From an uncultured Candidatus Rokubacteria bacterium (lineage in GTDB: Bacteria > Methylomirabilota > Methylomirabilia > Rokubacteriales > DASRDR01), in contig CAWDVE010000019.1 of NCBI GenBank assembly GCA_963805625.1, forward strand, positions 352,001 to 416,000: 64,000 bases of DNA. Direction: 5' to 3'. The position numbers and the translations under genes are program-made. Below, in pieces: positions 1 to 64,000 of this stretch; within the stretch, counting starts at the first letter, position 1, and each line of letters starts with the position of its first letter. Under the pieces are notes generated by a model. The model had not been told where the DNA came from, did no database searches, and was given only the letters and a program-made list of their open reading frames with translations.

Positions 1-970
1 GGTCGAGGTCGTACCTGGGCCGGAATCCCCAGTCCCGTCGGGCCTGAGTGTCGTCCAGGTCGGCTGGCCAGGAGTCCACGATCCGCTGCCGGCGCCGGTC
101 GGGCGCGAAGGTGATGGCCGTTCCCGGAAAGGCGGAGCGCACCAGGTCGGCCAGTTCCCCGGCGCTCGGATTGAAGGCGGTGACGTTGTAGACCGGGCTG
201 GCCAGACGCTCGGCCGGTGCGTCGGCGAGCGCGAGCAGGGCGTCCACGGCGTCGGGCATTGCCATGAACGGGATGCGGGTATCCTCGCGAACGAAGCACG
301 CATACGGTTTCGACTGGGCGGCGGCGTGGATCATCTCGGGCGCGTAGTCGCTCGTCCCCCCGCTGGGCGTGGTGAATGCCGAGATGAGTCCGGGAAATCG
401 GATCGAGCGAAAGTCCACGCCGCGCACCTCTTCCTCGGCCGCGAGCTGCCCGTAGTGTCGGCTGTAGTAGCGGCCGAGATGCTCGGCGTAGAGCTTGTTG
501 CAGCCGTACATGGTGATGGGCAGGGTCCAGGTGTTCTCCGCGACCGGCCCGGCTCTCCTCTTTGCCTCGACGTCCGGCAGGCCGTAGACCGCGATGGAGC
601 TGGGAAAGAGGAACCGGACGCGGTGACCGTGCCAGCGTGCCTCCTCGACAGCCAGCTTCAGCAGGTTCAGCGTCCCTCCCACGTTGATCTCGTGAGCCGA
701 CTCCGGAACGAACTCCGCCCGGGTGGAGAGAACCGCGGCGAGATGGTAGATCGCGTGGATCTCGAACTCGCTGCGGAGACGCTCGAGGAGATGACGGTCG
801 CGGATGTCCCCCGCAAGGCTCATGGCGCAGCGACGCGCCAGTTCAGGCTCGAGCGGCCGGACGTCAAGGGCCAGCACGTCGACCGCGCCGCCCTCGGTGA
901 AGCGGTGAATCAGCCCGTGTGCCATCTCTCCACTCGCCCCGGTGACGAGCACCATGGGCCTACGTGCCAT
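1..970 (-). CDS. NAD-dependent epimerase/dehydratase (SDR), L-threonine 3-dehydrogenase-like; runs off window start
   Basis: Not in the ORF track. Manual translation from ATG 970 gives MARRPMVLVTGASGEMAHG (Rossmann-like), PITMYGCNK (YxxxK) and RFPGLIS...GGTSDYA. Confidence 0.85.
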   Translation of the reverse strand, partial: MARRPMVLVTGASGEMAHGLIHRFTEGGAVDVLALDVRPLEPELARRCAMSLAGDIRDRHLLERLRSEFEIHAIYHLAAVLSTRAEFVPESAHEINVGGTLNLLKLAVEEARWHGHRVRFLFPSSIAVYGLPDVEAKRRAGPVAENTWTLPITMYGCNKLYAEHLGRYYSRHYGQLAAEEEVRGVDFRSIRFPGLISAFTTPSGGTSDYAPEMIHAAAQSKPYACFVREDTRIPFMAMPDAVDALLALADAPAERLASPVYNVTAFNPSAGELADLVRSAFPGTAITFAPDRRRQRIVDSWPADLDDTQARRDWGFRPRYDLD

Positions 971-1301
971 GTCGAGCCTCCCGAGGCTTGGGCCGATGGG
1001 GCTCCTGGGCGCGGATCGCCTGCCCGCCGTCTAGGTGCATGGCAGGCGGAGCCGTCGGTGATCCGGCGGCGAGGGCAGTCGCCGCGGGCGACCAGGCTCG
1101 GGAGGCGGGGGCCCGGGTGGCTGTGGCGGGTCGGGCGGGGGAGTGGGATCGGGAGGCTCCGGGGGCGGCCTTCGAGCCGGGCCACGGGCGTCCGCGGTTA
1201 GCCCCGAGCTTGCGGGCTCCCGCGTCTCGAGTCCCAATCCTCTCGGTGTCGGGCCGAGGTCGTCACCGCATCTCATCGGTCCCACCGACTCGACGCGGAG
1301 C

Positions 1302-1769
1302 CTACCAGAGAAAGCCCTCGACATCGACGGGCGGATCCGGCATCAGCAGCGACACGGTCCTCACCAGGTCTCGCTCGGTGAGGATCCCCGCCAGCTTCGT
1401 GCCGTCGACTACCGGGAGACTGCCGAAGCGCCCAAAGAACAGCACGCGCGCCGCATGCCCGAGGGCGACCTCAGGATGCGTGGTCACAACGTCCCAGGTC
1501 ATCGCATCACGCACGCGGAGCTCCTCCAGGGCCTGGGCCAGCCCGGACGCGCGGCGCTGGGCGCTGCCCGAGAGGTGCTCGATCAGCGCGGGCGCGAAAG
1601 CCGCGCTGCGGAGATCCCGGTCGGTGATGATCCCGAGGAGGCGGCCCGCGTCGTCGGTCACCAGGAGGTGGTGGATCCCTTCCTTCTTCATGACGGCCAT
1701 CGCCGTGGCGAGCGGCGCCTCAGGATCGATCGTGATCGGGTTCCGGGTCATGACGTCCTTGACCTTCAT
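1302..1769 (-). CDS. CBS-pair domain protein
   Basis: MKVKDVMTRNPITI; HHLLVTD..GRLLGIITDRDLR; GSLPVVD..GILTERD. Confidence 0.92.
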   Translation of the reverse strand: MKVKDVMTRNPITIDPEAPLATAMAVMKKEGIHHLLVTDDAGRLLGIITDRDLRSAAFAPALIEHLSGSAQRRASGLAQALEELRVRDAMTWDVVTTHPEVALGHAARVLFFGRFGSLPVVDGTKLAGILTERDLVRTVSLLMPDPPVDVEGFLW

Positions 1770-1845
1770 GGCTTCTCCCCGGCGCCGCTCGAGCTCTCGA
1801 GAACCGTCAACGTCGCTTGACTCGATCGGCGGCGCCCTCGGTCGG

Positions 1846-2292
1846 TTACCTCGCCCGGACGGTCAGGACCGGGCAGGGGGCCAGCGTGACGACCCGTGCG
1901 GCGACGCTACCCAGGAACACCCGGCCGAGGCCGGTGCGACCGTGGGTCCCGAGCACGATGAGGTCCGCCCGCGTGGATCGGGCCGCCCGCACGATGCGGT
2001 CGTGGGGGATGCCCTCCAGGGCGAGACCCTTGGCCCGGACCCCGCTCTTCCTGGCCTGGGCCACGAGCCGACCGACCCGGCGCTGGGCGTCCCCCCGGAC
2101 GTCGGCCATCCACTTGTCGTAGACCTGTGGCGTGGCGTAGCCCTCACCCATCATCGGGATGATGATCGAATAGACATGGACGATGGTGAGACTGGCCCGG
2201 TTGGCTCGCGCGAGGCCGAGGGCCCGGCGAAACGCGGGGCGCGACGCCGGGGAGAAGTCGGAGGCGTACAGGATGCGTCGGAACTGGCTCAT
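1846..2292 (-). CDS. Universal stress protein (UspA family)
   Basis: MSQFRRILYASDFS; DLIVLGTHGRTGLGRVFLGSVA..VV..APCPVL. Start moved to ATG 2292 (RBS AAGGAG). Confidence 0.93.
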   Translation of the reverse strand: MSQFRRILYASDFSPASRPAFRRALGLARANRASLTIVHVYSIIIPMMGEGYATPQVYDKWMADVRGDAQRRVGRLVAQARKSGVRAKGLALEGIPHDRIVRAARSTRADLIVLGTHGRTGLGRVFLGSVAARVVTLAPCPVLTVRAR

Positions 2293-2572
2293 CGTAGTCT
2301 CTCCTTCTTCGGCGGAGAGGCGGCGAGCGGAGCGAGATGCTCGCCGCGGCCCTCCAGGGTGGCGAGCTTCGGATAGTCCGACTCGGGAATGCCCACACCG
2401 AGCGCCTGGTGCAGCCCACAATGCATGCGGCCCAGAGCGTGGAAGGTCGCTTCCAAGGGCGCGTCGCAGATCATGTTCGGGTGGTCGATGTTCTTCCGTT
2501 CGACCAGTTCGACCCGGCCGGTGGTGATGGTCGTTGCCGCCAGGCCTCGGTCACCAGCCGCTCTTCCATCAT
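2289..2572 (-). pseudogene. Chimeric remnant: N-terminus of archaeal-type SAM synthetase fused to C-terminus of acyl carrier protein
   Basis: VELVERKNIDHPNMICDA..HALGRM resembles the start of the gene at 38466 (MELVERKGIGHPDTICDA..QALGRM). GLHQALGVGIPESDYPKLATLEG resembles the end of the ACP at 24524 (GLHHAFRVDIPESDYPKLASLDG). Confidence 0.8.
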
Positions 2573-2682
2573 CGCGTCTCCCCACCGATTCTACGCCGAC
2601 CGCTTCGCGTCGTCCGGCGCCGAATGCGTGGCGCCCGAGCCGATGAAACCGGACGACTCATTTGGTGATCTGCCGCTGCTCT

Positions 2683-2698
2683 CGCACAAGGTCTGCCA
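2683..2698 (-). promoter_or_regulatory. Putative sigma54 -24/-12 promoter
   Basis: TGGCAGACCTTGTGCG (GG-N10-GC). Resembles the site upstream of the intact SAM synthetase. Confidence 0.45.
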
Positions 2699-2805
2699 GA
2701 GAGCAGGCCCTCCCCGCGGTCGGCTTGTCTCGTCGGTCGATGTGCGGGTCAGGACTCGGTGCCCCCGGCGGGTACGCATCGTCCGTGCCGCCCGCCTCCC
2801 GTGAA

Positions 2806-3726
2806 TCACGCGCGCTGGACGAGGCGAATCTCGCCAGCGACGACCGTGTGGACGCGTTTGCGCGTGTCCTTGACCTGGAGGTGCCCCTCGGTGTCAACAC
2901 CGAGGGCGCGGCCGGCGAAGACCGTTGGCCCTTCGCGGACTTCGACCCACCGTCCCGTCACCACATCGACGTCGCGCCACCCTGCGAGGATTGCGGCTGC
3001 GCCCTTTGCCTGATAGGTATCCAGGCGTCCCTCTAGGCAGGTCAGAAACCTTGCGGTGAACGCGTTTCGATCCACTGCACGACCGAGCGCCTCCCGCAGC
3101 GAGGTGGCAAACTGCCCCGTCTCGCCCAAGCCCGTGCGAAGGGCCTTGTGGGTTACGTTGAGGTTGACCCCGACACCGAGCACGATGTACTCGACCGCAT
3201 CCCCGCGGGCGGTCATCTCGGCGCGCACGCCGGCCACCTTGCGGTTCCGCACGAGAACGTCGTTCGGCCACTTGAGCCCCGCCTTGACCCCCAGCTCACG
3301 GATCGAATCAACCAAGGCAAGCGGGGCAATGAAGGCGAAGCCCGGCGCGGCAGCCGCGGCGATCGGCGGCCGGAAGAGGATCGAGGCATACAGGTTCACG
3401 CCGGGCGGTGAGAACCAAGTCTTCTGCCCCCGACCTCGGCCCGCGGTCTGACTCTCGGCCAGGACCACGGTGCCCTCGAGCGCTCCGGCGTCCGCCAGCT
3501 CACGCAGGCTCGCATTCGTCGATGCGACCACCTCGTGCAAGACGATCCGTCGCCCGATGGTATGCGTGGCGAGCTGCTGCCGGATCACGTCGATGCTGAG
3601 CGTCTCTCTCGCGATGATGGCGCGAGGCGGCATCGGAGGACTCCTCTGTTCGGCTCGCCGCCCCACCGGGGAGGATCGGGAGGGAGCCGTCCGGATGCCT
3701 GTGCGACGAGCGGTTGTTCGCCCCAT
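2806..3726 (-). CDS. birA: Biotin--[acetyl-CoA carboxylase] ligase (no HTH domain); true start may be downstream (~3633)
   Basis: ASTN, AESQTAGRGR, KWPND, KVAGV, GVGVNLN motifs. Confidence 0.88.
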   Translation of the reverse strand: MGRTTARRTGIRTAPSRSSPVGRRAEQRSPPMPPRAIIARETLSIDVIRQQLATHTIGRRIVLHEVVASTNASLRELADAGALEGTVVLAESQTAGRGRGQKTWFSPPGVNLYASILFRPPIAAAAAPGFAFIAPLALVDSIRELGVKAGLKWPNDVLVRNRKVAGVRAEMTARGDAVEYIVLGVGVNLNVTHKALRTGLGETGQFATSLREALGRAVDRNAFTARFLTCLEGRLDTYQAKGAAAILAGWRDVDVVTGRWVEVREGPTVFAGRALGVDTEGHLQVKDTRKRVHTVVAGEIRLVQRA

Positions 3727-3789
3727 GGTGTCAGCGCGTCGCGCCCAGGAACGTCACTCGACGATCCGCACCCTGAGCCATCAGGGGAT

Positions 3790-3993
3790 CTAGCCCTTCT
3801 TGACCTTCGGCTTGGTCCGCCCCCAGAGGATCCGCGGGCCCTCCGCGGCCTCGAACAGCGTCGTATCCTTTCTCACCGCCGTGCGTGCGGTCTTCAGCCG
3901 CCGACGGACCCTGGCCGGTGCGACGGACCGCTCCGCGGGCCGCCCGGCCTTCGGGGATCGGGGAGGCTCGGCGGGACCTCGCTCAGTTGCCAT
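3790..3993 (-). CDS. Small basic hypothetical protein
   Basis: 67-aa ORF with a strong RBS (GAAAGGAG) before the ATG; no family recognised. Confidence 0.4.
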   Translation of the reverse strand: MATERGPAEPPRSPKAGRPAERSVAPARVRRRLKTARTAVRKDTTLFEAAEGPRILWGRTKPKVKKG

Positions 3994-4342
3994 CGTTCGC
4001 TCCTTTCTCTGACAGGCTCCGTCCAGAAGGGACCCGTGTCACGCGGCTCACGCGCTGGCCATCCGATTCGAGCAACCGAGTCTCGACGACGATTCCGATC
4101 TGGCGAGCGAGCCCATCGGCTCGCTCCAGCACTCGGAGTCCAGCCTGGCGCCAGATCTGCCGCAACACCTCCAGATCGGTGCGAACCTCGGTGTACCAGC
4201 TCTCCGGATAGGCGTAGGGTGACTCGACGGCGTGCACGACCCGCACCTGAGACGCATGGGTCTTGGCGAGCGCCAGCGCTTCCCGGAGCACATCCTCGCC
4301 CATCTTGCTGTCGTCGATGGCGACGAGGATCCGCTTGTACAT
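3983..4342 (-). pseudogene. C-terminally truncated universal stress protein
   Basis: MYKRILVAIDDS..VRVVHAV is a USP N-terminus, but the C-terminal DLIVxG..G..GS motif is absent. Confidence 0.7.
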
Positions 4343-4388
4343 GACGTTCCTCCGGCAGATGTCCGCCTCTGCGCCGGATCGGCTGCTC

Positions 4389-4420
4389 GGCCTTGATGGG
4401 CCCCGGGGTCGATCAAGGCC
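4389..4420 (-). terminator. Hairpin immediately after groEL
   Basis: Inverted arms GGCCTTGAT / ATCAAGGCC just downstream of the groEL stop; no clear U-tract. Confidence 0.35.
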
Positions 4421-4426
4421 AAAGGG

Positions 4427-6040
4427 CTACTCCATCACGGGAGTGCGCTCGGCCTTGGGCTCCGGCACCTCCGTCAGGGTCGCTTCGCAGAGGAGCAGCA
4501 AGCTGGCCGCCGAGACCGCGTTCTCGAGACCCACCCGGACCACCTTGGTCGGATCGACGATCCCGGCCTGGAACAGGTCGACGTACTCTTGGCGGGCCGC
4601 GTCGAAGCCGATATGGTCGGTTCCGCTCCGCATCCGATTCACGACGACGCCGCCATCGGCGCCGGAGTTCTCCGCGATCTGGCGAGTCGGCGCATCGAGC
4701 GCCCGGCGAAGGATCTGGAGGCCGGTCCGCTCGTCCCCCTCTGCCTTCGCCTCTTCCCGGCTCACGGCGTCGGTCGCGCGAAGGAGCGCGAGACCGCCGC
4801 CGGGAACGATACCCTCCGCTACCGCTGCCTTCGTCGCGGCGATCGCGTCCTCCAAGGCCTCCTTGCGGCTCTTCATCTCGGCCTCCGAGGGCGCCCCGAC
4901 GCGGATGACGGCCACGCCGCCGGACAGCTTCGCCAGCCGCTCCTCGAGCTTCTCCCGGTCATAGTCGCTCGTCGACTTCTCGACGAGCTGACGAAGCTGC
5001 TGTTTGCGAGCCTCGATCGCGGCCTTGTCACCGGCTCCGCCGATGATCGTGGTGCTGTCCCGATCGACGACGCAGCGCTTCGCGCGGCCGAGATGGCTGG
5101 GATCGATGTTCTCGAGCTTGACGCCGAGCTCTTCGGAGAGCACGCGGCCGCCCGTCAGGATGGCGATGTCCTCCAGCATGTCCTTGCGGCGGTCGCCGAA
5201 GCCGGGCGCCTTGACGGCGACACAGCGAAGGGTGCCCCGGAGCTTGTTCACGACGAGCGTGGCCAGCGCCTCGCCCTCGACATCCTCGCCGACGACCAGG
5301 ATGGACTCCCCGGAGCGAGCCATCTGCTCCAGGAGGGGCAGGAGATCCTTCATGACACCGATCTTCCGGTCCGTGAGGAGGATGGCCGCGTCTTCCAGGA
5401 CGGCCTCCATCTTCTCGGCATCGGTCACGAAGTAGGGCGACACATAACCGCGGTCGAACTGGAGTCCCTCGACGACCTCCAGTTGCGTCTCGGTGGTCTT
5501 CGACTCCTCGACGGTGATCACGCCCTCGCCGCCAACCTTCTCCATCGCATCGGCGACGAGCTCGCCGATCGAGGGGTCGTTGTGAGCAGAGATCGTGGCG
5601 ACCTGGGCTTTCTCGAGTCGGCTCTTGACGGGACGCGACATGGCACGGATGGCCTCGACGGCGATCCGGACGCCTCGATCGAGGCCGCGCTTGAGGTCGA
5701 TCGCGCTGGCGCCGGCGGTGACGTTGCGGACGCCGTCGGCGAAGATGGCCTGCGCGAGCACGGTGGAAGTGCTGGTGCCGTCGCCGACCGCATCGCCGGT
5801 GCGCTCCGCCGCCTGGCGGATCATCTGGGCGCCGAGGTTCTCGGAGGGATCCTTGAGGGCCATCTCCTTGGCGATCGTCACTCCATCGTTGCAGACGAGT
5901 GGAGGGCCAAAGCTCCGCTGGATCAGCACACACTTGGACTTGGGGCCGAGCGTCACGCGCACGGCGTCGGCGAGGGTCGACGCGCCGCGCAGGATCTTTT
6001 CACGAGCCTCGGACCGGAACATGACCTGTTTGTACGGCAT
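4427..6040 (-). CDS. groL: Chaperonin GroEL (no adjacent groES; no GGM tail)
   Basis: [53 protein letters not shown]. Confidence 0.97.
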
Positions 6041-6089
6041 GATTGTGTCCTTCTTAGTTGCGCTCAGCCGAGCACACGGGCGAGTCCCC

Positions 6090-6452
6090 TCACTCCCGAA
6101 TGACTTGGCAGGTCAGGCAGTGGCGGGTGGCGGGCATGGCCTGGAGCCGCGGAAGGGGAATGCTTCCCCCGCAGCTCTCGCATACCCCGTAGGTGCCAGC
6201 GTGCAGCCGGGCGAAGGCGGCGTCGATCTCCTCCATCTCCTGTCGCTCCCGGTCGTCCAGGCGAGCCAGGATACCGATGACTTCCTGCCGGGCCGCATCC
6301 TCGATCGGCGCGCCCGGCTCCCGGGCCTCCAGCGTCGCGACCTCCCCTTCGGTCGCTGCCGCCGTTCGCAGGAGCTGGGATCGCAGGTCACGTAGACCGG
6401 CGCGCAAGCGCTCCCGCACGACACGGTCCATCGATCGGCGGATCTCCTTCAC
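6090..6452 (-). CDS. TraR/DksA C4-type zinc finger protein
   Basis: [18 protein letters not shown]...HCLTCQ; GTG start with RBS GGAGAGG. Confidence 0.85.
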
Positions 6453-6476
6453 GGGTATCCTCTCCAGCTCCCGGTG

Positions 6477-6492
6477 TGCAATGCATGTGCCC
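6477..6492 (-). promoter_or_regulatory. Putative sigma54 promoter of the dksA-like/groL unit
   Basis: GGGCACATGCATTGCA. Confidence 0.65.
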
Positions 6493-6553
6493 GGAACTCG
6501 ACACCGAAAACCCCCTGACCTCGAAGCTGGAGACCTATGGGGCGGTGGCGTGG

Positions 6554-6578
6554 TGTCCCATCCCGTCCCCACCTGGGG
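6554..6578. promoter_or_regulatory. Candidate upstream activator site
   Basis: TGTCC-CATCCCGT-CCCCA-CC-TGGGG, matching the recurring motif. Confidence 0.45.
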
Positions 6579-6939
6579 AGGGCGCTCAGCCCCAACGCTC
6601 CTCGAGGAGGCCGCCCTGGCAGAGGGGCGTGGCGGACGTCGACGACCTCGCCGAGGTGCCTGTAGACGAAGGCGGCATCCTCGGCCACGCGCGATTTGGG
6701 CTTGCCATGTCCCACCGGCGCCTCAGTTGAGGCACCGGCGTCTCCTGACGTGGTGGCAGGAGCAGTAAGATGGCCTCCAAGGCTTCAGGGATGGGCTCCG
6801 GATCCGGGCATGGGGATCGCACGGTGTAGTTTGACGGCCGTGATGGCCAGAGCCGTGGACGGAGCGCGACGGGAACCGCAGGCGTGATGTCGGCGGGTGC
6901 GGCTGGGCCCGAAAGGCGGAGGATCCGGGAGGGGAGCGC

Positions 6940-7254
6940 ATGGGGCCCAAGAAGGGTGTGCAGTCGAGAGTTCGGCGGACTACTCGGCGCGGCAAGCCCC
7001 GGCGCTGGGTCAAGACCGTCACTACCATCTCCACGAAGACACCGACGGGATTGTTCACTCGCGACGCTGCGACCATCGCGCGGACGCTCGCCTTGCCGCG
7101 CGTCAGTCCGAAGGGGTCGGTCTCCGGCCTGCGGATGCTGTCCTTCTTCATCAATCGCGCGGGCCGCGGGCTATCGCGGTCACGCCGAGCCGAGCTCGAG
7201 AAGGCCAAACGGCTCATGCGGAAGGCGATTGCCGCAGCACGGGCCAGGAGCTGA
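6940..7254 (+). CDS. DUF3175-like small basic protein
   Basis: GLFTRDAATIARTL...GLRMLSFFINRAGRGL...RAELEKAK. Confidence 0.75.
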   Translation: MGPKKGVQSRVRRTTRRGKPRRWVKTVTTISTKTPTGLFTRDAATIARTLALPRVSPKGSVSGLRMLSFFINRAGRGLSRSRRAELEKAKRLMRKAIAAARARS

Positions 7255-7258
7255 TGCC

Positions 7259-7699
7259 ATGAAGGTGCGGGAGGTCATGCGGCAAGCGCTCCTGACGGTG
7301 AGACCCGACATCCCGGCACGGATGGCGGCCAAGATGATGCGTACCCACCAGGTGAGACACCTTCTCGTGACCGACGAGGAAGAGCGGCTGATTGGCATCC
7401 TGACCGACCGCGATCTTCGGCACGCAGCGTTCCTGCCCCTCCTCGCGCCGCACCTCGCGTGGGAGGAGCGATGGCTGAAGGCGCCACGGGTGCGGGACGT
7501 GATGACCTGGAAGGTCGTGACGATCGAACCGGACGTCGACCTCGTCCGAGCCGGCCTTCTGATGTTCGAGCGGCGCATCGGGAGTCTGCCGGTCACGGAC
7601 CATGGGACGCTGGTCGGGATCGTGACCGAGCGCGATGTGTTCGAGGCGTTCCGAACAGCCGGCGAGTCCTCGGATCCGGCCGAGCTCTACCTGGGCTGA
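7259..7699 (+). CDS. CBS-pair domain protein
   Basis: MKVREVM; RHLLVTD..GILTDRDLR; GSLPVTD..GIVTERD. Paralog of 1302-1769. Confidence 0.9.
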   Translation: MKVREVMRQALLTVRPDIPARMAAKMMRTHQVRHLLVTDEEERLIGILTDRDLRHAAFLPLLAPHLAWEERWLKAPRVRDVMTWKVVTIEPDVDLVRAGLLMFERRIGSLPVTDHGTLVGIVTERDVFEAFRTAGESSDPAELYLG

Positions 7700-7761
7700 C
7701 CTTCTCGAGCTGCCTTCGTGGTGTTGGCGACCCACGTGCTCTCCCGCCCGCCGCTCGATTC

Positions 7762-10485
7762 TCACCCCCCTCGCGGCGAGGCGCGCAGGTCGGTCACCGC
7801 CGCCTCGAGCGCCCGCACGATCTGGCGGGCGGCCTCCTCTGGCGGCGTCCCCGGCGGGAACAGGCGTCGGGGTTCCAGGGGGGCCCCGAACGTCACCGTC
7901 ACGGGATGTGGCTTGATCAACCAGCGGCCCCGCGGCAACGCCTCGAACGTTCCCTGGATGAAGACCGGCACGACCGGGCGCGGGAACCGTGCGAGCAGGA
8001 GTCCGATGCCGGGGCGGAAGGGCAGGAGCTTGCCGGTGCGGGACCGCTCCCCCTCGGGGAACCAGATCAGGCAGTCTCCTCGCTTCAAGACCGCCGCCGC
8101 GAGCGCGAGGCTGGATCCAGCACCTCGTTCAGGGTCGATCGGGAGGACCCGCCCCACGCGGCTCACGCCTCGCATCAGGGGGTTGGCGAACGCCACGCCA
8201 GTCCAGCCGCCCCAGTAGCTCCGCTCGAGCCGGCGGCGCCCCAGCGCCGCGGACAGGACCATTGGGTCCAGGAAGCTCGCATGATTGGGAGCGAGCACCC
8301 AGGGCTCGCTGGGAAGATGCTCTAGCCCCACCGTCCGCAGCCGGAACACGAGGCGCATGAGCGCGCTGTTCGCGGCCATCAGGGCGCGCGACAGCAGCGT
8401 CAGACCGGGCCCCAGCGGCGTGAGCCAGTGGGACTGCGCCGGCGAGAGGAGTCGCTCAGGCTCGCTCCACAGCGCGTCCGAGGAGCCGACTCCGGCCAGG
8501 GGGGCGTCGACGACCGCCCGGAGGAGGTCGCGGATCGTCGCGACGCGGGCAATCTCTGCTTCGTCGAGCTGTACGCCCACCCGCCGCTCGATCTCGAGCG
8601 TGAGGGCAAGCCACTCGAGTGAGTCCACTCCGAGATCCAGGCCGAGGCTCACGTCCATGGTGAGGCGGCGCGAGGGATAACGCTGTGACAGCCACTCCCA
8701 GATCAGCTTCGCGGGCTGGTGCTCCAGGAGCAGCCGATCCGCCTCGACCATGTCTCCGACCGCGATCGGGCCCCGTTGGCTCTGCTCCCCGGTCACGGTG
8801 CGGGCACCGGTATAGAGGCCCGGAAGACCTCGACGGCGCAGCTTGCCCAGGCGGGTCCGGGGCAGGGGATCCCGCGTGACGGCCACGTCGCTCATTCGCT
8901 GGTACGAGGGGAGTACAGGATTGATCTCCGCGACCGCATCGCGCACGGCCTGGAGGACATCGGTGCGGCCGGTCCGCTCGATCATCGCGACGTCGGGCAA
9001 GGCCAGGCCCACCAGACGACCGTCCTGTTGCAGGACCGCGAAGTCCCGGAGGAAGGCGTGCCGGAGGAAGGCGGCCTCGACGTTCTCGGGGTTCACGTTC
9101 TCGCCCCCCGGCGTCACCAGCATCTCATCCGCACGACCCGTGATGAAGAGGCGGCCGCGTGTGTCCAGATAGCCGAGATCGCCCGTCCGGAACCAGCCGT
9201 CGCCGGTGAAGGCCTCCCGCGTCTTGTCAGGCAGATTCAGATACGCGGTGAACACGCCGGGCCCCCGAACCTGGATCTCGCCCTCGCCGGGTTCCTGGTC
9301 CGTTGGGGAGGCGACGCGGAGCATGACTCCCGGGATCGGCCGACCCGCGCTGTCCAGGCGACCGTCGCCGGGCAGGTTGAGCGTGAGCATCGGCGAGGTC
9401 TCGGTCAGCCCGTATCCGCTCGCCACGTCCCAGCCCAGGCCCTCGAGCTTCCGGGCGACGGCCGGCTCTAGCGCCGCGCCTCCCGAGGTCAACAGCCGGA
9501 GCCTGGGGCCGATCCGCGCGCGAACGGCGCGGAACAAGCGCGTGCCCCAGCGCAGGCCGAGCCGCCGACGCGCCCAGATGGACAGGTCGAGCGCGAGCCG
9601 GACGGCGGCCGCCGTACCCCGCCCACGATTGGCCAGCTCGGTCTCGATGGCCGAAAGCAAGGCAGTGTACAGACGCGGCACCCCCACCAGGACCGTAGCC
9701 TCGCCTTCCTTCAGCGCCCGGACGATCTGGGGGCCGGTGAGCGCATACGGCAGGACGAGGGGCAACCCGAGCGCCAGGGGAGTGAACAGACCTACGACGA
9801 AAGGATAGACGTGGTGCAAGGGGAGGGGGAGGCACACGCGGTCGCCCGTCGTCACGAGCCGGATGCCGGCGAGCGTGTTGATCTGAAAGGTCAGGTTGCC
9901 GTGACTCAGCGGGACGCCTTTTGGCGGTCCCGTCGTGCCCGAGGTGTAGAACAGGGCGGCGGGGTCGGCGTCCCGACGCTCGGGAAGGACCTCCCCCGGG
10001 CCACGCAGCCCGTGCCAGCTGGCGCGCCCCTCCGGCGTGTCCAGCAGGACGATGCGGGCCGCCGGAGCCAGGCTGGCCACGCGGGTGGCCCGGTCGGCGG
10101 TCGTGAAGACGAGCCGCGCCGCGCTGTCGATCAAGGTGTGCGCGAGGGACTCGTCGTTGAACTGAGCGTCCAGGGGAACCACCACGGCGCCTGCCCGGAT
10201 GACTGCGAGCGCCGAGGCGATCCACTCCGGCCCGTCCGGCGCGAACAGGGCGGCGCGGGCTCCGGGCTCTAGACCAGCGGAGGCAAGCCCGGCCGCCAGC
10301 TCGCGCACGGTTCGAGCCAGCTGCCCGTAGCTCCACTCACGGCGCTCCCTTGCAGCGAAGACGACCAGGGCAGGCCGTTCGGCGTGCGCGGCGAGGCCGT
10401 CCACGATCTCGATCAGCCTGCTGGACGGTGCCATCGTCGGTGCGGCGTTCAGTTGGCGAGGGGCCGGCTTGATCGGTGGGCGCAT
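7762..10485 (-). CDS. AMP-dependent acyl ligase-ACP-acyltransferase (PlsC) tri-domain protein
   Basis: YTSGTTGPPKG, GYGLTET, FRTGDLG; carrier motif LGVDSL; acyltransferase motifs NHASFLD and FPEGERS. Confidence 0.9.
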   Translation of the reverse strand: MRPPIKPAPRQLNAAPTMAPSSRLIEIVDGLAAHAERPALVVFAARERREWSYGQLARTVRELAAGLASAGLEPGARAALFAPDGPEWIASALAVIRAGAVVVPLDAQFNDESLAHTLIDSAARLVFTTADRATRVASLAPAARIVLLDTPEGRASWHGLRGPGEVLPERRDADPAALFYTSGTTGPPKGVPLSHGNLTFQINTLAGIRLVTTGDRVCLPLPLHHVYPFVVGLFTPLALGLPLVLPYALTGPQIVRALKEGEATVLVGVPRLYTALLSAIETELANRGRGTAAAVRLALDLSIWARRRLGLRWGTRLFRAVRARIGPRLRLLTSGGAALEPAVARKLEGLGWDVASGYGLTETSPMLTLNLPGDGRLDSAGRPIPGVMLRVASPTDQEPGEGEIQVRGPGVFTAYLNLPDKTREAFTGDGWFRTGDLGYLDTRGRLFITGRADEMLVTPGGENVNPENVEAAFLRHAFLRDFAVLQQDGRLVGLALPDVAMIERTGRTDVLQAVRDAVAEINPVLPSYQRMSDVAVTRDPLPRTRLGKLRRRGLPGLYTGARTVTGEQSQRGPIAVGDMVEADRLLLEHQPAKLIWEWLSQRYPSRRLTMDVSLGLDLGVDSLEWLALTLEIERRVGVQLDEAEIARVATIRDLLRAVVDAPLAGVGSSDALWSEPERLLSPAQSHWLTPLGPGLTLLSRALMAANSALMRLVFRLRTVGLEHLPSEPWVLAPNHASFLDPMVLSAALGRRRLERSYWGGWTGVAFANPLMRGVSRVGRVLPIDPERGAGSSLALAAAVLKRGDCLIWFPEGERSRTGKLLPFRPGIGLLLARFPRPVVPVFIQGTFEALPRGRWLIKPHPVTVTFGAPLEPRRLFPPGTPPEEAARQIVRALEAAVTDLRASPRGG

Positions 10486-10562
10486 CCGCTGAACCCGCCA
10501 TCGCGCCGCGCCTTCTGTTGCGTCAGACTTGCATCTGTCCGCGCGTTGCCAGCAACAGGGGA

Positions 10563-10982
10563 TCAGCCGCGGCGGCGGTTGAGACCCTGTCGGCCGGACC
10601 TGCGCTCGGGCGCGGCGCCTGTGCCCCCGGCCTCCGGCGTCATGAGCCGCTTCGCGGTGTAGTACTTCTTGGGATGCCGCTTGCTCTCCCGGTCGCGATC
10701 ACGGTAGCGTTCGAGCTCCCGCTCGAGCTTCGCGAGCGCGCCGTCGAAGGCGGCCCGTAGCGTCTCCGCAGTGTCCTCGACGCGGACGTGCGGGCGATAC
10801 GGCAGCCGCACCGTGAGTGCGCAGCGCATGGCTGGCCCGCCTTTCGGCCCGTTCTCGTCGAAGAGGGTCGCCTGCGCTGTGATCGGTTTCGTGGCCAGGT
10901 GGGCCAGGGCCGCCGTCAGCTGCGCCGTGATACGGGCGCGCAGGGCACGGTCAGCGGGGACGCCTCGAATCTCGATCGCCAT
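10563..10982 (-). CDS. HPF/RaiA family ribosome hibernation protein
   Basis: IEIRGV..ALRARI; DENGPKGG..RC; AAFDGALAKLEREL. Confidence 0.75.
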   Translation of the reverse strand: MAIEIRGVPADRALRARITAQLTAALAHLATKPITAQATLFDENGPKGGPAMRCALTVRLPYRPHVRVEDTAETLRAAFDGALAKLERELERYRDRDRESKRHPKKYYTAKRLMTPEAGGTGAAPERRSGRQGLNRRRG

Positions 10983-11051
10983 GGTCTCGCTCCTTGTCCG
11001 GCTCTGAGCTGCTCGTCAGTCGGGCGCGTCGGACGTGCCCATTCCGGCGAG

Positions 11052-11067
11052 TGCAATGGAGGTGCCA
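11052..11067 (-). promoter_or_regulatory. Sigma54 promoter of the hpf-like gene
   Basis: TGGCACCTCCATTGCA, near-consensus. Confidence 0.8.
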
Positions 11068-11106
11068 GAAGAATGCGGGGTAAACGGGGCAACTGACATC
11101 GTTCTC

Positions 11107-11144
11107 TGTCCCGCCGATGCCTCGGGTGAGGCGATCTCTCCCCA
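11107..11144. promoter_or_regulatory. Candidate tandem activator site
   Basis: TGTCC-CGCCGATG-CCTCG-GG-TGAGG-CGATCTCT-CCCCA. Confidence 0.6.
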
Positions 11145-11361
11145 TCAAGTAACGGTGAGTGATCCTCCGGAGTGTCGGGGGCGGGCGAAAGGATCCCCCG
11201 TGGGACGGGCGGATTCGCGTGGTCACGCCCAAACGGCACGGATAACGACGAGAAGCACGGCCCCGGCCAACACGACCCATCCTGTCATCTTCACGCATGA
11301 CTGCTCTCCGAACACGCCGCGATCGGTCGTTCCCGCGGCGAGGTCAACGTCGTCTGCTGCG

Positions 11362-12396
11362 TCAGTGGAGCGCCTTGACGATCTCGTCCTGCGCCACCCA
11401 GGGGAACGGCACCGGTCGTCCGTCCCGCCGCGCCACGACGCCGCGACCGGCTTCGATCTGGCCGATCGCGTGCCCGACGATGGCGTTTCGTCGCCAGGCG
11501 CGCAGCAGCGCGCCGACCCGGCTCGGCGCGATGGCCACCAAGAGAGCGCCCGATCCGATGAGGCCGAGTGGGTTGATGCCGAAGTGGCGGCAGAGACGCG
11601 CGGTCGCGGGTCGGATCGGCACGCGATCGAGCTCGACCCGAAGGCGGACGCCAGACGCGTGCGCCAGCTCGTGAAGGGCGGCGCGCACACCGCCTTCCGT
11701 CGGGTCGTGCATCGCTGACGCCCGGAGACGGGCCGCCGTCAGCGCCTCCGTCACCACCGAGATCCCGGGGTGACGTCGGAAGCCCTGGGCCCGGCGCAGC
11801 AGGGCGGCAGGCATCGCCCGCCGAAGCTCCCGGGCGCGCTCTTGGGAGAGAATCGCCGTGCCCTCGATGCCCGCGGCCTTCGTGAGCAGCACCACGTCGC
11901 CCGGGCGGGCACCTGCCGCCGTGATCGGCCGGCGCCCGATCAGGAGCCCTTGCATGTCGCCGGCCACGATCGCCCGGGTGACTCCGTCCGTGACCTCGGT
12001 GTGTCCTCCCGTCACGGCGATGCCGAGCGTCCGACACGCCCGGTCAATGTCGCGGACGATGGCCACGACGTGTGAGGCCCGGGTGCCCGGGGGCAAGAGG
12101 ATCGTCGGCTGGAACCAGCAGGGCCGGGCGCCCATGACGGCGATGTCGTTGGCGTTCACCTGGACGACGTACCAGCCGAGGTGGGTCGTCGCGAACGTCA
12201 CCGGGTCGCTCTTGAGCACGAGCCCCCGAGGGCCAACCCTGACAACCGCCGCATCCACGCCACAGCCGGGTCCCACCAGCACGCGATCATCTCTCGCCCC
12301 GCGCCACCGCAGCAGTCGATCGAGCAAGGCGGGCGGAAGCTTCCCCAGGCGCAGGGTCGATCTGGCCGACGGCACGCGGATCGCCGATCTGTTCAT
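11362..12396 (-). CDS. AIR synthase-related protein (PurM/HypE/ThiL fold)
   Basis: GKLPP..L, GPGCGVDAAV, KSDPVT, VNANDIAVMGA, GGHTEVT, MHDPTEGG. Own ATG at 12396 in an ATGA overlap. Confidence 0.85.
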   Translation of the reverse strand: MNRSAIRVPSARSTLRLGKLPPALLDRLLRWRGARDDRVLVGPGCGVDAAVVRVGPRGLVLKSDPVTFATTHLGWYVVQVNANDIAVMGARPCWFQPTILLPPGTRASHVVAIVRDIDRACRTLGIAVTGGHTEVTDGVTRAIVAGDMQGLLIGRRPITAAGARPGDVVLLTKAAGIEGTAILSQERARELRRAMPAALLRRAQGFRRHPGISVVTEALTAARLRASAMHDPTEGGVRAALHELAHASGVRLRVELDRVPIRPATARLCRHFGINPLGLIGSGALLVAIAPSRVGALLRAWRRNAIVGHAIGQIEAGRGVVARRDGRPVPFPWVAQDEIVKALH

Positions 12397-15078
12397 CGCC
12401 GGCCCACTCGGGCCTGGGCGGCCTTGAGGGCCTCGAGGAGCACTACCGGCCACAGGATACACAGCGTCACCAGACCCCAGTCGCCGGCCGAAAGGCTCAC
12501 CGTCCCGAGGAGATGCGCGAGCGGGGCCCAGGACACGGCCGTCCACTGAACCGCCCAGAGGACCGCGAGCGCGACCCAGGAGAGGCCATTCGGGGGCAAT
12601 CGCCACCATCCGAGCCGATCCGAGCGGCAGTTCATCGCCTGGAGCGGGTGGATCAGGACGAGCGCGACGAATGCGATGGTGCTGGCGCGGGGGCCCGGGC
12701 CGTCCTGCCAGACCGCCCAGAGGTAGGCGCCCAGCGACGCCGGCACTCAGGAGGGCGCCCTCCGCCAGCATGCGCCGCCCGAAGCGCCACGTGACGAGGG
12801 CGTCCCGCGGGTCCCGCGGCGGACGACGCATGACGTCGGGCTCGGCCGGATCGCGGATCAGGGCCATCGCGGGCAGGATGTCCGTGACCAGGTTCACCCA
12901 CAGAATCTGGAGCGGCAGGAGCGGGGCGGGGAAACCCAGCAGGATCGCGACGAAGACGGCCAGGATCTCGGAGAGGTTGCAGGTGAACAGGAAGTGGATG
13001 ACCTTGCGCAGATTGGCGTAGATCACCCGGCCTTCCTCGACCGCCCGGGCGATCGTTGCAAAGTTGTCGTCGGTGAGGACGATGTCGGCCGCCTCGCGCG
13101 CGATGTCCGTACCGTGGCGCCCCATGGCGACCCCGATGTCCGCCCGAGCCAGGGCCGGGGCGTCGTTGACGCCATCCCCGGTCATAGCCACGATCTCGCC
13201 TTCGGCCTGGAGCGCCATGATGAGGTCGAGCTTGTCCTGGGGGCTGACGCGGCTCCGGATCGATTCGGGCGTGAGGCCCAGCTGGCGACCGACTGCTTCC
13301 GCCGTCAAGCGCTGATCGCCCGTGAGCATGATGGTGCGGATCCCCGCGGTGGCGCAGCGCGCGATCGCCTCCCGGACGCCGCTCCGCACCGGATCCTCGA
13401 GCCCCACGAATCCGAGGAACGTCAGCCCCTCGATGCGGTCGCCCTCCGGCCAGCCCTCGGGGAGCCAGGCTATCGCGAGCACACGAAGCCCATCGCGGGC
13501 GAGCGCCCGGTTCGCCTCGAGGAGAGCGGCCCGGGTCTCCTCGGTCAGTGGCGCCGGGCCCCTCCGCGTGTCGTACTGGATCGACGCCTCGAGCACGGCG
13601 GCGGGCGCCCCCTTCACGCAGAGCACGCGGCCCCCCTCGGTCTCGTGGAGAGTGGCCATCAGCCGAATCGTGGGATCGAAGGGGATCTCTCCGCGCCGCG
13701 GCCACCGGCGGCCGAGGGCAACAGGGTCGAGCCCGGCGTCCAAGGCGGCCGCCAGCAAGGCGATCTCCGTCGGATCGCCCTGGAACTCGAGACCATCCGA
13801 GCCGCGGGTCAGGCTGGCGTCGTTGACGAGCGCGCCTACCGTCAGGAGGCGCGCGAGCTGGGCATCGGCGAGGGGATCGAAAGCCACGTCATCGCGGACG
13901 AACTCCCGCGCCGCTGCGGGTGTGCGGGAGACGACGGCAATCGTCTCTTGGTCCACGTGGAGACGGCTCACGGTCATGCGATTCTCGGTCATGGTGCCGG
14001 TCTTGTCGGTGCAGATCACCGTCGTCGAGCCGAGAGTTTCCACGGCCGGGAGCCGCCGGACGAGCGCTCCCGACCGCGCGAGGCGCCAGAGGCCGGCGGC
14101 GAGCGCCACCGTCGTGACGGCGGGCAGGCCCTCCGGGATCGCGGCGATGGCCAGGGTGATGGCCGTCTCGAGCATGAGCCCGACCGGCTGGCCGCGGAGG
14201 ATTCCCGCCAGGGCGACGACGCTGCACGTCCCGAGCGCGAAGCCGATCAGCCGACGGCCGAGCCACTCGACTTGCCGCTCGAGCGGGGTGGTCCGCTCCC
14301 CGGCGAGGGCGACCAGCTGGCCGATCCGGCCCAGCTCGGTCGCCAGGCCGGTCGCGGTCACGACCGCCACCCCGCTTCCGGCGACCACCGTGGTCCCGAG
14401 GTACACCATCGTGCGTCGGTCGGCGAGCGACGTCTGGGGGGCGAGGCGGGCGTCGGCGTCCTTGTCGACCGGCACGCTCTCGCCGGTCAGGGCCGCCTCG
14501 GCGGTGCGGAGCCGGCTGCCCCGGACGAGCCGCGCGTCTGCCGGGACATGAGCTCCCGCCTCGAGGATCAGCAGATCGCCGGGAACCACCTCGGCGGCGC
14601 GGATCCGGACGACGTCCCCCTGCCGCCGTACGAGGGCCTGAGGCACCGCCAGGGCGCGCAACTTCGCCAGCGAGATGCGGGCCCGCCACTCGGTGAAGAA
14701 CCCGATCCCGGCGTTGAGGAGGAGCGCGGCCAGAATCGCGAGCGCTTCGACGCGCTCCCCGAGCGAGCCCGCGATGGCCGAGGCGGCGAGGAGGAGCAGG
14801 ACGACGAGACTGCGGAACTGGGCGAGCCCGAGACGCCACAGAGGCGTGTCGGGGTGCTCGCCAACGGAGTTTGGACCGATGCGCGCGAGCCGGCGGCGCG
14901 CTTCGTCGGTTCCGAGCCCCGCTTCCGGATCGACGGTCAGGAGATCCAGGACCTCCGACGGCGAGAGGGCGTGCCACTCGCGACTGATCGGGGGACTCCC
15001 GTCGGCGGCCGACGGACCGTCTACCGACGGGTCCGCGGTGCGGGCATGGCCGCTCGGACTCGGTGGCCGCGGCCCCAT
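12393..15078 (-). pseudogene. Cation-transporting P-type ATPase (type IIA/CtpF-like) with a 1-nt frameshift near 12736
   Basis: TGES, PEGL, DKTGT, TGD, GDGVND. The last TM helices (LGAYLW...LLEALK) lie in ORF 12393-12746 in another frame. Confidence 0.8.
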
Positions 15079-15112
15079 GGCGGCTCGAGGCGTCGCCCCC
15101 GGCTCTCCGTGG

Positions 15113-15472
15113 TCAGCTCGAGCGCTTGTCGTCGGCGGCCTTCCGCTCGAGGTCCCAGTAGCGCCGGTCCCGGTTCCGCAGGATCTCCTCGGACGTGCGC
15201 ACCTCGGCGTCGGGGGCTTGGGGGACCCCGAGGGCTTCTCCGATCTCGTCCACGACGTTCTGGTCTGGCATGGCGACGCTCCCGCCCACCGCCTCCTCCC
15301 CGGAGCTAGCCGCGCGCTGCCAGTCCGCGTCTAGATCGCCCCCGGTCAGGGCGGGCCCGGTTCCCGCGTTGGCTTCCAGCTCGCGAAGCCGCTCCAGAGA
15401 TTCGACCTGTGGTCCTGATTCGGAGTGCGCTCGGCGCACCGGCCGATCCTGGCGGTTGGCCTTTGCTTTCAT
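15113..15472 (-). CDS. Acidic hypothetical protein (DUF6335-like)
   Basis: GPALTGGDLDADW..SGEEAVGGS..PDQNVVDEIG.ALG..RD..W; RBS GGAGG. Confidence 0.7.
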   Translation of the reverse strand: MKAKANRQDRPVRRAHSESGPQVESLERLRELEANAGTGPALTGGDLDADWQRAASSGEEAVGGSVAMPDQNVVDEIGEALGVPQAPDAEVRTSEEILRNRDRRYWDLERKAADDKRSS

Positions 15473-15544
15473 CGCGATACCTCCGGGCCTCTGGTTCCTC
15501 TGACTTCGGATCATCGAGCCTCGGCACCGTTGGCTGGTGGCGAC

Positions 15545-16375
15545 TCAGTGGGACATTAGGACGGGCACGGTCATGTTCTGGAGCATGTGTCGGGTTGCTC
15601 CTCCCAGCACCATCTCACGCACGCGTGAGTGCCCGTAGGCGCCCATCACTATGAGATCGATGCTGAGATCAGCCGCGCGAGAGAGGAGCAGGTCTCCGAC
15701 TCCGATGTCGATGCCCACGTCCGAGGCCGCTTCCGCCGCGACGCCGTGGCGCGCAAGGTGGAGGGCGATGTCCGCGCTCGGCACCCGAGGCCCGGTATGG
15801 GCGTCGGGGTCGATCGAGAGCACGGTGACCTTCGTCGCGAGCTTCAGGAGCGGGATCGCGTCGTGCACGGCCCGCGTCGCCTCGCGGCTTCCGTTCCACG
15901 CGATCAGGATCCGCTCGCCGACCGCCTCGAAGGTGCCGTAGCGTGGGACGACCAGCACAGGTCGGCCGACTCCGAGAGCCAGCTCCTCGGGGAGGAAGGC
16001 GAGGTCGTAGGGTGCGTTGACGAGATCGCGACCCTGCCCAACGACTGTGAGGTCGGCATATCGGGCGTGCAGCTTCGTCGTCCCGACGATGTCGCCGATG
16101 CTGACTCGCCACTCGGCGCGGACCCCGCGCCGCCGTGCTCGATCGTGGAACCGCTCCTCGGCCTGGCGGGCGAGCTCCTCGAGGTGCAGCCGTTGCTCCT
16201 CCCGGAAGCTCGGCGGTAGTTCGGCCTCGAGATAGCCCGGCAACCGAGGCCACCCCATCGCATGGAGGCCCGTGAGATGGGCCCCGTGCTTCGCGGCGAG
16301 GGCGACCGCGACGTCTACCCGCGAGCTGGACGTCGGGTCGTTGTCCACGTGCACCAGCAGATCCTTGAGCCCCAT
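15545..16375 (-). CDS. Tandem-domain universal stress protein
   Basis: MGLKDLLVHVD; ILIAWNGSREATRAV; DLIVMGAYGHSRVREMVLGGATR. Confidence 0.93.
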   Translation of the reverse strand: MGLKDLLVHVDNDPTSSSRVDVAVALAAKHGAHLTGLHAMGWPRLPGYLEAELPPSFREEQRLHLEELARQAEERFHDRARRRGVRAEWRVSIGDIVGTTKLHARYADLTVVGQGRDLVNAPYDLAFLPEELALGVGRPVLVVPRYGTFEAVGERILIAWNGSREATRAVHDAIPLLKLATKVTVLSIDPDAHTGPRVPSADIALHLARHGVAAEAASDVGIDIGVGDLLLSRAADLSIDLIVMGAYGHSRVREMVLGGATRHMLQNMTVPVLMSH

Positions 16376-16437
16376 GGTCCCTCCCCTGGCGGCGCTCGTT
16401 TCCCGTCCTGACGCGCTCGGGCGCCACCCGGCGAGGG

Positions 16438-16453
16438 TGCAACCCGAGTGCCA
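16438..16453 (-). promoter_or_regulatory. Sigma54 promoter (leftward)
   Basis: TGGCACTCGGGTTGCA. Confidence 0.8.
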
Positions 16454-16495
16454 CCGCGGCGGGGCATTGGACATGGGAGGAGGTCGCCTGAGAGG

Positions 16496-16533
16496 TGTCC
16501 CGCCGCTGCCCCGGGTGGGGCGGGTGCTCCGCA
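16496..16533. promoter_or_regulatory. Candidate tandem activator site between divergent sigma54 promoters
   Basis: TGTCC-CGCCGCTG-CCCCG-GG-TGGGG-CGGGTGCT-CCGCA. Confidence 0.6.
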
Positions 16534-16615
16534 CCGGCGCAGCACCCTGGCGAGACCGGGTTGAGCGTGCCCCGCGCCATGCGCCCGAATGTGTAGTCGA
16601 TGCCAGAGATTGGGA

Positions 16616-16631
16616 TGGCAGCGCCGTTGCT
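16616..16631 (+). promoter_or_regulatory. Sigma54 promoter (rightward)
   Basis: TGGCAGCGCCGTTGCT. Confidence 0.7.
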
Positions 16632-16699
16632 AGACGTCTCTTTGGGATCAGGTCCTGCGGGCTGCCAGCCGGGCGCGGATAACCGTCCAGGGGAGAGAG

Positions 16700-17665
16700 A
16701 TGGAGCTCGGACCGAGGCGATCAGACCGGTGGGCGCTCATCCTGGCCGGCGGTGAGGGGATCCGGCTCCGGTCGCTGACGCGACGGATTGCCGGCGACGA
16801 GCGGCCCAAGCAGTTCTGCCCGTTGTTGAACGGCGAGACGCTGCTCGATCGGACGCGCACTCGCGTCGCGCGGACGGTGAGACCAGATCGGACGTGCCTC
16901 GTGCTGACCCGGTCACACGAGCGGTTCTATGGACCGCTTCTCGCCAAGGTGCCGCCCGGGCCGCTGGTCGTTCAACCGTGCGGCCGGGGCACAGCTCCCG
17001 CGATCCTGTACGGTCTGCTTCGCGTCGCCGACGGGGGATCGTCGGACGCCGTGGCCCTGTTCCCCTCGGACCACTACATCTCGGATGAGGCGCGCTTCAT
17101 GGCGCACGTGGACGCGGCCTTCGCCACGGTCGAGGCCCGTCCCGACCTGGTCGTCCTCTTGGGAATGGAGGCGGATGGCCCCGAGGTGCAGTACGGCTGG
17201 ATCGAGGCGGGGGACCCGCTCCTCGAAGGGGCCGCGTTTACCGTTTACCGGGTCCGGCGGTTCTGGGAGAAGCCCGTGGCGGCGATCGCCGAGACCCTCT
17301 TCGAGCGCCGCTGTCTCTGGAACAGCTTCGTCCTGGTGGCTCGGGTGCCTGCGCTACTCGCCCTGATTCGAGGGGCCACCCCCGATCTCTACGGCGCGTT
17401 CATGTCGGCATGGCCCCAGCGCTCGACTCTCGGAGAGACCGAGGCCATGCGATCGCTTTACGCGAGGCTTCCCGCGACGAACTTCTCGGAAGACGTCCTG
17501 GGGACGAGGCCCCCCAATCTCGCGGTGCTGCCGGTTCGAGGAGTCACGTGGAGCGACTGGGGGGACCCGGCTCGAGTGCTCCAGACGTTGGGACGGCTGG
17601 GCGTTCATCCGGAGTGGGCCGAGGGGGAGGCGACTCTAGCCGGGACCGGATCACGGAGTGGGTGA
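16700..17665 (+). CDS. Sugar-phosphate nucleotidyltransferase (mannose-1-phosphate guanylyltransferase-like)
   Basis: LILAGGEGIRL, RPKQF, GRGTAPAI, PSDHYI, YGWI, FWEKP, WSDWG. Confidence 0.88.
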   Translation: MELGPRRSDRWALILAGGEGIRLRSLTRRIAGDERPKQFCPLLNGETLLDRTRTRVARTVRPDRTCLVLTRSHERFYGPLLAKVPPGPLVVQPCGRGTAPAILYGLLRVADGGSSDAVALFPSDHYISDEARFMAHVDAAFATVEARPDLVVLLGMEADGPEVQYGWIEAGDPLLEGAAFTVYRVRRFWEKPVAAIAETLFERRCLWNSFVLVARVPALLALIRGATPDLYGAFMSAWPQRSTLGETEAMRSLYARLPATNFSEDVLGTRPPNLAVLPVRGVTWSDWGDPARVLQTLGRLGVHPEWAEGEATLAGTGSRSG

Positions 17666-17728
17666 TGAGCCTCCAGGCACAACGCCACGGACAGCGGAGT
17701 TGAGGCCGCGGTGAAGACGGGAGGCGCC

Positions 17729-18382
17729 ATGAAGACCGACATCGTCTTGAAGGGGCAAGTGCTGGAGGAGCTGGAGTGGGAGCCTGGCATCAAGGCCGCC
17801 GGGATCGGCGTGGGGGTGACCGACGGCGTCGTGACTCTGAGCGGCGACGTCCAGAGTTACCACGAGAAGATCGAGGCCGAGCGAGCCGCGCTGCGAGTGG
17901 CCGGCGTGAAGGGGATGGCGAGTGAGATCGAGGTGCACCTGCCCGGTGCGAGCCAGCGCTCGGATTCGGACATCGCACGAGCCGTGGTCCACGCCCTCGA
18001 GTGGAACAGTTCGATCCCGCCGGATCGTATCAAGGTCGTCGTCAGCAAGGGCTGGGTGACGCTGGAGGGGGAAGTGGACTGGGGGTACCAGCGGACCGCG
18101 GCCGAGGACGCCGTGCGTCGCCTCACCGGGGTGCTGGGTATCCGGAATCAGGTGACGATCAAGCCAAGGCTCACGTCGGGCACCATCAAGGGGAAAATCG
18201 AAGACGCGTTCCGCCGCAGCGCCGAGGTCGACGCCCGTCGCGTCACGGTGGAAATCGATGGCAGCGCCGTCACCTTGCGGGGCAACGTGCGGTCGTGGGT
18301 GGAGAAGCAGGAAGCCGAGCGCGTGGCGTGGGCGTCACCCGGGGTCTCGAGCGTCCTGAACAAGCTCGTGCTCGGCGACTAG
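17729..18382 (+). CDS. BON-domain protein (OsmY-like, three BON repeats)
   Basis: Repeated GxVTLxGxV...A...GV motifs; RBS GGAGG. Confidence 0.9.
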   Translation: MKTDIVLKGQVLEELEWEPGIKAAGIGVGVTDGVVTLSGDVQSYHEKIEAERAALRVAGVKGMASEIEVHLPGASQRSDSDIARAVVHALEWNSSIPPDRIKVVVSKGWVTLEGEVDWGYQRTAAEDAVRRLTGVLGIRNQVTIKPRLTSGTIKGKIEDAFRRSAEVDARRVTVEIDGSAVTLRGNVRSWVEKQEAERVAWASPGVSSVLNKLVLGD

Positions 18383-18452
18383 GCGAGCCCGGGCACGCGG
18401 CGATATGGCAGGAGATGGACGCCTGATGCGCCCCTCGCTGGAGGCCCAACCG

Positions 18453-19391
18453 ATGCTCTCGATCGTCACGCTCACCATGAACCCCGCCGTCGACGAGAGC
18501 ACCAGCGTGCCCTACGTCCTCCCGGACCGAAAGCTTCGCTGCCAGGCCCCGACGTACGAGCCTGGAGGCGGGGGGATCAACGTCGCGCGAGCGATCCGGA
18601 AGCTCGGAGGGGACGCGCTGCTCTGCTTCCCCGTGGCGGGGCCGGCCGGTGAGCTGCTCAAGCGCCTGCTCGACGCCGAGGGCCTGCGTTACACGCCGAT
18701 GCCCGTCAACGGCTGGACGCGGGAGAACCTCAACGTGCTGGAGGAAGTCAGCGGCCGCCAGTTCCGGTTTTGCATGCCGGGCGCGGCCCTTGGCGACCAC
18801 GAGTGGCCGATCTTCCTCGACTGGGTGCGTCAGCTGCGTCCCGCGCCCGACTTCCTGGTGGCGAGCGGCAGCTTGCCGCCCGGGGTGCCGGTCGACTTCT
18901 ATGCGCGCCTGGCGGCGGTGGGCCGACAGATTGGAAGCCGGGTCGTCCTGGACACCTCCGGCGCGCCGCTGGCCCGCGCCGTCGACGAGGGAGTCTATCT
19001 GCTGAAGCCGAGCCTTCAGGAGTTTCGGGCCCTGATGGGCGAGCCCGAGGGCGACGAGTCCAACCTCGCAAACCTCGCGGCCATCGTCGTCAAGCGCGGC
19101 TGGTGCGAGATTCTCGTCCTCTCGCTCGGGGCGGGGGGCGCCCTCTGGGTGACCGCCTCGGAGCGGGAGCGGCTCGCGTCGCCGGCTGTCCGCGTCAAGA
19201 GCAGCGTGGGGGCCGGCGACAGCATGGTGGGGGGCATCGTGCTCTCCCTGGCCCGGGGCCGAGCCATAGGCGAGGCGGTCCGCTTCGGGGTCGCTGCCGG
19301 GGCGGCGGCCGTGATGAACCCCGGAACCGCGCTCTGCCGTCGCGAAGACGTGGAACGACTGTACCCGCAGGTGATGACATCACCCGGTTAA
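18453..19391 (+). CDS. pfkB: PfkB-family hexose-phosphate kinase (6-phosphofructokinase II-like)
   Basis: TLTMNPAVD, PGGGGINVAR, SGSLPPG, SSVGAGDSMVGG. Confidence 0.88.
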   Translation: MLSIVTLTMNPAVDESTSVPYVLPDRKLRCQAPTYEPGGGGINVARAIRKLGGDALLCFPVAGPAGELLKRLLDAEGLRYTPMPVNGWTRENLNVLEEVSGRQFRFCMPGAALGDHEWPIFLDWVRQLRPAPDFLVASGSLPPGVPVDFYARLAAVGRQIGSRVVLDTSGAPLARAVDEGVYLLKPSLQEFRALMGEPEGDESNLANLAAIVVKRGWCEILVLSLGAGGALWVTASERERLASPAVRVKSSVGAGDSMVGGIVLSLARGRAIGEAVRFGVAAGAAAVMNPGTALCRREDVERLYPQVMTSPG

Positions 19392-19411
19392 CAAGAGACG
19401 AGGAGGAATTC

Positions 19412-19831
19412 ATGAAGGCTCGTGACGTGATGACGGCGAATCCGATCACCGTGACTCCTCAGGCGACCCTCGCGGAGGTGTGGGATATCATGCGCGAGGC
19501 TGACATTCGCCACGTGCCGGTCGCGCGCGGGGGAATCCTGATCGGCATGCTGAGCGACCGCGATCTCGCCTCTCTCGACGTGGGACGGGTGCTGACGACG
19601 GAGGGAGCCGATGCCCTCAGGCGGGCACTTGGCGCGCCGGTCGTCGCTGCGATGAGCTCCGACGTGATCTCCGTCGACCCCGAGGCCGATCTGGGCGACG
19701 TGATCGACCTGATGATCGAGAACAAGGTGGGCGCGATCCCCGTCGTCCTTCCCGACACGCGTGAAGTGGTGGGAATCGCCAGCTACATCGACGTGCTGCG
19801 GGCCGTCCAGGAACTGGTCTCCGAGGAATGA
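19412..19831 (+). CDS. CBS-pair domain protein
   Basis: MKARDVMTANP; RHVPV..GMLSDRD; KVGAIPVV; RBS AGGAGG. Confidence 0.9.
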   Translation: MKARDVMTANPITVTPQATLAEVWDIMREADIRHVPVARGGILIGMLSDRDLASLDVGRVLTTEGADALRRALGAPVVAAMSSDVISVDPEADLGDVIDLMIENKVGAIPVVLPDTREVVGIASYIDVLRAVQELVSEE

Positions 19832-19970
19832 GCTTCCCCGGGATGTCGTAGGGTGGCCGACTTCCGCGGCCGGGTCGCGGTGCTGGGCTGCAGCCGGCCA
19901 CCGTGCCCGAGGGCCTGGTCCTGACATCGCGAGCCCTCGAGTTGATGCCGCGCGGTGGAGGCGTAGTGAA

Positions 19971-21977
19971 ATGAGTGACCTGTCAGACGCCCGAGCATAT
20001 ATGGTTCGTACCCATATCGCCGCCCGCGGCGTCCGTGATCCAGCCGTGCTCGCGGCGATGCGGGATGTCCCGCGCGAAGCGTTTCTCCCCGCGGAACTCG
20101 AGGAGTTCGCGTACGCGGATGCACCCCTGCCGATCGAGCGCGGGCAGACGATCTCGCAGCCGTACATCGTCGCGCTGATGACGGCGGCAGCGGCGCTCCG
20201 CCCCGGTGATCGTGTGCTGGAGGTGGGGACGGGGTCGGGCTACGCGGCGGCGATTCTCGGCCGGATCGCTCACGAGGTCTATACCATCGAGCGGCACGAA
20301 GAGCTGGCGCGCGTCGCGGCCGAGCGGCTTGCCCATCTCGGATTCTCGAACGTTTCGGTGCTCCATGGCGACGGGACGCTCGGCTGGCCCGAGCACGCTC
20401 CGTACGACGCGATCGTCGTTGCGGCGGGGGGGCCGAAGGTGCCCGAGGCGCTCCTCGACCAGTTGGCACCTGGCGGGCGCCTCGTGATCCCGGTGGGGGA
20501 GGGCCGCGGCGTCCAGCGCCTGCTTCGGGTGACTCGGGGAGCGGATGGGCGGCTTCACGAGGAAGAGCTCGGCGACGTGCGCTTCGTGCCACTGATCGGG
20601 GCCCAGGGCTGGATGGCAGAGCCGACCGAATGGAACGGGCGTCCCTCGCAGGCCCCGAGCCGCCCCGGAATCCTGGTTCACCTCGTGCGCGAAGTCGCCG
20701 AGCCGATCGAGTCGATCGATGGCCAGGATCTCGGGGCGCTGCTCGAGCGTCTCGGCCGAGCGAGGCTGGTGCTGATCGGTGAAGCGTCGCACGGCACGTC
20801 CGAGTTTTACCGGATGCGTGCCCGCATCACCCAGGAGCTCATCCGCACGCGCGGATTCGGAATCGTCGCGGTCGAGGCCGACTGGCCCGACGCGCGCCGC
20901 GTCGGTCGCTACGTCCAGGCCCTTCCAGACGGGCACCGTCCCGAGGTAGCGGCCTTCACGCGGTTCCCCACGTGGATGTGGCGGAATCACGAGACCTGGG
21001 GATTCGTCGAGTGGCTCCGGGCCTTCAACGCCGAGATCCGCGAGCCCGCGCGACGCGCGGGTTTCTACGGCCTCGACCTCTACAGCCTCTTCGCGTCGAT
21101 TCGCTCGGTCCTCGAATACCTGGAGCGGGTGGACCCGGCGGCGGCGCGTCTTGCGCGCGAACGATACTCCTGCTTGACGCCCTGGCAGGCCGACCCGCAG
21201 GCTTATGGGCGCGCCGCCCTCAGCGGACGCTACCGCGTCTGCGAGAAGGAGGCAGTGGCGATGTTGCGCGACATGCTCGGCCGGGAGCTGGACTATGCGG
21301 AGCGGGACGGCGAGCGGTTCCTCGACGCGGTGCAGAACGCACGCCTCGTTGCCGACGCCGAGCGCTACTACCGAGCGATGTACTACGGGGCGAGCGAGTC
21401 GTGGAACCAGCGCGACCGGCACATGTTCGACACGCTCGAGCGCCTGCTCGCGTTCCACGGACCGTCGTCGAAGGCCGTCGTGTGGGCGCACAACTCGCAC
21501 CTCGGCGACGCGCGAGCGACCGAGATGAGCGCGCGCGGCGAGCTGAACCTGGGACAGCTGTGCCGGCAACGATTCGGCGACGCGGTCTCCCTGGTCGGCT
21601 TCGGCACCGATCACGGGACGGTTGCCGCCGCGCACGACTGGGATGGGCCAATGCGGATCATGAACCTGCGCCCGGCCCATCCCGAGAGCTACGAGCGGCT
21701 GTGTCACGACTCGGGCGTCAAGGCCTTCCTGCTGCATCTCCGCGAGCCGTCGCGCGAGGAGGTGCGCACGGAGCTGGCGCCTTCGCGGCTCGAGCGCGCC
21801 GTCGGCGTCATCTACCGGCCGGACACCGAGCTACAGAGCCACTACTTCCATGCCTCGCTGCCATACCAATTCGACGAGTACATCTGGTTCGACGAGACGC
21901 AGGCGCTACGGCCCATCACGACCGCCGAGACGAGCACGCTCCTGGCGCTCCATCCATTCAGCACCGGAGCGGCCTGA
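19971..21977 (+). CDS. pcm: Protein-L-isoaspartate O-methyltransferase fused to an erythromycin-esterase-family domain
   Basis: GQTISQP, LEVGTGSGY, APYDAI; then IGEASHGTSEFY, EADWPDA, FYGLDLYS, VWAHNSH. Confidence 0.9.
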   Translation: MSDLSDARAYMVRTHIAARGVRDPAVLAAMRDVPREAFLPAELEEFAYADAPLPIERGQTISQPYIVALMTAAAALRPGDRVLEVGTGSGYAAAILGRIAHEVYTIERHEELARVAAERLAHLGFSNVSVLHGDGTLGWPEHAPYDAIVVAAGGPKVPEALLDQLAPGGRLVIPVGEGRGVQRLLRVTRGADGRLHEEELGDVRFVPLIGAQGWMAEPTEWNGRPSQAPSRPGILVHLVREVAEPIESIDGQDLGALLERLGRARLVLIGEASHGTSEFYRMRARITQELIRTRGFGIVAVEADWPDARRVGRYVQALPDGHRPEVAAFTRFPTWMWRNHETWGFVEWLRAFNAEIREPARRAGFYGLDLYSLFASIRSVLEYLERVDPAAARLARERYSCLTPWQADPQAYGRAALSGRYRVCEKEAVAMLRDMLGRELDYAERDGERFLDAVQNARLVADAERYYRAMYYGASESWNQRDRHMFDTLERLLAFHGPSSKAVVWAHNSHLGDARATEMSARGELNLGQLCRQRFGDAVSLVGFGTDHGTVAAAHDWDGPMRIMNLRPAHPESYERLCHDSGVKAFLLHLREPSREEVRTELAPSRLERAVGVIYRPDTELQSHYFHASLPYQFDEYIWFDETQALRPITTAETSTLLALHPFSTGAA

Positions 21978-22072
21978 GGCAGCTGCCCGAGGCCGCCGAG
22001 AGGCCGCAGCAACCTCCGGCGGTAGCGCCCGTGGGATGCGTGCATATTGTTCGCCCTCACTCCCGCGACATG

Positions 22073-22251
22073 CTCGGCGAAGTTGAAGACGTAGCAGTGA
22101 TCCGACGGGGTCGGTTCCTCCCGCGCCGTCCGGGTCAGGACCCGATGCATGGTCGAGGTCCGTCCGGTGCGCGCGGCGCCCACGACGAACATGCTGTAGC
22201 CGGCCGCCGCATGCCGATGCCGAACGGCGTGGCGGCCATCGCGCGGTCCTC
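22073..22251 (-). pseudogene. Fragment of a Lon-like (AAA) ATP-dependent protease N-terminus
   Basis: EDRAMAATPFGIGMRRP / (frameshift) YSMFVVGAARTGRTST...EEPTPSDHCYVFNF. Confidence 0.65.
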
Positions 22252-23727
22252 CTAGCCCTTGATGTTCCCGATGGGGGTGAGGGACACGACCTTTCGGGAG
22301 ATGTCGAGCCGATGGAGGACATCGACGACCTCCGCGAGATCCTTGTAGGCGAAGCCGGCCTCCTCGGCCACACCCGATTTCGACGCGGCGCGCACGAGGA
22401 TACCGCGAGCTTCCATCTCCTGGATCAGCCGCGTGCCGTGGACCCGGCGCTTGGCCTCGTGGCGTGACATCGTGCGCCCGGCGCCGTGGGCCGTCGAGCC
22501 GAAGGTCTCGGCCATCGCATGTGCCGTGCCCACGAGGAGCGCGGAACCGGTTTCCATGGAGCCTCCGATGATCACCGGCTGGCCCACCGCCTGGTATGCC
22601 TCTGGTACGTCCGGAGCGCCGGGACCGAAGGCGCGCGTGGCGCCCTTCCGGTGAACGACCAGCTCCAGGGATTCGCCGTCCACCACGTGGCGCTCCAGCT
22701 TGGCCGTGTTGTGGCAGACGTCGTAGACGACCGACAGCCCGAGCTCGTGAGGGTCGGAGCCAAAGACGGCGCCCATGACCTCCCGGACCCGGTGCGTGAT
22801 TACCTGGCGATTGGCGAACGCCGTGTTGGCCGCCGCCGTCATGGCGGCGAAGTAGGCCTGCCCATCGGGTGAGCGGAACGGCGCGCAGGCGAGCTCGCGA
22901 TCACTGACGGTGATGCCGTAGTGGGGCATCGCCTGGTCGAAGCGGCGGAGGTAGTCCGTCCCGATCTGGTGCCCGAACCCGCGGGAGCCGCAGTGGAGCA
23001 TGACGCACACCTGTCCGGGTCCATCCACCCCCAGGGCCCGGGCCACCTCGGAGTCGTGGATGGCCCCGGGACGGACGACCTGGATCTCGAGATAGTGGTT
23101 GCCGGAGCCGAGCGTCCCCAGTTGGTTCAGACCCCGCTCGAGGGCGCGGGCGCTCACGTGAACGGGATCGGCCCCCGGGAGGCATCCGCGTCCCTCCGTG
23201 TGCTCGAGGTCTTCGGGCCAGCCGTAGCCGTGACGCACGCACCATCCGGCTCCCTCCACCATGACCCGGCGGAACTCGCTGTCGGTCAGTCGCACGAACC
23301 CGTGGGCGCCCACGCCCGACGGGACCGCGCGGAATAGCGCGTCCACGAGGTCGCGCAGCCTGGGCTGCACCTCGGCTTCGGTGAGGCGCGTCCGGATGAG
23401 CCGCATCCCACAGTTGATGTCGAAGCCGATCCCGCCGGGCGAGATGACGCCGTTGTCGGCGCGAAACGCCGCGACGCCACCGATCGGGAAGCCGTACCCC
23501 CAATGCCCATCAGGCATGCAGAGAGCGGCGCGGACGATGCCCGGGAGACAGGCCACGTTCGTCACCTGTTCGAAGACCCCGGCGTCCATCTGCGCGAGCA
23601 ACGTCTCGGAGGCGTAGATGCGCGCCGGGACCCGCATGCCAGCCTTTTGGCTTGCCGGGATCTCCCAGATGCAGTCCCCGGCCGGCTCGACTTTCATCCC
23701 GGACGTTGTTGCGATCGTCACCGGCAT
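22252..23727 (-). CDS. rtcB: RNA-splicing ligase RtcB (archease-dependent type)
   Basis: MPDGHWGYGFPIGG, GIGFDINCG, GTLGSGNHYLE, HCGSRGFG, HRKGAT, HGAGR. Confidence 0.96.
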   Translation of the reverse strand: MPVTIATTSGMKVEPAGDCIWEIPASQKAGMRVPARIYASETLLAQMDAGVFEQVTNVACLPGIVRAALCMPDGHWGYGFPIGGVAAFRADNGVISPGGIGFDINCGMRLIRTRLTEAEVQPRLRDLVDALFRAVPSGVGAHGFVRLTDSEFRRVMVEGAGWCVRHGYGWPEDLEHTEGRGCLPGADPVHVSARALERGLNQLGTLGSGNHYLEIQVVRPGAIHDSEVARALGVDGPGQVCVMLHCGSRGFGHQIGTDYLRRFDQAMPHYGITVSDRELACAPFRSPDGQAYFAAMTAAANTAFANRQVITHRVREVMGAVFGSDPHELGLSVVYDVCHNTAKLERHVVDGESLELVVHRKGATRAFGPGAPDVPEAYQAVGQPVIIGGSMETGSALLVGTAHAMAETFGSTAHGAGRTMSRHEAKRRVHGTRLIQEMEARGILVRAASKSGVAEEAGFAYKDLAEVVDVLHRLDISRKVVSLTPIGNIKG

Positions 23728-23756
23728 TCCCTATGGCCCGCGTGTGCGGCGACCGC

Positions 23757-24185
23757 TCAGATGTCGATCACGAGCCGGGCACGCCAGCCACCGTTGACGG
23801 CGATCACCTCGAACCGGTGGAAGGTCACGGCCTTGGGATCGGCCCGCAGGGCCGTCCGTACCCGATCGATGACGCCGCCGTGGACGTCCGCTTCCAGCCT
23901 GAACGGACCGTCCCCGCTGACCCGAACCCGCGCCTGCGGGAAGACCTCCCGGTCGCGGTCCTTCCGGTAGATGAGCTCAGACAGCCAGTCGTAGAACAAC
24001 AAGTCCACCTCGTCGGCCGAGAGCGCGATCCGCCGCTCGACTGAGGTCTCCACGGTCGCCGGATCGACCATGAGCTCGACTAGGGCGCCCGCCGCTGTCT
24101 CGAAGAGATCGTTCAGGTCCCGGCCTTCGACCTCGAGGGCGCAGTCAGCGAGGGCCACGTTCTCCAAGACTTGATATCGGCCCAC
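23757..24185 (-). CDS. Archease
   Basis: ADCALEVEG..L..LF..A; DWLSELIY; KAVTFH...ARLVIDI; adjacent to rtcB. Confidence 0.9.
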   Translation of the reverse strand: MGRYQVLENVALADCALEVEGRDLNDLFETAAGALVELMVDPATVETSVERRIALSADEVDLLFYDWLSELIYRKDRDREVFPQARVRVSGDGPFRLEADVHGGVIDRVRTALRADPKAVTFHRFEVIAVNGGWRARLVIDI

Positions 24186-24199
24186 ACCGGGACCCCTGG

Positions 24200-24215
24200 T
24201 GCAACCGGAATGCCA
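24200..24215 (-). promoter_or_regulatory. Sigma54 promoter of archease-rtcB
   Basis: TGGCATTCCGGTTGCA. Confidence 0.75.
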
Positions 24216-24266
24216 CGAGCCCCGCGAGCCTTCGGCGGCGATTCAGGCCGCGATCGGCTACCTCGG

Positions 24267-24303
24267 TGGGACATGAATGCCCCGCGAGGGCAAACGAGCC
24301 CCA
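24267..24303. promoter_or_regulatory. Candidate tandem activator site
   Basis: TGGGA-CATGAATG-CCCCG-C-GAGGG-CAAACGAG-CCCCA. Confidence 0.5.
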
Positions 24304-24523
24304 GTTACCCGGCGCCGGCGGCCATTGGCCCGGCGTGGGGCAGGGCACAGCACAGATGGAGTGCGGACAGCGTCGCCGCGGAGATTGCGTCTCCGGCGCA
24401 GCGGCGGCCCATGCCGCGCACGGTCTCGAGGCGTCATGAGGTCGGGTCGATTGATCGACCGCCCGGGGCGCCGGACCCGAGACCCGGGAGAAGTCCGAGG
24501 CGTGCTGAATGCGCCGGCGCGGC

Positions 24524-24793
24524 TCAGGGGGCGGTCCCCTTGCGTGGGGTCGCGTCGAGCGAGGCGAGATACTCGACGCAACCGTCGAGCGAGGCGAGCT
24601 TCGGGTAGTCCGATTCGGGAATGTCCACCCGGAATGCGTGGTGCAGCCCGATCACGAAGTTCAGGAGGTCCATGGAGTCGAGGTCCAGCTGGTCCCGGAA
24701 GCTCACTGCCGGCTTGATTCGACCGAGATCGGCCTCGGGGGCGACCTCCTCCAGGGCGTGGAGGACGGCCGCGCGGATCTCATCCTTGCTCAC
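24524..24793 (-). CDS. Acyl carrier protein
   Basis: RDQLDLDSMD (Ppant serine), IPESDY; GTG start. Confidence 0.85.
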   Translation of the reverse strand: MSKDEIRAAVLHALEEVAPEADLGRIKPAVSFRDQLDLDSMDLLNFVIGLHHAFRVDIPESDYPKLASLDGCVEYLASLDATPRKGTAP

Positions 24794-24837
24794 TGGGCTA
24801 CCCTGGTTGCACGGAGGTTGATCGGACGGCTTCGATC

Positions 24838-24904
24838 GGCCGGTCTTCGACCTGTGGCGGCCGGTCTTCGACCTGTGGCGGCCGGTCTTCGACCTGTGGC
24901 GGCC
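24838..24904. repeat. Perfect tandem repeat, 21 bp x3 (GGCCGGTCTTCGACCTGTGGC)
   Basis: Units at 24838, 24859 and 24880, with no spacers. Confidence 0.95.
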
Positions 24905-24920
24905 TGTGGGTTCATGCGCG

Positions 24921-26057
24921 TTACAACCGGCCCGGCTCCTGCAGGAGCCGATCCACCGCGACCAAGAAGAGCCCGCCGCGATGGCCATCCGTCACGCGGT
25001 GGTCGGCCGAGAGTGTCGCCGTGACGACTGGCCGCGGCATGATCTGGCCCTGGACCACCCAGGGCCGCTCCACGATCTTGCCGAAGCCCACGATCGCGAC
25101 TTGGGGAGGATAGATGATGCCGAAGACGCTCTCCACGCCCTGCTCGCCCAGGCTCGTCACTGTGATCGTAGGATCGGAGAGCTCGGAGCTCCGCAACGTG
25201 CCGGCGCGGGCGCGTATGACGAGGTCGCGGAGACTTCGCATGAGCTCGTCCAGGCTCTGGTGATCCGTGTCGTGCAGGGCGGGGGCGACGAGGCCGCCGG
25301 ATCGCAGAGAGATGGCAACGCCGACGTGGATCACCGGACTCGGCTCGACCTTCCCGGCGATCCATCGCGCGTTCAGCTCCGGGACCTCCCGGAGGGCGAG
25401 CGCCACCGCCTTTATGAGGAGGACGCCGAGGAGAAGGCGGTCCGGCACGGGCCGCTTCGCGTTCTCGACCGCCAACCAGTCTGTGGCGCGACCCAGGTCA
25501 ATCGTGGTGCCGAGGTAGTAATGTGGAATCTCGCGCTTGGCGCGCGCCATGGCAGCCCCGACGGTCTGCCGGAGCTGGGCCTGGCGGTCGACGACGCCCG
25601 GGGGAGGCGCCGGCGGGGTGCCGGATGGGATCGCGGGCTGCTGGGCCGCGGCCCGTTCGACGTCCTCGCGGGTGATCGCCCCGTCCGCGCCGGTCCCCGG
25701 GATCGCGGCCGGGTCGATCCCGAGTTCGGTGGCGAGCTTCCGCGCTAGCGGGGAGATCCGGAGTCGGCGGGACGTCGGCGGAGCCGCCGCGGGTGCCGGG
25801 GACGGAGTCCCGGCCGCTGCGCCGTCCTCTCGAATGAACGCCAGCACCGTTCCGACCGGCACCTTCTGGCCGGGTTGGACCAGGACCCGCTCGAGCACGC
25901 CGTTGGCGAAGATCTCGACGTCGATGAGCCCCTTCTCGGTCTCGACCTCGGCTACGACGTCCCCGCGCTTGACGCGATCACCCGGGTTCTTGCGCCAGGC
26001 GACGAGCGTGCCCGCCTCCATGTCCGCCCCCAGGATCGGCATCAGGAACTCAGCCAC
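24921..26057 (-). CDS. pdhC: 2-oxoacid dehydrogenase E2 (dihydrolipoamide acyltransferase)
   Basis: Lipoyl domain VETEKG, binding domain [12 protein letters not shown], catalytic DHRVTDG. Confidence 0.9.
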
Positions 26058-27036
26058 GGCGCTTTCGCATCTCCCGGATGGCGTGGACGATGGTCGTCGC
26101 CTGGGGCAGGGCCGCGTCCTCGAGGTGCTTCGCGTACGGCATCGGCACCTCGGCGCTGCACAGCCTCGCCACCGGCGCGTCCAGGTCGTAGAAGGCGCCT
26201 TCCATGATCTGGGCGCTGATCTCCGCGGCCAGGCTCCCGGTGCGCCAGGCCTCATCGACGACAAGAGCCCGATGCGTCTTGGCGACCGAGGCCATGATGC
26301 CCTGCGTGTCGAGCGGACGGAGGGAGCGGAGATCGAGGACCTCCGCCTCGATACCCTCCGCGGCGAGTTGCTCGGCGGCCTCGAGACCCTTCCACAGTGA
26401 TCCGCCGTACGTGATCACTGTCACATCGGCACCCGAGCGCCGGACGGCGGCCCGCGTGAGGTCGCGGGGGAGTGCGGTGTCGTCGATCTCGCCCTCCATC
26501 GGGTAGAGCATCGCGTGCTCGAAGATGAAGACGGGATCCGGATCCTGGAGGGCGAGCCGCAGCATGCCCCGGGCGTCGGCCACCGTGGCCGGGGCCACGA
26601 CCCTGATGCCGGGGATGTGCGCGTACCAGCCCTCGAGGCTGTGGGAGTGCTGGGCGGCCAGCTGGCGACCGCCGCCGGTGGCCATGCGCACGACCAGCGG
26701 GACGCTCAGCTGACCGCCCGACATGTGGCGCAGGGTGGCCGCGTTGTTCACGATTTGATCCAGGGCCAGCAGGCTGAAGTTGACGGTCATGATCTCGACG
26801 ATCGGACGCATGCCGCCCAGCGCGGCGCCGACGCCGGCTCCGACGAAGGTCGATTCGGACAGCGGTGTGTCGCGTACTCGGTCGGGTCCGAACTCCTCGA
26901 GGAGACCCTTGCTGCACGCGTAGGCGCCGCCGTAGCATCCGACGTCTTCACCCATGAGGAAGACGCGCGGGTCACCGGCGAGAGCCTCCCGCAGTGCCGC
27001 CCGGACCGCTTCCCGGTAGGTCAGCTTGACGGTCAT
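26050..27036 (-). CDS. pdhB: Pyruvate dehydrogenase E1 beta
   Basis: [23 protein letters not shown]. Confidence 0.92.
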
Positions 27037-28031
27037 GGGGTCCCGCTCGGGGTGCAGACGTCTCGCGTCAGATCCTCGACTGGCTCCCAGGGCCCCTCCT
27101 CGGCGACCCGGACCGCGTCCTCGATCTCGCCGGCCACCGTGGCCTCGAGGGCAGCCCAGTCGGGGTCCGACAGAAGCCGCCATTCACGAAGCCGGGTTGC
27201 GAAGGTCGCGATCGGATCGCGGGTCTTCCACTGCTCGACCTCTTCCTTGGTGCGATAGAGCTCGGGGTCATACATCGAATGCGCCCGGAATCGGTAGGTC
27301 TGGAGCTCGAGGAAGTGCGGACCGAGCCCGAGCCGGACCGTGTCGGCGACCCGCCGGGTGGCGGCCTCGACGGCGAGGACGTCCATCCCATCCACCACCT
27401 CCGCGCAGAGACCGGCACTCTCCGCCTTGCGTGCGAGATCCGGCTGGGCCTGATGGCGGGCGATGGCCGTCCCCATGGCGTATAGGTTGTTCTCGCACAG
27501 AAAGAGGACGGGAAGCTTCCACAAGGCGGCGAGGTTCAGCGACTCGTGAAACTCGCCCTCGGCGACCGCGCCGTCTCCGAAGAAGCATGCCGTCACCCGA
27601 GCGCGCTCCTGCAGCCGGTCCGCCAGAGCCAGACCCACGGCAATCGGTAGTCCAGCTCCGACGATCGCGTGGCCCCCGTAGAAGCGGCGGCTCACGTCGA
27701 AGAAGTGCATCGAGCCGCCGCGGCCCCGGCTCACTCCGTTGGCCTTCCCGTACATCTCGGCCATCAGCGGTCCCGCTGGGATGCCGCGGGCGAGGGCATG
27801 CCCGTGCTCGCGGTAGGTCGCCACGATGGCATCGTCGGCGGTGAGGGCCTGCATGGCACCCACAGCGACCGCCTCCTCGCCGATGTAGAGATGCAGGAAG
27901 CCGCGGATCTTGCCGACCGTGTACAGCTCGGCCGCCTTTTCCTCGAAGCGGCGGATGCGGAGCATCTCGCGGAGGAGATGAAGCACGCGGTCACGTTCGA
28001 CGGGGAGATTCGGCAGACAGGGAAATGGCAT
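27033..28031 (-). CDS. pdhA: Pyruvate dehydrogenase E1 alpha
   Basis: [22 protein letters not shown]...[12 protein letters not shown]. Confidence 0.93.
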
Positions 28032-28039
28032 CGCAGGCC

Positions 28040-29800
<1,761 letters not shown>

Positions 29801-29847
29801 TCATCCCTCCTCGCGAGACAGACACCCCTGCGGTCGCTGGGTCCTGG

Positions 29848-29863
29848 TGCATCCAGGGTGCCA
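29848..29863 (-). promoter_or_regulatory. Putative sigma54 promoter of acsA-pdhABC-acp
   Basis: TGGCACCCTGGATGCA. Confidence 0.65.
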
Positions 29864-29925
29864 CAGGCTTTGTCCATCAAATTGGTGGCTTGTCGACCTC
29901 CGGGCGCTGACGTGCCGCCCCAGCT

Positions 29926-29943
29926 TGGGGTGCGGGTGCCCCA
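29926..29943. promoter_or_regulatory. Candidate activator site
   Basis: TGGGG-TGCGGGTG-CCCCA. Confidence 0.5.
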
Positions 29944-30004
29944 GGGGCTGGTCCGTGAGTGCCCCGGCCGACGCGGATGCCGGCTGATCGCGGCCCGTCG
30001 CGCC

Positions 30005-31435
30005 TCAGTCGGCGCCGCGTACCTCGAGCGCTTCGATCTCGGCTTTGAGCGACCGTTGGAGGGCAAGGAGGCGATCGCTGTAGGCCACCGGGTACGCGGC
30101 GGGGTCTCTGAGCCGCCGCACCGCGTCAGGGAGCGCGCGGAGCTGAGCCGCACAGTAGTCGCGGATCGCCGTCAGGGCGGGAAGCGGCGTCGTGACTGCT
30201 CCCGAGGTCATCACCGTGTCGAGAAGAGGCTCGGCGCCGGCGGGCGGGTCTTCCTCCCGTAGGGCCAGCCGATCGCTCGCGAAGCGGCCGTCGGCCCCGC
30301 GTGTGCGGTAGACTTGCTTCTCGCCGGTCCACGTTTCCTTCCCCGTGCTGAACTTGAGCACGTTCCGGCCGGCGTAGCGCACGAGCTTGTAGGCCATGTC
30401 CAAATAGGGGGCGTCGGCGGAGACATCCATGCGCGTCCCGACCCCGAAGGCGTCGATGGGCGCCCCGGCGGTGAGGAGCTCGTCGATGACGTGCTCGTCG
30501 AGGCCGCCGCTGACGAAGATACGCACGTAGCCGAGCCCGGCCCCATCGAGGATTCGTCGCACCTCCTGGCTGAGGGTCAGAATGTCGCCGCTGTCCAGTC
30601 GCACGCCGGCCAGCCGGTGCCCCCGAGCCTCCATCTCCTTTCCCACCTGGACCGCCTTGTGGGCGCCGGTGACGGTGTCGTACGTGTCGATGAGAAGGGT
30701 CGTGTTCTCCGGAAAGGCGCGCGCGAACGCGCGGAACGCGTCGATCTCGCGGGGGAAGGCCACCACGTACGAGTGCGCCATCGTCCCGGTGGCCGGGATA
30801 CCGTAGGAGCGCTCCGCGAGCACGTTGCTGCTCATGGTGGCGCCCGCCAGGAATGTGCACCGCGCGGCCTTCATGCCGGCATCGACTCCGGGAGTGCGCC
30901 GGAGGCCGAACTCGACAATCGCGCGCCCGCGTCCCGCGATGACGGAGCGGGCCGCCTTGGTGGTGAGGACCGTCTGGAAGTGACAGGCGTTCATGACCGC
31001 CGTCTCGACGAGCTGGGCTTCGATGATGGGCGCGGTGATCTCCAGGAGCGGCTCATCGGGAAAGACGACCGTCCCTTCGGGCACGGCTCGCACGTCGCCC
31101 GTGAACCGGAGGTCGGCGAGGAAGCCGAGGAAGCGATCGTCGAACCGGCGCGTCCCTGCGAGGTGCGCGAGCGCGTCGTCGGAGAAGCGGAAGCTCTGGA
31201 GGTAGCCCAGCACATCCTCGAGCCCCGTGGCGATGAGGAACGACCGATTCTTCGGGAGCTTCCGCACGAAGAGACTGAACGTGGCGGGGTCGTGCATCCC
31301 TTCCCGGAAATACGACGCGGCCATGGTGAGCTCGTAGAGATCGGTGAAGAGGGCGGCGTCTCGGGTGGTGACCGGTCCCGAGACAAACGCTCCCCGGAGC
31401 GATGGGGCGATTGGCGATTCCAGCGACGCGCTCAT
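30005..31435 (-). CDS. pncB: Nicotinate phosphoribosyltransferase
   Basis: LFTDLYELTM, EFGLRR, GTMAHS, LIDTYD, VRLDSGD. Confidence 0.94.
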   Translation of the reverse strand: MSASLESPIAPSLRGAFVSGPVTTRDAALFTDLYELTMAASYFREGMHDPATFSLFVRKLPKNRSFLIATGLEDVLGYLQSFRFSDDALAHLAGTRRFDDRFLGFLADLRFTGDVRAVPEGTVVFPDEPLLEITAPIIEAQLVETAVMNACHFQTVLTTKAARSVIAGRGRAIVEFGLRRTPGVDAGMKAARCTFLAGATMSSNVLAERSYGIPATGTMAHSYVVAFPREIDAFRAFARAFPENTTLLIDTYDTVTGAHKAVQVGKEMEARGHRLAGVRLDSGDILTLSQEVRRILDGAGLGYVRIFVSGGLDEHVIDELLTAGAPIDAFGVGTRMDVSADAPYLDMAYKLVRYAGRNVLKFSTGKETWTGEKQVYRTRGADGRFASDRLALREEDPPAGAEPLLDTVMTSGAVTTPLPALTAIRDYCAAQLRALPDAVRRLRDPAAYPVAYSDRLLALQRSLKAEIEALEVRGAD

Positions 31436-31995
31436 GGAGCCCGGAGCGCCCATCGGTACGGAGGCGACAGGACTCCCTCTTCGAGGACCTCGGCGAACAC
31501 TCGGATGACGTCGGCCTCGGTGAGGATCCCGACGAGCCGCTCGTTCTTCACGACCGGGAGCGCGCCGATCTTCCGGTGGTGCAGGAGCCGGGCCGCGTCG
31601 CGGATCTCGGTCTCCGGCCGAACCGTGAACACCGTCCACGTCATGATGTCCCGGACGGTGAGACCCTCCAGCGCGTCGGCCAGCCTCCCGCCGAGTCGTT
31701 CCTGGAGTCGTGGGTCGAGAATGACCTGCCGGAGGTCCCGGTCGGTCACGATGCCGACAAGGCGTTGGCTGGCGTCCACGACGGGCAGGTGACGGATCCT
31801 CGCGGCTCTCATCAACCGCACGGCGTCGGTGACCTTCGCCGTCGGACGGACCGTTGAGGGGGCGGGGGTCATCCGATCCCCGACGCGGATGGACTCGGGC
31901 CAGTTCATAGGCTCGAACTCCTGGGCCTCGCGCCGGGCATGCCTCGGTTTCCGTGTTCGGATGTTGCGCCTGATCGATCGCTTTGGATGCCGCAT
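31432..31995 (-). CDS. CBS-pair domain protein (alternative start 31908)
   Basis: RHLPVVD..GIVTDRDLR; KIGALPVV; RBS AGGAGG before ATG 31995. Confidence 0.88.
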   Translation of the reverse strand: MRHPKRSIRRNIRTRKPRHARREAQEFEPMNWPESIRVGDRMTPAPSTVRPTAKVTDAVRLMRAARIRHLPVVDASQRLVGIVTDRDLRQVILDPRLQERLGGRLADALEGLTVRDIMTWTVFTVRPETEIRDAARLLHHRKIGALPVVKNERLVGILTEADVIRVFAEVLEEGVLSPPYRWALRAP

Positions 31996-32051
31996 CGCCG
32001 AACCTCCTAAAGGGCAGTAGCCGGTTCGCCGGCACCGCTGTCCTGAGCACT

Positions 32052-32067
32052 CGCAACCGGCGTGCCG
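32052..32067 (-). promoter_or_regulatory. Putative sigma54 promoter of cbs-pncB
   Basis: CGGCACGCCGGTTGCG. Confidence 0.65.
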
Positions 32068-32129
32068 GGGGGAGCGGGCTGGAACGGTTCGTCCCGGGCG
32101 ATCCAGCCCTCGCCTGAGAACAGCCTTGG

Positions 32130-32166
32130 TGTCCCGCTCGTGTCCCACTGCGGCAACGTCTCCCCA
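32130..32166. promoter_or_regulatory. Candidate tandem activator site
   Basis: TGTCC-CGCTCGTG-TCCCA-C-TGCGG-CAACGTCT-CCCCA. Confidence 0.6.
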
Positions 32167-32292
32167 ACCGGAGGCGCCCTGGATGTGTGCCCGTTCCTGA
32201 CCCCCTGCGGGGTCATGGCCGTCCGGTGCGCGGAGACGTGGCCGCTCGTTCGCGCCTCCTGCAAGCCGGAATCGCAGGCGCTGGCGCCAGCT

Positions 32293-32308
32293 AGGCACAC
32301 CGGTCGCA
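32293..32308 (+). promoter_or_regulatory. Possible sigma54 promoter of rtcA
   Basis: AGGCACACCGGTCGCA. Confidence 0.45.
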
Positions 32309-32434
32309 TCGTCCCCTCAGGGGTTGTGGCGGCTGGGCGAGCGCGTCGTGGGCGAGGGTAGGGGCGGAAGGAAAGACCGAGATGGCGGCGAGGCGATCAG
32401 CAGGATCCCGGATAGGGGCCAGACAGGCGCTCCG

Positions 32435-33466
32435 GTGTTGACGCTCGACGGGAGCCACGGCGAGGGCGGGGGGCAGATTCTCCGAATGGCCCTCTCGCTC
32501 GCGGTGCTGCATGGGCGATCCGTGACTCTGACAAGGATCCGAGCGGCTCGGCCGAAGCCGGGGCTCCGGCCCCAGCATCTGACGGTGGTCCGGGCGTTGG
32601 CCGCGATCAGCGACGCCGACGTGGTGGGTGATGAGCTCGGGTCCACCGAGCTCCGGTTCAACCCTCGCGCACTGCGCGGGGGAGACTACCGCTTCGACAT
32701 CGGCGCCATCCAGGGCAGCGCCGGATCCGTCACGTTGCTGTTCCAGGCCCTGCTCCTCCCTCTGTCCTTTGCGCCCGGGCCCTCGCGCCTCAGCTTGGTC
32801 GGGGGGACCCATGTGTCGGGGAGCCCGCCTGTCCAATATCTCACCGACGTGTATCTCCCGGCGCTCGGGCGGATCGGCGTGCGGGCCGAGGTGCGGCTGC
32901 GTCGCTGGGGCTGGTATCCGGCGGGAGGCGGGGAGATCGAGACGACCGTGCAGCCCACGCAGGGCCTCCTGAGTTTCGTTCTCGAAGGGCCGCCAGACTT
33001 CGGCTCGGTCCGCGGCCTCTCCGCCGTGTCGCGGCTTCCGAGATCGATCGCCGAACGCCAGCGCCGCCGCGCCGTCGAGCGACTCGCGGCCGCAGGGGTG
33101 TCGGCGGAGATCACGGTCGAGGAAGACGCCACCGCGGTCGGACCAGGCACCCTGCTCTTCCTCGCGGTGGCGGGCCGGGCCGGCTTCACGGCGCTCGGGC
33201 GCCGGGGCGTCCCGGCGGAGCGCGTAGCGGACGAGGCGGTCGACGGGCTGCTCGGCTTCCGGACGAGCGGCGCCGGCGTCGACGAGCACCTCGCCGACCA
33301 GATCGTGCCCTTCTTGGCGCTATCCCGGGAAGAGTCCGACCTGACAAGCCCGACCCCGTCATCCCATCTCCGCACCGTCATCTGGGTTGTCCAGCAGTTC
33401 GTCCAGGCGCGAATCACGCTGGACGAGGGACCGGTGGCGCGCGTCCGCGTTGCGCCGGCGGGCTGA
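32435..33466 (+). CDS. rtcA: RNA 3'-terminal phosphate cyclase
   Basis: LDGSHGEGGGQILR, IRAARPKPGLRPQHL, GWYPAGGG, DEHLADQ. Confidence 0.95.
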   Translation: MLTLDGSHGEGGGQILRMALSLAVLHGRSVTLTRIRAARPKPGLRPQHLTVVRALAAISDADVVGDELGSTELRFNPRALRGGDYRFDIGAIQGSAGSVTLLFQALLLPLSFAPGPSRLSLVGGTHVSGSPPVQYLTDVYLPALGRIGVRAEVRLRRWGWYPAGGGEIETTVQPTQGLLSFVLEGPPDFGSVRGLSAVSRLPRSIAERQRRRAVERLAAAGVSAEITVEEDATAVGPGTLLFLAVAGRAGFTALGRRGVPAERVADEAVDGLLGFRTSGAGVDEHLADQIVPFLALSREESDLTSPTPSSHLRTVIWVVQQFVQARITLDEGPVARVRVAPAG

Positions 33467-33512
33467 CCGTGGGCAGTCTATTCCGTTACGGCCCTCGCCG
33501 AGGGGTGGCGGA

Positions 33513-33528
33513 TGGCCAGGGACTTGCT
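33513..33528 (+). promoter_or_regulatory. Putative sigma54 promoter of nadE
   Basis: TGGCCAGGGACTTGCT. Confidence 0.55.
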
Positions 33529-33647
33529 ATCCTCGCCGCGAGGATCCCCATGCGAAGGATTTCGAGACCCGGGCTGCGCGCACGCGGCGCCGGCGCCGCG
33601 CGCTTCCCAGATGAGCACGCCAATGTGGCCGCGACCTCCAGACAGCC

Positions 33648-35714
33648 ATGAACCCCGGTGAGAGCTTCTTCAACCTCTACAGCCACGACCTCGTCCGTGT
33701 CGCCGTGGCGACACCCGAGGTGCGTGTGGCGGACGCGGCGTTCAACGGCCGCCAGACGATCGAGGGAATGCGCCGCGCGGCCCGGCGTCAGGCGATCCTC
33801 GCGCTCTTTCCGGAGCTCGGGCTGTCGGGGTATTCCTGCGAGGATCTCTTCCAGCAGCGGGCGCTGCTCGACGGCTGTCTCGACGCGCTCCGGGAGGTTG
33901 TGGCCGCCTCGGAGGCCTTCTCGCTTGCCGCCGTGGTCGGCATGCCGATCGAGGTCGACCACCTGCTCTACAACTGCGCGGTCGTGATCAGTCAGGGCCG
34001 CGTGCTTGGGGTGATCCCGAAGACGTACCTGCCGAATTACCGGGAATTCTACGAGCGACGCCAGTTCACGCCCGGAGACACGACAGCCCGGGAGACGATC
34101 GACTTGGGCGACCAACGCGGCATCCCGTTTGGCAGCCGGCTTCTCTTCCGGATGGCGGCCCAGCCCCGACTCGTGTTCCACGTCGAGATCTGCGAGGACC
34201 TGTGGGTGCCGGTCCCGCCCTCCTCGGTGGCCGCGCTCGCCGGCGCGACGGTCCTGCTCAACCTCTCGGCCTCCGACGTCACGATCGGCAAGGCCGACTA
34301 CCGACGTCTGCTCGTCGAGAGCCAGTCGGCCCGCTGTCTGGCCGCGTACCTCTACGCGGCGGCCGGGTTCGGCGAATCGACCACGGACCTTGCCTGGGAC
34401 GGCCACGCCCTCATCTGCGAGAACGGCACTCGGCTCGCCGAATCCGAGCGCTTCCGCTACGAGGACCAGCTCACGTGCGGCGACGTCGACCTCGAGCGCC
34501 TCACGCAGGACCGCCTGCGGCAGACCAGCTTCGGCGACGCGGTCCAGCGCCACCAGGCCGAGCTCGGCCGGTTCCGCACGATCGATGTGCCGCTGGAGCT
34601 GCCGCGCCTCGGCCGATTGCTCCCTGAGCGCCGGTACGAGCGATTCCCCTACGTGCCGTTCGATCCCGCGCGGCGGAGCGAGCGCTGCGCCGAGGTGTAT
34701 CAGATCCAGGTCCAGGGTCTGGTGAAGCGCCTCCGGGCGACGGGAATCCAGCGCGTGGCCATCGGCGTCTCGGGCGGGCTCGACTCCACGCAGGCATTGC
34801 TGGTTTGCGCGCAGGCCATGGATATCCTCGGGTACCCGCGCACCTACATTCTCGGCTACACGATGCCCGGCTTCGCCACCAGCGCCCGCACGCTCGCGCA
34901 AGCCCACGACCTCATGCGCGTGGTGGGCTGTGCGGCCCACGAGCTCGATATTCGCCCGAGCTGTCGCCAGATGCTCCGCGACATCGGGCACCCGCACAGC
35001 GAGAGCCGTCCCGTCTACGACGTGACCTTTGAAAACGTGCAAGCGGGCGAGCGGACCAGCCACCTCTTTCGGCTGGCGAACCTCCACGACGCGCTCGTGG
35101 TCGGGACCAGCGACCTGAGCGAGCTGGCGCTCGGCTGGTGCACCTACGGCGTCGGTGACCACATGGCGCACTACGGCGTCAACGCGAGCGTCCCGAAGAC
35201 GCTGATCCAGCATGTGATCCGCTGGGTCGCGGACACGGAGCGGCTCGGGCCGGAGGCGAGCGCCGTGCTGCGGCGCGTGCTCGCCACCGAGATCAGCCCC
35301 GAACTCGTGCCCGAGGACGGGGAGGGGACGGAACCGTCCCGGGGGACCGAGGCCGTCATCGGACCGTACGAGTTACAGGACTTCAGCCTCTACTACACGC
35401 TGCGGTTCGGCTACGCCCCACCCAAAGTGGCGTTCCTCTCCTACTGCGCCTGGCACGATCCGGAGGTGGACGCGTGGCCGGACGTCCCCCCTGATAAGCG
35501 GCATCGTTACGAGATCGGCCAGATCAAGGCCAATCTCCGAATCTTCCTCGATCGCTTCTTCCGGTTGAGCCAGTTCAAGCGCAGCGCGATGCCGAACGCG
35601 CCGAAGGTGGGCTCCGGCGGCTCGCTCTCACCGCGCGGCGACTACCGCGCCCCGAGCGACGCTGCGTCGACGGCCTGGCTCCACGCCCTCGATCTGGTCC
35701 CCGATACCGAGTAA
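33648..35714 (+). CDS. nadE: Glutamine-dependent NAD+ synthetase
   Basis: [39 protein letters not shown]. Confidence 0.96.
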
Positions 35715-35783
35715 CGTCCGGCGTCCTCGGAGAAGGCAACGGGACCGGCCGGACACGCCTCGCCGCCGCGCGTCACACCCCGA

Positions 35784-36176
35784 TCACGACGCGGCGGTCC
35801 ACAGCGTCTTGAGATCGCGCGGCAGCTGCGCCAGCACGTCGTCGGCTTCGCCAGGAGAGAGCTGGGTCTTGAGCGCCGCGAACACCGCTTCGGTGAGCCG
35901 GCGCGCCGCGTCGCCGGAGAGGAGCCCGGCCTCGTGCTTGACGCGCTGGAGGAATTCATCACGTCGAATCTTGAGCGGCCGACGGCGGGGCTGATCGCCG
36001 AGGACCCACACCTCCTTGAGCGGTCGGGGAAGCTGGGCGGCGACCTGCTCGGCCTCCTCCCGCGTCAGCCGGTCCCGAAGTGCCCGGAGCACTACCGCGG
36101 TCACCCGCTTCGATTCCTGGATCCCCAGCCCGTTCACCCGCTCCCGCACCATCCGATGGAAGGCCCGCGTGTCCAT
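35784..36176 (-). CDS. DUF2267 domain protein
   Basis: AVVLRALRDRLT.EEA..VAAQLP; repeated AVF.AL...LS.GE...VLAQLP. Confidence 0.82.
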   Translation of the reverse strand: MDTRAFHRMVRERVNGLGIQESKRVTAVVLRALRDRLTREEAEQVAAQLPRPLKEVWVLGDQPRRRPLKIRRDEFLQRVKHEAGLLSGDAARRLTEAVFAALKTQLSPGEADDVLAQLPRDLKTLWTAAS

Positions 36177-36185
36177 CGCGGCGCC

Positions 36186-36629
36186 CTAGTCCGGGATCGA
36201 GCCTGGATGGTAGAGCAGCACCGGCACGCGAGCCCGGCGGAACACTTGCTCGGCCACGCTTCCCATGACCATGCGCTTCAGGCCGCTTTTCCCGGCGGTC
36301 GCGACGGCCAGGAGGTCCGCACCGCACGCCTCCGCCTCACGCAGGATCTCATCGGCGTCGTCTCCGAAGCGGACCACGCATTCCGCGGGGAGGCCGAGAC
36401 GTGTTGCGACTCCCTTCAGATGGTCCAAGCCTTCTGCCTCGAGCCGCTCCATCTCCTGGTCGGCATAGGCGATGGTGCGGCCCTCCGTGCTCACGAGATT
36501 TCCGGGGACCGGAGCCACGTGGAGGAGGCGCACTGTCGCTCCCGCGCCGCGGGCAAGGTCGGCAACGAGGGGGACGACCGCCTCCGCGAGTTCCGATCGA
36601 TCGAGGGGGACCAGGATTCTCTTGGCCAT
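36186..36629 (-). CDS. Universal stress protein
   Basis: MAKRILVPLDRS; GKSGLKRMVMGSVAEQV. Confidence 0.9.
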   Translation of the reverse strand: MAKRILVPLDRSELAEAVVPLVADLARGAGATVRLLHVAPVPGNLVSTEGRTIAYADQEMERLEAEGLDHLKGVATRLGLPAECVVRFGDDADEILREAEACGADLLAVATAGKSGLKRMVMGSVAEQVFRRARVPVLLYHPGSIPD

Positions 36630-36711
36630 GGCTACCTCCACCCCGCGCACCGCGGGATTTTCGGGTTCCGACGCCGGACTCGCGCAACCTGTGGAACAGG
36701 CCAGCGATACG

Positions 36712-37212
36712 TCATCGCGGCCCCCCGGACGGGCGTGGCGCCACCATCCCCTCGTGGATCGCGAACCGGCCGATCCGCGTGGAGGCCAGCCGCAGATATT
36801 CGGCGGCGCGCATCCGGATCGCGGTATGAAGGTCGCCCGCCGGCGTCGTGATGTCACGGCGCAGGACGATGCTCTCGTCGACGAACGTCGGCATGCCGAA
36901 GAGCTGGCCGAACGGCGGAACCCCACCAGGCTCACAGGTGGGTGCGATCCGATGGATCTCCTCCACGCTGGCCAGCTCGATCTCGCCCTTGCCGATCAGG
37001 CCCCGCAGGCGGCCGATGTCGATGAGGCAGCAGGCGGGGAGCACGGCCATGGCATAGCCGTCCTCTTTCTTGACCACGACGCTCTTGGCCCAGGTCCAGC
37101 CCGAGACGTGCGCGGTGGATGCCTGTTCCTGGGCGGTGAACGCCCCGGGATGGGATACCACCTCGTACTTTGCTAGCCGCGCGGCCAGGAACTCTTCGAG
37201 TAGTTGGTTCAT
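36712..37212 (-). CDS. YbaK/EbsC family aminoacyl-tRNA deacylase
   Basis: YEVVSH..AFTAQE; AKSVV; CEPGGVPPFG. Confidence 0.85.
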   Translation of the reverse strand: MNQLLEEFLAARLAKYEVVSHPGAFTAQEQASTAHVSGWTWAKSVVVKKEDGYAMAVLPACCLIDIGRLRGLIGKGEIELASVEEIHRIAPTCEPGGVPPFGQLFGMPTFVDESIVLRRDITTPAGDLHTAIRMRAAEYLRLASTRIGRFAIHEGMVAPRPSGGPR

Positions 37213-37254
37213 TTCGCCTTCGTCCAGGCTCCCTGGGGTCCGTCCGTGCTGGGC

Positions 37255-38466
37255 CTAGCAGACCGGGTACTGGCCGCCGATCAGCTCGCTCCGGAAGACC
37301 GGCATCCGGACCAGCTCGGCATCGACGATGTCCCGCACGCGACGTTCGATGTCCGCGAGGGCAACGCCGGCGGCCAGCACCAGCTGCACGCCCGTCCACG
37401 GCCGGTCGACCGGCTCCCCGATGCGCGTCGCGAGGTGCACGTACACTTCCCGGAGCCCGGGGCACCGCGCGTGGATCTCGCGCGCCAACCGGTGGCTGAG
37501 GACGCTGTAGAGTTTGCCCGGATGCCCCACGGGATTCTTCCCAGGGGCCGCCTCGCTCCCGGCGGGCCGAGCGAAGGCGATGAGGCCATTGACGCGGTTG
37601 CCGCGCCCGACCTGACCCGAGTCGGCGTCCTCCGCCGACGTGCCGGTCAGCGTCAAGTACGTTCCGTCCGCTCCCCGGCCAGGCCGGTCCAGACTGTTGA
37701 GGCTCCAGGAGAGCTCGAGCGGCGCGGCGCGGAACCGCTCGACAAGGGCTTCCAGCACCGCCTCCTTCCGGGCGAAATATGCCGCCTCCGACGCGACAGC
37801 GTCGCAGCGGAAGGGCATCGCCACGGTCAGTGACACATGGCCGTCCCGGCGGAGACCAAACACCTTGACGTCTTCGCCGGTGTCAGGAAACGCGACCTTG
37901 AATTCGGGGCCGTTCAGATAGCGCTCGACCGCGAGGACCAGTTCCTCCGTCGGGGTGAGCGGCGCGTATCCGGATGCGGCTGACGTGTCGTTGGCCTCGA
38001 GCTCACGCTCATCGCCCACGTAGATCGCCCGGAGCTCGGCCGAGGCGGGGGCCAGCACGGTGCGGATTCGGAGGTGCTCCTTCGACCGGAGATGTGGCAG
38101 GTGACGTCCGACCCAGGTCTCGACCGCGGACCGCACCGTGTCCTCGACGGGGAGTGTTGTAGCCGGCCGGTCGCCGAGCGCCAGCGTTGCGCGGTCACCT
38201 ACGATGAATTCGATCGGGCGGATGATGTCCCCCCCACCGAACCCCTTGCGACACTGGCCGGCCACCAGGAAGGCCTTGTCGATGTTGTAGTGGAGAATGG
38301 CGCCCGCTCGCTCGAGATACATCCGGCCCAAGGCCTGGGAGATCACCTCAACGAGCGCATCACAGATGGTATCCGGATGGCCGATGCCCTTCCGTTCGAC
38401 CAGCTCCATTCGTCGTTCGGCGATTGGCGTCGCCGCCGGCGCCTCGATCATCAGCCGCTCTCGCAT
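37255..38466 (-). CDS. Methionine adenosyltransferase, archaeal type
   Basis: VERKGIGHPDTICD, ANDTS, GEDVKV, DSGQVGRGNRVNGLI, GKNPVGH. Confidence 0.9.
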   Translation of the reverse strand: MRERLMIEAPAATPIAERRMELVERKGIGHPDTICDALVEVISQALGRMYLERAGAILHYNIDKAFLVAGQCRKGFGGGDIIRPIEFIVGDRATLALGDRPATTLPVEDTVRSAVETWVGRHLPHLRSKEHLRIRTVLAPASAELRAIYVGDERELEANDTSAASGYAPLTPTEELVLAVERYLNGPEFKVAFPDTGEDVKVFGLRRDGHVSLTVAMPFRCDAVASEAAYFARKEAVLEALVERFRAAPLELSWSLNSLDRPGRGADGTYLTLTGTSAEDADSGQVGRGNRVNGLIAFARPAGSEAAPGKNPVGHPGKLYSVLSHRLAREIHARCPGLREVYVHLATRIGEPVDRPWTGVQLVLAAGVALADIERRVRDIVDAELVRMPVFRSELIGGQYPVC

Positions 38467-38619
38467 CGTCAGGCTCCCAAAGTGGAGAGCGGACTCACGG
38501 TGACTGGATCATCGATCTGTCCCACCTCATGCTTCTCCATCTCAGCCAGAAGCCTTCGGCCCCGCGTCGGGACGGCTGAGTCCTGTGATCCCCCCTACGG
38601 GGCGACCTGCGTGAACTCC

Positions 38620-38635
38620 TGCACGAGACCTGCCA
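38620..38635 (-). promoter_or_regulatory. Putative sigma54 promoter of the SAM synthetase operon
   Basis: TGGCAGGTCTCGTGCA. Confidence 0.5.
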
Positions 38636-38699
38636 GCGAGCGGCTCCCGGACTGGCCTGCCGTGGCATGTGGGCAGCCCTGTTCCACGCCCGCCCGTTC

Positions 38700-38715
38700 T
38701 GGCACACGGGTTGCT
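38700..38715 (+). promoter_or_regulatory. Sigma54 promoter of usp-DUF2267
   Basis: TGGCACACGGGTTGCT. Confidence 0.8.
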
Positions 38716-38785
38716 GCTCTCCTTGCCGAGAGCGCGAACCTGCAGACCGGTGCGTGCGGCGCATCGCGCCTTAGGAGGCTTGGCG

Positions 38786-39229
38786 ATGAAGAACATCCTC
38801 GTTGCGCTCGACGGGTCCGAGCCTGCTGGCCGTGCGCTGGGGTTGGCGGCCGATCTCACCGTGCGGTACGGGGCGACCTTGCACTTGGTTCACGTGACGC
38901 CTCGCCCCATGGTGGTGTCCGACGAACTGAAGGAATTCGCCCGGACCGAGCGCGTGGACCTTCCCGTCGCGGTGGAGATGTCCGGTCTCGGACAGTCCAT
39001 CATCGCGGCCGGACGAGCTATGGCCGTCCGTAAGAACGTTCACAGCGTCAAGGCCGACGTCCTGAGTGGCGACGCCGCCGAACGGCTGCTCGAGTACGCA
39101 CGAGAACAGGCGATCGATCTCATCGTCCTGGGGCGCCGGGGCGTCGGCCAGATCCGCGGCCTGTTGATGGGCAGTGTCTCGTGGAAGGTCAGCAGCTTGG
39201 CTGAGTGCGCAGTGCTGACCGTCAAGTAG
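38786..39229 (+). CDS. Universal stress protein
   Basis: MKNILVALDGS; DLIVLGRRG..GLLMGSVS; RBS AGGAGG. Confidence 0.92.
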   Translation: MKNILVALDGSEPAGRALGLAADLTVRYGATLHLVHVTPRPMVVSDELKEFARTERVDLPVAVEMSGLGQSIIAAGRAMAVRKNVHSVKADVLSGDAAERLLEYAREQAIDLIVLGRRGVGQIRGLLMGSVSWKVSSLAECAVLTVK

Positions 39230-39235
39230 GTAGCG

Positions 39236-39619
39236 ATGAAGGGAGAGATCTTCCTCGATCGCGTGCAGGAGCTGGGAGGGCTGGCGACCCGCCAGGACGC
39301 CGACCGGTGGTCGATGGCCGTCCTGGGCGTGCTGTGCGACCTGCTCGCAGACACTGAGAGCCGCCGGCACTTTCTGTCCCAGCTGCCGGGTACATTCAAG
39401 GCCCGGTTGCTCACCAAGGAGCCGGGTACGTACGACATGGACCGGGACACGCTCGTCCAGCGCGTCGCCGCAGCCCTGGGTGTGCATGCGACGGAGGGTG
39501 AACGTGCGCTTCGCGCCGTGTACCGGGTCATCAAGGAAGCCGTGTCGCCCGGCCAGCTCGCCGGGTACGAGGGCCACCTGTCGAAAGACCTGGCGGTCTT
39601 CCTGGAGCGCCAAGAATGA
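39236..39619 (+). CDS. DUF2267 domain protein
   Basis: FLDRVQE; AVLGVL..L; SQLP; AVYRVIKEAVSPG. Confidence 0.75.
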   Translation: MKGEIFLDRVQELGGLATRQDADRWSMAVLGVLCDLLADTESRRHFLSQLPGTFKARLLTKEPGTYDMDRDTLVQRVAAALGVHATEGERALRAVYRVIKEAVSPGQLAGYEGHLSKDLAVFLERQE

Positions 39620-39651
39620 CCGTTCGTGGCGGGCACAATCTGCAGGGAGAC

Positions 39652-39669
39652 TGGGGCAAGGTTGCCCCA
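39652..39669. promoter_or_regulatory. Candidate activator site (palindromic)
   Basis: TGGGG-CAAGGTTG-CCCCA followed by TC-TGGGG. Confidence 0.5.
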
Positions 39670-39767
39670 TCTGGGGCGGCCCCGGGACAGGCCTGGAGTC
39701 TTGGCCGAGGGCGGGCGTGGACCTTTGCGGACCTGACCTCCTCCTCGGGTGGGCGTGGGAGGACGGG

Positions 39768-40508
39768 ATGTCACTAGCTGATCGAGGCCCGGCAGCCGGC
39801 TCTCGGCCGCAGGTTCGCCCGGATCTGGTGGCGGCCCGGCAGGCGATGGTTGACGTGCAACTCGCCGCCCGGGATATCCGCGATCCGGCCGTGCTCAATG
39901 CTATGCGAAGCGTCCCGCGAGAGGCCTTCGTGCCCCCCGATCTCAGCGATTGCGCATACGACGACGGCCCGCTGCCGATCGGTGCGGAGCAGACGATCTC
40001 GCAGCCGTACGTCGTGGCGTTCATGATCGCGGCGGCGACGCCGAAGGCGGGTGATCGCGCGCTGGAGATCGGCACCGGCTCCGGGTATTCCGCGGCCGTG
40101 CTGGCGTCGATCGTGAAGGAGGTCTATACGGTCGAGCGCATTGCGGTGCTCGCCGAATCCGCCACGAGCCGCCTGGCTGACCTCGGCCACCAGAACGTTC
40201 ATGTGCGGTGCGGCGACGGCACGCTGGGCTGGCCGGAACATGCGCCATACGACGTCATCATCGTGACGGCCGGCGGACCCCGGGTACCGCCGGCGCTCCT
40301 CGCGCAACTCGCGGTGGGAGGTCGGCTCGTCATGCCAGTGGGTGGCGATCGGTTCTTTCAGCGGCTCGTGCGGTGCTCCCGTCAGAAGGATGGACGAGTT
40401 GTCAGAGAGACCATGGAGGCGGTGGCTTTCGTGCCGCTCATCGGGGCGGAGGGCTGGCCCGAGCCCGGGCGCGACCACCGGACCGTGGGGCGCTCGAGCT
40501 TGGCTTGA
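39768..40508 (+). CDS. pcm: Protein-L-isoaspartate O-methyltransferase (stand-alone)
   Basis: QTISQPY, LEIGTGSGY, GDGTLGWPEHAPYD, FVPLIG. Confidence 0.92.
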   Translation: MSLADRGPAAGSRPQVRPDLVAARQAMVDVQLAARDIRDPAVLNAMRSVPREAFVPPDLSDCAYDDGPLPIGAEQTISQPYVVAFMIAAATPKAGDRALEIGTGSGYSAAVLASIVKEVYTVERIAVLAESATSRLADLGHQNVHVRCGDGTLGWPEHAPYDVIIVTAGGPRVPPALLAQLAVGGRLVMPVGGDRFFQRLVRCSRQKDGRVVRETMEAVAFVPLIGAEGWPEPGRDHRTVGRSSLA

Positions 40509-40524
40509 CCGGGAGGAGACGAGC

Positions 40525-40893
40525 ATGGCGCCGACCAGCCGACCGCTGCCGCCCAGCATTGTCCAGGAGTTCGGGCGTGCCTTGAACGAGGCGCGGGCTC
40601 AGCTCCTCAGGGCGGTGGCGACGACGGAGGCAGAGCTTCACACCATCGAGGAGCGTGAAATCGGCGCCCCGCTGGAGGACGCCGGGCGCGTGGTGTTGCA
40701 GGGCATCCTTGCCAGGCTTGACGACCGTGAGCAGGCGGAGTTCGACGACATCGAGGCGGGGCTGGAGCGCTTGCGGTCGGGTACCTTCGGCCTCTGCGAC
40801 GTGTGCCACGGTGAGATTCCCATAGCCCGGCTCCGGGCCGTTCCAACCGCTCGGCGATGTCTCGCCTGCCAGAGCATGCAGGAGGCTCGATGA
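40525..40893 (+). CDS. TraR/DksA C4-type zinc finger protein
   Basis: GTFGLCDVCH..IP.ARLRAVP...RCLACQ; paralog of 6090-6452. Confidence 0.85.
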   Translation: MAPTSRPLPPSIVQEFGRALNEARAQLLRAVATTEAELHTIEEREIGAPLEDAGRVVLQGILARLDDREQAEFDDIEAGLERLRSGTFGLCDVCHGEIPIARLRAVPTARRCLACQSMQEAR

Positions 40894-41064
40894 CGGCATG
40901 ACGTGCGAGCTCCGCGGCTGGGGGCATCCGCCGCGACGTCGGGATTGCGTCTCCCTGTCGGCTGGAGGCCCAAGCACAGAGCAGGACATCGGAGCCAAAC
41001 GAGGACGGGCGACGGGCATTCGTCCCGAGTCGATGCTCCGAGATGACAGTGGCGCGCGCGGGCG

Positions 41065-41463
41065 CTAGGGCCTTCTGATCTTGCCTCCAGTCGGCCCGCC
41101 CAGATTCCCGATCCCGAGGGTGCTCTGACCGGGCACGATGAGTGACGATGCCCGCTCGCGACGGAGCTCATCGAGCTCCTTGAGCATCGTCTCCAGTGCA
41201 ACCTGGGCAGCCCCCGAGAATCTCTCGAGAGCCTCTGCGAACGTGTGCGCATCGATCTCGAAGCTGAGAGGCATGGGACCGGCCGGTGTGAGGAGGGTTG
41301 TCTGACCCTCGAATATCACCGTTCGGGTCTTGTCATCGGCCCCGTCGGGAGCAACCGGCACCAGTCTGCGGATCGAGCCCACCCGTCGATCGGTGAACAT
41401 CTCCTCCCGGTACAGGTTCGCTGTATCAATCCGGAGCTCGGGGACATCGCGCTGCGGGCTCAC
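41065..41463 (-). CDS. Conserved-looking hypothetical cytoplasmic protein
   Basis: NLYREEMFTDRRVGSIRRLVPV..G.MPLSFEI..SSLIVPG; protein-like composition; GTG start. Confidence 0.7.
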   Translation of the reverse strand: MSPQRDVPELRIDTANLYREEMFTDRRVGSIRRLVPVAPDGADDKTRTVIFEGQTTLLTPAGPMPLSFEIDAHTFAEALERFSGAAQVALETMLKELDELRRERASSLIVPGQSTLGIGNLGGPTGGKIRRP

Positions 41464-41611
41464 GGCCGACCTCTCGACCAACGTTGACCAGTGACGTCCG
41501 CCTTGCGCCCGCCGTCTGTGCACCAGAGCTTGCCTGAGCTGTCCGTCATGCCGATACCCTCCTCCACGGCTGTCCGACTGCAATCGTCACACTAGACCGC
41601 ACATTCACTCC

Positions 41612-41627
41612 GGCAAACAGCATGCCA
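41612..41627 (-). promoter_or_regulatory. Putative sigma54 promoter
   Basis: TGGCATGCTGTTTGCC. Confidence 0.65.
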
Positions 41628-41797
41628 GTTCGCAGGCTGGGGTCAACCTCGCGGGGCATCGACTTCGTCGGGCGGTGATTCCGCACGGTTCGGCGGGTAT
41701 GGCCGTACTCGAGCCCTGCCGGCGATCGCGGCCGGGGGTGGTCCCGTCTCGCCCCTGGAGGCGGACGACCGGTACGTCCTGGTGCCGTAGCCCCGAC

Positions 41798-41815
41798 TGA
41801 GGCGGTGTCGCCCCA
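41798..41815. promoter_or_regulatory. Candidate activator site
   Basis: TGAGG-CGGTGTCG-CCCCA preceded by CCCCG-AC. Confidence 0.5.
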
Positions 41816-41900
41816 TCGCTCGATCGCTGGCGAACGTCCGGCCTGGGGCGCGAAAGTGCTGGAGCTACTTCGCTGTGGCTGCGCAAGCGGTGTGGTTCCG

Positions 41901-41916
41901 TGGCAGATCGGTTGCA
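41901..41916 (+). promoter_or_regulatory. Putative sigma54 promoter of the second E1 pair
   Basis: TGGCAGATCGGTTGCA. Confidence 0.7.
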
Positions 41917-42124
41917 CGAGCGGTGCGCCGATGGGAGCGCTCACGACTCCAGTGCCGGCCGCGATGCCGGGTGAACATGACGAGGCGGTGCGATCGCTGA
42001 GTCGCCGCGCCAAACCAGGATTGAGAAGACCCAGGAGAGGCCACGGGGTGATGGCTTCAGCGAGACCATGGGAGATCGCACCACGCGGCCGGCCGACCGG
42101 TCGACGTATCGCGTAGAATTAGGC

Positions 42125-43258
42125 ATGCCGCGCATCCCGATCGAACCGCAATTCACCATCGAGTATCTGTCGATTCTTGATGCCGATGGCCGGCTCGACG
42201 AGGCTCTTGCACCGCACCTCGCACCGGACGACCTGAAGCGCCTCCACCGGGCCATGCTGCTCGGCCGTCGCCTCGACGAGCGAATGCTTCGGTTGCAGCG
42301 CCAGGGGCGCATCGGCACGTTCGCCCCGATCAAGGGCCAGGAAGCCTCGCAGCTCGGGAGTGCGTTCTGCCTACGTCCGACGGACTGGATGGTGCCGTCG
42401 TTTCGCGAGACGGCGGCCATGGTGTGGCGAGGCTGGCCAATCGAGAAGCTCCTGCTGTTCTTCTCGGGCTACCTCGAAGGCGGTCAGCCCGCTCCGGACC
42501 AGCGGGACCTGCCCATCACGATCCCGGTGGCGACTCAGCTGCCTCATGCCGTGGGGCTCGCCTACGCGGCACAGTACCGGGCCGATCCGGCGGTCGTCAT
42601 GGTCTTCTTCGGTGACGGGGCGACGTCGGAGGGGGATTTCCACGAAGCCCTCAACTTTGCGGGCGTCTGGCAGGTACCCGTCGTCTTCGTCTGCCAGAAC
42701 AATCAGTGGGCCATCTCGGTTCCGCTGAAGAAGCAGACACACTCTCGCACGCTCGCGAGCAAGGCCCTGGCGTACGGCCTCCCCGGCATCCAAGTGGACG
42801 GCAATGACATCCTGGCCGTGGTGGCCGCGAATCGCGAGGCAGTCGAGCGGGCGCGAGCTGGAGGTGGGCCGACGCTCATCGAATGCGTGACCTACCGGCT
42901 TGGTGTCCACACGACGGCCGACGACCCGACCCGATATCGCTCGGCCGAGGAGCTCGCCGCCTGGGAGCGCAAGGACCCGTTGACGCGCTTCACGGCGTAC
43001 ATCCGGGCGCGAGGGCTCCTCGACGAGAGACTGGAGCAAGAGATCGACGCCGAGATCGCGGCGGCCGTTGAGCGCTTCGAGGCGGCGCCGCCCCCCGATC
43101 CTCTCCGGATGTTCGACCACGCCTACGGGCAGCTGCCGCTGGATCTTCAGCGTCAGCGCGCGGCGATGGCGGAGCGGCTAGGTGACAGCCGCCAGCCGCC
43201 TCCGGTCGAGGGACTCCGATCACCGCCGATGCGAGGCCAGCGGACGCCGCGGCCATGA
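42125..43258 (+). CDS. pdhA: Pyruvate/branched-chain 2-oxoacid dehydrogenase E1 alpha (second, distinct clade)
   Basis: LQRQGRIG, GQEASQ, GDGATSEGDFHE, QNNQWAIS, TYRLGVHTTADDP. Confidence 0.9.
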   Translation: MPRIPIEPQFTIEYLSILDADGRLDEALAPHLAPDDLKRLHRAMLLGRRLDERMLRLQRQGRIGTFAPIKGQEASQLGSAFCLRPTDWMVPSFRETAAMVWRGWPIEKLLLFFSGYLEGGQPAPDQRDLPITIPVATQLPHAVGLAYAAQYRADPAVVMVFFGDGATSEGDFHEALNFAGVWQVPVVFVCQNNQWAISVPLKKQTHSRTLASKALAYGLPGIQVDGNDILAVVAANREAVERARAGGGPTLIECVTYRLGVHTTADDPTRYRSAEELAAWERKDPLTRFTAYIRARGLLDERLEQEIDAEIAAAVERFEAAPPPDPLRMFDHAYGQLPLDLQRQRAAMAERLGDSRQPPPVEGLRSPPMRGQRTPRP

Positions 43259-44235
43259 GCAAGCTCAGCATGGTCAAGGCGCTGAACCTGGCGCTGCGCC
43301 AGGAGATGGAGCGCGATTCGGACGTGCTGATCATCGGTGAGGACGTCGGGATCGACGGCGGCGTCTTTCGGGTGACCGACGGGCTCCACGCCGCGTTCGG
43401 GTCGAAGCGCGTGATGGACAGCCCCCTGGCCGAGTCGGCGATCATTGGCGTGTCGATCGGGATGGCGCTCTACGGACTCAAGCCCGTCTGCGAGATCCAG
43501 TTCTCGGGGTTCGGCTTCCAGTGCTTCCATCAGATCGAGAATCACGCCGCACGCTACCGCATGCGATCCCAGGGACGCTTCGCCGTGTCCATGGTGGTCC
43601 GGATGCCGTACGGCGGCGGGGTTCGGGCGCTGGAGCACCACTCGGAGTCGGAAGAGCAGTTCTACGCGCACATCCCCGGGCTCACGATGGTGATCCCGTC
43701 CGGCCCGCGGAACGCGCGAGCGCTCCTGGTGAGCGCGCTCCGCCATCCCGACCCCGTGGTGTTCTTCGAGCCGAAAGCGCTCTACCACGCGGCCAGTGAA
43801 GAGGTGCCCGACGAGAGTGAGGCGTTTCCTCTCGGCCGCGCGCAGGTGCTGCGCGAAGGCCGCGCCCTGACGCTCGTCGCCTACGGCGCCATGGTCCGCG
43901 TGGTCCTCGAGGTCGCGGATCGGCTCCGGGCGGAGGACGGCGTGGAGGCCGAGGTGGTCGACCTGCTGACGCTGTCGCCCCTGGACCGGGAGACCCTGGC
44001 GAGCTCTGTCAGCAAGACAGGGCGGGCGGTGGTGGTCCATGAGGCCCCGAAGAGCTTTGGTCCCGGTGCCGAGATCGCCACGTCGATTATGGAAGGGGCC
44101 TTTCTGTCGCTCCAGGCGCCCATCGCGCGCGTTACGGGGCACGACGTGCCCTTCGTCGGGTTCGCGCGCGAGCAAGCGAACCTTCCCGGCGTGGCTCGCG
44201 TGCTGGCGGCCGCCCGGGAAACGCTGGCGTTCTAG
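43255..44235 (+). CDS. pdhB: 2-oxoacid dehydrogenase E1 beta (second)
   Basis: GEDVG.DGGVFRVT, DSPLAES, EIQF, EHHSES. Confidence 0.9.
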   Translation: MSKLSMVKALNLALRQEMERDSDVLIIGEDVGIDGGVFRVTDGLHAAFGSKRVMDSPLAESAIIGVSIGMALYGLKPVCEIQFSGFGFQCFHQIENHAARYRMRSQGRFAVSMVVRMPYGGGVRALEHHSESEEQFYAHIPGLTMVIPSGPRNARALLVSALRHPDPVVFFEPKALYHAASEEVPDESEAFPLGRAQVLREGRALTLVAYGAMVRVVLEVADRLRAEDGVEAEVVDLLTLSPLDRETLASSVSKTGRAVVVHEAPKSFGPGAEIATSIMEGAFLSLQAPIARVTGHDVPFVGFAREQANLPGVARVLAAARETLAF

Positions 44236-44248
44236 GAGGAGGGAGGCC

Positions 44249-44395
44249 ATGTCACCGGGGAAGCCCGAAGTCGCGCAGGTCTTGCGAATGCTCGACTGGA
44301 TGCGCGCCGAACGGATTTGGCCGAATGGGCCGCGGTACGATCGCAATGCCGTCACGCACGTGATGGCGTGCTCGCCCTGTTTCCGGGGAAGCTGA
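44249..44395 (+). pseudogene. Probable internally deleted remnant of a hypothetical protein
   Basis: 48-aa ORF with a strong RBS (GGAGG); LDWMRAERIWPNGPRY / ..VTHVMACS looks like a joined N- and C-terminus. Confidence 0.35.
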
Positions 44396-44513
44396 TCCGG
44401 CGAGGCGGCGGGTGACGGGGCGACGCGGGCTCTCCACCCGTCTGGGGATTCGCACCCCAGCCGAACGTTGCGGAGCTGGCGGACGGAGGGCCACGGTTCG
44501 GCAACGAGCCCAC

Positions 44514-44529
44514 CGGTACTGCGCTTGCA
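44514..44529 (+). promoter_or_regulatory. Putative sigma54 promoter
   Basis: CGGTACTGCGCTTGCA. Confidence 0.55.
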
Positions 44530-44566
44530 CGGCTCGAAACGCGAGCCATGACGACGGAGGAGCAGC

Positions 44567-44794
44567 ATGCAATTCTTCGCGGTCGAAGAGGAAGCCATCC
44601 ACCACGTCGGGGACGCGCAGTGCCCCGAGTGCCTCGAGGAGTACCCCGAGAGTTGCGCATGCGGCGGCCTGATCCATGCCGAGAACGGAGGCCCTGACGA
44701 CGAGGACGGAAACCCGGGCCTCCGGACGCGGTGCGACCAGTGTCGGCGTTCGCAAGAGGACGTCGAGGAGGATCTGGGCCGCGAGCCCGCGTAG
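44567..44794 (+). CDS. Small acidic Cys/His-rich putative metal-binding protein
   Basis: HH..CPEC..CAC..H..CDQC; RBS GGAGGAG. Confidence 0.7.
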   Translation: MQFFAVEEEAIHHVGDAQCPECLEEYPESCACGGLIHAENGGPDDEDGNPGLRTRCDQCRRSQEDVEEDLGREPA

Positions 44795-44850
44795 CGAGGC
44801 GACCACGGGCGCCGACTTGGTGGATCCTCGTCTGTCGACCTCGTCGCCCA

Positions 44851-45339
44851 ATGCCCGGAAAGCGTAGCGCGGGCCTTCTGGTCTATCGACGCCGCTCGGG
44901 CGCTTGCGAAGTGTTCCTGGTGCACCCGGGAGGGCCCTTCTGGCAGTCCAGGGACTTGGGGGCTTGGTCCATTCCCAAGGGCGAGTTCACGCCCGATGAG
45001 GACCCTCTCGGCGCGGCCCGGCGGGAGTTTGTCGAGGAGACCGGCGTCGAGATGTCGGGTGACTTCCTGTCGCTGGCGCCAATCAGGCAACCCAGCGGCA
45101 AGACCATCGATGTCTGGGCAGTCGAGGGAGACTGTGACCCCACGACGATCAAGAGCAACACGTTCGCGGCGGAGTGGCCGCCGCGCTCGGGCCACGTGCG
45201 GGAGTTCCCGGAGGTTGACCGCGCGGCGTGGTTCGGGATTGACGAGGCTCGAGAGCGGATCACCAAGGGACAGCGCGGCTTCCTGGATCAACTGCGTGCG
45301 CTTCTTGGCGGGGAGTCGGGCCCGAAGGCCCGCGAGTAG
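44851..45339 (+). CDS. NUDIX hydrolase (COG4119-like)
   Basis: SAGLL, LVHPGGPFW, WSIPKGE..AARREFVEETG, FPEVDRA. Confidence 0.9.
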   Translation: MPGKRSAGLLVYRRRSGACEVFLVHPGGPFWQSRDLGAWSIPKGEFTPDEDPLGAARREFVEETGVEMSGDFLSLAPIRQPSGKTIDVWAVEGDCDPTTIKSNTFAAEWPPRSGHVREFPEVDRAAWFGIDEARERITKGQRGFLDQLRALLGGESGPKARE

Positions 45340-45422
45340 ACTCGGTCGCGGCACTGGCGGCACCTTGCCGAAGGACTCGGCGGGTGGGAGAGCCGCGCAG
45401 CCTCGCGTGAGGCATCGTCGGT

Positions 45423-46919
45423 TCAAGGCAGCCAGTGTTGCGAGTGGAGCAAAGCCAGGTAGGGTAGTCCGATGCCCAGCAGGGTTGTGAGATACAGGGT
45501 GCCGAAGACGGCCCCGAACGTCCAGAACTCTCGATGGCTGATGTAGCCACTTCCGTAGTAGAGCGGCGCCGACCCGGTGGCGTACGGCGTGAGGATCCCC
45601 ATGAGTCCGAGGGAGTACGACAACAGCAGGGAGACGAGCGGAACCGGCAGGCCCGGCAGGGCCATGACGGCAGTCAGAAACACTGGGAGCATCGCTGTCG
45701 CGTGTGCCGTGAGGCTCGCGAACAGGTAGTGCGAGACGAAGAAGACGACCACGAGGAGGGCGACTGTCGCCGTGCCGGACAGGGGCCCCAGCGCACCTGA
45801 TGCGGTCGCCGCGAACCAGGGCAGGAATCCGACCCGGCTCAGCCCGTTCGCCAGCGTGATGAGGGTGGCGAACCAGATCAAGTTGCTCCACGCCCGCCTG
45901 TAGCCTAGAAAGTCGTCCCAGGCGATCACGCCACTCAGAACCATGAGGCAGAGCGTGAGCAGCGCGACGGCCGTCGCGGTCATCCACCGTCCACCGAAGA
46001 TCCACAGCGACAGGGCCAGGAGCGCCAGGAGCGCCATCATCGTCTCGCGGCGCGTGAGCGGGCCGAGTCGCACGAGCTCCTGGTGTGCCCACTTCGGGAC
46101 GTCGGCACTCACTCTGACAATTGGTGGATAGATCCGGTAGATGAGGAATGGCTGAAGGATGAAGAGGACGAACCCGATCGGCAGGAAGCCGAGGAACCAG
46201 CCGACCCACGTCACCTGGACGCCGGCGATCTGGTTCATCAGGCTGATGGCGAGGAGGTTCGGGGCGAGTGCGGTCACGAACATCGAGCTCGTGACGCACG
46301 TCGTGGCGAAGGCCGTCCACATGACGTACGCGCCGATGCGGTGCGCTGTGGCACCCGGGGTGGATCCGTAGAGGGCGGGAATGCCTTCGATGATCGGGAA
46401 GACGATTCCGCCGCTGCGCGCAGTGTTCGAGGGAACGAACGGTGCCAGCGCGAGGTCGGTCAACGCGATCGCGTACCCAAGCCCGAGCGTGCGGCCGCCG
46501 AGTGCCCGCACCAGGAGCAGGGCGAGGCGCCGCCCCAGGCCGGTCTTCTGGTAACCCAGCGCGAACATGAACGCGACGAACATGAGCCATACCGTGCTGT
46601 CCGCGAAGCCGGTGAGGGCCCATTGCATCGATTCGACGGGTGTCGGAGCGACGAGCCGGAGAATCGAGGCCGCGGTGATGCCGATCAAGCCCGCCGCGGG
46701 ACCGGGGAGCGGCTCGGTCACGAGCGTCGCGATGACCGTCACGAACAGGGCGAAATAGTACCAGGCATTGACCGTCAGCCCGGCAGGGATGGGCAGCGAG
46801 ACCACGGCGAGTCCCAGCGATACTGGCAGCAGCGCCCGCCAGCTCGCACGGAGCACGGTTCGAAGTCGACGAGGGCGGTTACTGCGGCCGGGCACTTTCC
46901 GTGCCCCGACGCGACTCAT
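45423..46919 (-). CDS. DASS-family di/tricarboxylate transporter (CitT/TtdT-like)
   Basis: KTGLGRRLAL, PSNTARSGGI, TSSMFVTALAPN, HYLFASLTAH, TPYATG; start uncertain. Confidence 0.9.
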   Translation of the reverse strand: MSRVGARKVPGRSNRPRRLRTVLRASWRALLPVSLGLAVVSLPIPAGLTVNAWYYFALFVTVIATLVTEPLPGPAAGLIGITAASILRLVAPTPVESMQWALTGFADSTVWLMFVAFMFALGYQKTGLGRRLALLLVRALGGRTLGLGYAIALTDLALAPFVPSNTARSGGIVFPIIEGIPALYGSTPGATAHRIGAYVMWTAFATTCVTSSMFVTALAPNLLAISLMNQIAGVQVTWVGWFLGFLPIGFVLFILQPFLIYRIYPPIVRVSADVPKWAHQELVRLGPLTRRETMMALLALLALSLWIFGGRWMTATAVALLTLCLMVLSGVIAWDDFLGYRRAWSNLIWFATLITLANGLSRVGFLPWFAATASGALGPLSGTATVALLVVVFFVSHYLFASLTAHATAMLPVFLTAVMALPGLPVPLVSLLLSYSLGLMGILTPYATGSAPLYYGSGYISHREFWTFGAVFGTLYLTTLLGIGLPYLALLHSQHWLP

Positions 46920-47315
46920 CACGCACGCTGCTCGGGTGGGAGAGCCAGCCATGCATCGTGAACAGCCTCGAGTGCGGCAGGGACCCGGATGGACAGTGAC
47001 GGCGTGGCGACGAGACCCAGGGGCACAAGTCCCCGCTATGATAGCCGATGGCAGGAGACCGTCCGGCCGGATCCGGTGGATGACCCCGACCGTGGCACGT
47101 CGGGCGCCCGAGGGCCGGCCGCCTCCGCGGCGGCCTTTCCAGGAGTGTCGTCCTCGGGTACGCTGCCCCGAGTCTCGAGGTGGTAGGACACGTGTGCCCC
47201 GTCTCAGCGTCGCAGGCCCCCGTTGGAGGCTCACGACCCTCTCCGTGCCACCGAGCCGCAGGGCCATCGCGGCGCCTGAGTATCGGTCGAAGAGATGAGA
47301 GATGCGGACGCGGTC

Positions 47316-47586
47316 ATGCAGCCGACGCTGCTCATCGCGATTGGCGGGAACGCCCTGCTCAAAGGTTACGTGTGATGACGTGCGCCGCTGCGCGGCTGCC
47401 GGTCACTTCCCACCGGGGACGATGGGGCCGAAGGTGGAGGCGGCTATTCGGTTCGTCGAGGCGGGCGGCAGCGAGGCGATCATCACCACGTACGATGCGC
47501 TCGGGGCCGCCGTCGCTGGCCGATGTGGCACGCATGTCGAGGCCGTGACCACGGGACGCCGCGGCGGACGGCTTCGGCTGCCTTGA
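47316..47586 (+). pseudogene. arcC: Carbamate kinase remnant with a large internal deletion
   Basis: MQPTLLIAIGGNALLK joined out of frame to GHFPPGTMGPKVEAAIRFV..GTH. Confidence 0.8.
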
Positions 47587-47739
47587 GAGATGACATCGGC
47601 AGCCCGCGCCCCGGTTGGGTCGGGACACGGAACGCCTCGGGTTGGTCAGAGGAGCCGAGCGGGACTGCCCTGGACAGGGCCCTCCGGTATCCAAGCCTCT
47701 GGCCACTGAGGCCGTGCCAACGGCGAGCGGTCTTAGGGT

Positions 47740-47777
47740 TGGGGTGGTCGCGCCTCGGGTGGGTAGTCCGGACCCCG
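47740..47777. promoter_or_regulatory. Candidate tandem activator site
   Basis: TGGGG-TGGTCGCG-CCTCG-GG-TGGGT-AGTCCGGA-CCCCG. Confidence 0.55.
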
Positions 47778-47830
47778 GCACGTGTGGCGACAGGGATGAG
47801 CTCGGCATTGGAGACGGGAGGTTACGTGGC

Positions 47831-47846
47831 TGGCAGCGCCATTGCA
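47831..47846 (+). promoter_or_regulatory. Putative sigma54 promoter of the efflux operon
   Basis: TGGCAGCGCCATTGCA. Confidence 0.7.
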
Positions 47847-47860
47847 AACTGACCGCGTCG

Positions 47861-49273
47861 ATGGAGAGGACTGAGATCAGAACTCGTCGCCGCTGGATCG
47901 TGTCCCTCGCCGTGCTGGGAGTCCTGGCCGTCGGACTCGGCATCTGGTGGTGGCAGCGGGCGAAGGACGTGTCAGTCACCCGGCCAGTGCTCGCGAGCAT
48001 CACCGAATCGATCGCCAGTAGCGGGCGGGTCCGCGGCGTGACCGAGACCTTGGCGGGCGCGCAGGCCGCTGGCGTCGTCGAGCGGCTATTCGTGCGTGAG
48101 GGTGACCGCGTGTCGGCCGGCCAGCGACTCGCCATCCTGAAGAACGACGTGGCCGAGGCACGGGCGGCGCAGGCGGAAGCGGCGCTGACGACGGCCCAGG
48201 CCACCCTGGTTCAGGTGGCGCGCGGTGCGTTGCCCTCGGATGTGGAGGCCGCGGCCGCGCAGGTCCAGCAAGCCCGGGCCCAACTCGCCCAGCAGCGGTC
48301 GTCGCTCGCCCAGGCCGAGCAGACCGTCGTTCAGGCGGAGGCCCAGTTCGCCCAGCACCAGGCCGAGCGGGAGCTGGCCGCCCGCCAGCTGGAGCGGGCC
48401 GAGCGGCTGCTCGAGCGAGGGCTCATTGCCCGGGCCGAGCACGACGAAGCCGTCACTCGGTCGCGCGTGGTGGAGCAGCAGGTCGCCGCCCAGCGGCAGG
48501 CGGTTGTCGTCGCCGAGACGGTGGTGCGTGCCTTCCGCGGGGGCGTGGCCGCCGCCGAGGCCAACGTCGCGGTTCAGGAGGCACGTCTGCGGACCCTGGA
48601 GGTCGGCGCGCGACCGGAGGACGTCGCGATCGCCCGGGAGCGGATACGGGAAGCCGAGCGGGCCCTTGCCGTGGCTCGTCGCCAGGCGCAGGAGGCGGTC
48701 GTGGTGGCGCCCTTTGGTGGCGTCGTGACCGCGATCAACGCCGAAGTGGGTCAGACGGTCGGGTCCCAGGGTGTGCTGCAGCTGGTCAGCACCGAGATGG
48801 AGATCCGTGTGGAGGTCGACGAGGCTAACCTCGCGGATCTGGCGCTGGGCCAGGCCGCGGTCGTGTCCTCCAGCACGTTTCCCGGCTCCACCTTCGCGGG
48901 ATCCGTCCGTGAGATCGCGGCGGCGGTCGACCAGACGCGCGGAACCGTGACGGTGACGGTCGCCCCGATCAAGCCGCCGGCCTGGTTACGCCCCGGCCAG
49001 ACAGTCAACGTCAACGTCGTGACCAATCCAGCCGCGCAGCGACTCCTGGTGCCGGCGGCGGCGCTTCGTCGCGTCGGCGACCGGACCGTGGTCCTGGTTG
49101 TGCGGGACGACCGTGCCGTCGAGAGAGTGGTTCAGACGCGGCCACCGACGAAGGACGGCGTCCCGGTGGTGGCTGGGCTCGACGCCGACGACCGCCTGAT
49201 CACCAATCCGGCCGCGATCCAGCCCGGAGACCGTCTCAGGATTCGGTCTTCGCCTGGGCGAGGGGAGCCGTGA
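47861..49273 (+). CDS. Periplasmic adaptor / membrane fusion protein (HlyD/MacA family)
   Basis: N-terminal TM segment, VREGDRV..GQ.L, long coiled coil, APFGGVV. Confidence 0.9.
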   Translation: MERTEIRTRRRWIVSLAVLGVLAVGLGIWWWQRAKDVSVTRPVLASITESIASSGRVRGVTETLAGAQAAGVVERLFVREGDRVSAGQRLAILKNDVAEARAAQAEAALTTAQATLVQVARGALPSDVEAAAAQVQQARAQLAQQRSSLAQAEQTVVQAEAQFAQHQAERELAARQLERAERLLERGLIARAEHDEAVTRSRVVEQQVAAQRQAVVVAETVVRAFRGGVAAAEANVAVQEARLRTLEVGARPEDVAIARERIREAERALAVARRQAQEAVVVAPFGGVVTAINAEVGQTVGSQGVLQLVSTEMEIRVEVDEANLADLALGQAAVVSSSTFPGSTFAGSVREIAAAVDQTRGTVTVTVAPIKPPAWLRPGQTVNVNVVTNPAAQRLLVPAAALRRVGDRTVVLVVRDDRAVERVVQTRPPTKDGVPVVAGLDADDRLITNPAAIQPGDRLRIRSSPGRGEP

Positions 49274-50535
49274 GTCCGGGACCGTCCCGGGCGCGCCGCC
49301 GGGGACTGGGCTTCGAGATCCAGGTGGCCATGCGCCACCTTCGATCCGGAGGCGGCCAGACCTGGCTGACGATGAGCGCGGTCGCCGCCGCGGTGATCAT
49401 CGTGATCTTCATCACGGGGCTGATCTTCGGGCTGGAGCAGAAGCTGACCGCCCTCCTGACCGAGGCGATCCCGCACGTGACGGTCCGCGTCGCGGACCCG
49501 AAGCCGACCCCACTGGCGGAGGTTCCGGGCGCGCCGCCGGGGCCGAGCTCGAGCCGCCTCGAACAGCTGGCTCCCCAGCAGAAGGACATCGACGACTGGC
49601 CGCGGGTGGCCCAGACGATCCGGGCCGTGCCGGGCGTGGTTCTCGTCGATCCCGTGGTCCGCCAGCAGGGATTCGTCTCCAAGGGCGGCCACGCGGTCGG
49701 GGTCGGCGTGGTCGGGGCGGACCCGGCGCTCCAGGACGAGGTCACCCCGATCTCGAAGTACATGGTGGCGGGCCGGTACCACGGGCTCGCCAGCGACGAG
49801 ATCGTCGTGGACACCGAACTGGCGGGGGACCTGAACCTGACGCTCGGTGAGCGCGTCCGGCTGATGTCGAACACGGGCGCCTCCGATGCCTTCACGGTCG
49901 CGGGGATCTACAGCCGGGGACAGGGACGCGGCGACGCCTACATCACCCTCCGGACGGCCCAGAGCCTCTTCGGGCTGGGGACCGCGGTGAACGTCGTCTT
50001 CGTGAAGCTCCGGGACATCTATGGTGCGGACCAGATCGCGGACCAGATCATGGGTCTCGTGCCGTACGAGGCGAAGTCATGGTCCCGCGAGTTTCCGATC
50101 TTCAAAGACCGTCTACGGGCGCAGAGCGCGACCGCGTATCTCATCTCGGGGTTCAGTCTGGTCGCCTCGTCATTCGCCATCGCCTCGGTGCTGATCGTCT
50201 CGGTGCTCCAGAAGTCCAAGCAGATCGGCATCCTCAAGGCGATCGGCGCCCGGCGCCGTCAGATCCTCCGTATCTTCATCCTCGAGGGGTTCGGGATCGC
50301 GCTGGCGGGGAGCACGGCGGGGGGGACGATCGGCACGCTGATCGTCTACGTCCTCGGACGGATCGAGCAGCCCGCGTACCGGCCCGGCCAGCCACCGGAG
50401 CAGTTCTTCCCGGCGGCGGTCCTGCCCGCCTACATCGGCCTGGCCGTGGGCGCCGCGATCGTCGCGACCGTCCTGGCGGCCTACCTGCCGTCCCGGCGGG
50501 CGGCGGGGTTGAACCCGGTGGACGTGATGCGATGA
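49270..50535 (+). CDS. ABC transporter permease (FtsX/LolE/MacB-like)
   Basis: QKSKQIGILKAIGA..I..IF..EG; YLPSRRAA.LNPV. Confidence 0.9.
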   Translation: MSPGPSRARRRGLGFEIQVAMRHLRSGGGQTWLTMSAVAAAVIIVIFITGLIFGLEQKLTALLTEAIPHVTVRVADPKPTPLAEVPGAPPGPSSSRLEQLAPQQKDIDDWPRVAQTIRAVPGVVLVDPVVRQQGFVSKGGHAVGVGVVGADPALQDEVTPISKYMVAGRYHGLASDEIVVDTELAGDLNLTLGERVRLMSNTGASDAFTVAGIYSRGQGRGDAYITLRTAQSLFGLGTAVNVVFVKLRDIYGADQIADQIMGLVPYEAKSWSREFPIFKDRLRAQSATAYLISGFSLVASSFAIASVLIVSVLQKSKQIGILKAIGARRRQILRIFILEGFGIALAGSTAGGTIGTLIVYVLGRIEQPAYRPGQPPEQFFPAAVLPAYIGLAVGAAIVATVLAAYLPSRRAAGLNPVDVMR

Positions 50536-50614
50536 GACGTCCGGCGTCAGGTGGCACCCGAGACCGTCCACGGGCCGAAGGCCGTCCGACGGAACCCTCC
50601 TACGAGAGCGTTCG

Positions 50615-51571
50615 ATGAAGCCGTCGGATCAAGGCCACCCGATCGGTCCCAGCCCGGAGGCCACAGACCGAAGGCTGCCCGATGAGGGTGGCCCGGCGAG
50701 CCCGGAGGGCGATCGGGCCGGGTTTCCGTCGGGCCCGGGCGAGGACGGGCGGCGGCTCCCGGGGCTGATCGTGATAGAGACGCGCGATCTGAGGAAGACC
50801 TATGGCGGCAAGGTACCGGTGCCGGTCCTGCACGGCGTCGATCTCGAGATCCGATCCGGTGAGTTCGTGGCGATCGTTGGGCAATCGGGGAGTGGGAAGA
50901 CGACGCTCCTCAATCTTCTCGGCGCTCTCGACACGCCCACGGGCGGGACCGTCGTGATTAATGGAGTAGACATCGGCATGCTCGACGACGATGGACTGGC
51001 CGACTTCCGGAGCGACGAGATCGGGTTCGTGTTCCAGTTCCACTACCTGCTCGACGAGTTCAGCTGTTTGGAGAACGCGCTGATGCCCATCCTCATCCGA
51101 TACGGGAGCGTCACCGACGCTCAGCGCGCGCGTGTTGTGGAACTCCTGCGTCGGGTCGGGCTCGAGGGGGAGCTGCACAAGCGACCCGGCGAGATGAGCG
51201 GTGGCCAGAACCAGCGTTGTGCGATCGTGCGGGCGCTCGCAAACGAGCCGAAGATCATCCTGGCCGACGAGCCGACCGGAAACCTTGACAGCCGCGCCGG
51301 TGAAGAGGTCTTTGCCTTGATGCGGGAGATGAGTCGGGAGCACGGAGTCGCATTCGTCATGATCACCCATGACGACCGGCTCGCTCAGGAGGCCGACCGC
51401 ATCCTGCTGATCGAGGACGGCCGCATCCTGGAACTGGCCAAGCCGCAGCACCGGGCCCGGACCGCCGGCCGGCTGTTTGGACTGGCCCCCGACGCTCCGA
51501 GTGGAGCGGCGCCCATCACGGCGGGCGGGCCGCTCCAATCGAGTCGGGCGGTCCGAGACTGCGCCGGCTAG
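50615..51571 (+). CDS. ABC transporter ATP-binding protein (LolD-like); true start possibly ~50771
   Basis: GQSGSGKT, MSGGQ, ILADEPTGNLD, ITHD. Confidence 0.9.
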   Translation: MKPSDQGHPIGPSPEATDRRLPDEGGPASPEGDRAGFPSGPGEDGRRLPGLIVIETRDLRKTYGGKVPVPVLHGVDLEIRSGEFVAIVGQSGSGKTTLLNLLGALDTPTGGTVVINGVDIGMLDDDGLADFRSDEIGFVFQFHYLLDEFSCLENALMPILIRYGSVTDAQRARVVELLRRVGLEGELHKRPGEMSGGQNQRCAIVRALANEPKIILADEPTGNLDSRAGEEVFALMREMSREHGVAFVMITHDDRLAQEADRILLIEDGRILELAKPQHRARTAGRLFGLAPDAPSGAAPITAGGPLQSSRAVRDCAG

Positions 51572-51667
51572 CATGTGGACTCCATGGGCCGGGCTCCCGG
51601 GACCGGTCCTCGGTCAGCGGTGCCGATGCAATCCGGCGCCCGCATCGGCGCGCCCGCGCCCGGCCGA

Positions 51668-51901
51668 TCAGGGACGCTGGCGTCCTCTCTTCGCAGCGAC
51701 GCGTGGACGAGCCTTGCCGCGCGCTCGTCGCTGCGGGGGCGCGGGGTCCGCCAAGGCACGCCGGAGCAAAGGCAACAGCGTGCTCGGAATGGCACGGCAC
51801 GCGCAGTGCGAACGGTGCGCGGTGTGCCACGCGACGCGCTGATCGACGGTCGGGTTCTTCGGCATCGGGTGCCGGTTGTGCCACGTGGCAGTGATCGTCA
51901 C
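51668..51901 (-). CDS. Small His/Cys/Trp-motif hypothetical protein
   Basis: GTG start with RBS AGGAGG; WHNRHPMPKNPTVDQRVAWHTAHRSHCACRAIP. Confidence 0.65.
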   Translation of the reverse strand: MTITATWHNRHPMPKNPTVDQRVAWHTAHRSHCACRAIPSTLLPLLRRALADPAPPQRRARGKARPRVAAKRGRQRP

Positions 51902-51978
51902 CGCCCACCTCCTGCTGCCCTCCGCGAGACCGTGCGTCCCGGCCCGGCCGCGGCGGCCTCGCGTCGAACGCTCCGAGC

Positions 51979-54522
51979 GTGACCTTCTTCCGCCCAGCGC
52001 GCGTTCACGCCAAAGCGGACACGCTGGACGCCTACTGGGCGTTGAGCCCGGCCGAGGTGATGGGACATCTCCGCTCGGGGCCCGCAGGTCTCTCTTCGGC
52101 GGAAGCGGCACGCCGGCTGGCGCAGTATGGGCCCAACGAGCTCCGGGAGCAGGGTCAGCTGTCCAGGGCGCGTGTCCTCTGGAACCAGCTCCGCAGCCCC
52201 CTGCTGCTGCTCCTGGTCTTCGCCGCCGGGGCCTCCGCGCTCACGGGGGCGTGGATCGACGCTGCCATCGTGCTGGTGATCCTCGTCGCGAGCATCGGAA
52301 TCGGCTACTCGAGGGAATACCGCGCTCAGGTGGCTGCCGACGAGCTGAGAGCCCGGGTGCAGGCGATGGCGACCGTCGTGCGGGACGCGCAACCGGTGAC
52401 GATCCCGTTCCGCGTGGTGGTGCCAGGGGACGTGGTCGTATTGGCCGCGGGAAGCCTGCTTCCGGCGGATGCCGTCGTTCTCGAATCCACGGACTGCTTC
52501 GTGAACGAAGCGGTGCTGACGGGCGAGAGCTTCCCCGTCGAAAAGACGCCGGGGGTCGTCGCCCGCACGTCCGTCCTCACCGAGCGCGCGAACTGCGTCT
52601 TTCTCGGCACGAACGTGCGGAGCGGCACCGCGCGCTGTCTCGTCGTCGCGACCGGCGCCGCGACCCAGTTCGGCGCGATCGCCCACCGGCTCACCCTCCG
52701 GCCCCCGGAGACGGAGTTCGACCGCGGGCTGCGTCGGTTCGGCTATCTCCTCACCAGCGCGATGCTCGTGATGGTGCTCGTGGTGTTCGCGGCGAACATG
52801 CTGCTCGGACGCCCCCCGATCGAGACGTTGCTCTTCTCCATCGCGCTGGCCGTGGGATTGAGCCCGGAGCTGCTCCCCGCCATTCTGTCCGTCAACCTCG
52901 CACGGGGGGCGCAGCTCATGGCGCGCCACGGCGTGCTCGTCAAGCGGCTGAGCGCCATCGAGAACCTCGGGAGCATGGACGTCTTGTGCACCGACAAGAC
53001 CGGCACCCTGACCGAGGGCATGGTCCAGCTCGAGGGGGCTTACGACGAGCACGGAGAGCGGTCGGCGACTGTTCTGGAGCTCGCGAGCCGGAACGCCGCG
53101 CTGCAGACCGGCCTGACGAACCCGCTGGATGAGGCGATCCTGCGCGCTCACGAGGCGGATCTGGCTGACGTGGAGAAGCTGGGCGAGGTCCCCTACGATT
53201 TCGTCCGCAAGCGCCTGAGTGTCGTGGTCCGTGGCCGTGCGGGCGTCGCCCTCGTGACCAAGGGGGCATTCGAGCACGTGCTGGAGGCGTGTGCGCGGTC
53301 CGCGGACGGAGGGCCGCTCGACGCGGTCTGGAGGACCGCGCTGAGGGACCGGTATCTCCGGTGGAGCGCGGAGGGCACCCGCGTTCTCGCGGTCGCCACG
53401 CGCTCCCTGGAGGAGAAGCCGTCGTACGGTCGGGACGATGAGCGCGAGCTGGACTTTGTCGGATTCCTCACCTTCCTGGATCGACCGAAGGAAGGCGTTA
53501 CGGAGGCCCTGGCGGACCTGGCGAAGCTGGGGGTGTCGGTCAAGCTCATCACGGGGGACAGTCGGCTCGTCGCCCAGCACGTGGCGAGGGCGGTGGGCAT
53601 GCGCGCGGAGCGTGTTCTCACGGGGAAGGATCTCGATGAGCTGCACGACGAAGCCCTCTGGAGCGCCGCCGAGCGCACGGATCTCTTCGTCGAGGTGGAT
53701 CCGAACCAGAAGGAACGGATCATTCTCTCGCTCCGGAAGATGGGTCGCGTAGTCGGCTTCCTGGGCGACGGGGTGAACGACGCGCCGGCCATGCACGCGG
53801 CGGACACGAGCCTGTCGGTTGATCAGGCCGTGGACGTGGCGAAGGAAGCAGCCGACTTCGTCCTCCTGGAGCGACACCTCGAGGTGATTCGGCGCGGTAT
53901 CCAGGAAGGCCGGAAGACCTTCGCCAACACGCTCAAGTACGTCCTGACGACGACGAGCGCGAACCTCGGGAACATGGTCAGCATGGCGGTGGCCTCGATG
54001 TTTCTCCCGTTCCTGCCGCTGCTGGCCGGGCAGATCCTGCTCAACAACTTCCTGTCTGACGTGCCGGCAGTGGGGCTGGCCGACGACAGCGTGGATCCGG
54101 AGCTCGTCGATCGCCCGCGCCGATGGGACATGCGCTTCATCGGGCGATTCATGGTCGTGTTCGGCGTGCTGAGCTCCCTCTTCGACTTCCTCACGTTCGG
54201 GGCGCTCCTCAAGCTCTTCGACGCGACGCCCGAGCTCTTCCGCACGGGGTGGTTCGTGGAGTCCCTGCTGACCGAGCTCGTCATCGCGCTCGTCGTGCGC
54301 ACCCGGCGGCCGTTCTTCCGGAGTCGACCGGGGACGACGCTGCTGGCGTTGACGGCCGCAATCATGGTCGCGACATTCGTCATCCCCTTTCTGCCGTTCG
54401 CCGGGCTCTTCGGTTTCACGGCGTTGCCAATCCTGGTGCTGCTGACGCTGATCGGGATCACCGTGCTGTACATCGTAGCCACCGAGCTCGCGAAGGCGCG
54501 GTTCTACCGGGGAGTCGAATGA
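51979..54522 (+). CDS. mgtA: Magnesium-translocating P-type ATPase
   Basis: TGES, AVGLSPELL, DKTGT, PYDFVRKRLS, GDGVND, SANLGN. Confidence 0.88.
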   Translation: MTFFRPARVHAKADTLDAYWALSPAEVMGHLRSGPAGLSSAEAARRLAQYGPNELREQGQLSRARVLWNQLRSPLLLLLVFAAGASALTGAWIDAAIVLVILVASIGIGYSREYRAQVAADELRARVQAMATVVRDAQPVTIPFRVVVPGDVVVLAAGSLLPADAVVLESTDCFVNEAVLTGESFPVEKTPGVVARTSVLTERANCVFLGTNVRSGTARCLVVATGAATQFGAIAHRLTLRPPETEFDRGLRRFGYLLTSAMLVMVLVVFAANMLLGRPPIETLLFSIALAVGLSPELLPAILSVNLARGAQLMARHGVLVKRLSAIENLGSMDVLCTDKTGTLTEGMVQLEGAYDEHGERSATVLELASRNAALQTGLTNPLDEAILRAHEADLADVEKLGEVPYDFVRKRLSVVVRGRAGVALVTKGAFEHVLEACARSADGGPLDAVWRTALRDRYLRWSAEGTRVLAVATRSLEEKPSYGRDDERELDFVGFLTFLDRPKEGVTEALADLAKLGVSVKLITGDSRLVAQHVARAVGMRAERVLTGKDLDELHDEALWSAAERTDLFVEVDPNQKERIILSLRKMGRVVGFLGDGVNDAPAMHAADTSLSVDQAVDVAKEAADFVLLERHLEVIRRGIQEGRKTFANTLKYVLTTTSANLGNMVSMAVASMFLPFLPLLAGQILLNNFLSDVPAVGLADDSVDPELVDRPRRWDMRFIGRFMVVFGVLSSLFDFLTFGALLKLFDATPELFRTGWFVESLLTELVIALVVRTRRPFFRSRPGTTLLALTAAIMVATFVIPFLPFAGLFGFTALPILVLLTLIGITVLYIVATELAKARFYRGVE

Positions 54523-55280
54523 CGAGCTGGACCTTCAGTTTGTTGAGCGTGGGGATCGTCAGTCTGGTCTCCCTGGCGGGTCTCGTGACCCTGTCCCAGA
54601 ACGAAGCGCGCACGCGCCGCCTCGCCGCCCTGCTCGTGAGCTTCGCGGTAGGTGCGTTGCTCGGCGATGCATTCATCCACCTCATCCCACAGGCCTTCAA
54701 GCAGGACACAGTCACGCTGTGGCCATCGCTCCTGATTCTCGGCGGGATGCTGCTCTTCTTCGTGGTCGAGAAGCTGTTGCGCCACGAGCATGGTTTGCTG
54801 CATCGGTACCATCATCCCGAGGCGAGCACGCATCCGGAGCTGGCCGCCGTGAACATTCTCGGCGACGCGATTCACAACTTCATCGATGGGGTCTTGATCG
54901 GGGGAAGCTACCTCGTGAGCCCGGCTCTCGGCCTGGCGACGACTGTCGCCGTGCTCTTTCACGAGATCCCGCAGGAGCTCGGTGACTTCGGCATCCTGAT
55001 CCACAGCGGGCTCAGCGTGCGCCGGGCGGTTCTTCTGAACCTCGCATCGGCGAGCGTGGCCATCCTGGGGTCCGTTGCGGCGCTGCTGCTCGGCGCGGTG
55101 TCCGGGGCGGCGGTCACGATGGTGCTGATCCCGGTCACGGCGGGGGGCTTCGTGTACATCGCGGCGGCCGACCTGATCCCGGAGCTCCAGCACGACCGGA
55201 GCGGTCGTGGCTTGCTCATTCAGGTCAGCCTGATCTCGCTGGGGATGGGCGTGATGGGGCTTCTCGCGATTCTGGAATGA
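54519..55280 (+). CDS. ZIP family metal transporter
   Basis: GDAFIHL, His-rich loop, DAIHNFIDG, HEIPQELGDF. Confidence 0.92.
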   Translation: MTSWTFSLLSVGIVSLVSLAGLVTLSQNEARTRRLAALLVSFAVGALLGDAFIHLIPQAFKQDTVTLWPSLLILGGMLLFFVVEKLLRHEHGLLHRYHHPEASTHPELAAVNILGDAIHNFIDGVLIGGSYLVSPALGLATTVAVLFHEIPQELGDFGILIHSGLSVRRAVLLNLASASVAILGSVAALLLGAVSGAAVTMVLIPVTAGGFVYIAAADLIPELQHDRSGRGLLIQVSLISLGMGVMGLLAILE

Positions 55281-55402
55281 CGCGGCGGAGTCGGGCCGCG
55301 TGCGACGTGGTCCGGGTGCCAACCGAGCCCGGCGCAGGATGCGGTCTCGGCCGTGCCTGTCAGCGCCGAGCAGCGCCGGGGACCACCTGCCGACAGAGGA
55401 GC

Positions 55403-55837
55403 CTAAGGCTGGGCCACTTCGGCCTCGAGACGGATGGGGGTTGCCAGCGAGGCAGAGACGAGGCACGCGCGCTCCGCCTTTTCCATGGCGCGCCGCGCCC
55501 GGTCCGGGTCCGCCCCGGCCGCGAGCCGGAGGCGCGGCCGGAGGATGATCTCCGTGAAGCGCGTCACGCCATCCGAGCGGTCGACGGTCCCTTCGGCGGT
55601 CACCTCACACCTCGTGAACTCGACCCGCGAGGCCCGCGCGACGGCACGCAGGGTGAACAGGAAGCAGGTTTCCACGGCGGCCAACAGGAGTTGCTCGGGG
55701 CTCCACGCGTCGCCGGGTCCGTCGAAGTCGATGGGCGGCGCGCTCCGGAGATCGGGGAGTCCGTCAGCCGTGGCGAGGGCGTGGCCATCGGGGCCCCCGC
55801 CGAGCCGGACCGAGTAGCGGTGGGGCAGGGGCTTCAC
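55403..55837 (-). CDS. OsmC family protein
   Basis: FDGPG..WSPEQLLLAAVETC...AERACLVSASL. Confidence 0.88.
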   Translation of the reverse strand: MKPLPHRYSVRLGGGPDGHALATADGLPDLRSAPPIDFDGPGDAWSPEQLLLAAVETCFLFTLRAVARASRVEFTRCEVTAEGTVDRSDGVTRFTEIILRPRLRLAAGADPDRARRAMEKAERACLVSASLATPIRLEAEVAQP

Positions 55838-56781
55838 CGTCCGACTCCTCTCGGCGTTGCCCCCGGAACAGGCTCTTCCCGCGCGCTGGCGGGGGCGATC
55901 GTGAGCACCGGGCACGGGGCCGTCTGGATCACGCCATGCGCGACCGAGCCAAGCATCCAGCGGACGACACCCGACCAACCGTGAGTGCCCATGACGATGA
56001 GGTCGGCCGCATGCTCCTGGGCGCTGTGGACGATCTGTTCGTCCGCGATTCCCCGGGCGACGCGCACGCGGATCCGCTCGCGCGGCAGCGTGGACCCCTC
56101 GAGGAACCGTTCGACTTCCATGCGTCCCTGCTCGTCCAGGAGCTTGGCCATCCGGCCAATCGTCTCCGCAGACATGTGAGGATCGGTGACGGGCTCGAAG
56201 GTGACGTGAACCAGGTCCACGTCGGCGCCGGCGGCGTTCGCGATGGCGACGACCCACAGCCAGGCGGCCCGGGAGGTTGGTGAGAAGTCCGTCGCGTAAC
56301 AGATCCGACGGATCTCAGGCCGCGGTTTGCTCCCCGGGATGGGTCGGACCGTCAGAACCGGGCACGTCGCCTGGCGCACGAGCCGATCCGCAACACTGCC
56401 GATGAGGGCGCGCTGGAGCCCGGCGCGGCCGTGAGTCCCGACGACCAGGAGATCGGCCGCCTCTTCTGTCACGACCTCCAGGATCCGGGGGGCCGGCTTC
56501 CCCTCCTCAACCCGCATCCGGACCTTCAGTCCCGAGCCCGCCACGCTGCCGAGCAGGCGATCGAACCCCTCCTCCGCAGTACGGCGCGCGTTCTGGAGGA
56601 GTTCTTCATAGAGGTTGGGAGGAAAGTAGCCCTCGGTGGGAAGGACGAATGGTGGCGGGGACACGTGCAGAAGCAGGATCTCGGCGCCGAACAGCCGGCC
56701 GAGCCGCCGGGTCTCGTACCAGGCCGGCTCCGACACGGAGGAAAGATCCGTCGCGTAGACGATTCGGTGGATTGTAGTCAC
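55834..56781 (-). CDS. Tandem-domain universal stress protein
   Basis: Two USP domains (IVYATDLS / ICYATDFS), each with GTHG..G..GSVA..CPVL. Confidence 0.92.
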   Translation of the reverse strand: MTTIHRIVYATDLSSVSEPAWYETRRLGRLFGAEILLLHVSPPPFVLPTEGYFPPNLYEELLQNARRTAEEGFDRLLGSVAGSGLKVRMRVEEGKPAPRILEVVTEEAADLLVVGTHGRAGLQRALIGSVADRLVRQATCPVLTVRPIPGSKPRPEIRRICYATDFSPTSRAAWLWVVAIANAAGADVDLVHVTFEPVTDPHMSAETIGRMAKLLDEQGRMEVERFLEGSTLPRERIRVRVARGIADEQIVHSAQEHAADLIVMGTHGWSGVVRWMLGSVAHGVIQTAPCPVLTIAPASAREEPVPGATPRGVGR

Positions 56782-56856
56782 GGGCCCCCTCATCACCGAC
56801 CGTGAGGTCGACACTCGGTCATCATCGGGAGCCACGCTGGCTCCCTCCGTCGACCG

Positions 56857-56872
56857 TGCAACGATGGTGCCG
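56857..56872 (-). promoter_or_regulatory. Putative sigma54 promoter of usp-osmC
   Basis: CGGCACCATCGTTGCA. Confidence 0.7.
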
Positions 56873-57012
56873 TGGTTACGCCGCTGGGCGGCGGATGCCC
56901 TCCCGCCACGGACTCGCGGGGTCGCCCGCCCCGTTTGCGCCTCAATGGGGTCCATCGATGGCCACACGACTCGGTGCCGAGGAGAGGTCGGATGCCCCAT
57001 TGCCGGGACACC

Positions 57013-57030
57013 TGGGGTATGGCGGCCTCA
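57013..57030. promoter_or_regulatory. Candidate activator site
   Basis: TGGGG-TATGGCGG-CCTCA. Confidence 0.45.
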
Positions 57031-57189
57031 CCTACTCGCTGGCCGCTCACCTGGGGGTCCGATCGCCACGCCACGCGGCCCGGTTTCTGGGGGGAGGGGG
57101 AAGGGGACGGCGGGCGACCTCCTCCCGAGTTCGTCGAGGAACCCGAGGCTGCCAGGCGCCGACCGACTCAGGTATGCTCAGTCGGCCGG

Positions 57190-57694
57190 CTGACACGGCA
57201 GAGACGGCTATCTCTTGTGGCATCCATCAGGCTGCGACGGCAGGGGCTCAAACTGGAGACCCGGGTGCTGCGCGACGAGCCGAACCCCGAGCCGCCCGAG
57301 ACCATCCGCGAGCGGCTCCAGCTGCGGCGGTGGAGCAGCGTGGCCGTCGTGGAGGTACTCCGGCTGGTCGTCGGCCAGGTGATCGCCCACGACCGCGCCT
57401 ACGTGCCGACGCCGCTCGCCGCCCGCTTCCAGCCGGAGGAAGTGGGTGACCCCCTTGCTGGAGGTGCTGCGCGACCGGGGCCGGGTGCAACTCGGCCGGC
57501 TCGAGTGGGAGATCGAGATCCTCCCGAGCGGCCCCGAGGTTGCGCAGGCGCTCGGGATCATCTCCGGCGTTCTGGTCGTGGCGAGCCGGGCCACCGCGTA
57601 CTCGCGCCAGGGGATGCCGGTCTCCCGAAGCGAGCGGTGCTATCCCATCGACCGGGTGAAGTTCCATGTTGCGGGCAAGATCTGCCGGACGTGA
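57190..57694 (+). pseudogene. GntR/HutC-family UTRA domain remnant (no HTH, frameshift near 57445)
   Basis: LRRQGLKLETRVL..LRLVVGQVIAHDRAYVP continues in another frame as EVAQALGI..GMPV..RCYPIDRVKF. Confidence 0.65.
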
Positions 57695-57756
57695 CCGGCG
57701 CCGAGAAGCGACCGTCCCGGGCGTGCGCCGCGACGCCCGGGCACAGCGAGGGAGCG

Positions 57757-58689
57757 ATGACCGAGCGACGACTACCGAGCGAGGCCGAGGTGCAGAGCTG
57801 GATCCGGGAGCGCAACAACTGGGGCCGCTGGGGCCCGGACGACCAGCGAGGAACGATCAACCTGATCACACCGGCGAAGCGCGTGGAAGCGGCGCGGCTC
57901 TGCCGCACCGGCCGCAGCGTGTCGCTCTCCCGGCCCTTTCCCAAGGAGCCGGGGATCAACAACGCCTTCCCCGCGCAGCACTTCATGCGGACGATGGCGC
58001 GCGGGAAGGGGGGAGCCGCACTCGACTACTACGGCATCTTCTACCACGGTGTCGCGTCCACCCACATCGACGCCCTCTGCCACACGTGGGACGAGCGCGC
58101 CATGTGGAACGGCCGGGATCCGAAGCGGGAGATCACCTTCGACGGCGCCACGTTCGGCTCGGTCGAGCACTGGCGGGAGGGAATCATGACCCGCGGCGTG
58201 CTCCTGGACGTGCCGCGGCACCGCGGGGTGCCGTCGGTGACCCAGGACCGCCCGGTCCACGGCTGGGAGCTGGAGGAGATCCTGGAGGCCCGCAGCCTCC
58301 GTCTCATGCCGGGCGACGCGGTGGCCGTCTACAGCGGGCGCGAGGCCTGGCAGGCTGCGAATCCGGACACGCCGTACGGCCGCCCCTTCGGCGCCGGCCC
58401 CGTCGCCCGACCGGGACTCCACGTGTCGTGCCTGCCGTTCCTGCGGGACCATGACGTGGCGCTCCTCGTCTGGGACATGCTGGATCACCTGCCCATCGGC
58501 TACGACATCGCGTGGTCGGTGCATGCGGCCATCTTCGCGTACGGGATGCCGCTGCTCGACAACGCGCTGCTGGAGCCCCTGGCGAAGGCCTGCGCTGAGG
58601 AGGGGCGGGACGAGTTCATGCTGATGATCGCGCCGCTCCCGGTGGTGGGCGGCACCGGCTCCCCGGCGAACCCGATCGCGGTGTTCTGA
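57757..58689 (+). CDS. Cyclase family protein (kynurenine formamidase-like metal hydrolase)
   Basis: NNWGRWGPDDQRGTIN, HGVASTHIDALCH, RGVLLD, GGTGSPANP. Confidence 0.9.
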   Translation: MTERRLPSEAEVQSWIRERNNWGRWGPDDQRGTINLITPAKRVEAARLCRTGRSVSLSRPFPKEPGINNAFPAQHFMRTMARGKGGAALDYYGIFYHGVASTHIDALCHTWDERAMWNGRDPKREITFDGATFGSVEHWREGIMTRGVLLDVPRHRGVPSVTQDRPVHGWELEEILEARSLRLMPGDAVAVYSGREAWQAANPDTPYGRPFGAGPVARPGLHVSCLPFLRDHDVALLVWDMLDHLPIGYDIAWSVHAAIFAYGMPLLDNALLEPLAKACAEEGRDEFMLMIAPLPVVGGTGSPANPIAVF

Positions 58690-58756
58690 TCCACTGGCCC
58701 TGCCCCGGGGTCGAGCGGCTGCTCGCCCTCTCACGGATCCTGGCGCTAGGCGGCTG

Positions 58757-58925
58757 TCACTCGTTGCTGGTGATCGTAACGGTCGCGCAGCTGGGACTGC
58801 CGACGCTGTAGCTGGGGTCGGGCGTCACGGTGACGATGACGGTACCGGGCCCTTCCGGCAAGAGGTCGTCGATCACCGTTACGGCGACGTTGACGGTCGC
58901 GACGCCTGCGGGAATCGGAGACGCT
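58757..58925 (-). pseudogene. Calx-beta domain fragment
   Basis: Manual translation IPAGVATVNVAVTVIDDLLPEGPGTVIVTVTPDPSYSVGSPSCATVTITSNE*; no intact upstream gene. Confidence 0.6.
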
Positions 58926-59121
58926 TGCGGCGCTGATCGGGGCGCTGCCGATGACGCTCCGAACGACCGTGGTCGGCCCGGCGCGTCCGCGTTCGCGTCG
59001 GGAGCCCAAGCCCGGACGAAGCCCTCGTATCTCCCAGACCTGGCTCACCGGCAGGATGAGCCAGGACAGTTGGTGGGCGGGAGCCCGGCGGGGCCAGGTC
59101 CTGTCAGGACCGGTACGGAGC

Positions 59122-60399
59122 TCAGTACCCGAGGGCTCGTGGCAGGGTCAGCGCGATCCACGGGACGTACGTGACGACGAGCAGGGCGCCGACCAGCGGC
59201 AGGAGCCACGGGAACACCGCCGCCACCACCTCCTCGAAGCTGGTCTTCGTGAAGCCCTGCATGGCGTACAGCCCCATGCCGACCGGAGGCGTGAACAGGC
59301 CGATTCCGACCCCGACGATCAGGACGATCCCGAAGTGGACCGGATCGACGCCGATCCGAACCAGAGCGGGCACCAGGATGGGCGGCAGCACCAGCAGCAG
59401 CACGGCGCCCTCGATGAAACAGCCGAGGAAGAGCACGAGCAGGTTGACGGCGAGGAGGACCAGGGCCTGGTGCTCCGCGAACCTGAGAACGAACTCGGCC
59501 ATGAGCTGAGGCACGCGCTCGACCGTCAGGATCCAACCGAGGATCAGACCCATGGCGATGATGATCGCCAGCCCCGCCACCTCCCGTCCGACCTCGACTG
59601 TCACCCTCAGCACGTCCTCCACACTGAGCTCCCGGTACACGGCCAGCCCGAGAAGCAACGAGTAGCAGACGGCCACCATCGCCGCCTCGGTCGGGGTGAA
59701 CACCCCGACGGTCATCCCTCCGATCAGCAGGAGCGGCGCCAGCAGGGCCGGAAGGGCGGCGATGCCGCTCCGGACGAGCCCTGAGCCGGTCGGCACAGGC
59801 TCCCGGGGGAAACCCCGGCGGACGGCCACCCAGTACACACAGAGCATCTGGATCGCCGCGACCAGGAGCCCCGGGCCAACGCCGGCGAGGAACAGAGCGG
59901 TGACTGACACCTCGGCGCTGCTCGCATAGACGACGGCCGGGATGCTGGGCGGAATGATGGGACCGAGGATCGACGAGGCGAGCGTCACGCCGAGGGTGAA
60001 CCGCTTGTCGTACCCCGCGTCCAGCATGGCCTTGACCTCGATCTGACCCAGGCCACCCAGGTCGGCCAGGGCCGAGCCCGACATCCCGGCGAAGATGAGG
60101 CTTCCGAGGACGTTGACGTGCCCCAGCCCACCCGGGACGAAGCCCACCAGATCGTGGCAGAAAGCGTAAATCCGCGTCGTGATTCCCCCGACGTTCATGA
60201 GACGGCCCGCGAACATGAAGAGCGGAATCGCGACCAGCGGGAACGAGTCGAGTGCGAGCGCGGCCCGCTGGGCGAGCGTCACGACGGACAGATCGGTCTG
60301 CACGACGTAGACGAGGCAGGCTACCCCCATCGCCAGGTAGATCGGGATCCGCAGGGCCATCAGCACGAGCAGCACGGCGAACAGAAGCAGGACGGGCAC
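59122..60399 (-). CDS. dctM: TRAP transporter large permease
   Basis: LVAIPLFMFAG, FAGMSGSALAD, IIPPSIP, TPTEA, TPPVG. Confidence 0.93.
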   Translation of the reverse strand: MPVLLLFAVLLVLMALRIPIYLAMGVACLVYVVQTDLSVVTLAQRAALALDSFPLVAIPLFMFAGRLMNVGGITTRIYAFCHDLVGFVPGGLGHVNVLGSLIFAGMSGSALADLGGLGQIEVKAMLDAGYDKRFTLGVTLASSILGPIIPPSIPAVVYASSAEVSVTALFLAGVGPGLLVAAIQMLCVYWVAVRRGFPREPVPTGSGLVRSGIAALPALLAPLLLIGGMTVGVFTPTEAAMVAVCYSLLLGLAVYRELSVEDVLRVTVEVGREVAGLAIIIAMGLILGWILTVERVPQLMAEFVLRFAEHQALVLLAVNLLVLFLGCFIEGAVLLLVLPPILVPALVRIGVDPVHFGIVLIVGVGIGLFTPPVGMGLYAMQGFTKTSFEEVVAAVFPWLLPLVGALLVVTYVPWIALTLPRALGY

Positions 60400-60420
60400 G
60401 GCAGCGCGGAGCGTCCGGGA

Positions 60421-60978
60421 TCAGCGCTCGCCGCCCGGCGATCCCGCGGCTCCGCGGAGCCAGCGGACGACGGCGGCGACGTGCAGGTAGACCTGGAGGG
60501 CGGCCGCGACCGGGAGGACCCCGACCAGGAGACTCAGGGGCAGCTGGAGCGCGGGGAGCCGGATGCCGTCCATCGCGGCGGTGAGCCAGAGCCCGGCAAC
60601 GACGAGGGTCCCGTGGAACACGACGCCCAGGAGGTCGGTCAGGAGATTCGCGCCGCGCTGGGCGCCAAGCGGCAGGCGATCGTACAGGGCGTCGACGGCG
60701 ACGTGGAGGCGGGACTCGGGCAGGACCAGGGCCCCCAGGTAGGCGAGCCAGACCAGCAGCAGGCGGGACACCTCCTCCGGCCACCGGAGCGGGGCGTTGA
60801 AGACGTAGCGAAAGCAGACCTGGACCGCGCCGGCGCACACGATGCCGGCGAGGCACAGACCCGCGCCCCATCCGCCGGCGGCAGTCACCCAGGACGACAG
60901 GCGATCCTCGCCCCGGACGGCGGGAGCGCCGTCTACCGGCCGAGGGCTTGGACCTGCTCCAGGAGCGTTTGCGTCCAC
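60421..60978 (-). CDS. dctQ: TRAP transporter small permease
   Basis: QVCFRYVFNAPLRWPEE..HVAVD; 4 TM segments. Confidence 0.88.
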   Translation of the reverse strand: MDANAPGAGPSPRPVDGAPAVRGEDRLSSWVTAAGGWGAGLCLAGIVCAGAVQVCFRYVFNAPLRWPEEVSRLLLVWLAYLGALVLPESRLHVAVDALYDRLPLGAQRGANLLTDLLGVVFHGTLVVAGLWLTAAMDGIRLPALQLPLSLLVGVLPVAAALQVYLHVAAVVRWLRGAAGSPGGER

Positions 60979-61931
60979 TCTGCCTCGAACCGGGGATACA
61001 CGTGGCTGCGCGCCCGCATCCGGAAGGCCTCCAGGTCGAGCCCCTGCTCGGGCCCGATGACGGTCATCCCCAGCTTCTTGAGCTCGTCCAGGAACTCAGC
61101 CTCTTGCCTCCTGGCGACCGCGTCGCCATGCCGCGACGCCTCGACGGCGGCCTGCTCGATCACCGCCCGCGCGCCGGGGGTCAGCGACTGGTAGACGCGC
61201 TCGTTGATGACGGCGGCGGCGAAGGCGTGGATGTGTCCGGTCAGGATTAGGTACTTCTGCACCTCGTGGTACTTCGAGGTGTATATGGTCGAGATCGTGT
61301 TGTCCTGCCCGTCCACGACGCCGGACCGGAGGCCCTGGTAGACCTCGGCGAAGTCCATTGGGCTAGGCCGGCCACCCAGACCCTCCACCGTCGCCATGAC
61401 GATCGGCGTGGGCACCGCCCTGATCTTGAGTCCCCGGAGGTCCTCCGGCCTCAGGACGCGCGTGCGGCTCGTGGTGAGATGGCGAACGCCGTGGTACTGA
61501 GCGTAGAGGATGCGCACGCCGCCTCGGTCGACGAGGCGTTTCCCGAGCTCCTGGCCGATCGGGCCTCCGAAGGTTCTCCGGAGGTGCTCGAGGTCACGGA
61601 AGACGTAGGGCGCATCGAAGACGGATAGCTCGGGGACGAGGTCCGCGAGCGTGCCGAACGGAGTTCCGCCGGAGATCTCGATGGAACCGATCTTGACCCC
61701 GGTCCACGCCTCGTTCATGCGGCCGAGCTGCGCGGACGGAAAGACCCTGATCTGCACCTCGCCACCGGTCCGGCTCTGTACCAGCTCGGCGAAGCGCGCC
61801 GCGGCCTCGTAGATCGGGTGCCCGGGGTTGTTGTTGTGGGCGAACTTCAGGATCACGGCTCCGTGGGCCCACCCGGGAAAGATCAGCGCCACGACGACTA
61901 AGGCCACGATCCAGCGCCGCATCGGGTTCAT
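60933..61931 (-). CDS. dctP: TRAP transporter substrate-binding protein
   Basis: Signal peptide, FPSAQLG, DLRGLKIR, EVYQGL..GVVDGQDN. Confidence 0.92.
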   Translation of the reverse strand: MNPMRRWIVALVVVALIFPGWAHGAVILKFAHNNNPGHPIYEAAARFAELVQSRTGGEVQIRVFPSAQLGRMNEAWTGVKIGSIEISGGTPFGTLADLVPELSVFDAPYVFRDLEHLRRTFGGPIGQELGKRLVDRGGVRILYAQYHGVRHLTTSRTRVLRPEDLRGLKIRAVPTPIVMATVEGLGGRPSPMDFAEVYQGLRSGVVDGQDNTISTIYTSKYHEVQKYLILTGHIHAFAAAVINERVYQSLTPGARAVIEQAAVEASRHGDAVARRQEAEFLDELKKLGMTVIGPEQGLDLEAFRMRARSHVYPRFEAEWTQTLLEQVQALGR

Positions 61932-61947
61932 CGGGTTCTCCAACGCG

Positions 61948-63600
61948 TCAAGGGTTACTCGGAATCCCCTGCACGGAGTGACTCGAGGGCTCGCCGCGGG
62001 GGGCGGCCACCCGATGGAGGTGGAGGATCTTTCCCGCGCCCGTGACGACCGGCGGCCGCCGCTCGACGCGCAGCAACCCGGCCTGTCGCCAGGAGAGCGC
62101 CATCACGTGCTTGGCCTCCTCGCCGCGACCGAGCGCTTCCAGGAACACGTCGGCGATGGCGCGGTCGTCAGCGGGGCCGATGGCCGGATGTACGAGGAGC
62201 AGGAGCCGACTCCGACCGTTTTCCTGCTCCTCCTCCACGAGCTGGTAGTCGGCCGGACTTCCTCCGAATCGGGTCGGCAGCACCTCCTCCAGCACCCGGA
62301 TCGCGTCGACGTCGAGAAATGTCATCCCGCCGGCCGTCAGCTTCTCGAAGCTGCGGATCGTGTGCACGTGCGTCCGCCAGCCGTACTCCTCCAGTCGGCA
62401 GCCGCAGGCGCGGCGATCGAAGATCGCCTCGTCGCCCAGCGACACGTTCAGGAAGACCAGGGGGGCGCGCATCCGGAGCGACGTGATCAGGAGCGCGCGC
62501 GGGGACAAATCCGGCGACGTGGGGGCGTCACCCGGCTGGACGAAGGCGTGGAGGTCGTCAGTGAGGTGGCTGTCGTCCGCCTGGACGGGGGCCAGGCAGC
62601 CCAGGCTCAGCGCGCTCCCGGTCTCAGCGGCACCGTAGTGCGTGAACCCCTCGGCGCCGACCTCCCGGATGACGGCCAGGCGGGCAGCGGTGACGGGTTC
62701 GCCACCGAGGGTGAACTGCACACCGCGGAGGTCGATCCCCGCCTCGCGGGCGGCCTGGCAGACACGGACAGCGGAGCTGGTGAAGGTCTGGAGGAGAGGC
62801 ACCTCGCCCCTCCGCAGGATCGCGGTCATCCAGCGGAGGATGGGGGAGGAATCGTCGAGGGGAACGTGTCGCGGGTACGGGATGGGCCTCCCAGCCACGC
62901 GGCTGAGCGCGCACACGAGCCGCGCGCTCCACCGATACCGGGCGGGGATGCTTGGTGAGTCGGGATAGAGCTGTGAAAACCAGGCCGTCGGTAGCCGCCC
63001 GAATCCTGCGTACGTGAGGACCATGTTGAGGGCACCGCCACCCGGGACGGTCCAGTGCCCCTTGTGCCACGTCGCGCCGCCGCGGGCATGAACGACGAGG
63101 CACGTGTTGGTGGACTGCTCGCGGAGGAACGCGAGGTCGATCGGCACAGACATGCCGGGCCCCCGGCTACCGCCGCTCCGGACGAAGGCGTGCACCGCGG
63201 CGCGCGGGTTGCGGAGCTGCCCAGGGTGCACCGAGAACTGGTCGCTCCCTCGCACGACCGGTCGGCGCCCCTTGAACTCCTCGATGGTGAGGTAAACGCC
63301 CGCCCGGTAGAGATGGTGAAGCGCCCCCTCCAGCCCCTCCCGGCGCACCAGGTTTTCGAGATCCCCTCGCTCACAACCGGCGCGTTGGAGGAGGCGGAGG
63401 TAAGGGCTGCGTAGGTTACCGTAGACGGCGGCGCGCACGAGGGCGAGCCAGGCGGCGTCGCGGGTCTCTCGTCGGTGCCGCTGGGCCGCCGCGGACGCCT
63501 CGAACGTCAGTCGGTGGCGCAGGAACCCTGGTAGGGCCGAGGCCAGGCGCGCGGCGGCGCTGATGTTCTCGATCCACTCCGGGAAAGGCCACGTTCCCAT
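61948..63600 (-). CDS. Hypothetical protein distantly related to phenylacetate-CoA ligase / ANL adenylating enzymes
   Basis: 550 aa; RSGGSRG (P-loop-like), GGEP, YGAAETG, LLITSL, LGD...CGC. Confidence 0.6.
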   Translation of the reverse strand: MGTWPFPEWIENISAAARLASALPGFLRHRLTFEASAAAQRHRRETRDAAWLALVRAAVYGNLRSPYLRLLQRAGCERGDLENLVRREGLEGALHHLYRAGVYLTIEEFKGRRPVVRGSDQFSVHPGQLRNPRAAVHAFVRSGGSRGPGMSVPIDLAFLREQSTNTCLVVHARGGATWHKGHWTVPGGGALNMVLTYAGFGRLPTAWFSQLYPDSPSIPARYRWSARLVCALSRVAGRPIPYPRHVPLDDSSPILRWMTAILRRGEVPLLQTFTSSAVRVCQAAREAGIDLRGVQFTLGGEPVTAARLAVIREVGAEGFTHYGAAETGSALSLGCLAPVQADDSHLTDDLHAFVQPGDAPTSPDLSPRALLITSLRMRAPLVFLNVSLGDEAIFDRRACGCRLEEYGWRTHVHTIRSFEKLTAGGMTFLDVDAIRVLEEVLPTRFGGSPADYQLVEEEQENGRSRLLLLVHPAIGPADDRAIADVFLEALGRGEEAKHVMALSWRQAGLLRVERRPPVVTGAGKILHLHRVAAPRGEPSSHSVQGIPSNP

Positions 63601-64000
63601 CTCACCCGGCCGTTGTCTGCCCGACCCCGAGTCTCGGCACGTCGACCGCCGGCGTGGACGGGAGGCCGGACGCCGTCAGGCCGACGATTCTTCCTTCGAT
63701 GAGGCCGACTCGGCCGTACTCGTGGAAGACGCTTGACGGGTCCATGCCGTGGCCCCCCTCAACCGTGAGCCGCCGGATCCCCTGGACCGCCATGATGGAA
63801 TTCCGTCCGCAGTATATACGCTGCGGCATTCTGTGGGACAACGCGGCTTGGTCCCCGCCGTTCGTCATCTGCAGGTTCCGCCCCGCTATGGTCTCGTGTG
63901 ACCTAGACTTGCTCGCCGTGTTCTGACCAGGGGCCACGGCAGGCGGCCGCGCGCCAAGTGGCCTTATCGCTCGCGCGCGGACTGGATCTCCGCCTTTCCG

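Follow-up and report, generated by a model that had tools for sequence, protein, structure and literature searches.

A recurrent 18-bp dyad as the likely enhancer of sigma-54 promoters in a stress, dormancy, and respiration gene cluster of an uncultured Rokubacteria bacterium

The gene cluster and its intergenic dyads

The window, i.e., the whole 64,000-nucleotide stretch analyzed here, belongs to a cluster of stress, dormancy, and respiration genes (contig C19) that associates DosR-like cargo with an NXR-type oxidoreductase. This cargo includes USPs, CBS proteins, HPF, HSP20, GroEL, repair enzymes, NAD salvage, alternative pyruvate routes, the NXR-type oxidoreductase, and NirK, and it overlaps the low-oxygen regulons DosR, lxa, and NmpR. 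An initial annotation of the window had described a palindromic operator recurring throughout the cluster; the recurrence stands, and the extent had to be widened to a cluster of ~100 kb, with about 20 candidate target promoters inside it and a further 10 or so elsewhere in the genome.

The repeated 18-base palindrome is real. All ten loci first listed carry the sequence described for them, while the strict pattern TG(G/A)GG-N8-CC(C/T)C(A/G) is exact at only six (11127, which is the second unit of 11107, 29926, 39652, 41798, 47740, and 57013) and degenerate at 6554, 16496, 24267, and 32130. The refined consensus is TG(G/A)GGC(G/A)-N4-(C/T)GCC(C/T)CA, with G at dyad positions 3 to 5 in 76%, 99%, and 97% of cases and unconserved spacer letters. 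A weaker partner lies 19 to 21 bp away, on either side, in 48 of 74 sites (0 to 5 at four other sets of offsets), so that two or more sites stand in fixed spacing, as in sigma-54 enhancers. As claimed at the outset, four tandems (6554, 11107, 16496, and 32130) begin with a TGTCC unit; two more occur in the window, at 6708 and, on the minus strand, at 39665-39689. The TGTCC unit is the promoter-proximal, degenerate tandem partner read from the other strand.

According to a self-trained gene model, all ten loci are intergenic; extending the ORFs to their longest form from upstream GTG/TTG codons, starts left unused by the model, would enclose 16496 and 32130. Two further strict matches, absent from the initial list, are intragenic (17499 and 60312), with no sigma-54 match nearby. 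Enrichment over a GC-matched background was borne out by shuffling both the window and its intergenic DNA: the strict pattern gives 14 strand-matches in the window against 2.92 ± 1.74, none of 100 dinucleotide shuffles reaching 14, and six sites in the 10,352 intergenic bases (69.8% GC) against a mean of 0.45 and a maximum of 3 in 500 shuffles. Moreover, the pattern TGRGR-Nn-YCYCA has 52 intergenic matches genome-wide at n = 8 and 9 to 28 at the other 20 spacers, and 12 matches in C19:300-416 kb at n = 8 and 0 to 5 at other spacers; the spacer is thus specific.

The initial annotation placed most of these sites upstream of a -24/-12 match. Nine of the ten have a sigma-54 match at 39 to 170 bp, weak for 32130, and 39652 has none. 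From left to right, a degenerate tandem (6554..6594; TGTCC-type unit at 6554-6571 and partner to 6594) stands 61 bp from the minus-strand DksA/TraR-GroEL-USP promoter (6476..6493, score 13.4), which precedes the DksA/TraR gene (6090-6431) and GroEL (4427-6040). An additional tandem missing from the initial list (6697..6745; units at 6697, 6708, and 6728) precedes a CBS gene (7259-7699), its sole sigma-54 match being weak (plus strand, 6805, score 5.7). The tandem at 11107..11144, with its strong unit at 11127-11144, lies 59 bp from the promoter (11051..11068, minus strand, 20.5) of the ribosome-hibernation S30AE/HPF gene (10563-10982). At 16496..16533, one tandem with a strong unit at 16516 is common to divergent promoters: 62 bp away on the minus strand (16437..16454, 20.0) for USP, DUF6335, and cation P-type ATPase genes, and 82 bp away on the plus strand (16615..16632, 17.9) for nucleotidyltransferase, BON, PfkB, CBS, and PCMT-erythromycin esterase genes. 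Two units 19 bp apart (24267 and 24286; tandem 24267..24303) are found 51 bp from the archease-RtcB promoter (24199..24216, minus strand, 20.2), and a near-perfect dyad (29926-29943), whose weak partner is at 29905 (29905..29943), is found 62 bp from the promoter (29847..29864, minus strand, 16.6) of an operon of acetate-CoA ligase, PDH (pyruvate dehydrogenase) E1/E2, and ACP genes.

In the right half of the window, the tandem at 32130..32166 (TGTCC unit at 32130, strong unit at 32149) separates CBS-NAPRTase (minus strand) from RtcA-NadE (plus strand), with only a weak match (32051..32068, minus strand, 7.3) upstream of the CBS and nicotinate phosphoribosyltransferase genes. The perfect dyad with partner at 39652..39689, upstream of a PCMT gene, has no -24/-12 match within about 260 bp; conversely, the strong match upstream of USP-DUF2267 (38699..38716, plus strand, 17.8) is without a good dyad (best score, 6.0). 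A single strong dyad (41798..41815) lies 85 bp from the plus-strand promoter of the second PDH E1 alpha/beta pair (41900..41917, 17.5) and 170 bp from a weaker minus-strand promoter, a tandem (47740..47777; units 47740 and 47760) lies 73 bp from the HlyD/FtsX/ABC exporter promoter (47830..47847, plus strand, 17.0), and a strong dyad (57013..57030) lies 140 bp from the tandem-USP and OsmC promoter (56856..56873, minus strand, 14.0). RNA data (12 runs, shares of 0.05 to 0.23) gave contigs covering parts of the HPF gene and not its promoter, and are uninformative on transcription starts or regulation.

Association of the dyad with sigma-54 promoters and its conservation

A matrix trained on nine window sites alone was applied upstream of sigma-54 candidates at a threshold of at least 10.5. 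In the 43 kb to the left of the window (C19:309-352 kb), it marked 9 of 11 held-out promoters, compared with 11 of the 141 located elsewhere (Fisher p = 9e-8); about 200 column-permuted matrices marked on average 0.28 of these 11 promoters, one of them marking 8. The dyad usually stands about 50 to 100 bp upstream of -24/-12 promoters and is enriched at this distance, as expected of a sigma-54 enhancer (UAS). In this genome, the dyad-promoter distances fall near 51, 62, 72, 83, and 93 bp, with a Rayleigh R of 0.51 to 0.60 at periods of 10 to 11.5 within a broad peak (0.43 to 0.45 at 9.5 and 12; n = 27 including one duplicate site); the corresponding set of distances from relatives is biased by the search window. 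The genome has a single rpoN gene, and it encodes an activator in which the GAFTGA loop, the Walker motifs, and an HTH are all present. Direct sites are found upstream of the NXR-type operon, NirK, pyruvate:ferredoxin oxidoreductase, and cytochrome c genes, and the genome's single Nitrospira/anammox-type NXR operon carries a perfect dyad 92 bp from its promoter; a dyad at the NXR operon is also seen in a genome from another family.

Conservation of the motif together with sigma-54 promoters in relatives, on which the initial reading depended, was found. Among 117 genomes of the order, the promoter-plus-dyad pattern occurs in 57 of the 67 with the activator HTH and in 10 of the 50 without it; within 13 mixed genera, the figures are 34/40 and 5/34 (odds ratio of 16; 0 of 100,000 permutations as high). 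This composite pattern is present in 69 of 161 genomes, with two matches in the same 161 for a reversed-pattern control, whereas the dyad alone separates relatives poorly, its counts often equaling those of the reversed control. Of the 10 genomes with the pattern and no detected activator HTH, five were checked with the full protein: four (91 to 95% complete) had no match above 50% identity and one had fragments. Three genomes of family f7 with an ortholog had 0, 0, and 1 composite matches, one of the three having a dyad at 109 bp in its ortholog locus, and the Binataceae ortholog genome (G022) had no composite match at a gap of 48 to 78. Among the best 120 of 1,955 matches, those that are named belong to Rokubacteria/NC10 except for one label. 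The co-occurrence of activator and motif could also reflect inheritance of the whole cluster.

The genome has ~69.5% GC and 284 loci matching a loose pattern, most of them in genes, and one may ask whether such palindromes arise by chance in GC-rich DNA or represent terminator stems or REP-like elements. We regard this as negligible in view of the spacer specificity, the shuffles, the held-out enrichment, the fixed tandem spacing, the unconserved spacer letters, and the conservation of the dyad together with promoters across species. An Rfam scan of the window gave no match.

Candidate activator and sensor kinase

The initial annotation had also proposed a single master activator encoded outside the window, and one candidate supports this prediction: an NtrC-type protein 21 kb to the left (C19:330489-331853), the only DNA-binding regulator detected in the cluster and the only one of ~38 activator-like proteins of the genome that maps there. 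It has receiver-AAA+-Fis HTH architecture, with receiver Asp, GAFTGA loop, and Fis-type HTH all intact. A perfect dyad lies 63 bp from the promoter of its operon, so the activator is probably autoregulated. NCBIfam ranks AtoC best (469 for a cut-off of 714), and the protein scores below the cut-off of all 25 models listed; its recognition helix D-R-K-T-x-H, invariant in 18 orthologs, defines a distinct HTH group. The dyad lies upstream of a sigma-54 match in 12 of 16 ortholog loci examined, in many of which it immediately follows the activator gene.

A DosR/NarL-type or CRP/FNR-type box, served by a response regulator acting with sigma-70 or modulating the sigma-54 promoters, shares several features with the dyad: the DosR box is likewise 18 bp with a G run at positions 3 to 5 and tandem copies ~21 bp apart, and the cargo is similar. 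We nevertheless consider it highly improbable: C7 is present in all 47 Dev boxes and in 9 of 142 half-sites here, C7 with G12 occurs in none of 71 sites, and the sites pair with -24/-12 promoters. The HTH search of the genome found no LuxR or CRP gene in the cluster, its 12 GerE matches all lying off C19; the DosR/NarL box was rejected on C7 and regulator location. The lxa motif, TGA-N6-TCA (PMC3721108), also differs from the dyad. A 212-aa ORF (C19:314547), suspected from its size to be NarL-type, has no Pfam match and is not one.

Another sigma-54 activator encoded elsewhere could bind the dyad, or two could do so together, with the TGTCC-type units as half-sites of the second. The ~38 activator-like proteins leave room for this, a GAF activator is encoded ~1 kb from C17:772926, a site outside the cluster, and the candidate is absent from the four pattern-positive assemblies mentioned above. 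Such a reading appears improbable given the within-genus co-occurrence with the candidate and the dyads directly adjoining its orthologs in distant families; moreover, the dyad-plus-promoter pattern occurs 14 times in 99 kb at six ortholog loci and only twice in 1,230 kb around 74 other activators. The GlrR-type box is TGTC-N10-GACA; as a source of the TGTCC units it was rejected, being only mildly raised in intergenic DNA (22 matches versus 8 to 16 at most spacers).

The only kinase annotated in the cluster is a soluble PAS-GAF-HisKA-HATPase protein (C19:336936-338528). In 10 of 22 loci, the gene immediately upstream of the activator encodes a kinase-core homolog. The PAS domain lies within 10 kb of the activator in only 22 of the 56 genomes having both. 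PDB matches of the PAS domain are all heme-PAS proteins (FG214 at 1.7e-18, FixL, and DosP). Its His58 aligns with the proximal His156 of FG214 and with the histidine of FixL at this place, as expected of a FixL-like proximal ligand in the PAS F-helix, and is kept in L066, L205, and L206; an equivalent of the distal His175 of FG214 is lacking. The kinase is predicted to be a heme-PAS low-oxygen sensor.

Altogether, we propose that the dyad is probably the enhancer of the activator C19:330489-331853, predicted to be switched at low oxygen by the kinase C19:336936-338528; we infer both the binding of the activator to the dyad and the oxygen signal. Two activator dimers would occupy the tandem sites and, once phosphorylated, would oligomerize and reach sigma-54 polymerase through looping, probably aided at some promoters by an IHF-like bend. 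This would open ~20 promoters in the cluster and ~10 elsewhere, resulting in a dormancy and low-oxygen program.

With the same site and activator, the signal might instead be general stress, energy limitation, redox, NO, or CO, making this a regulon of stationary phase or of general maintenance. The cargo is in large part generic (GroEL, HSP20, PCMT, RtcA/RtcB, LigA, PolX, LigD-PE, and OsmC), the kinase has a GAF domain, sensor domains vary among relatives, and FG214, the nearest PAS of known structure, has been described as a redox switch (10.64898/2026.03.15.711900). We hold this to be unlikely, though the most serious of the alternatives: the direct sites include those at the NXR-type operon, NirK, pyruvate:ferredoxin oxidoreductase, and cytochrome c genes, and hypoxia induces this same cargo where it occurs in the lxa locus and in the DosR regulon (PMC3721108).

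Comparison with known low-oxygen regulons

The wiring is textbook; the motif itself is absent from the papers searched. The open literature searched held no paper on this motif or on a Rokubacteria sigma-54 regulon. Neither TGGGG nor CCCCA appears in the main text of the Desulfovibrio regulome paper (PMC4641369), whose logos and supplements could hold a similar motif.

The activator shares its architecture with NtrC/AtoC/ZraR/GlrR-type proteins, from which the D-R-K-T-x-H group of its HTH is distinct. Known heme-PAS sensors (PDB 1D06, 1DP6, DosP 9BGV, and FG214 10JX) conserve the PAS proximal His as here. The FixJ family differs from NtrC-type activators; unlike FixL, the soluble PAS-GAF-HisKA kinase has an NtrC-type activator as its partner in place of FixJ.

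An 18-bp dyad with G3-G4-G5 and adjacent tandem boxes is a geometry shared with the Dev box. Presumably, the likeness to the DosR regulon extends to further cargo beyond USPs, alpha-crystallin, PfkB, and cation ATPase. These four are shared (PMC3721108), and the DevR boxes of Mycobacterium tuberculosis are likewise 18 bp, a strong box standing beside a degenerate one in helical phase (PMC3177182). DevR, however, is NarL-type and needs C7, whereas here G or A occupies position 7, the promoters are -24/-12, and the activator candidate is AAA+.

More tentatively, it is possible that a heme-PAS kinase and a sigma-54 activator run a DosR-scale dormancy program in Rokubacteria and some related lineages, with a box converged on Dev-box geometry, and that this switch also drives the NXR operon and NirK, the "nxrAB" then being a low-oxygen nitrate reductase. 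If so, Rokubacteria "nxrAB" would not indicate nitrite oxidation, and the low-oxygen program of a soil phylum that is abundant yet uncultured could be read directly from genome sequence by means of the motif. This bears on the reading of nxrAB in soil metatranscriptomes: in the part of a floodplain study available, nxrAB was counted under nitrification and Rokubacteria were among the active groups, nxrAB not being assigned to them there (10.1101/2020.05.14.086363). Since the composite pattern occurs in 69 of 161 genomes, low-oxygen or dormancy genes become annotatable by sequence, and the regulator, site, and sensor form a concrete, testable triple for this uncultured soil phylum.

In the lxa locus of Burkholderia cenocepacia, genes for six USPs, a small heat-shock protein, PfkB, a cation ATPase, and an exporter are co-regulated within a single large cluster, and as here one motif recurs between its genes at many places and also at a few outside loci; the lxa motif is Anr/Fnr-like with CRP-family candidates, in contrast to the sigma-54 enhancer proposed here (PMC3721108).

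NmpR of Myxococcus xanthus (PMC11841059) is an NtrC-like activator with paired dyads upstream of sigma-54 promoters, autoregulation, and an upstream heme sensor, controlling seven promoters and 23 genes with CBS, USP, P-type ATPase, and terminal oxidase targets. The same wiring, with shared targets, is proposed here. The NmpR box, GCGCA-N5-TGCGC with 14 to 15 bp between sites, was rejected as the motif, its consensus and spacing differing from the 18-bp G-rich dyad with 1 to 3 bp between sites. The NmpU protoglobin of the NmpR phosphorelay has as its counterpart here the candidate PAS-GAF kinase; neither a protoglobin kinase NmpU nor a hybrid kinase NmpS is annotated in the cluster. Here, about 30 candidate promoters, in and outside the cluster, link a gene set of the DosR/lxa type to sigma-54, exceeding the NmpR regulon in scale.

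Dyad sites and their promoters

The palindrome TG(G/A)GG-N8-CC(C/T)C(A/G), which the initial annotation had described as recurring in the window, is confirmed: inspection found the described sequence at all ten listed positions. Six of these match the strict 18-bp pattern and the other four are degenerate, and two additional strict matches are intragenic, without a nearby promoter. The motif is enriched over background, with 14 strand-matches in the window versus 2.92 in window shuffles and, for intergenic DNA only, 6 sites versus 0.45 in shuffles of that DNA. The eight-base spacer is specific, giving 52 intergenic matches genome-wide versus 9 to 28 with other spacers. Gene boundaries came from a self-trained dicodon model, and the sigma-54 matrix started from the general consensus and was run on intergenic DNA of the source genome (G000; 7.27 Mb, ~69.5% GC, one rpoN). 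The association with -24/-12 promoters held for nine sites, at 39 to 170 bp (32130 being weak), and failed for 39652, where no such match was found. Distances run from the edge of the dyad to the first base of an 18-base window placed over the promoter, which opens 2 bases before the GG; in this genome they fall in clusters about one helical turn apart, although the periodicity peak is broad.

The consensus TG(G/A)GGC(G/A)-N4-(C/T)GCC(C/T)CA was derived from 71 distinct sites of the source genome and its relatives, a set partly chosen by the strict pattern itself. A weaker partner lies at 19 to 21 bp in 48 of 74 cases, versus 0 to 5 at four other offset sets; the TGTCC unit, initially taken as the first unit of four copies, is this weaker tandem partner, on the promoter side. 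The element YA(A/G)-N4-YGATY ends 16 to 17 bp before the promoter in 9/74 dyad promoters, compared with 2/193 other promoters at any position from 5 to 30. Because this pattern was picked post hoc, after the sequences had been seen, and is one base shorter than the IHF consensus, we call it only IHF-like.

When a matrix was trained on nine sites of the window, it picked out 9 of 11 sigma-54 candidates in the gene cluster's left part versus 11 of 141 elsewhere (p=9e-8); its count for the window itself (7/11) is circular. Column-permuted matrices marked a mean of 0.28 of the 11 held-out promoters, and one reached 8. Off-cluster matches include genes for NirK (exceeding its NCBIfam cut-off), pyruvate:ferredoxin oxidoreductase (PFOR), and cytochrome c; several others are without annotation and one is an assembly duplicate. 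Contigs C26, C28, and C1 partly duplicate C17, C19, and C10 at 91 to 99.9% identity, in agreement with the 6% contamination figure for this genome, so one off-cluster site was counted twice. The off-cluster PFOR/oxidase site has, ~5 kb away, a PAS-LuxR one-component regulator (C14:137891-138553) with weak dyads near it.

Genes of the cluster

Encoded in the window (C19:352001-416000) are several USPs and CBS proteins, HPF/S30AE, GroEL, DksA/TraR, PfkB, BON, and PCMT, together with two cation P-type ATPases, RtcB-archease, RtcA, NAD salvage enzymes, acetate-CoA ligase, and two PDH E1 sets. The last (24921-29800 and 42125-44235) are of differing NCBIfam types, each preceded by a dyad and a sigma-54 match. 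RtcB with archease (22252-24167) and RtcA (32435-33466) likewise stand under the putative dyad enhancer. One 1238-aa frame (11362-15078, minus) joins a cation P-type ATPase to a C-terminal AIRS/SelD-ThiL-like domain, which is an unusual gene fusion or else reflects a frameshift error, and an archaeal-type methionine adenosyltransferase (PF01941; 37255-38466, minus) adjoins a tRNA-editing domain protein.

The cluster extends leftward to ~C19:309 kb, with further USP and CBS genes, HSP20, a hibernation-type release-factor homologue, PolX, LigA, PEP synthase, a formate/nitrite channel, a heme-copper oxidase, NrfA/NrfH-like genes, and a molybdoenzyme operon. The single-copy alpha subunit of the latter (G000:C19:309681-313145, minus; L032:14681-18145) is NXR-type, matching NXR structure 7B04 at 4e-271 versus 2e-40 for NarG. 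Beta, heme-b, and chaperone genes lie alongside, with the NrfA/NrfH-like and oxidase genes nearby. A perfect dyad stands 92 bp from this operon's sigma-54 match, and no direct site was found ahead of the cluster's Nrf and oxidase genes.

The candidate activator across genomes

As initially proposed, a single candidate activator is encoded outside the window: the NtrC-type protein at C19:330489-331853 is the cluster's sole detected DNA-binding regulator, and searches for LuxR- and CRP-family genes placed none in the cluster. It has a receiver-AAA+-Fis HTH architecture with phospho-Asp and GAFTGA loop intact, and its operon carries a perfect dyad 63 bp from the promoter. Its best named relatives bear Rokubacteria or Methylomirabilota labels, its top match (91%) a Gemmatimonadota label, and its score, the only one compared, falls far short of the RtcR cut-off. 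The genome encodes 38 activator-like proteins (48 domain matches). Six orthologue loci held 14 dyad-promoter pairs in 99 kb, compared with 2 in 1,230 kb for 74 other activators. We consider it very probable that this protein acts at the dyad, and the evidence supports reading the dyad as its putative enhancer.

The expected conservation of motif and promoter was borne out in relatives: orthologues of at least 64% identity, scored before the pattern search, occur in 14 of 20, and the composite of dyad and promoter in 13 of these 14 and in none of the other six. A wider survey drew 160 genomes, 117 of them in the same order, where 57 had both HTH and pattern, 10 HTH only, 10 pattern only, and 40 neither, with an odds ratio of 16 within 13 mixed genera; since kin are non-independent and clusters are inherited whole, this co-occurrence is support, not proof. 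Among five of the 10 pattern-only genomes checked, four were without an orthologue and one had fragments, which counts against the candidate. The three HTH-only genomes checked of 10 (G047, G152, and G057) each had a near-consensus dyad missed by the strict pattern. Outside the order, 1/43 genomes matched at a 48-78 gap. Family f8 carries the same dyad, often as TGGGAC...GTCTCA, farther from the promoter (8 and 4 matches in two genomes tested, control zero), and one target is again an NXR-type alpha subunit. Three genomes of family f7 gave 0, 0, and 1 matches, which does not establish the regulon in that family.

In loci L067 (8693, 19472) and L068 (8700, 17112), the orthologue helix reads DRKTLHVLL or DRKTLHSLL and half-sites of the TGCGGT type occur close by; helix and site may covary here. 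A second dyad, TGTCG-N6-CGACA, often flanked by GTCA/TGAC and unrelated to that of the cluster, occupies ~12 intergenic places (C17:619878-673256) around another NtrC-type activator (C17:645595-646962), in a region partly duplicated on C26; these sites probably form a second large activator regulon.

Proposed circuit and known systems

A PAS-GAF-HisKA kinase (C19:336936-338528), the candidate sensor, lies 5 kb from the candidate activator. In 10/22 loci examined the activator is immediately preceded by a homologue of this kinase's core, and a PAS homologue lies within 10 kb in 22/56 genomes having both, a count made mostly on best matches only and in fragmented assemblies. All 14 PDB matches of the PAS domain are FixL, DosP, or FG214 entries; His58, His61, and Met74 align with FG214 His156 (proximal), His159, and Met172 (FG214 preprint numbering), and distal His175 is not kept. 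The domain is predicted to bind heme, and the direction of signalling is likewise a prediction. Three further receiver-domain proteins in the cluster, without a detected DNA-binding domain (C19:313433-314374, 328444-328812, and 338878-339252) are possible phosphorelay or phosphate-sink partners.

We propose a model in which the kinase likely phosphorylates the activator as oxygen falls, two activator dimers would bind on one helix face, at the strong site and its weaker partner, and then oligomerize, and the bound activator would loop to sigma-54 polymerase and open ~30 promoters, its own operon coming under positive feedback. The general scheme of phosphorylation, oligomerization, and looping is established for this activator family. 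Given the activator-site assignment, low oxygen is the probable signal.

Our literature search found no description of this dyad motif. The lxa locus of Burkholderia is a similar cluster, but its motif is Anr-like. The Dev box has in common with the Rokubacteria dyad its length, G-run position, and tandem layout, whereas its invariant C7 is absent here. Box, spacing, and sensor differ from those of NmpR in Myxococcus, while the logic is the same and the cargo similar.
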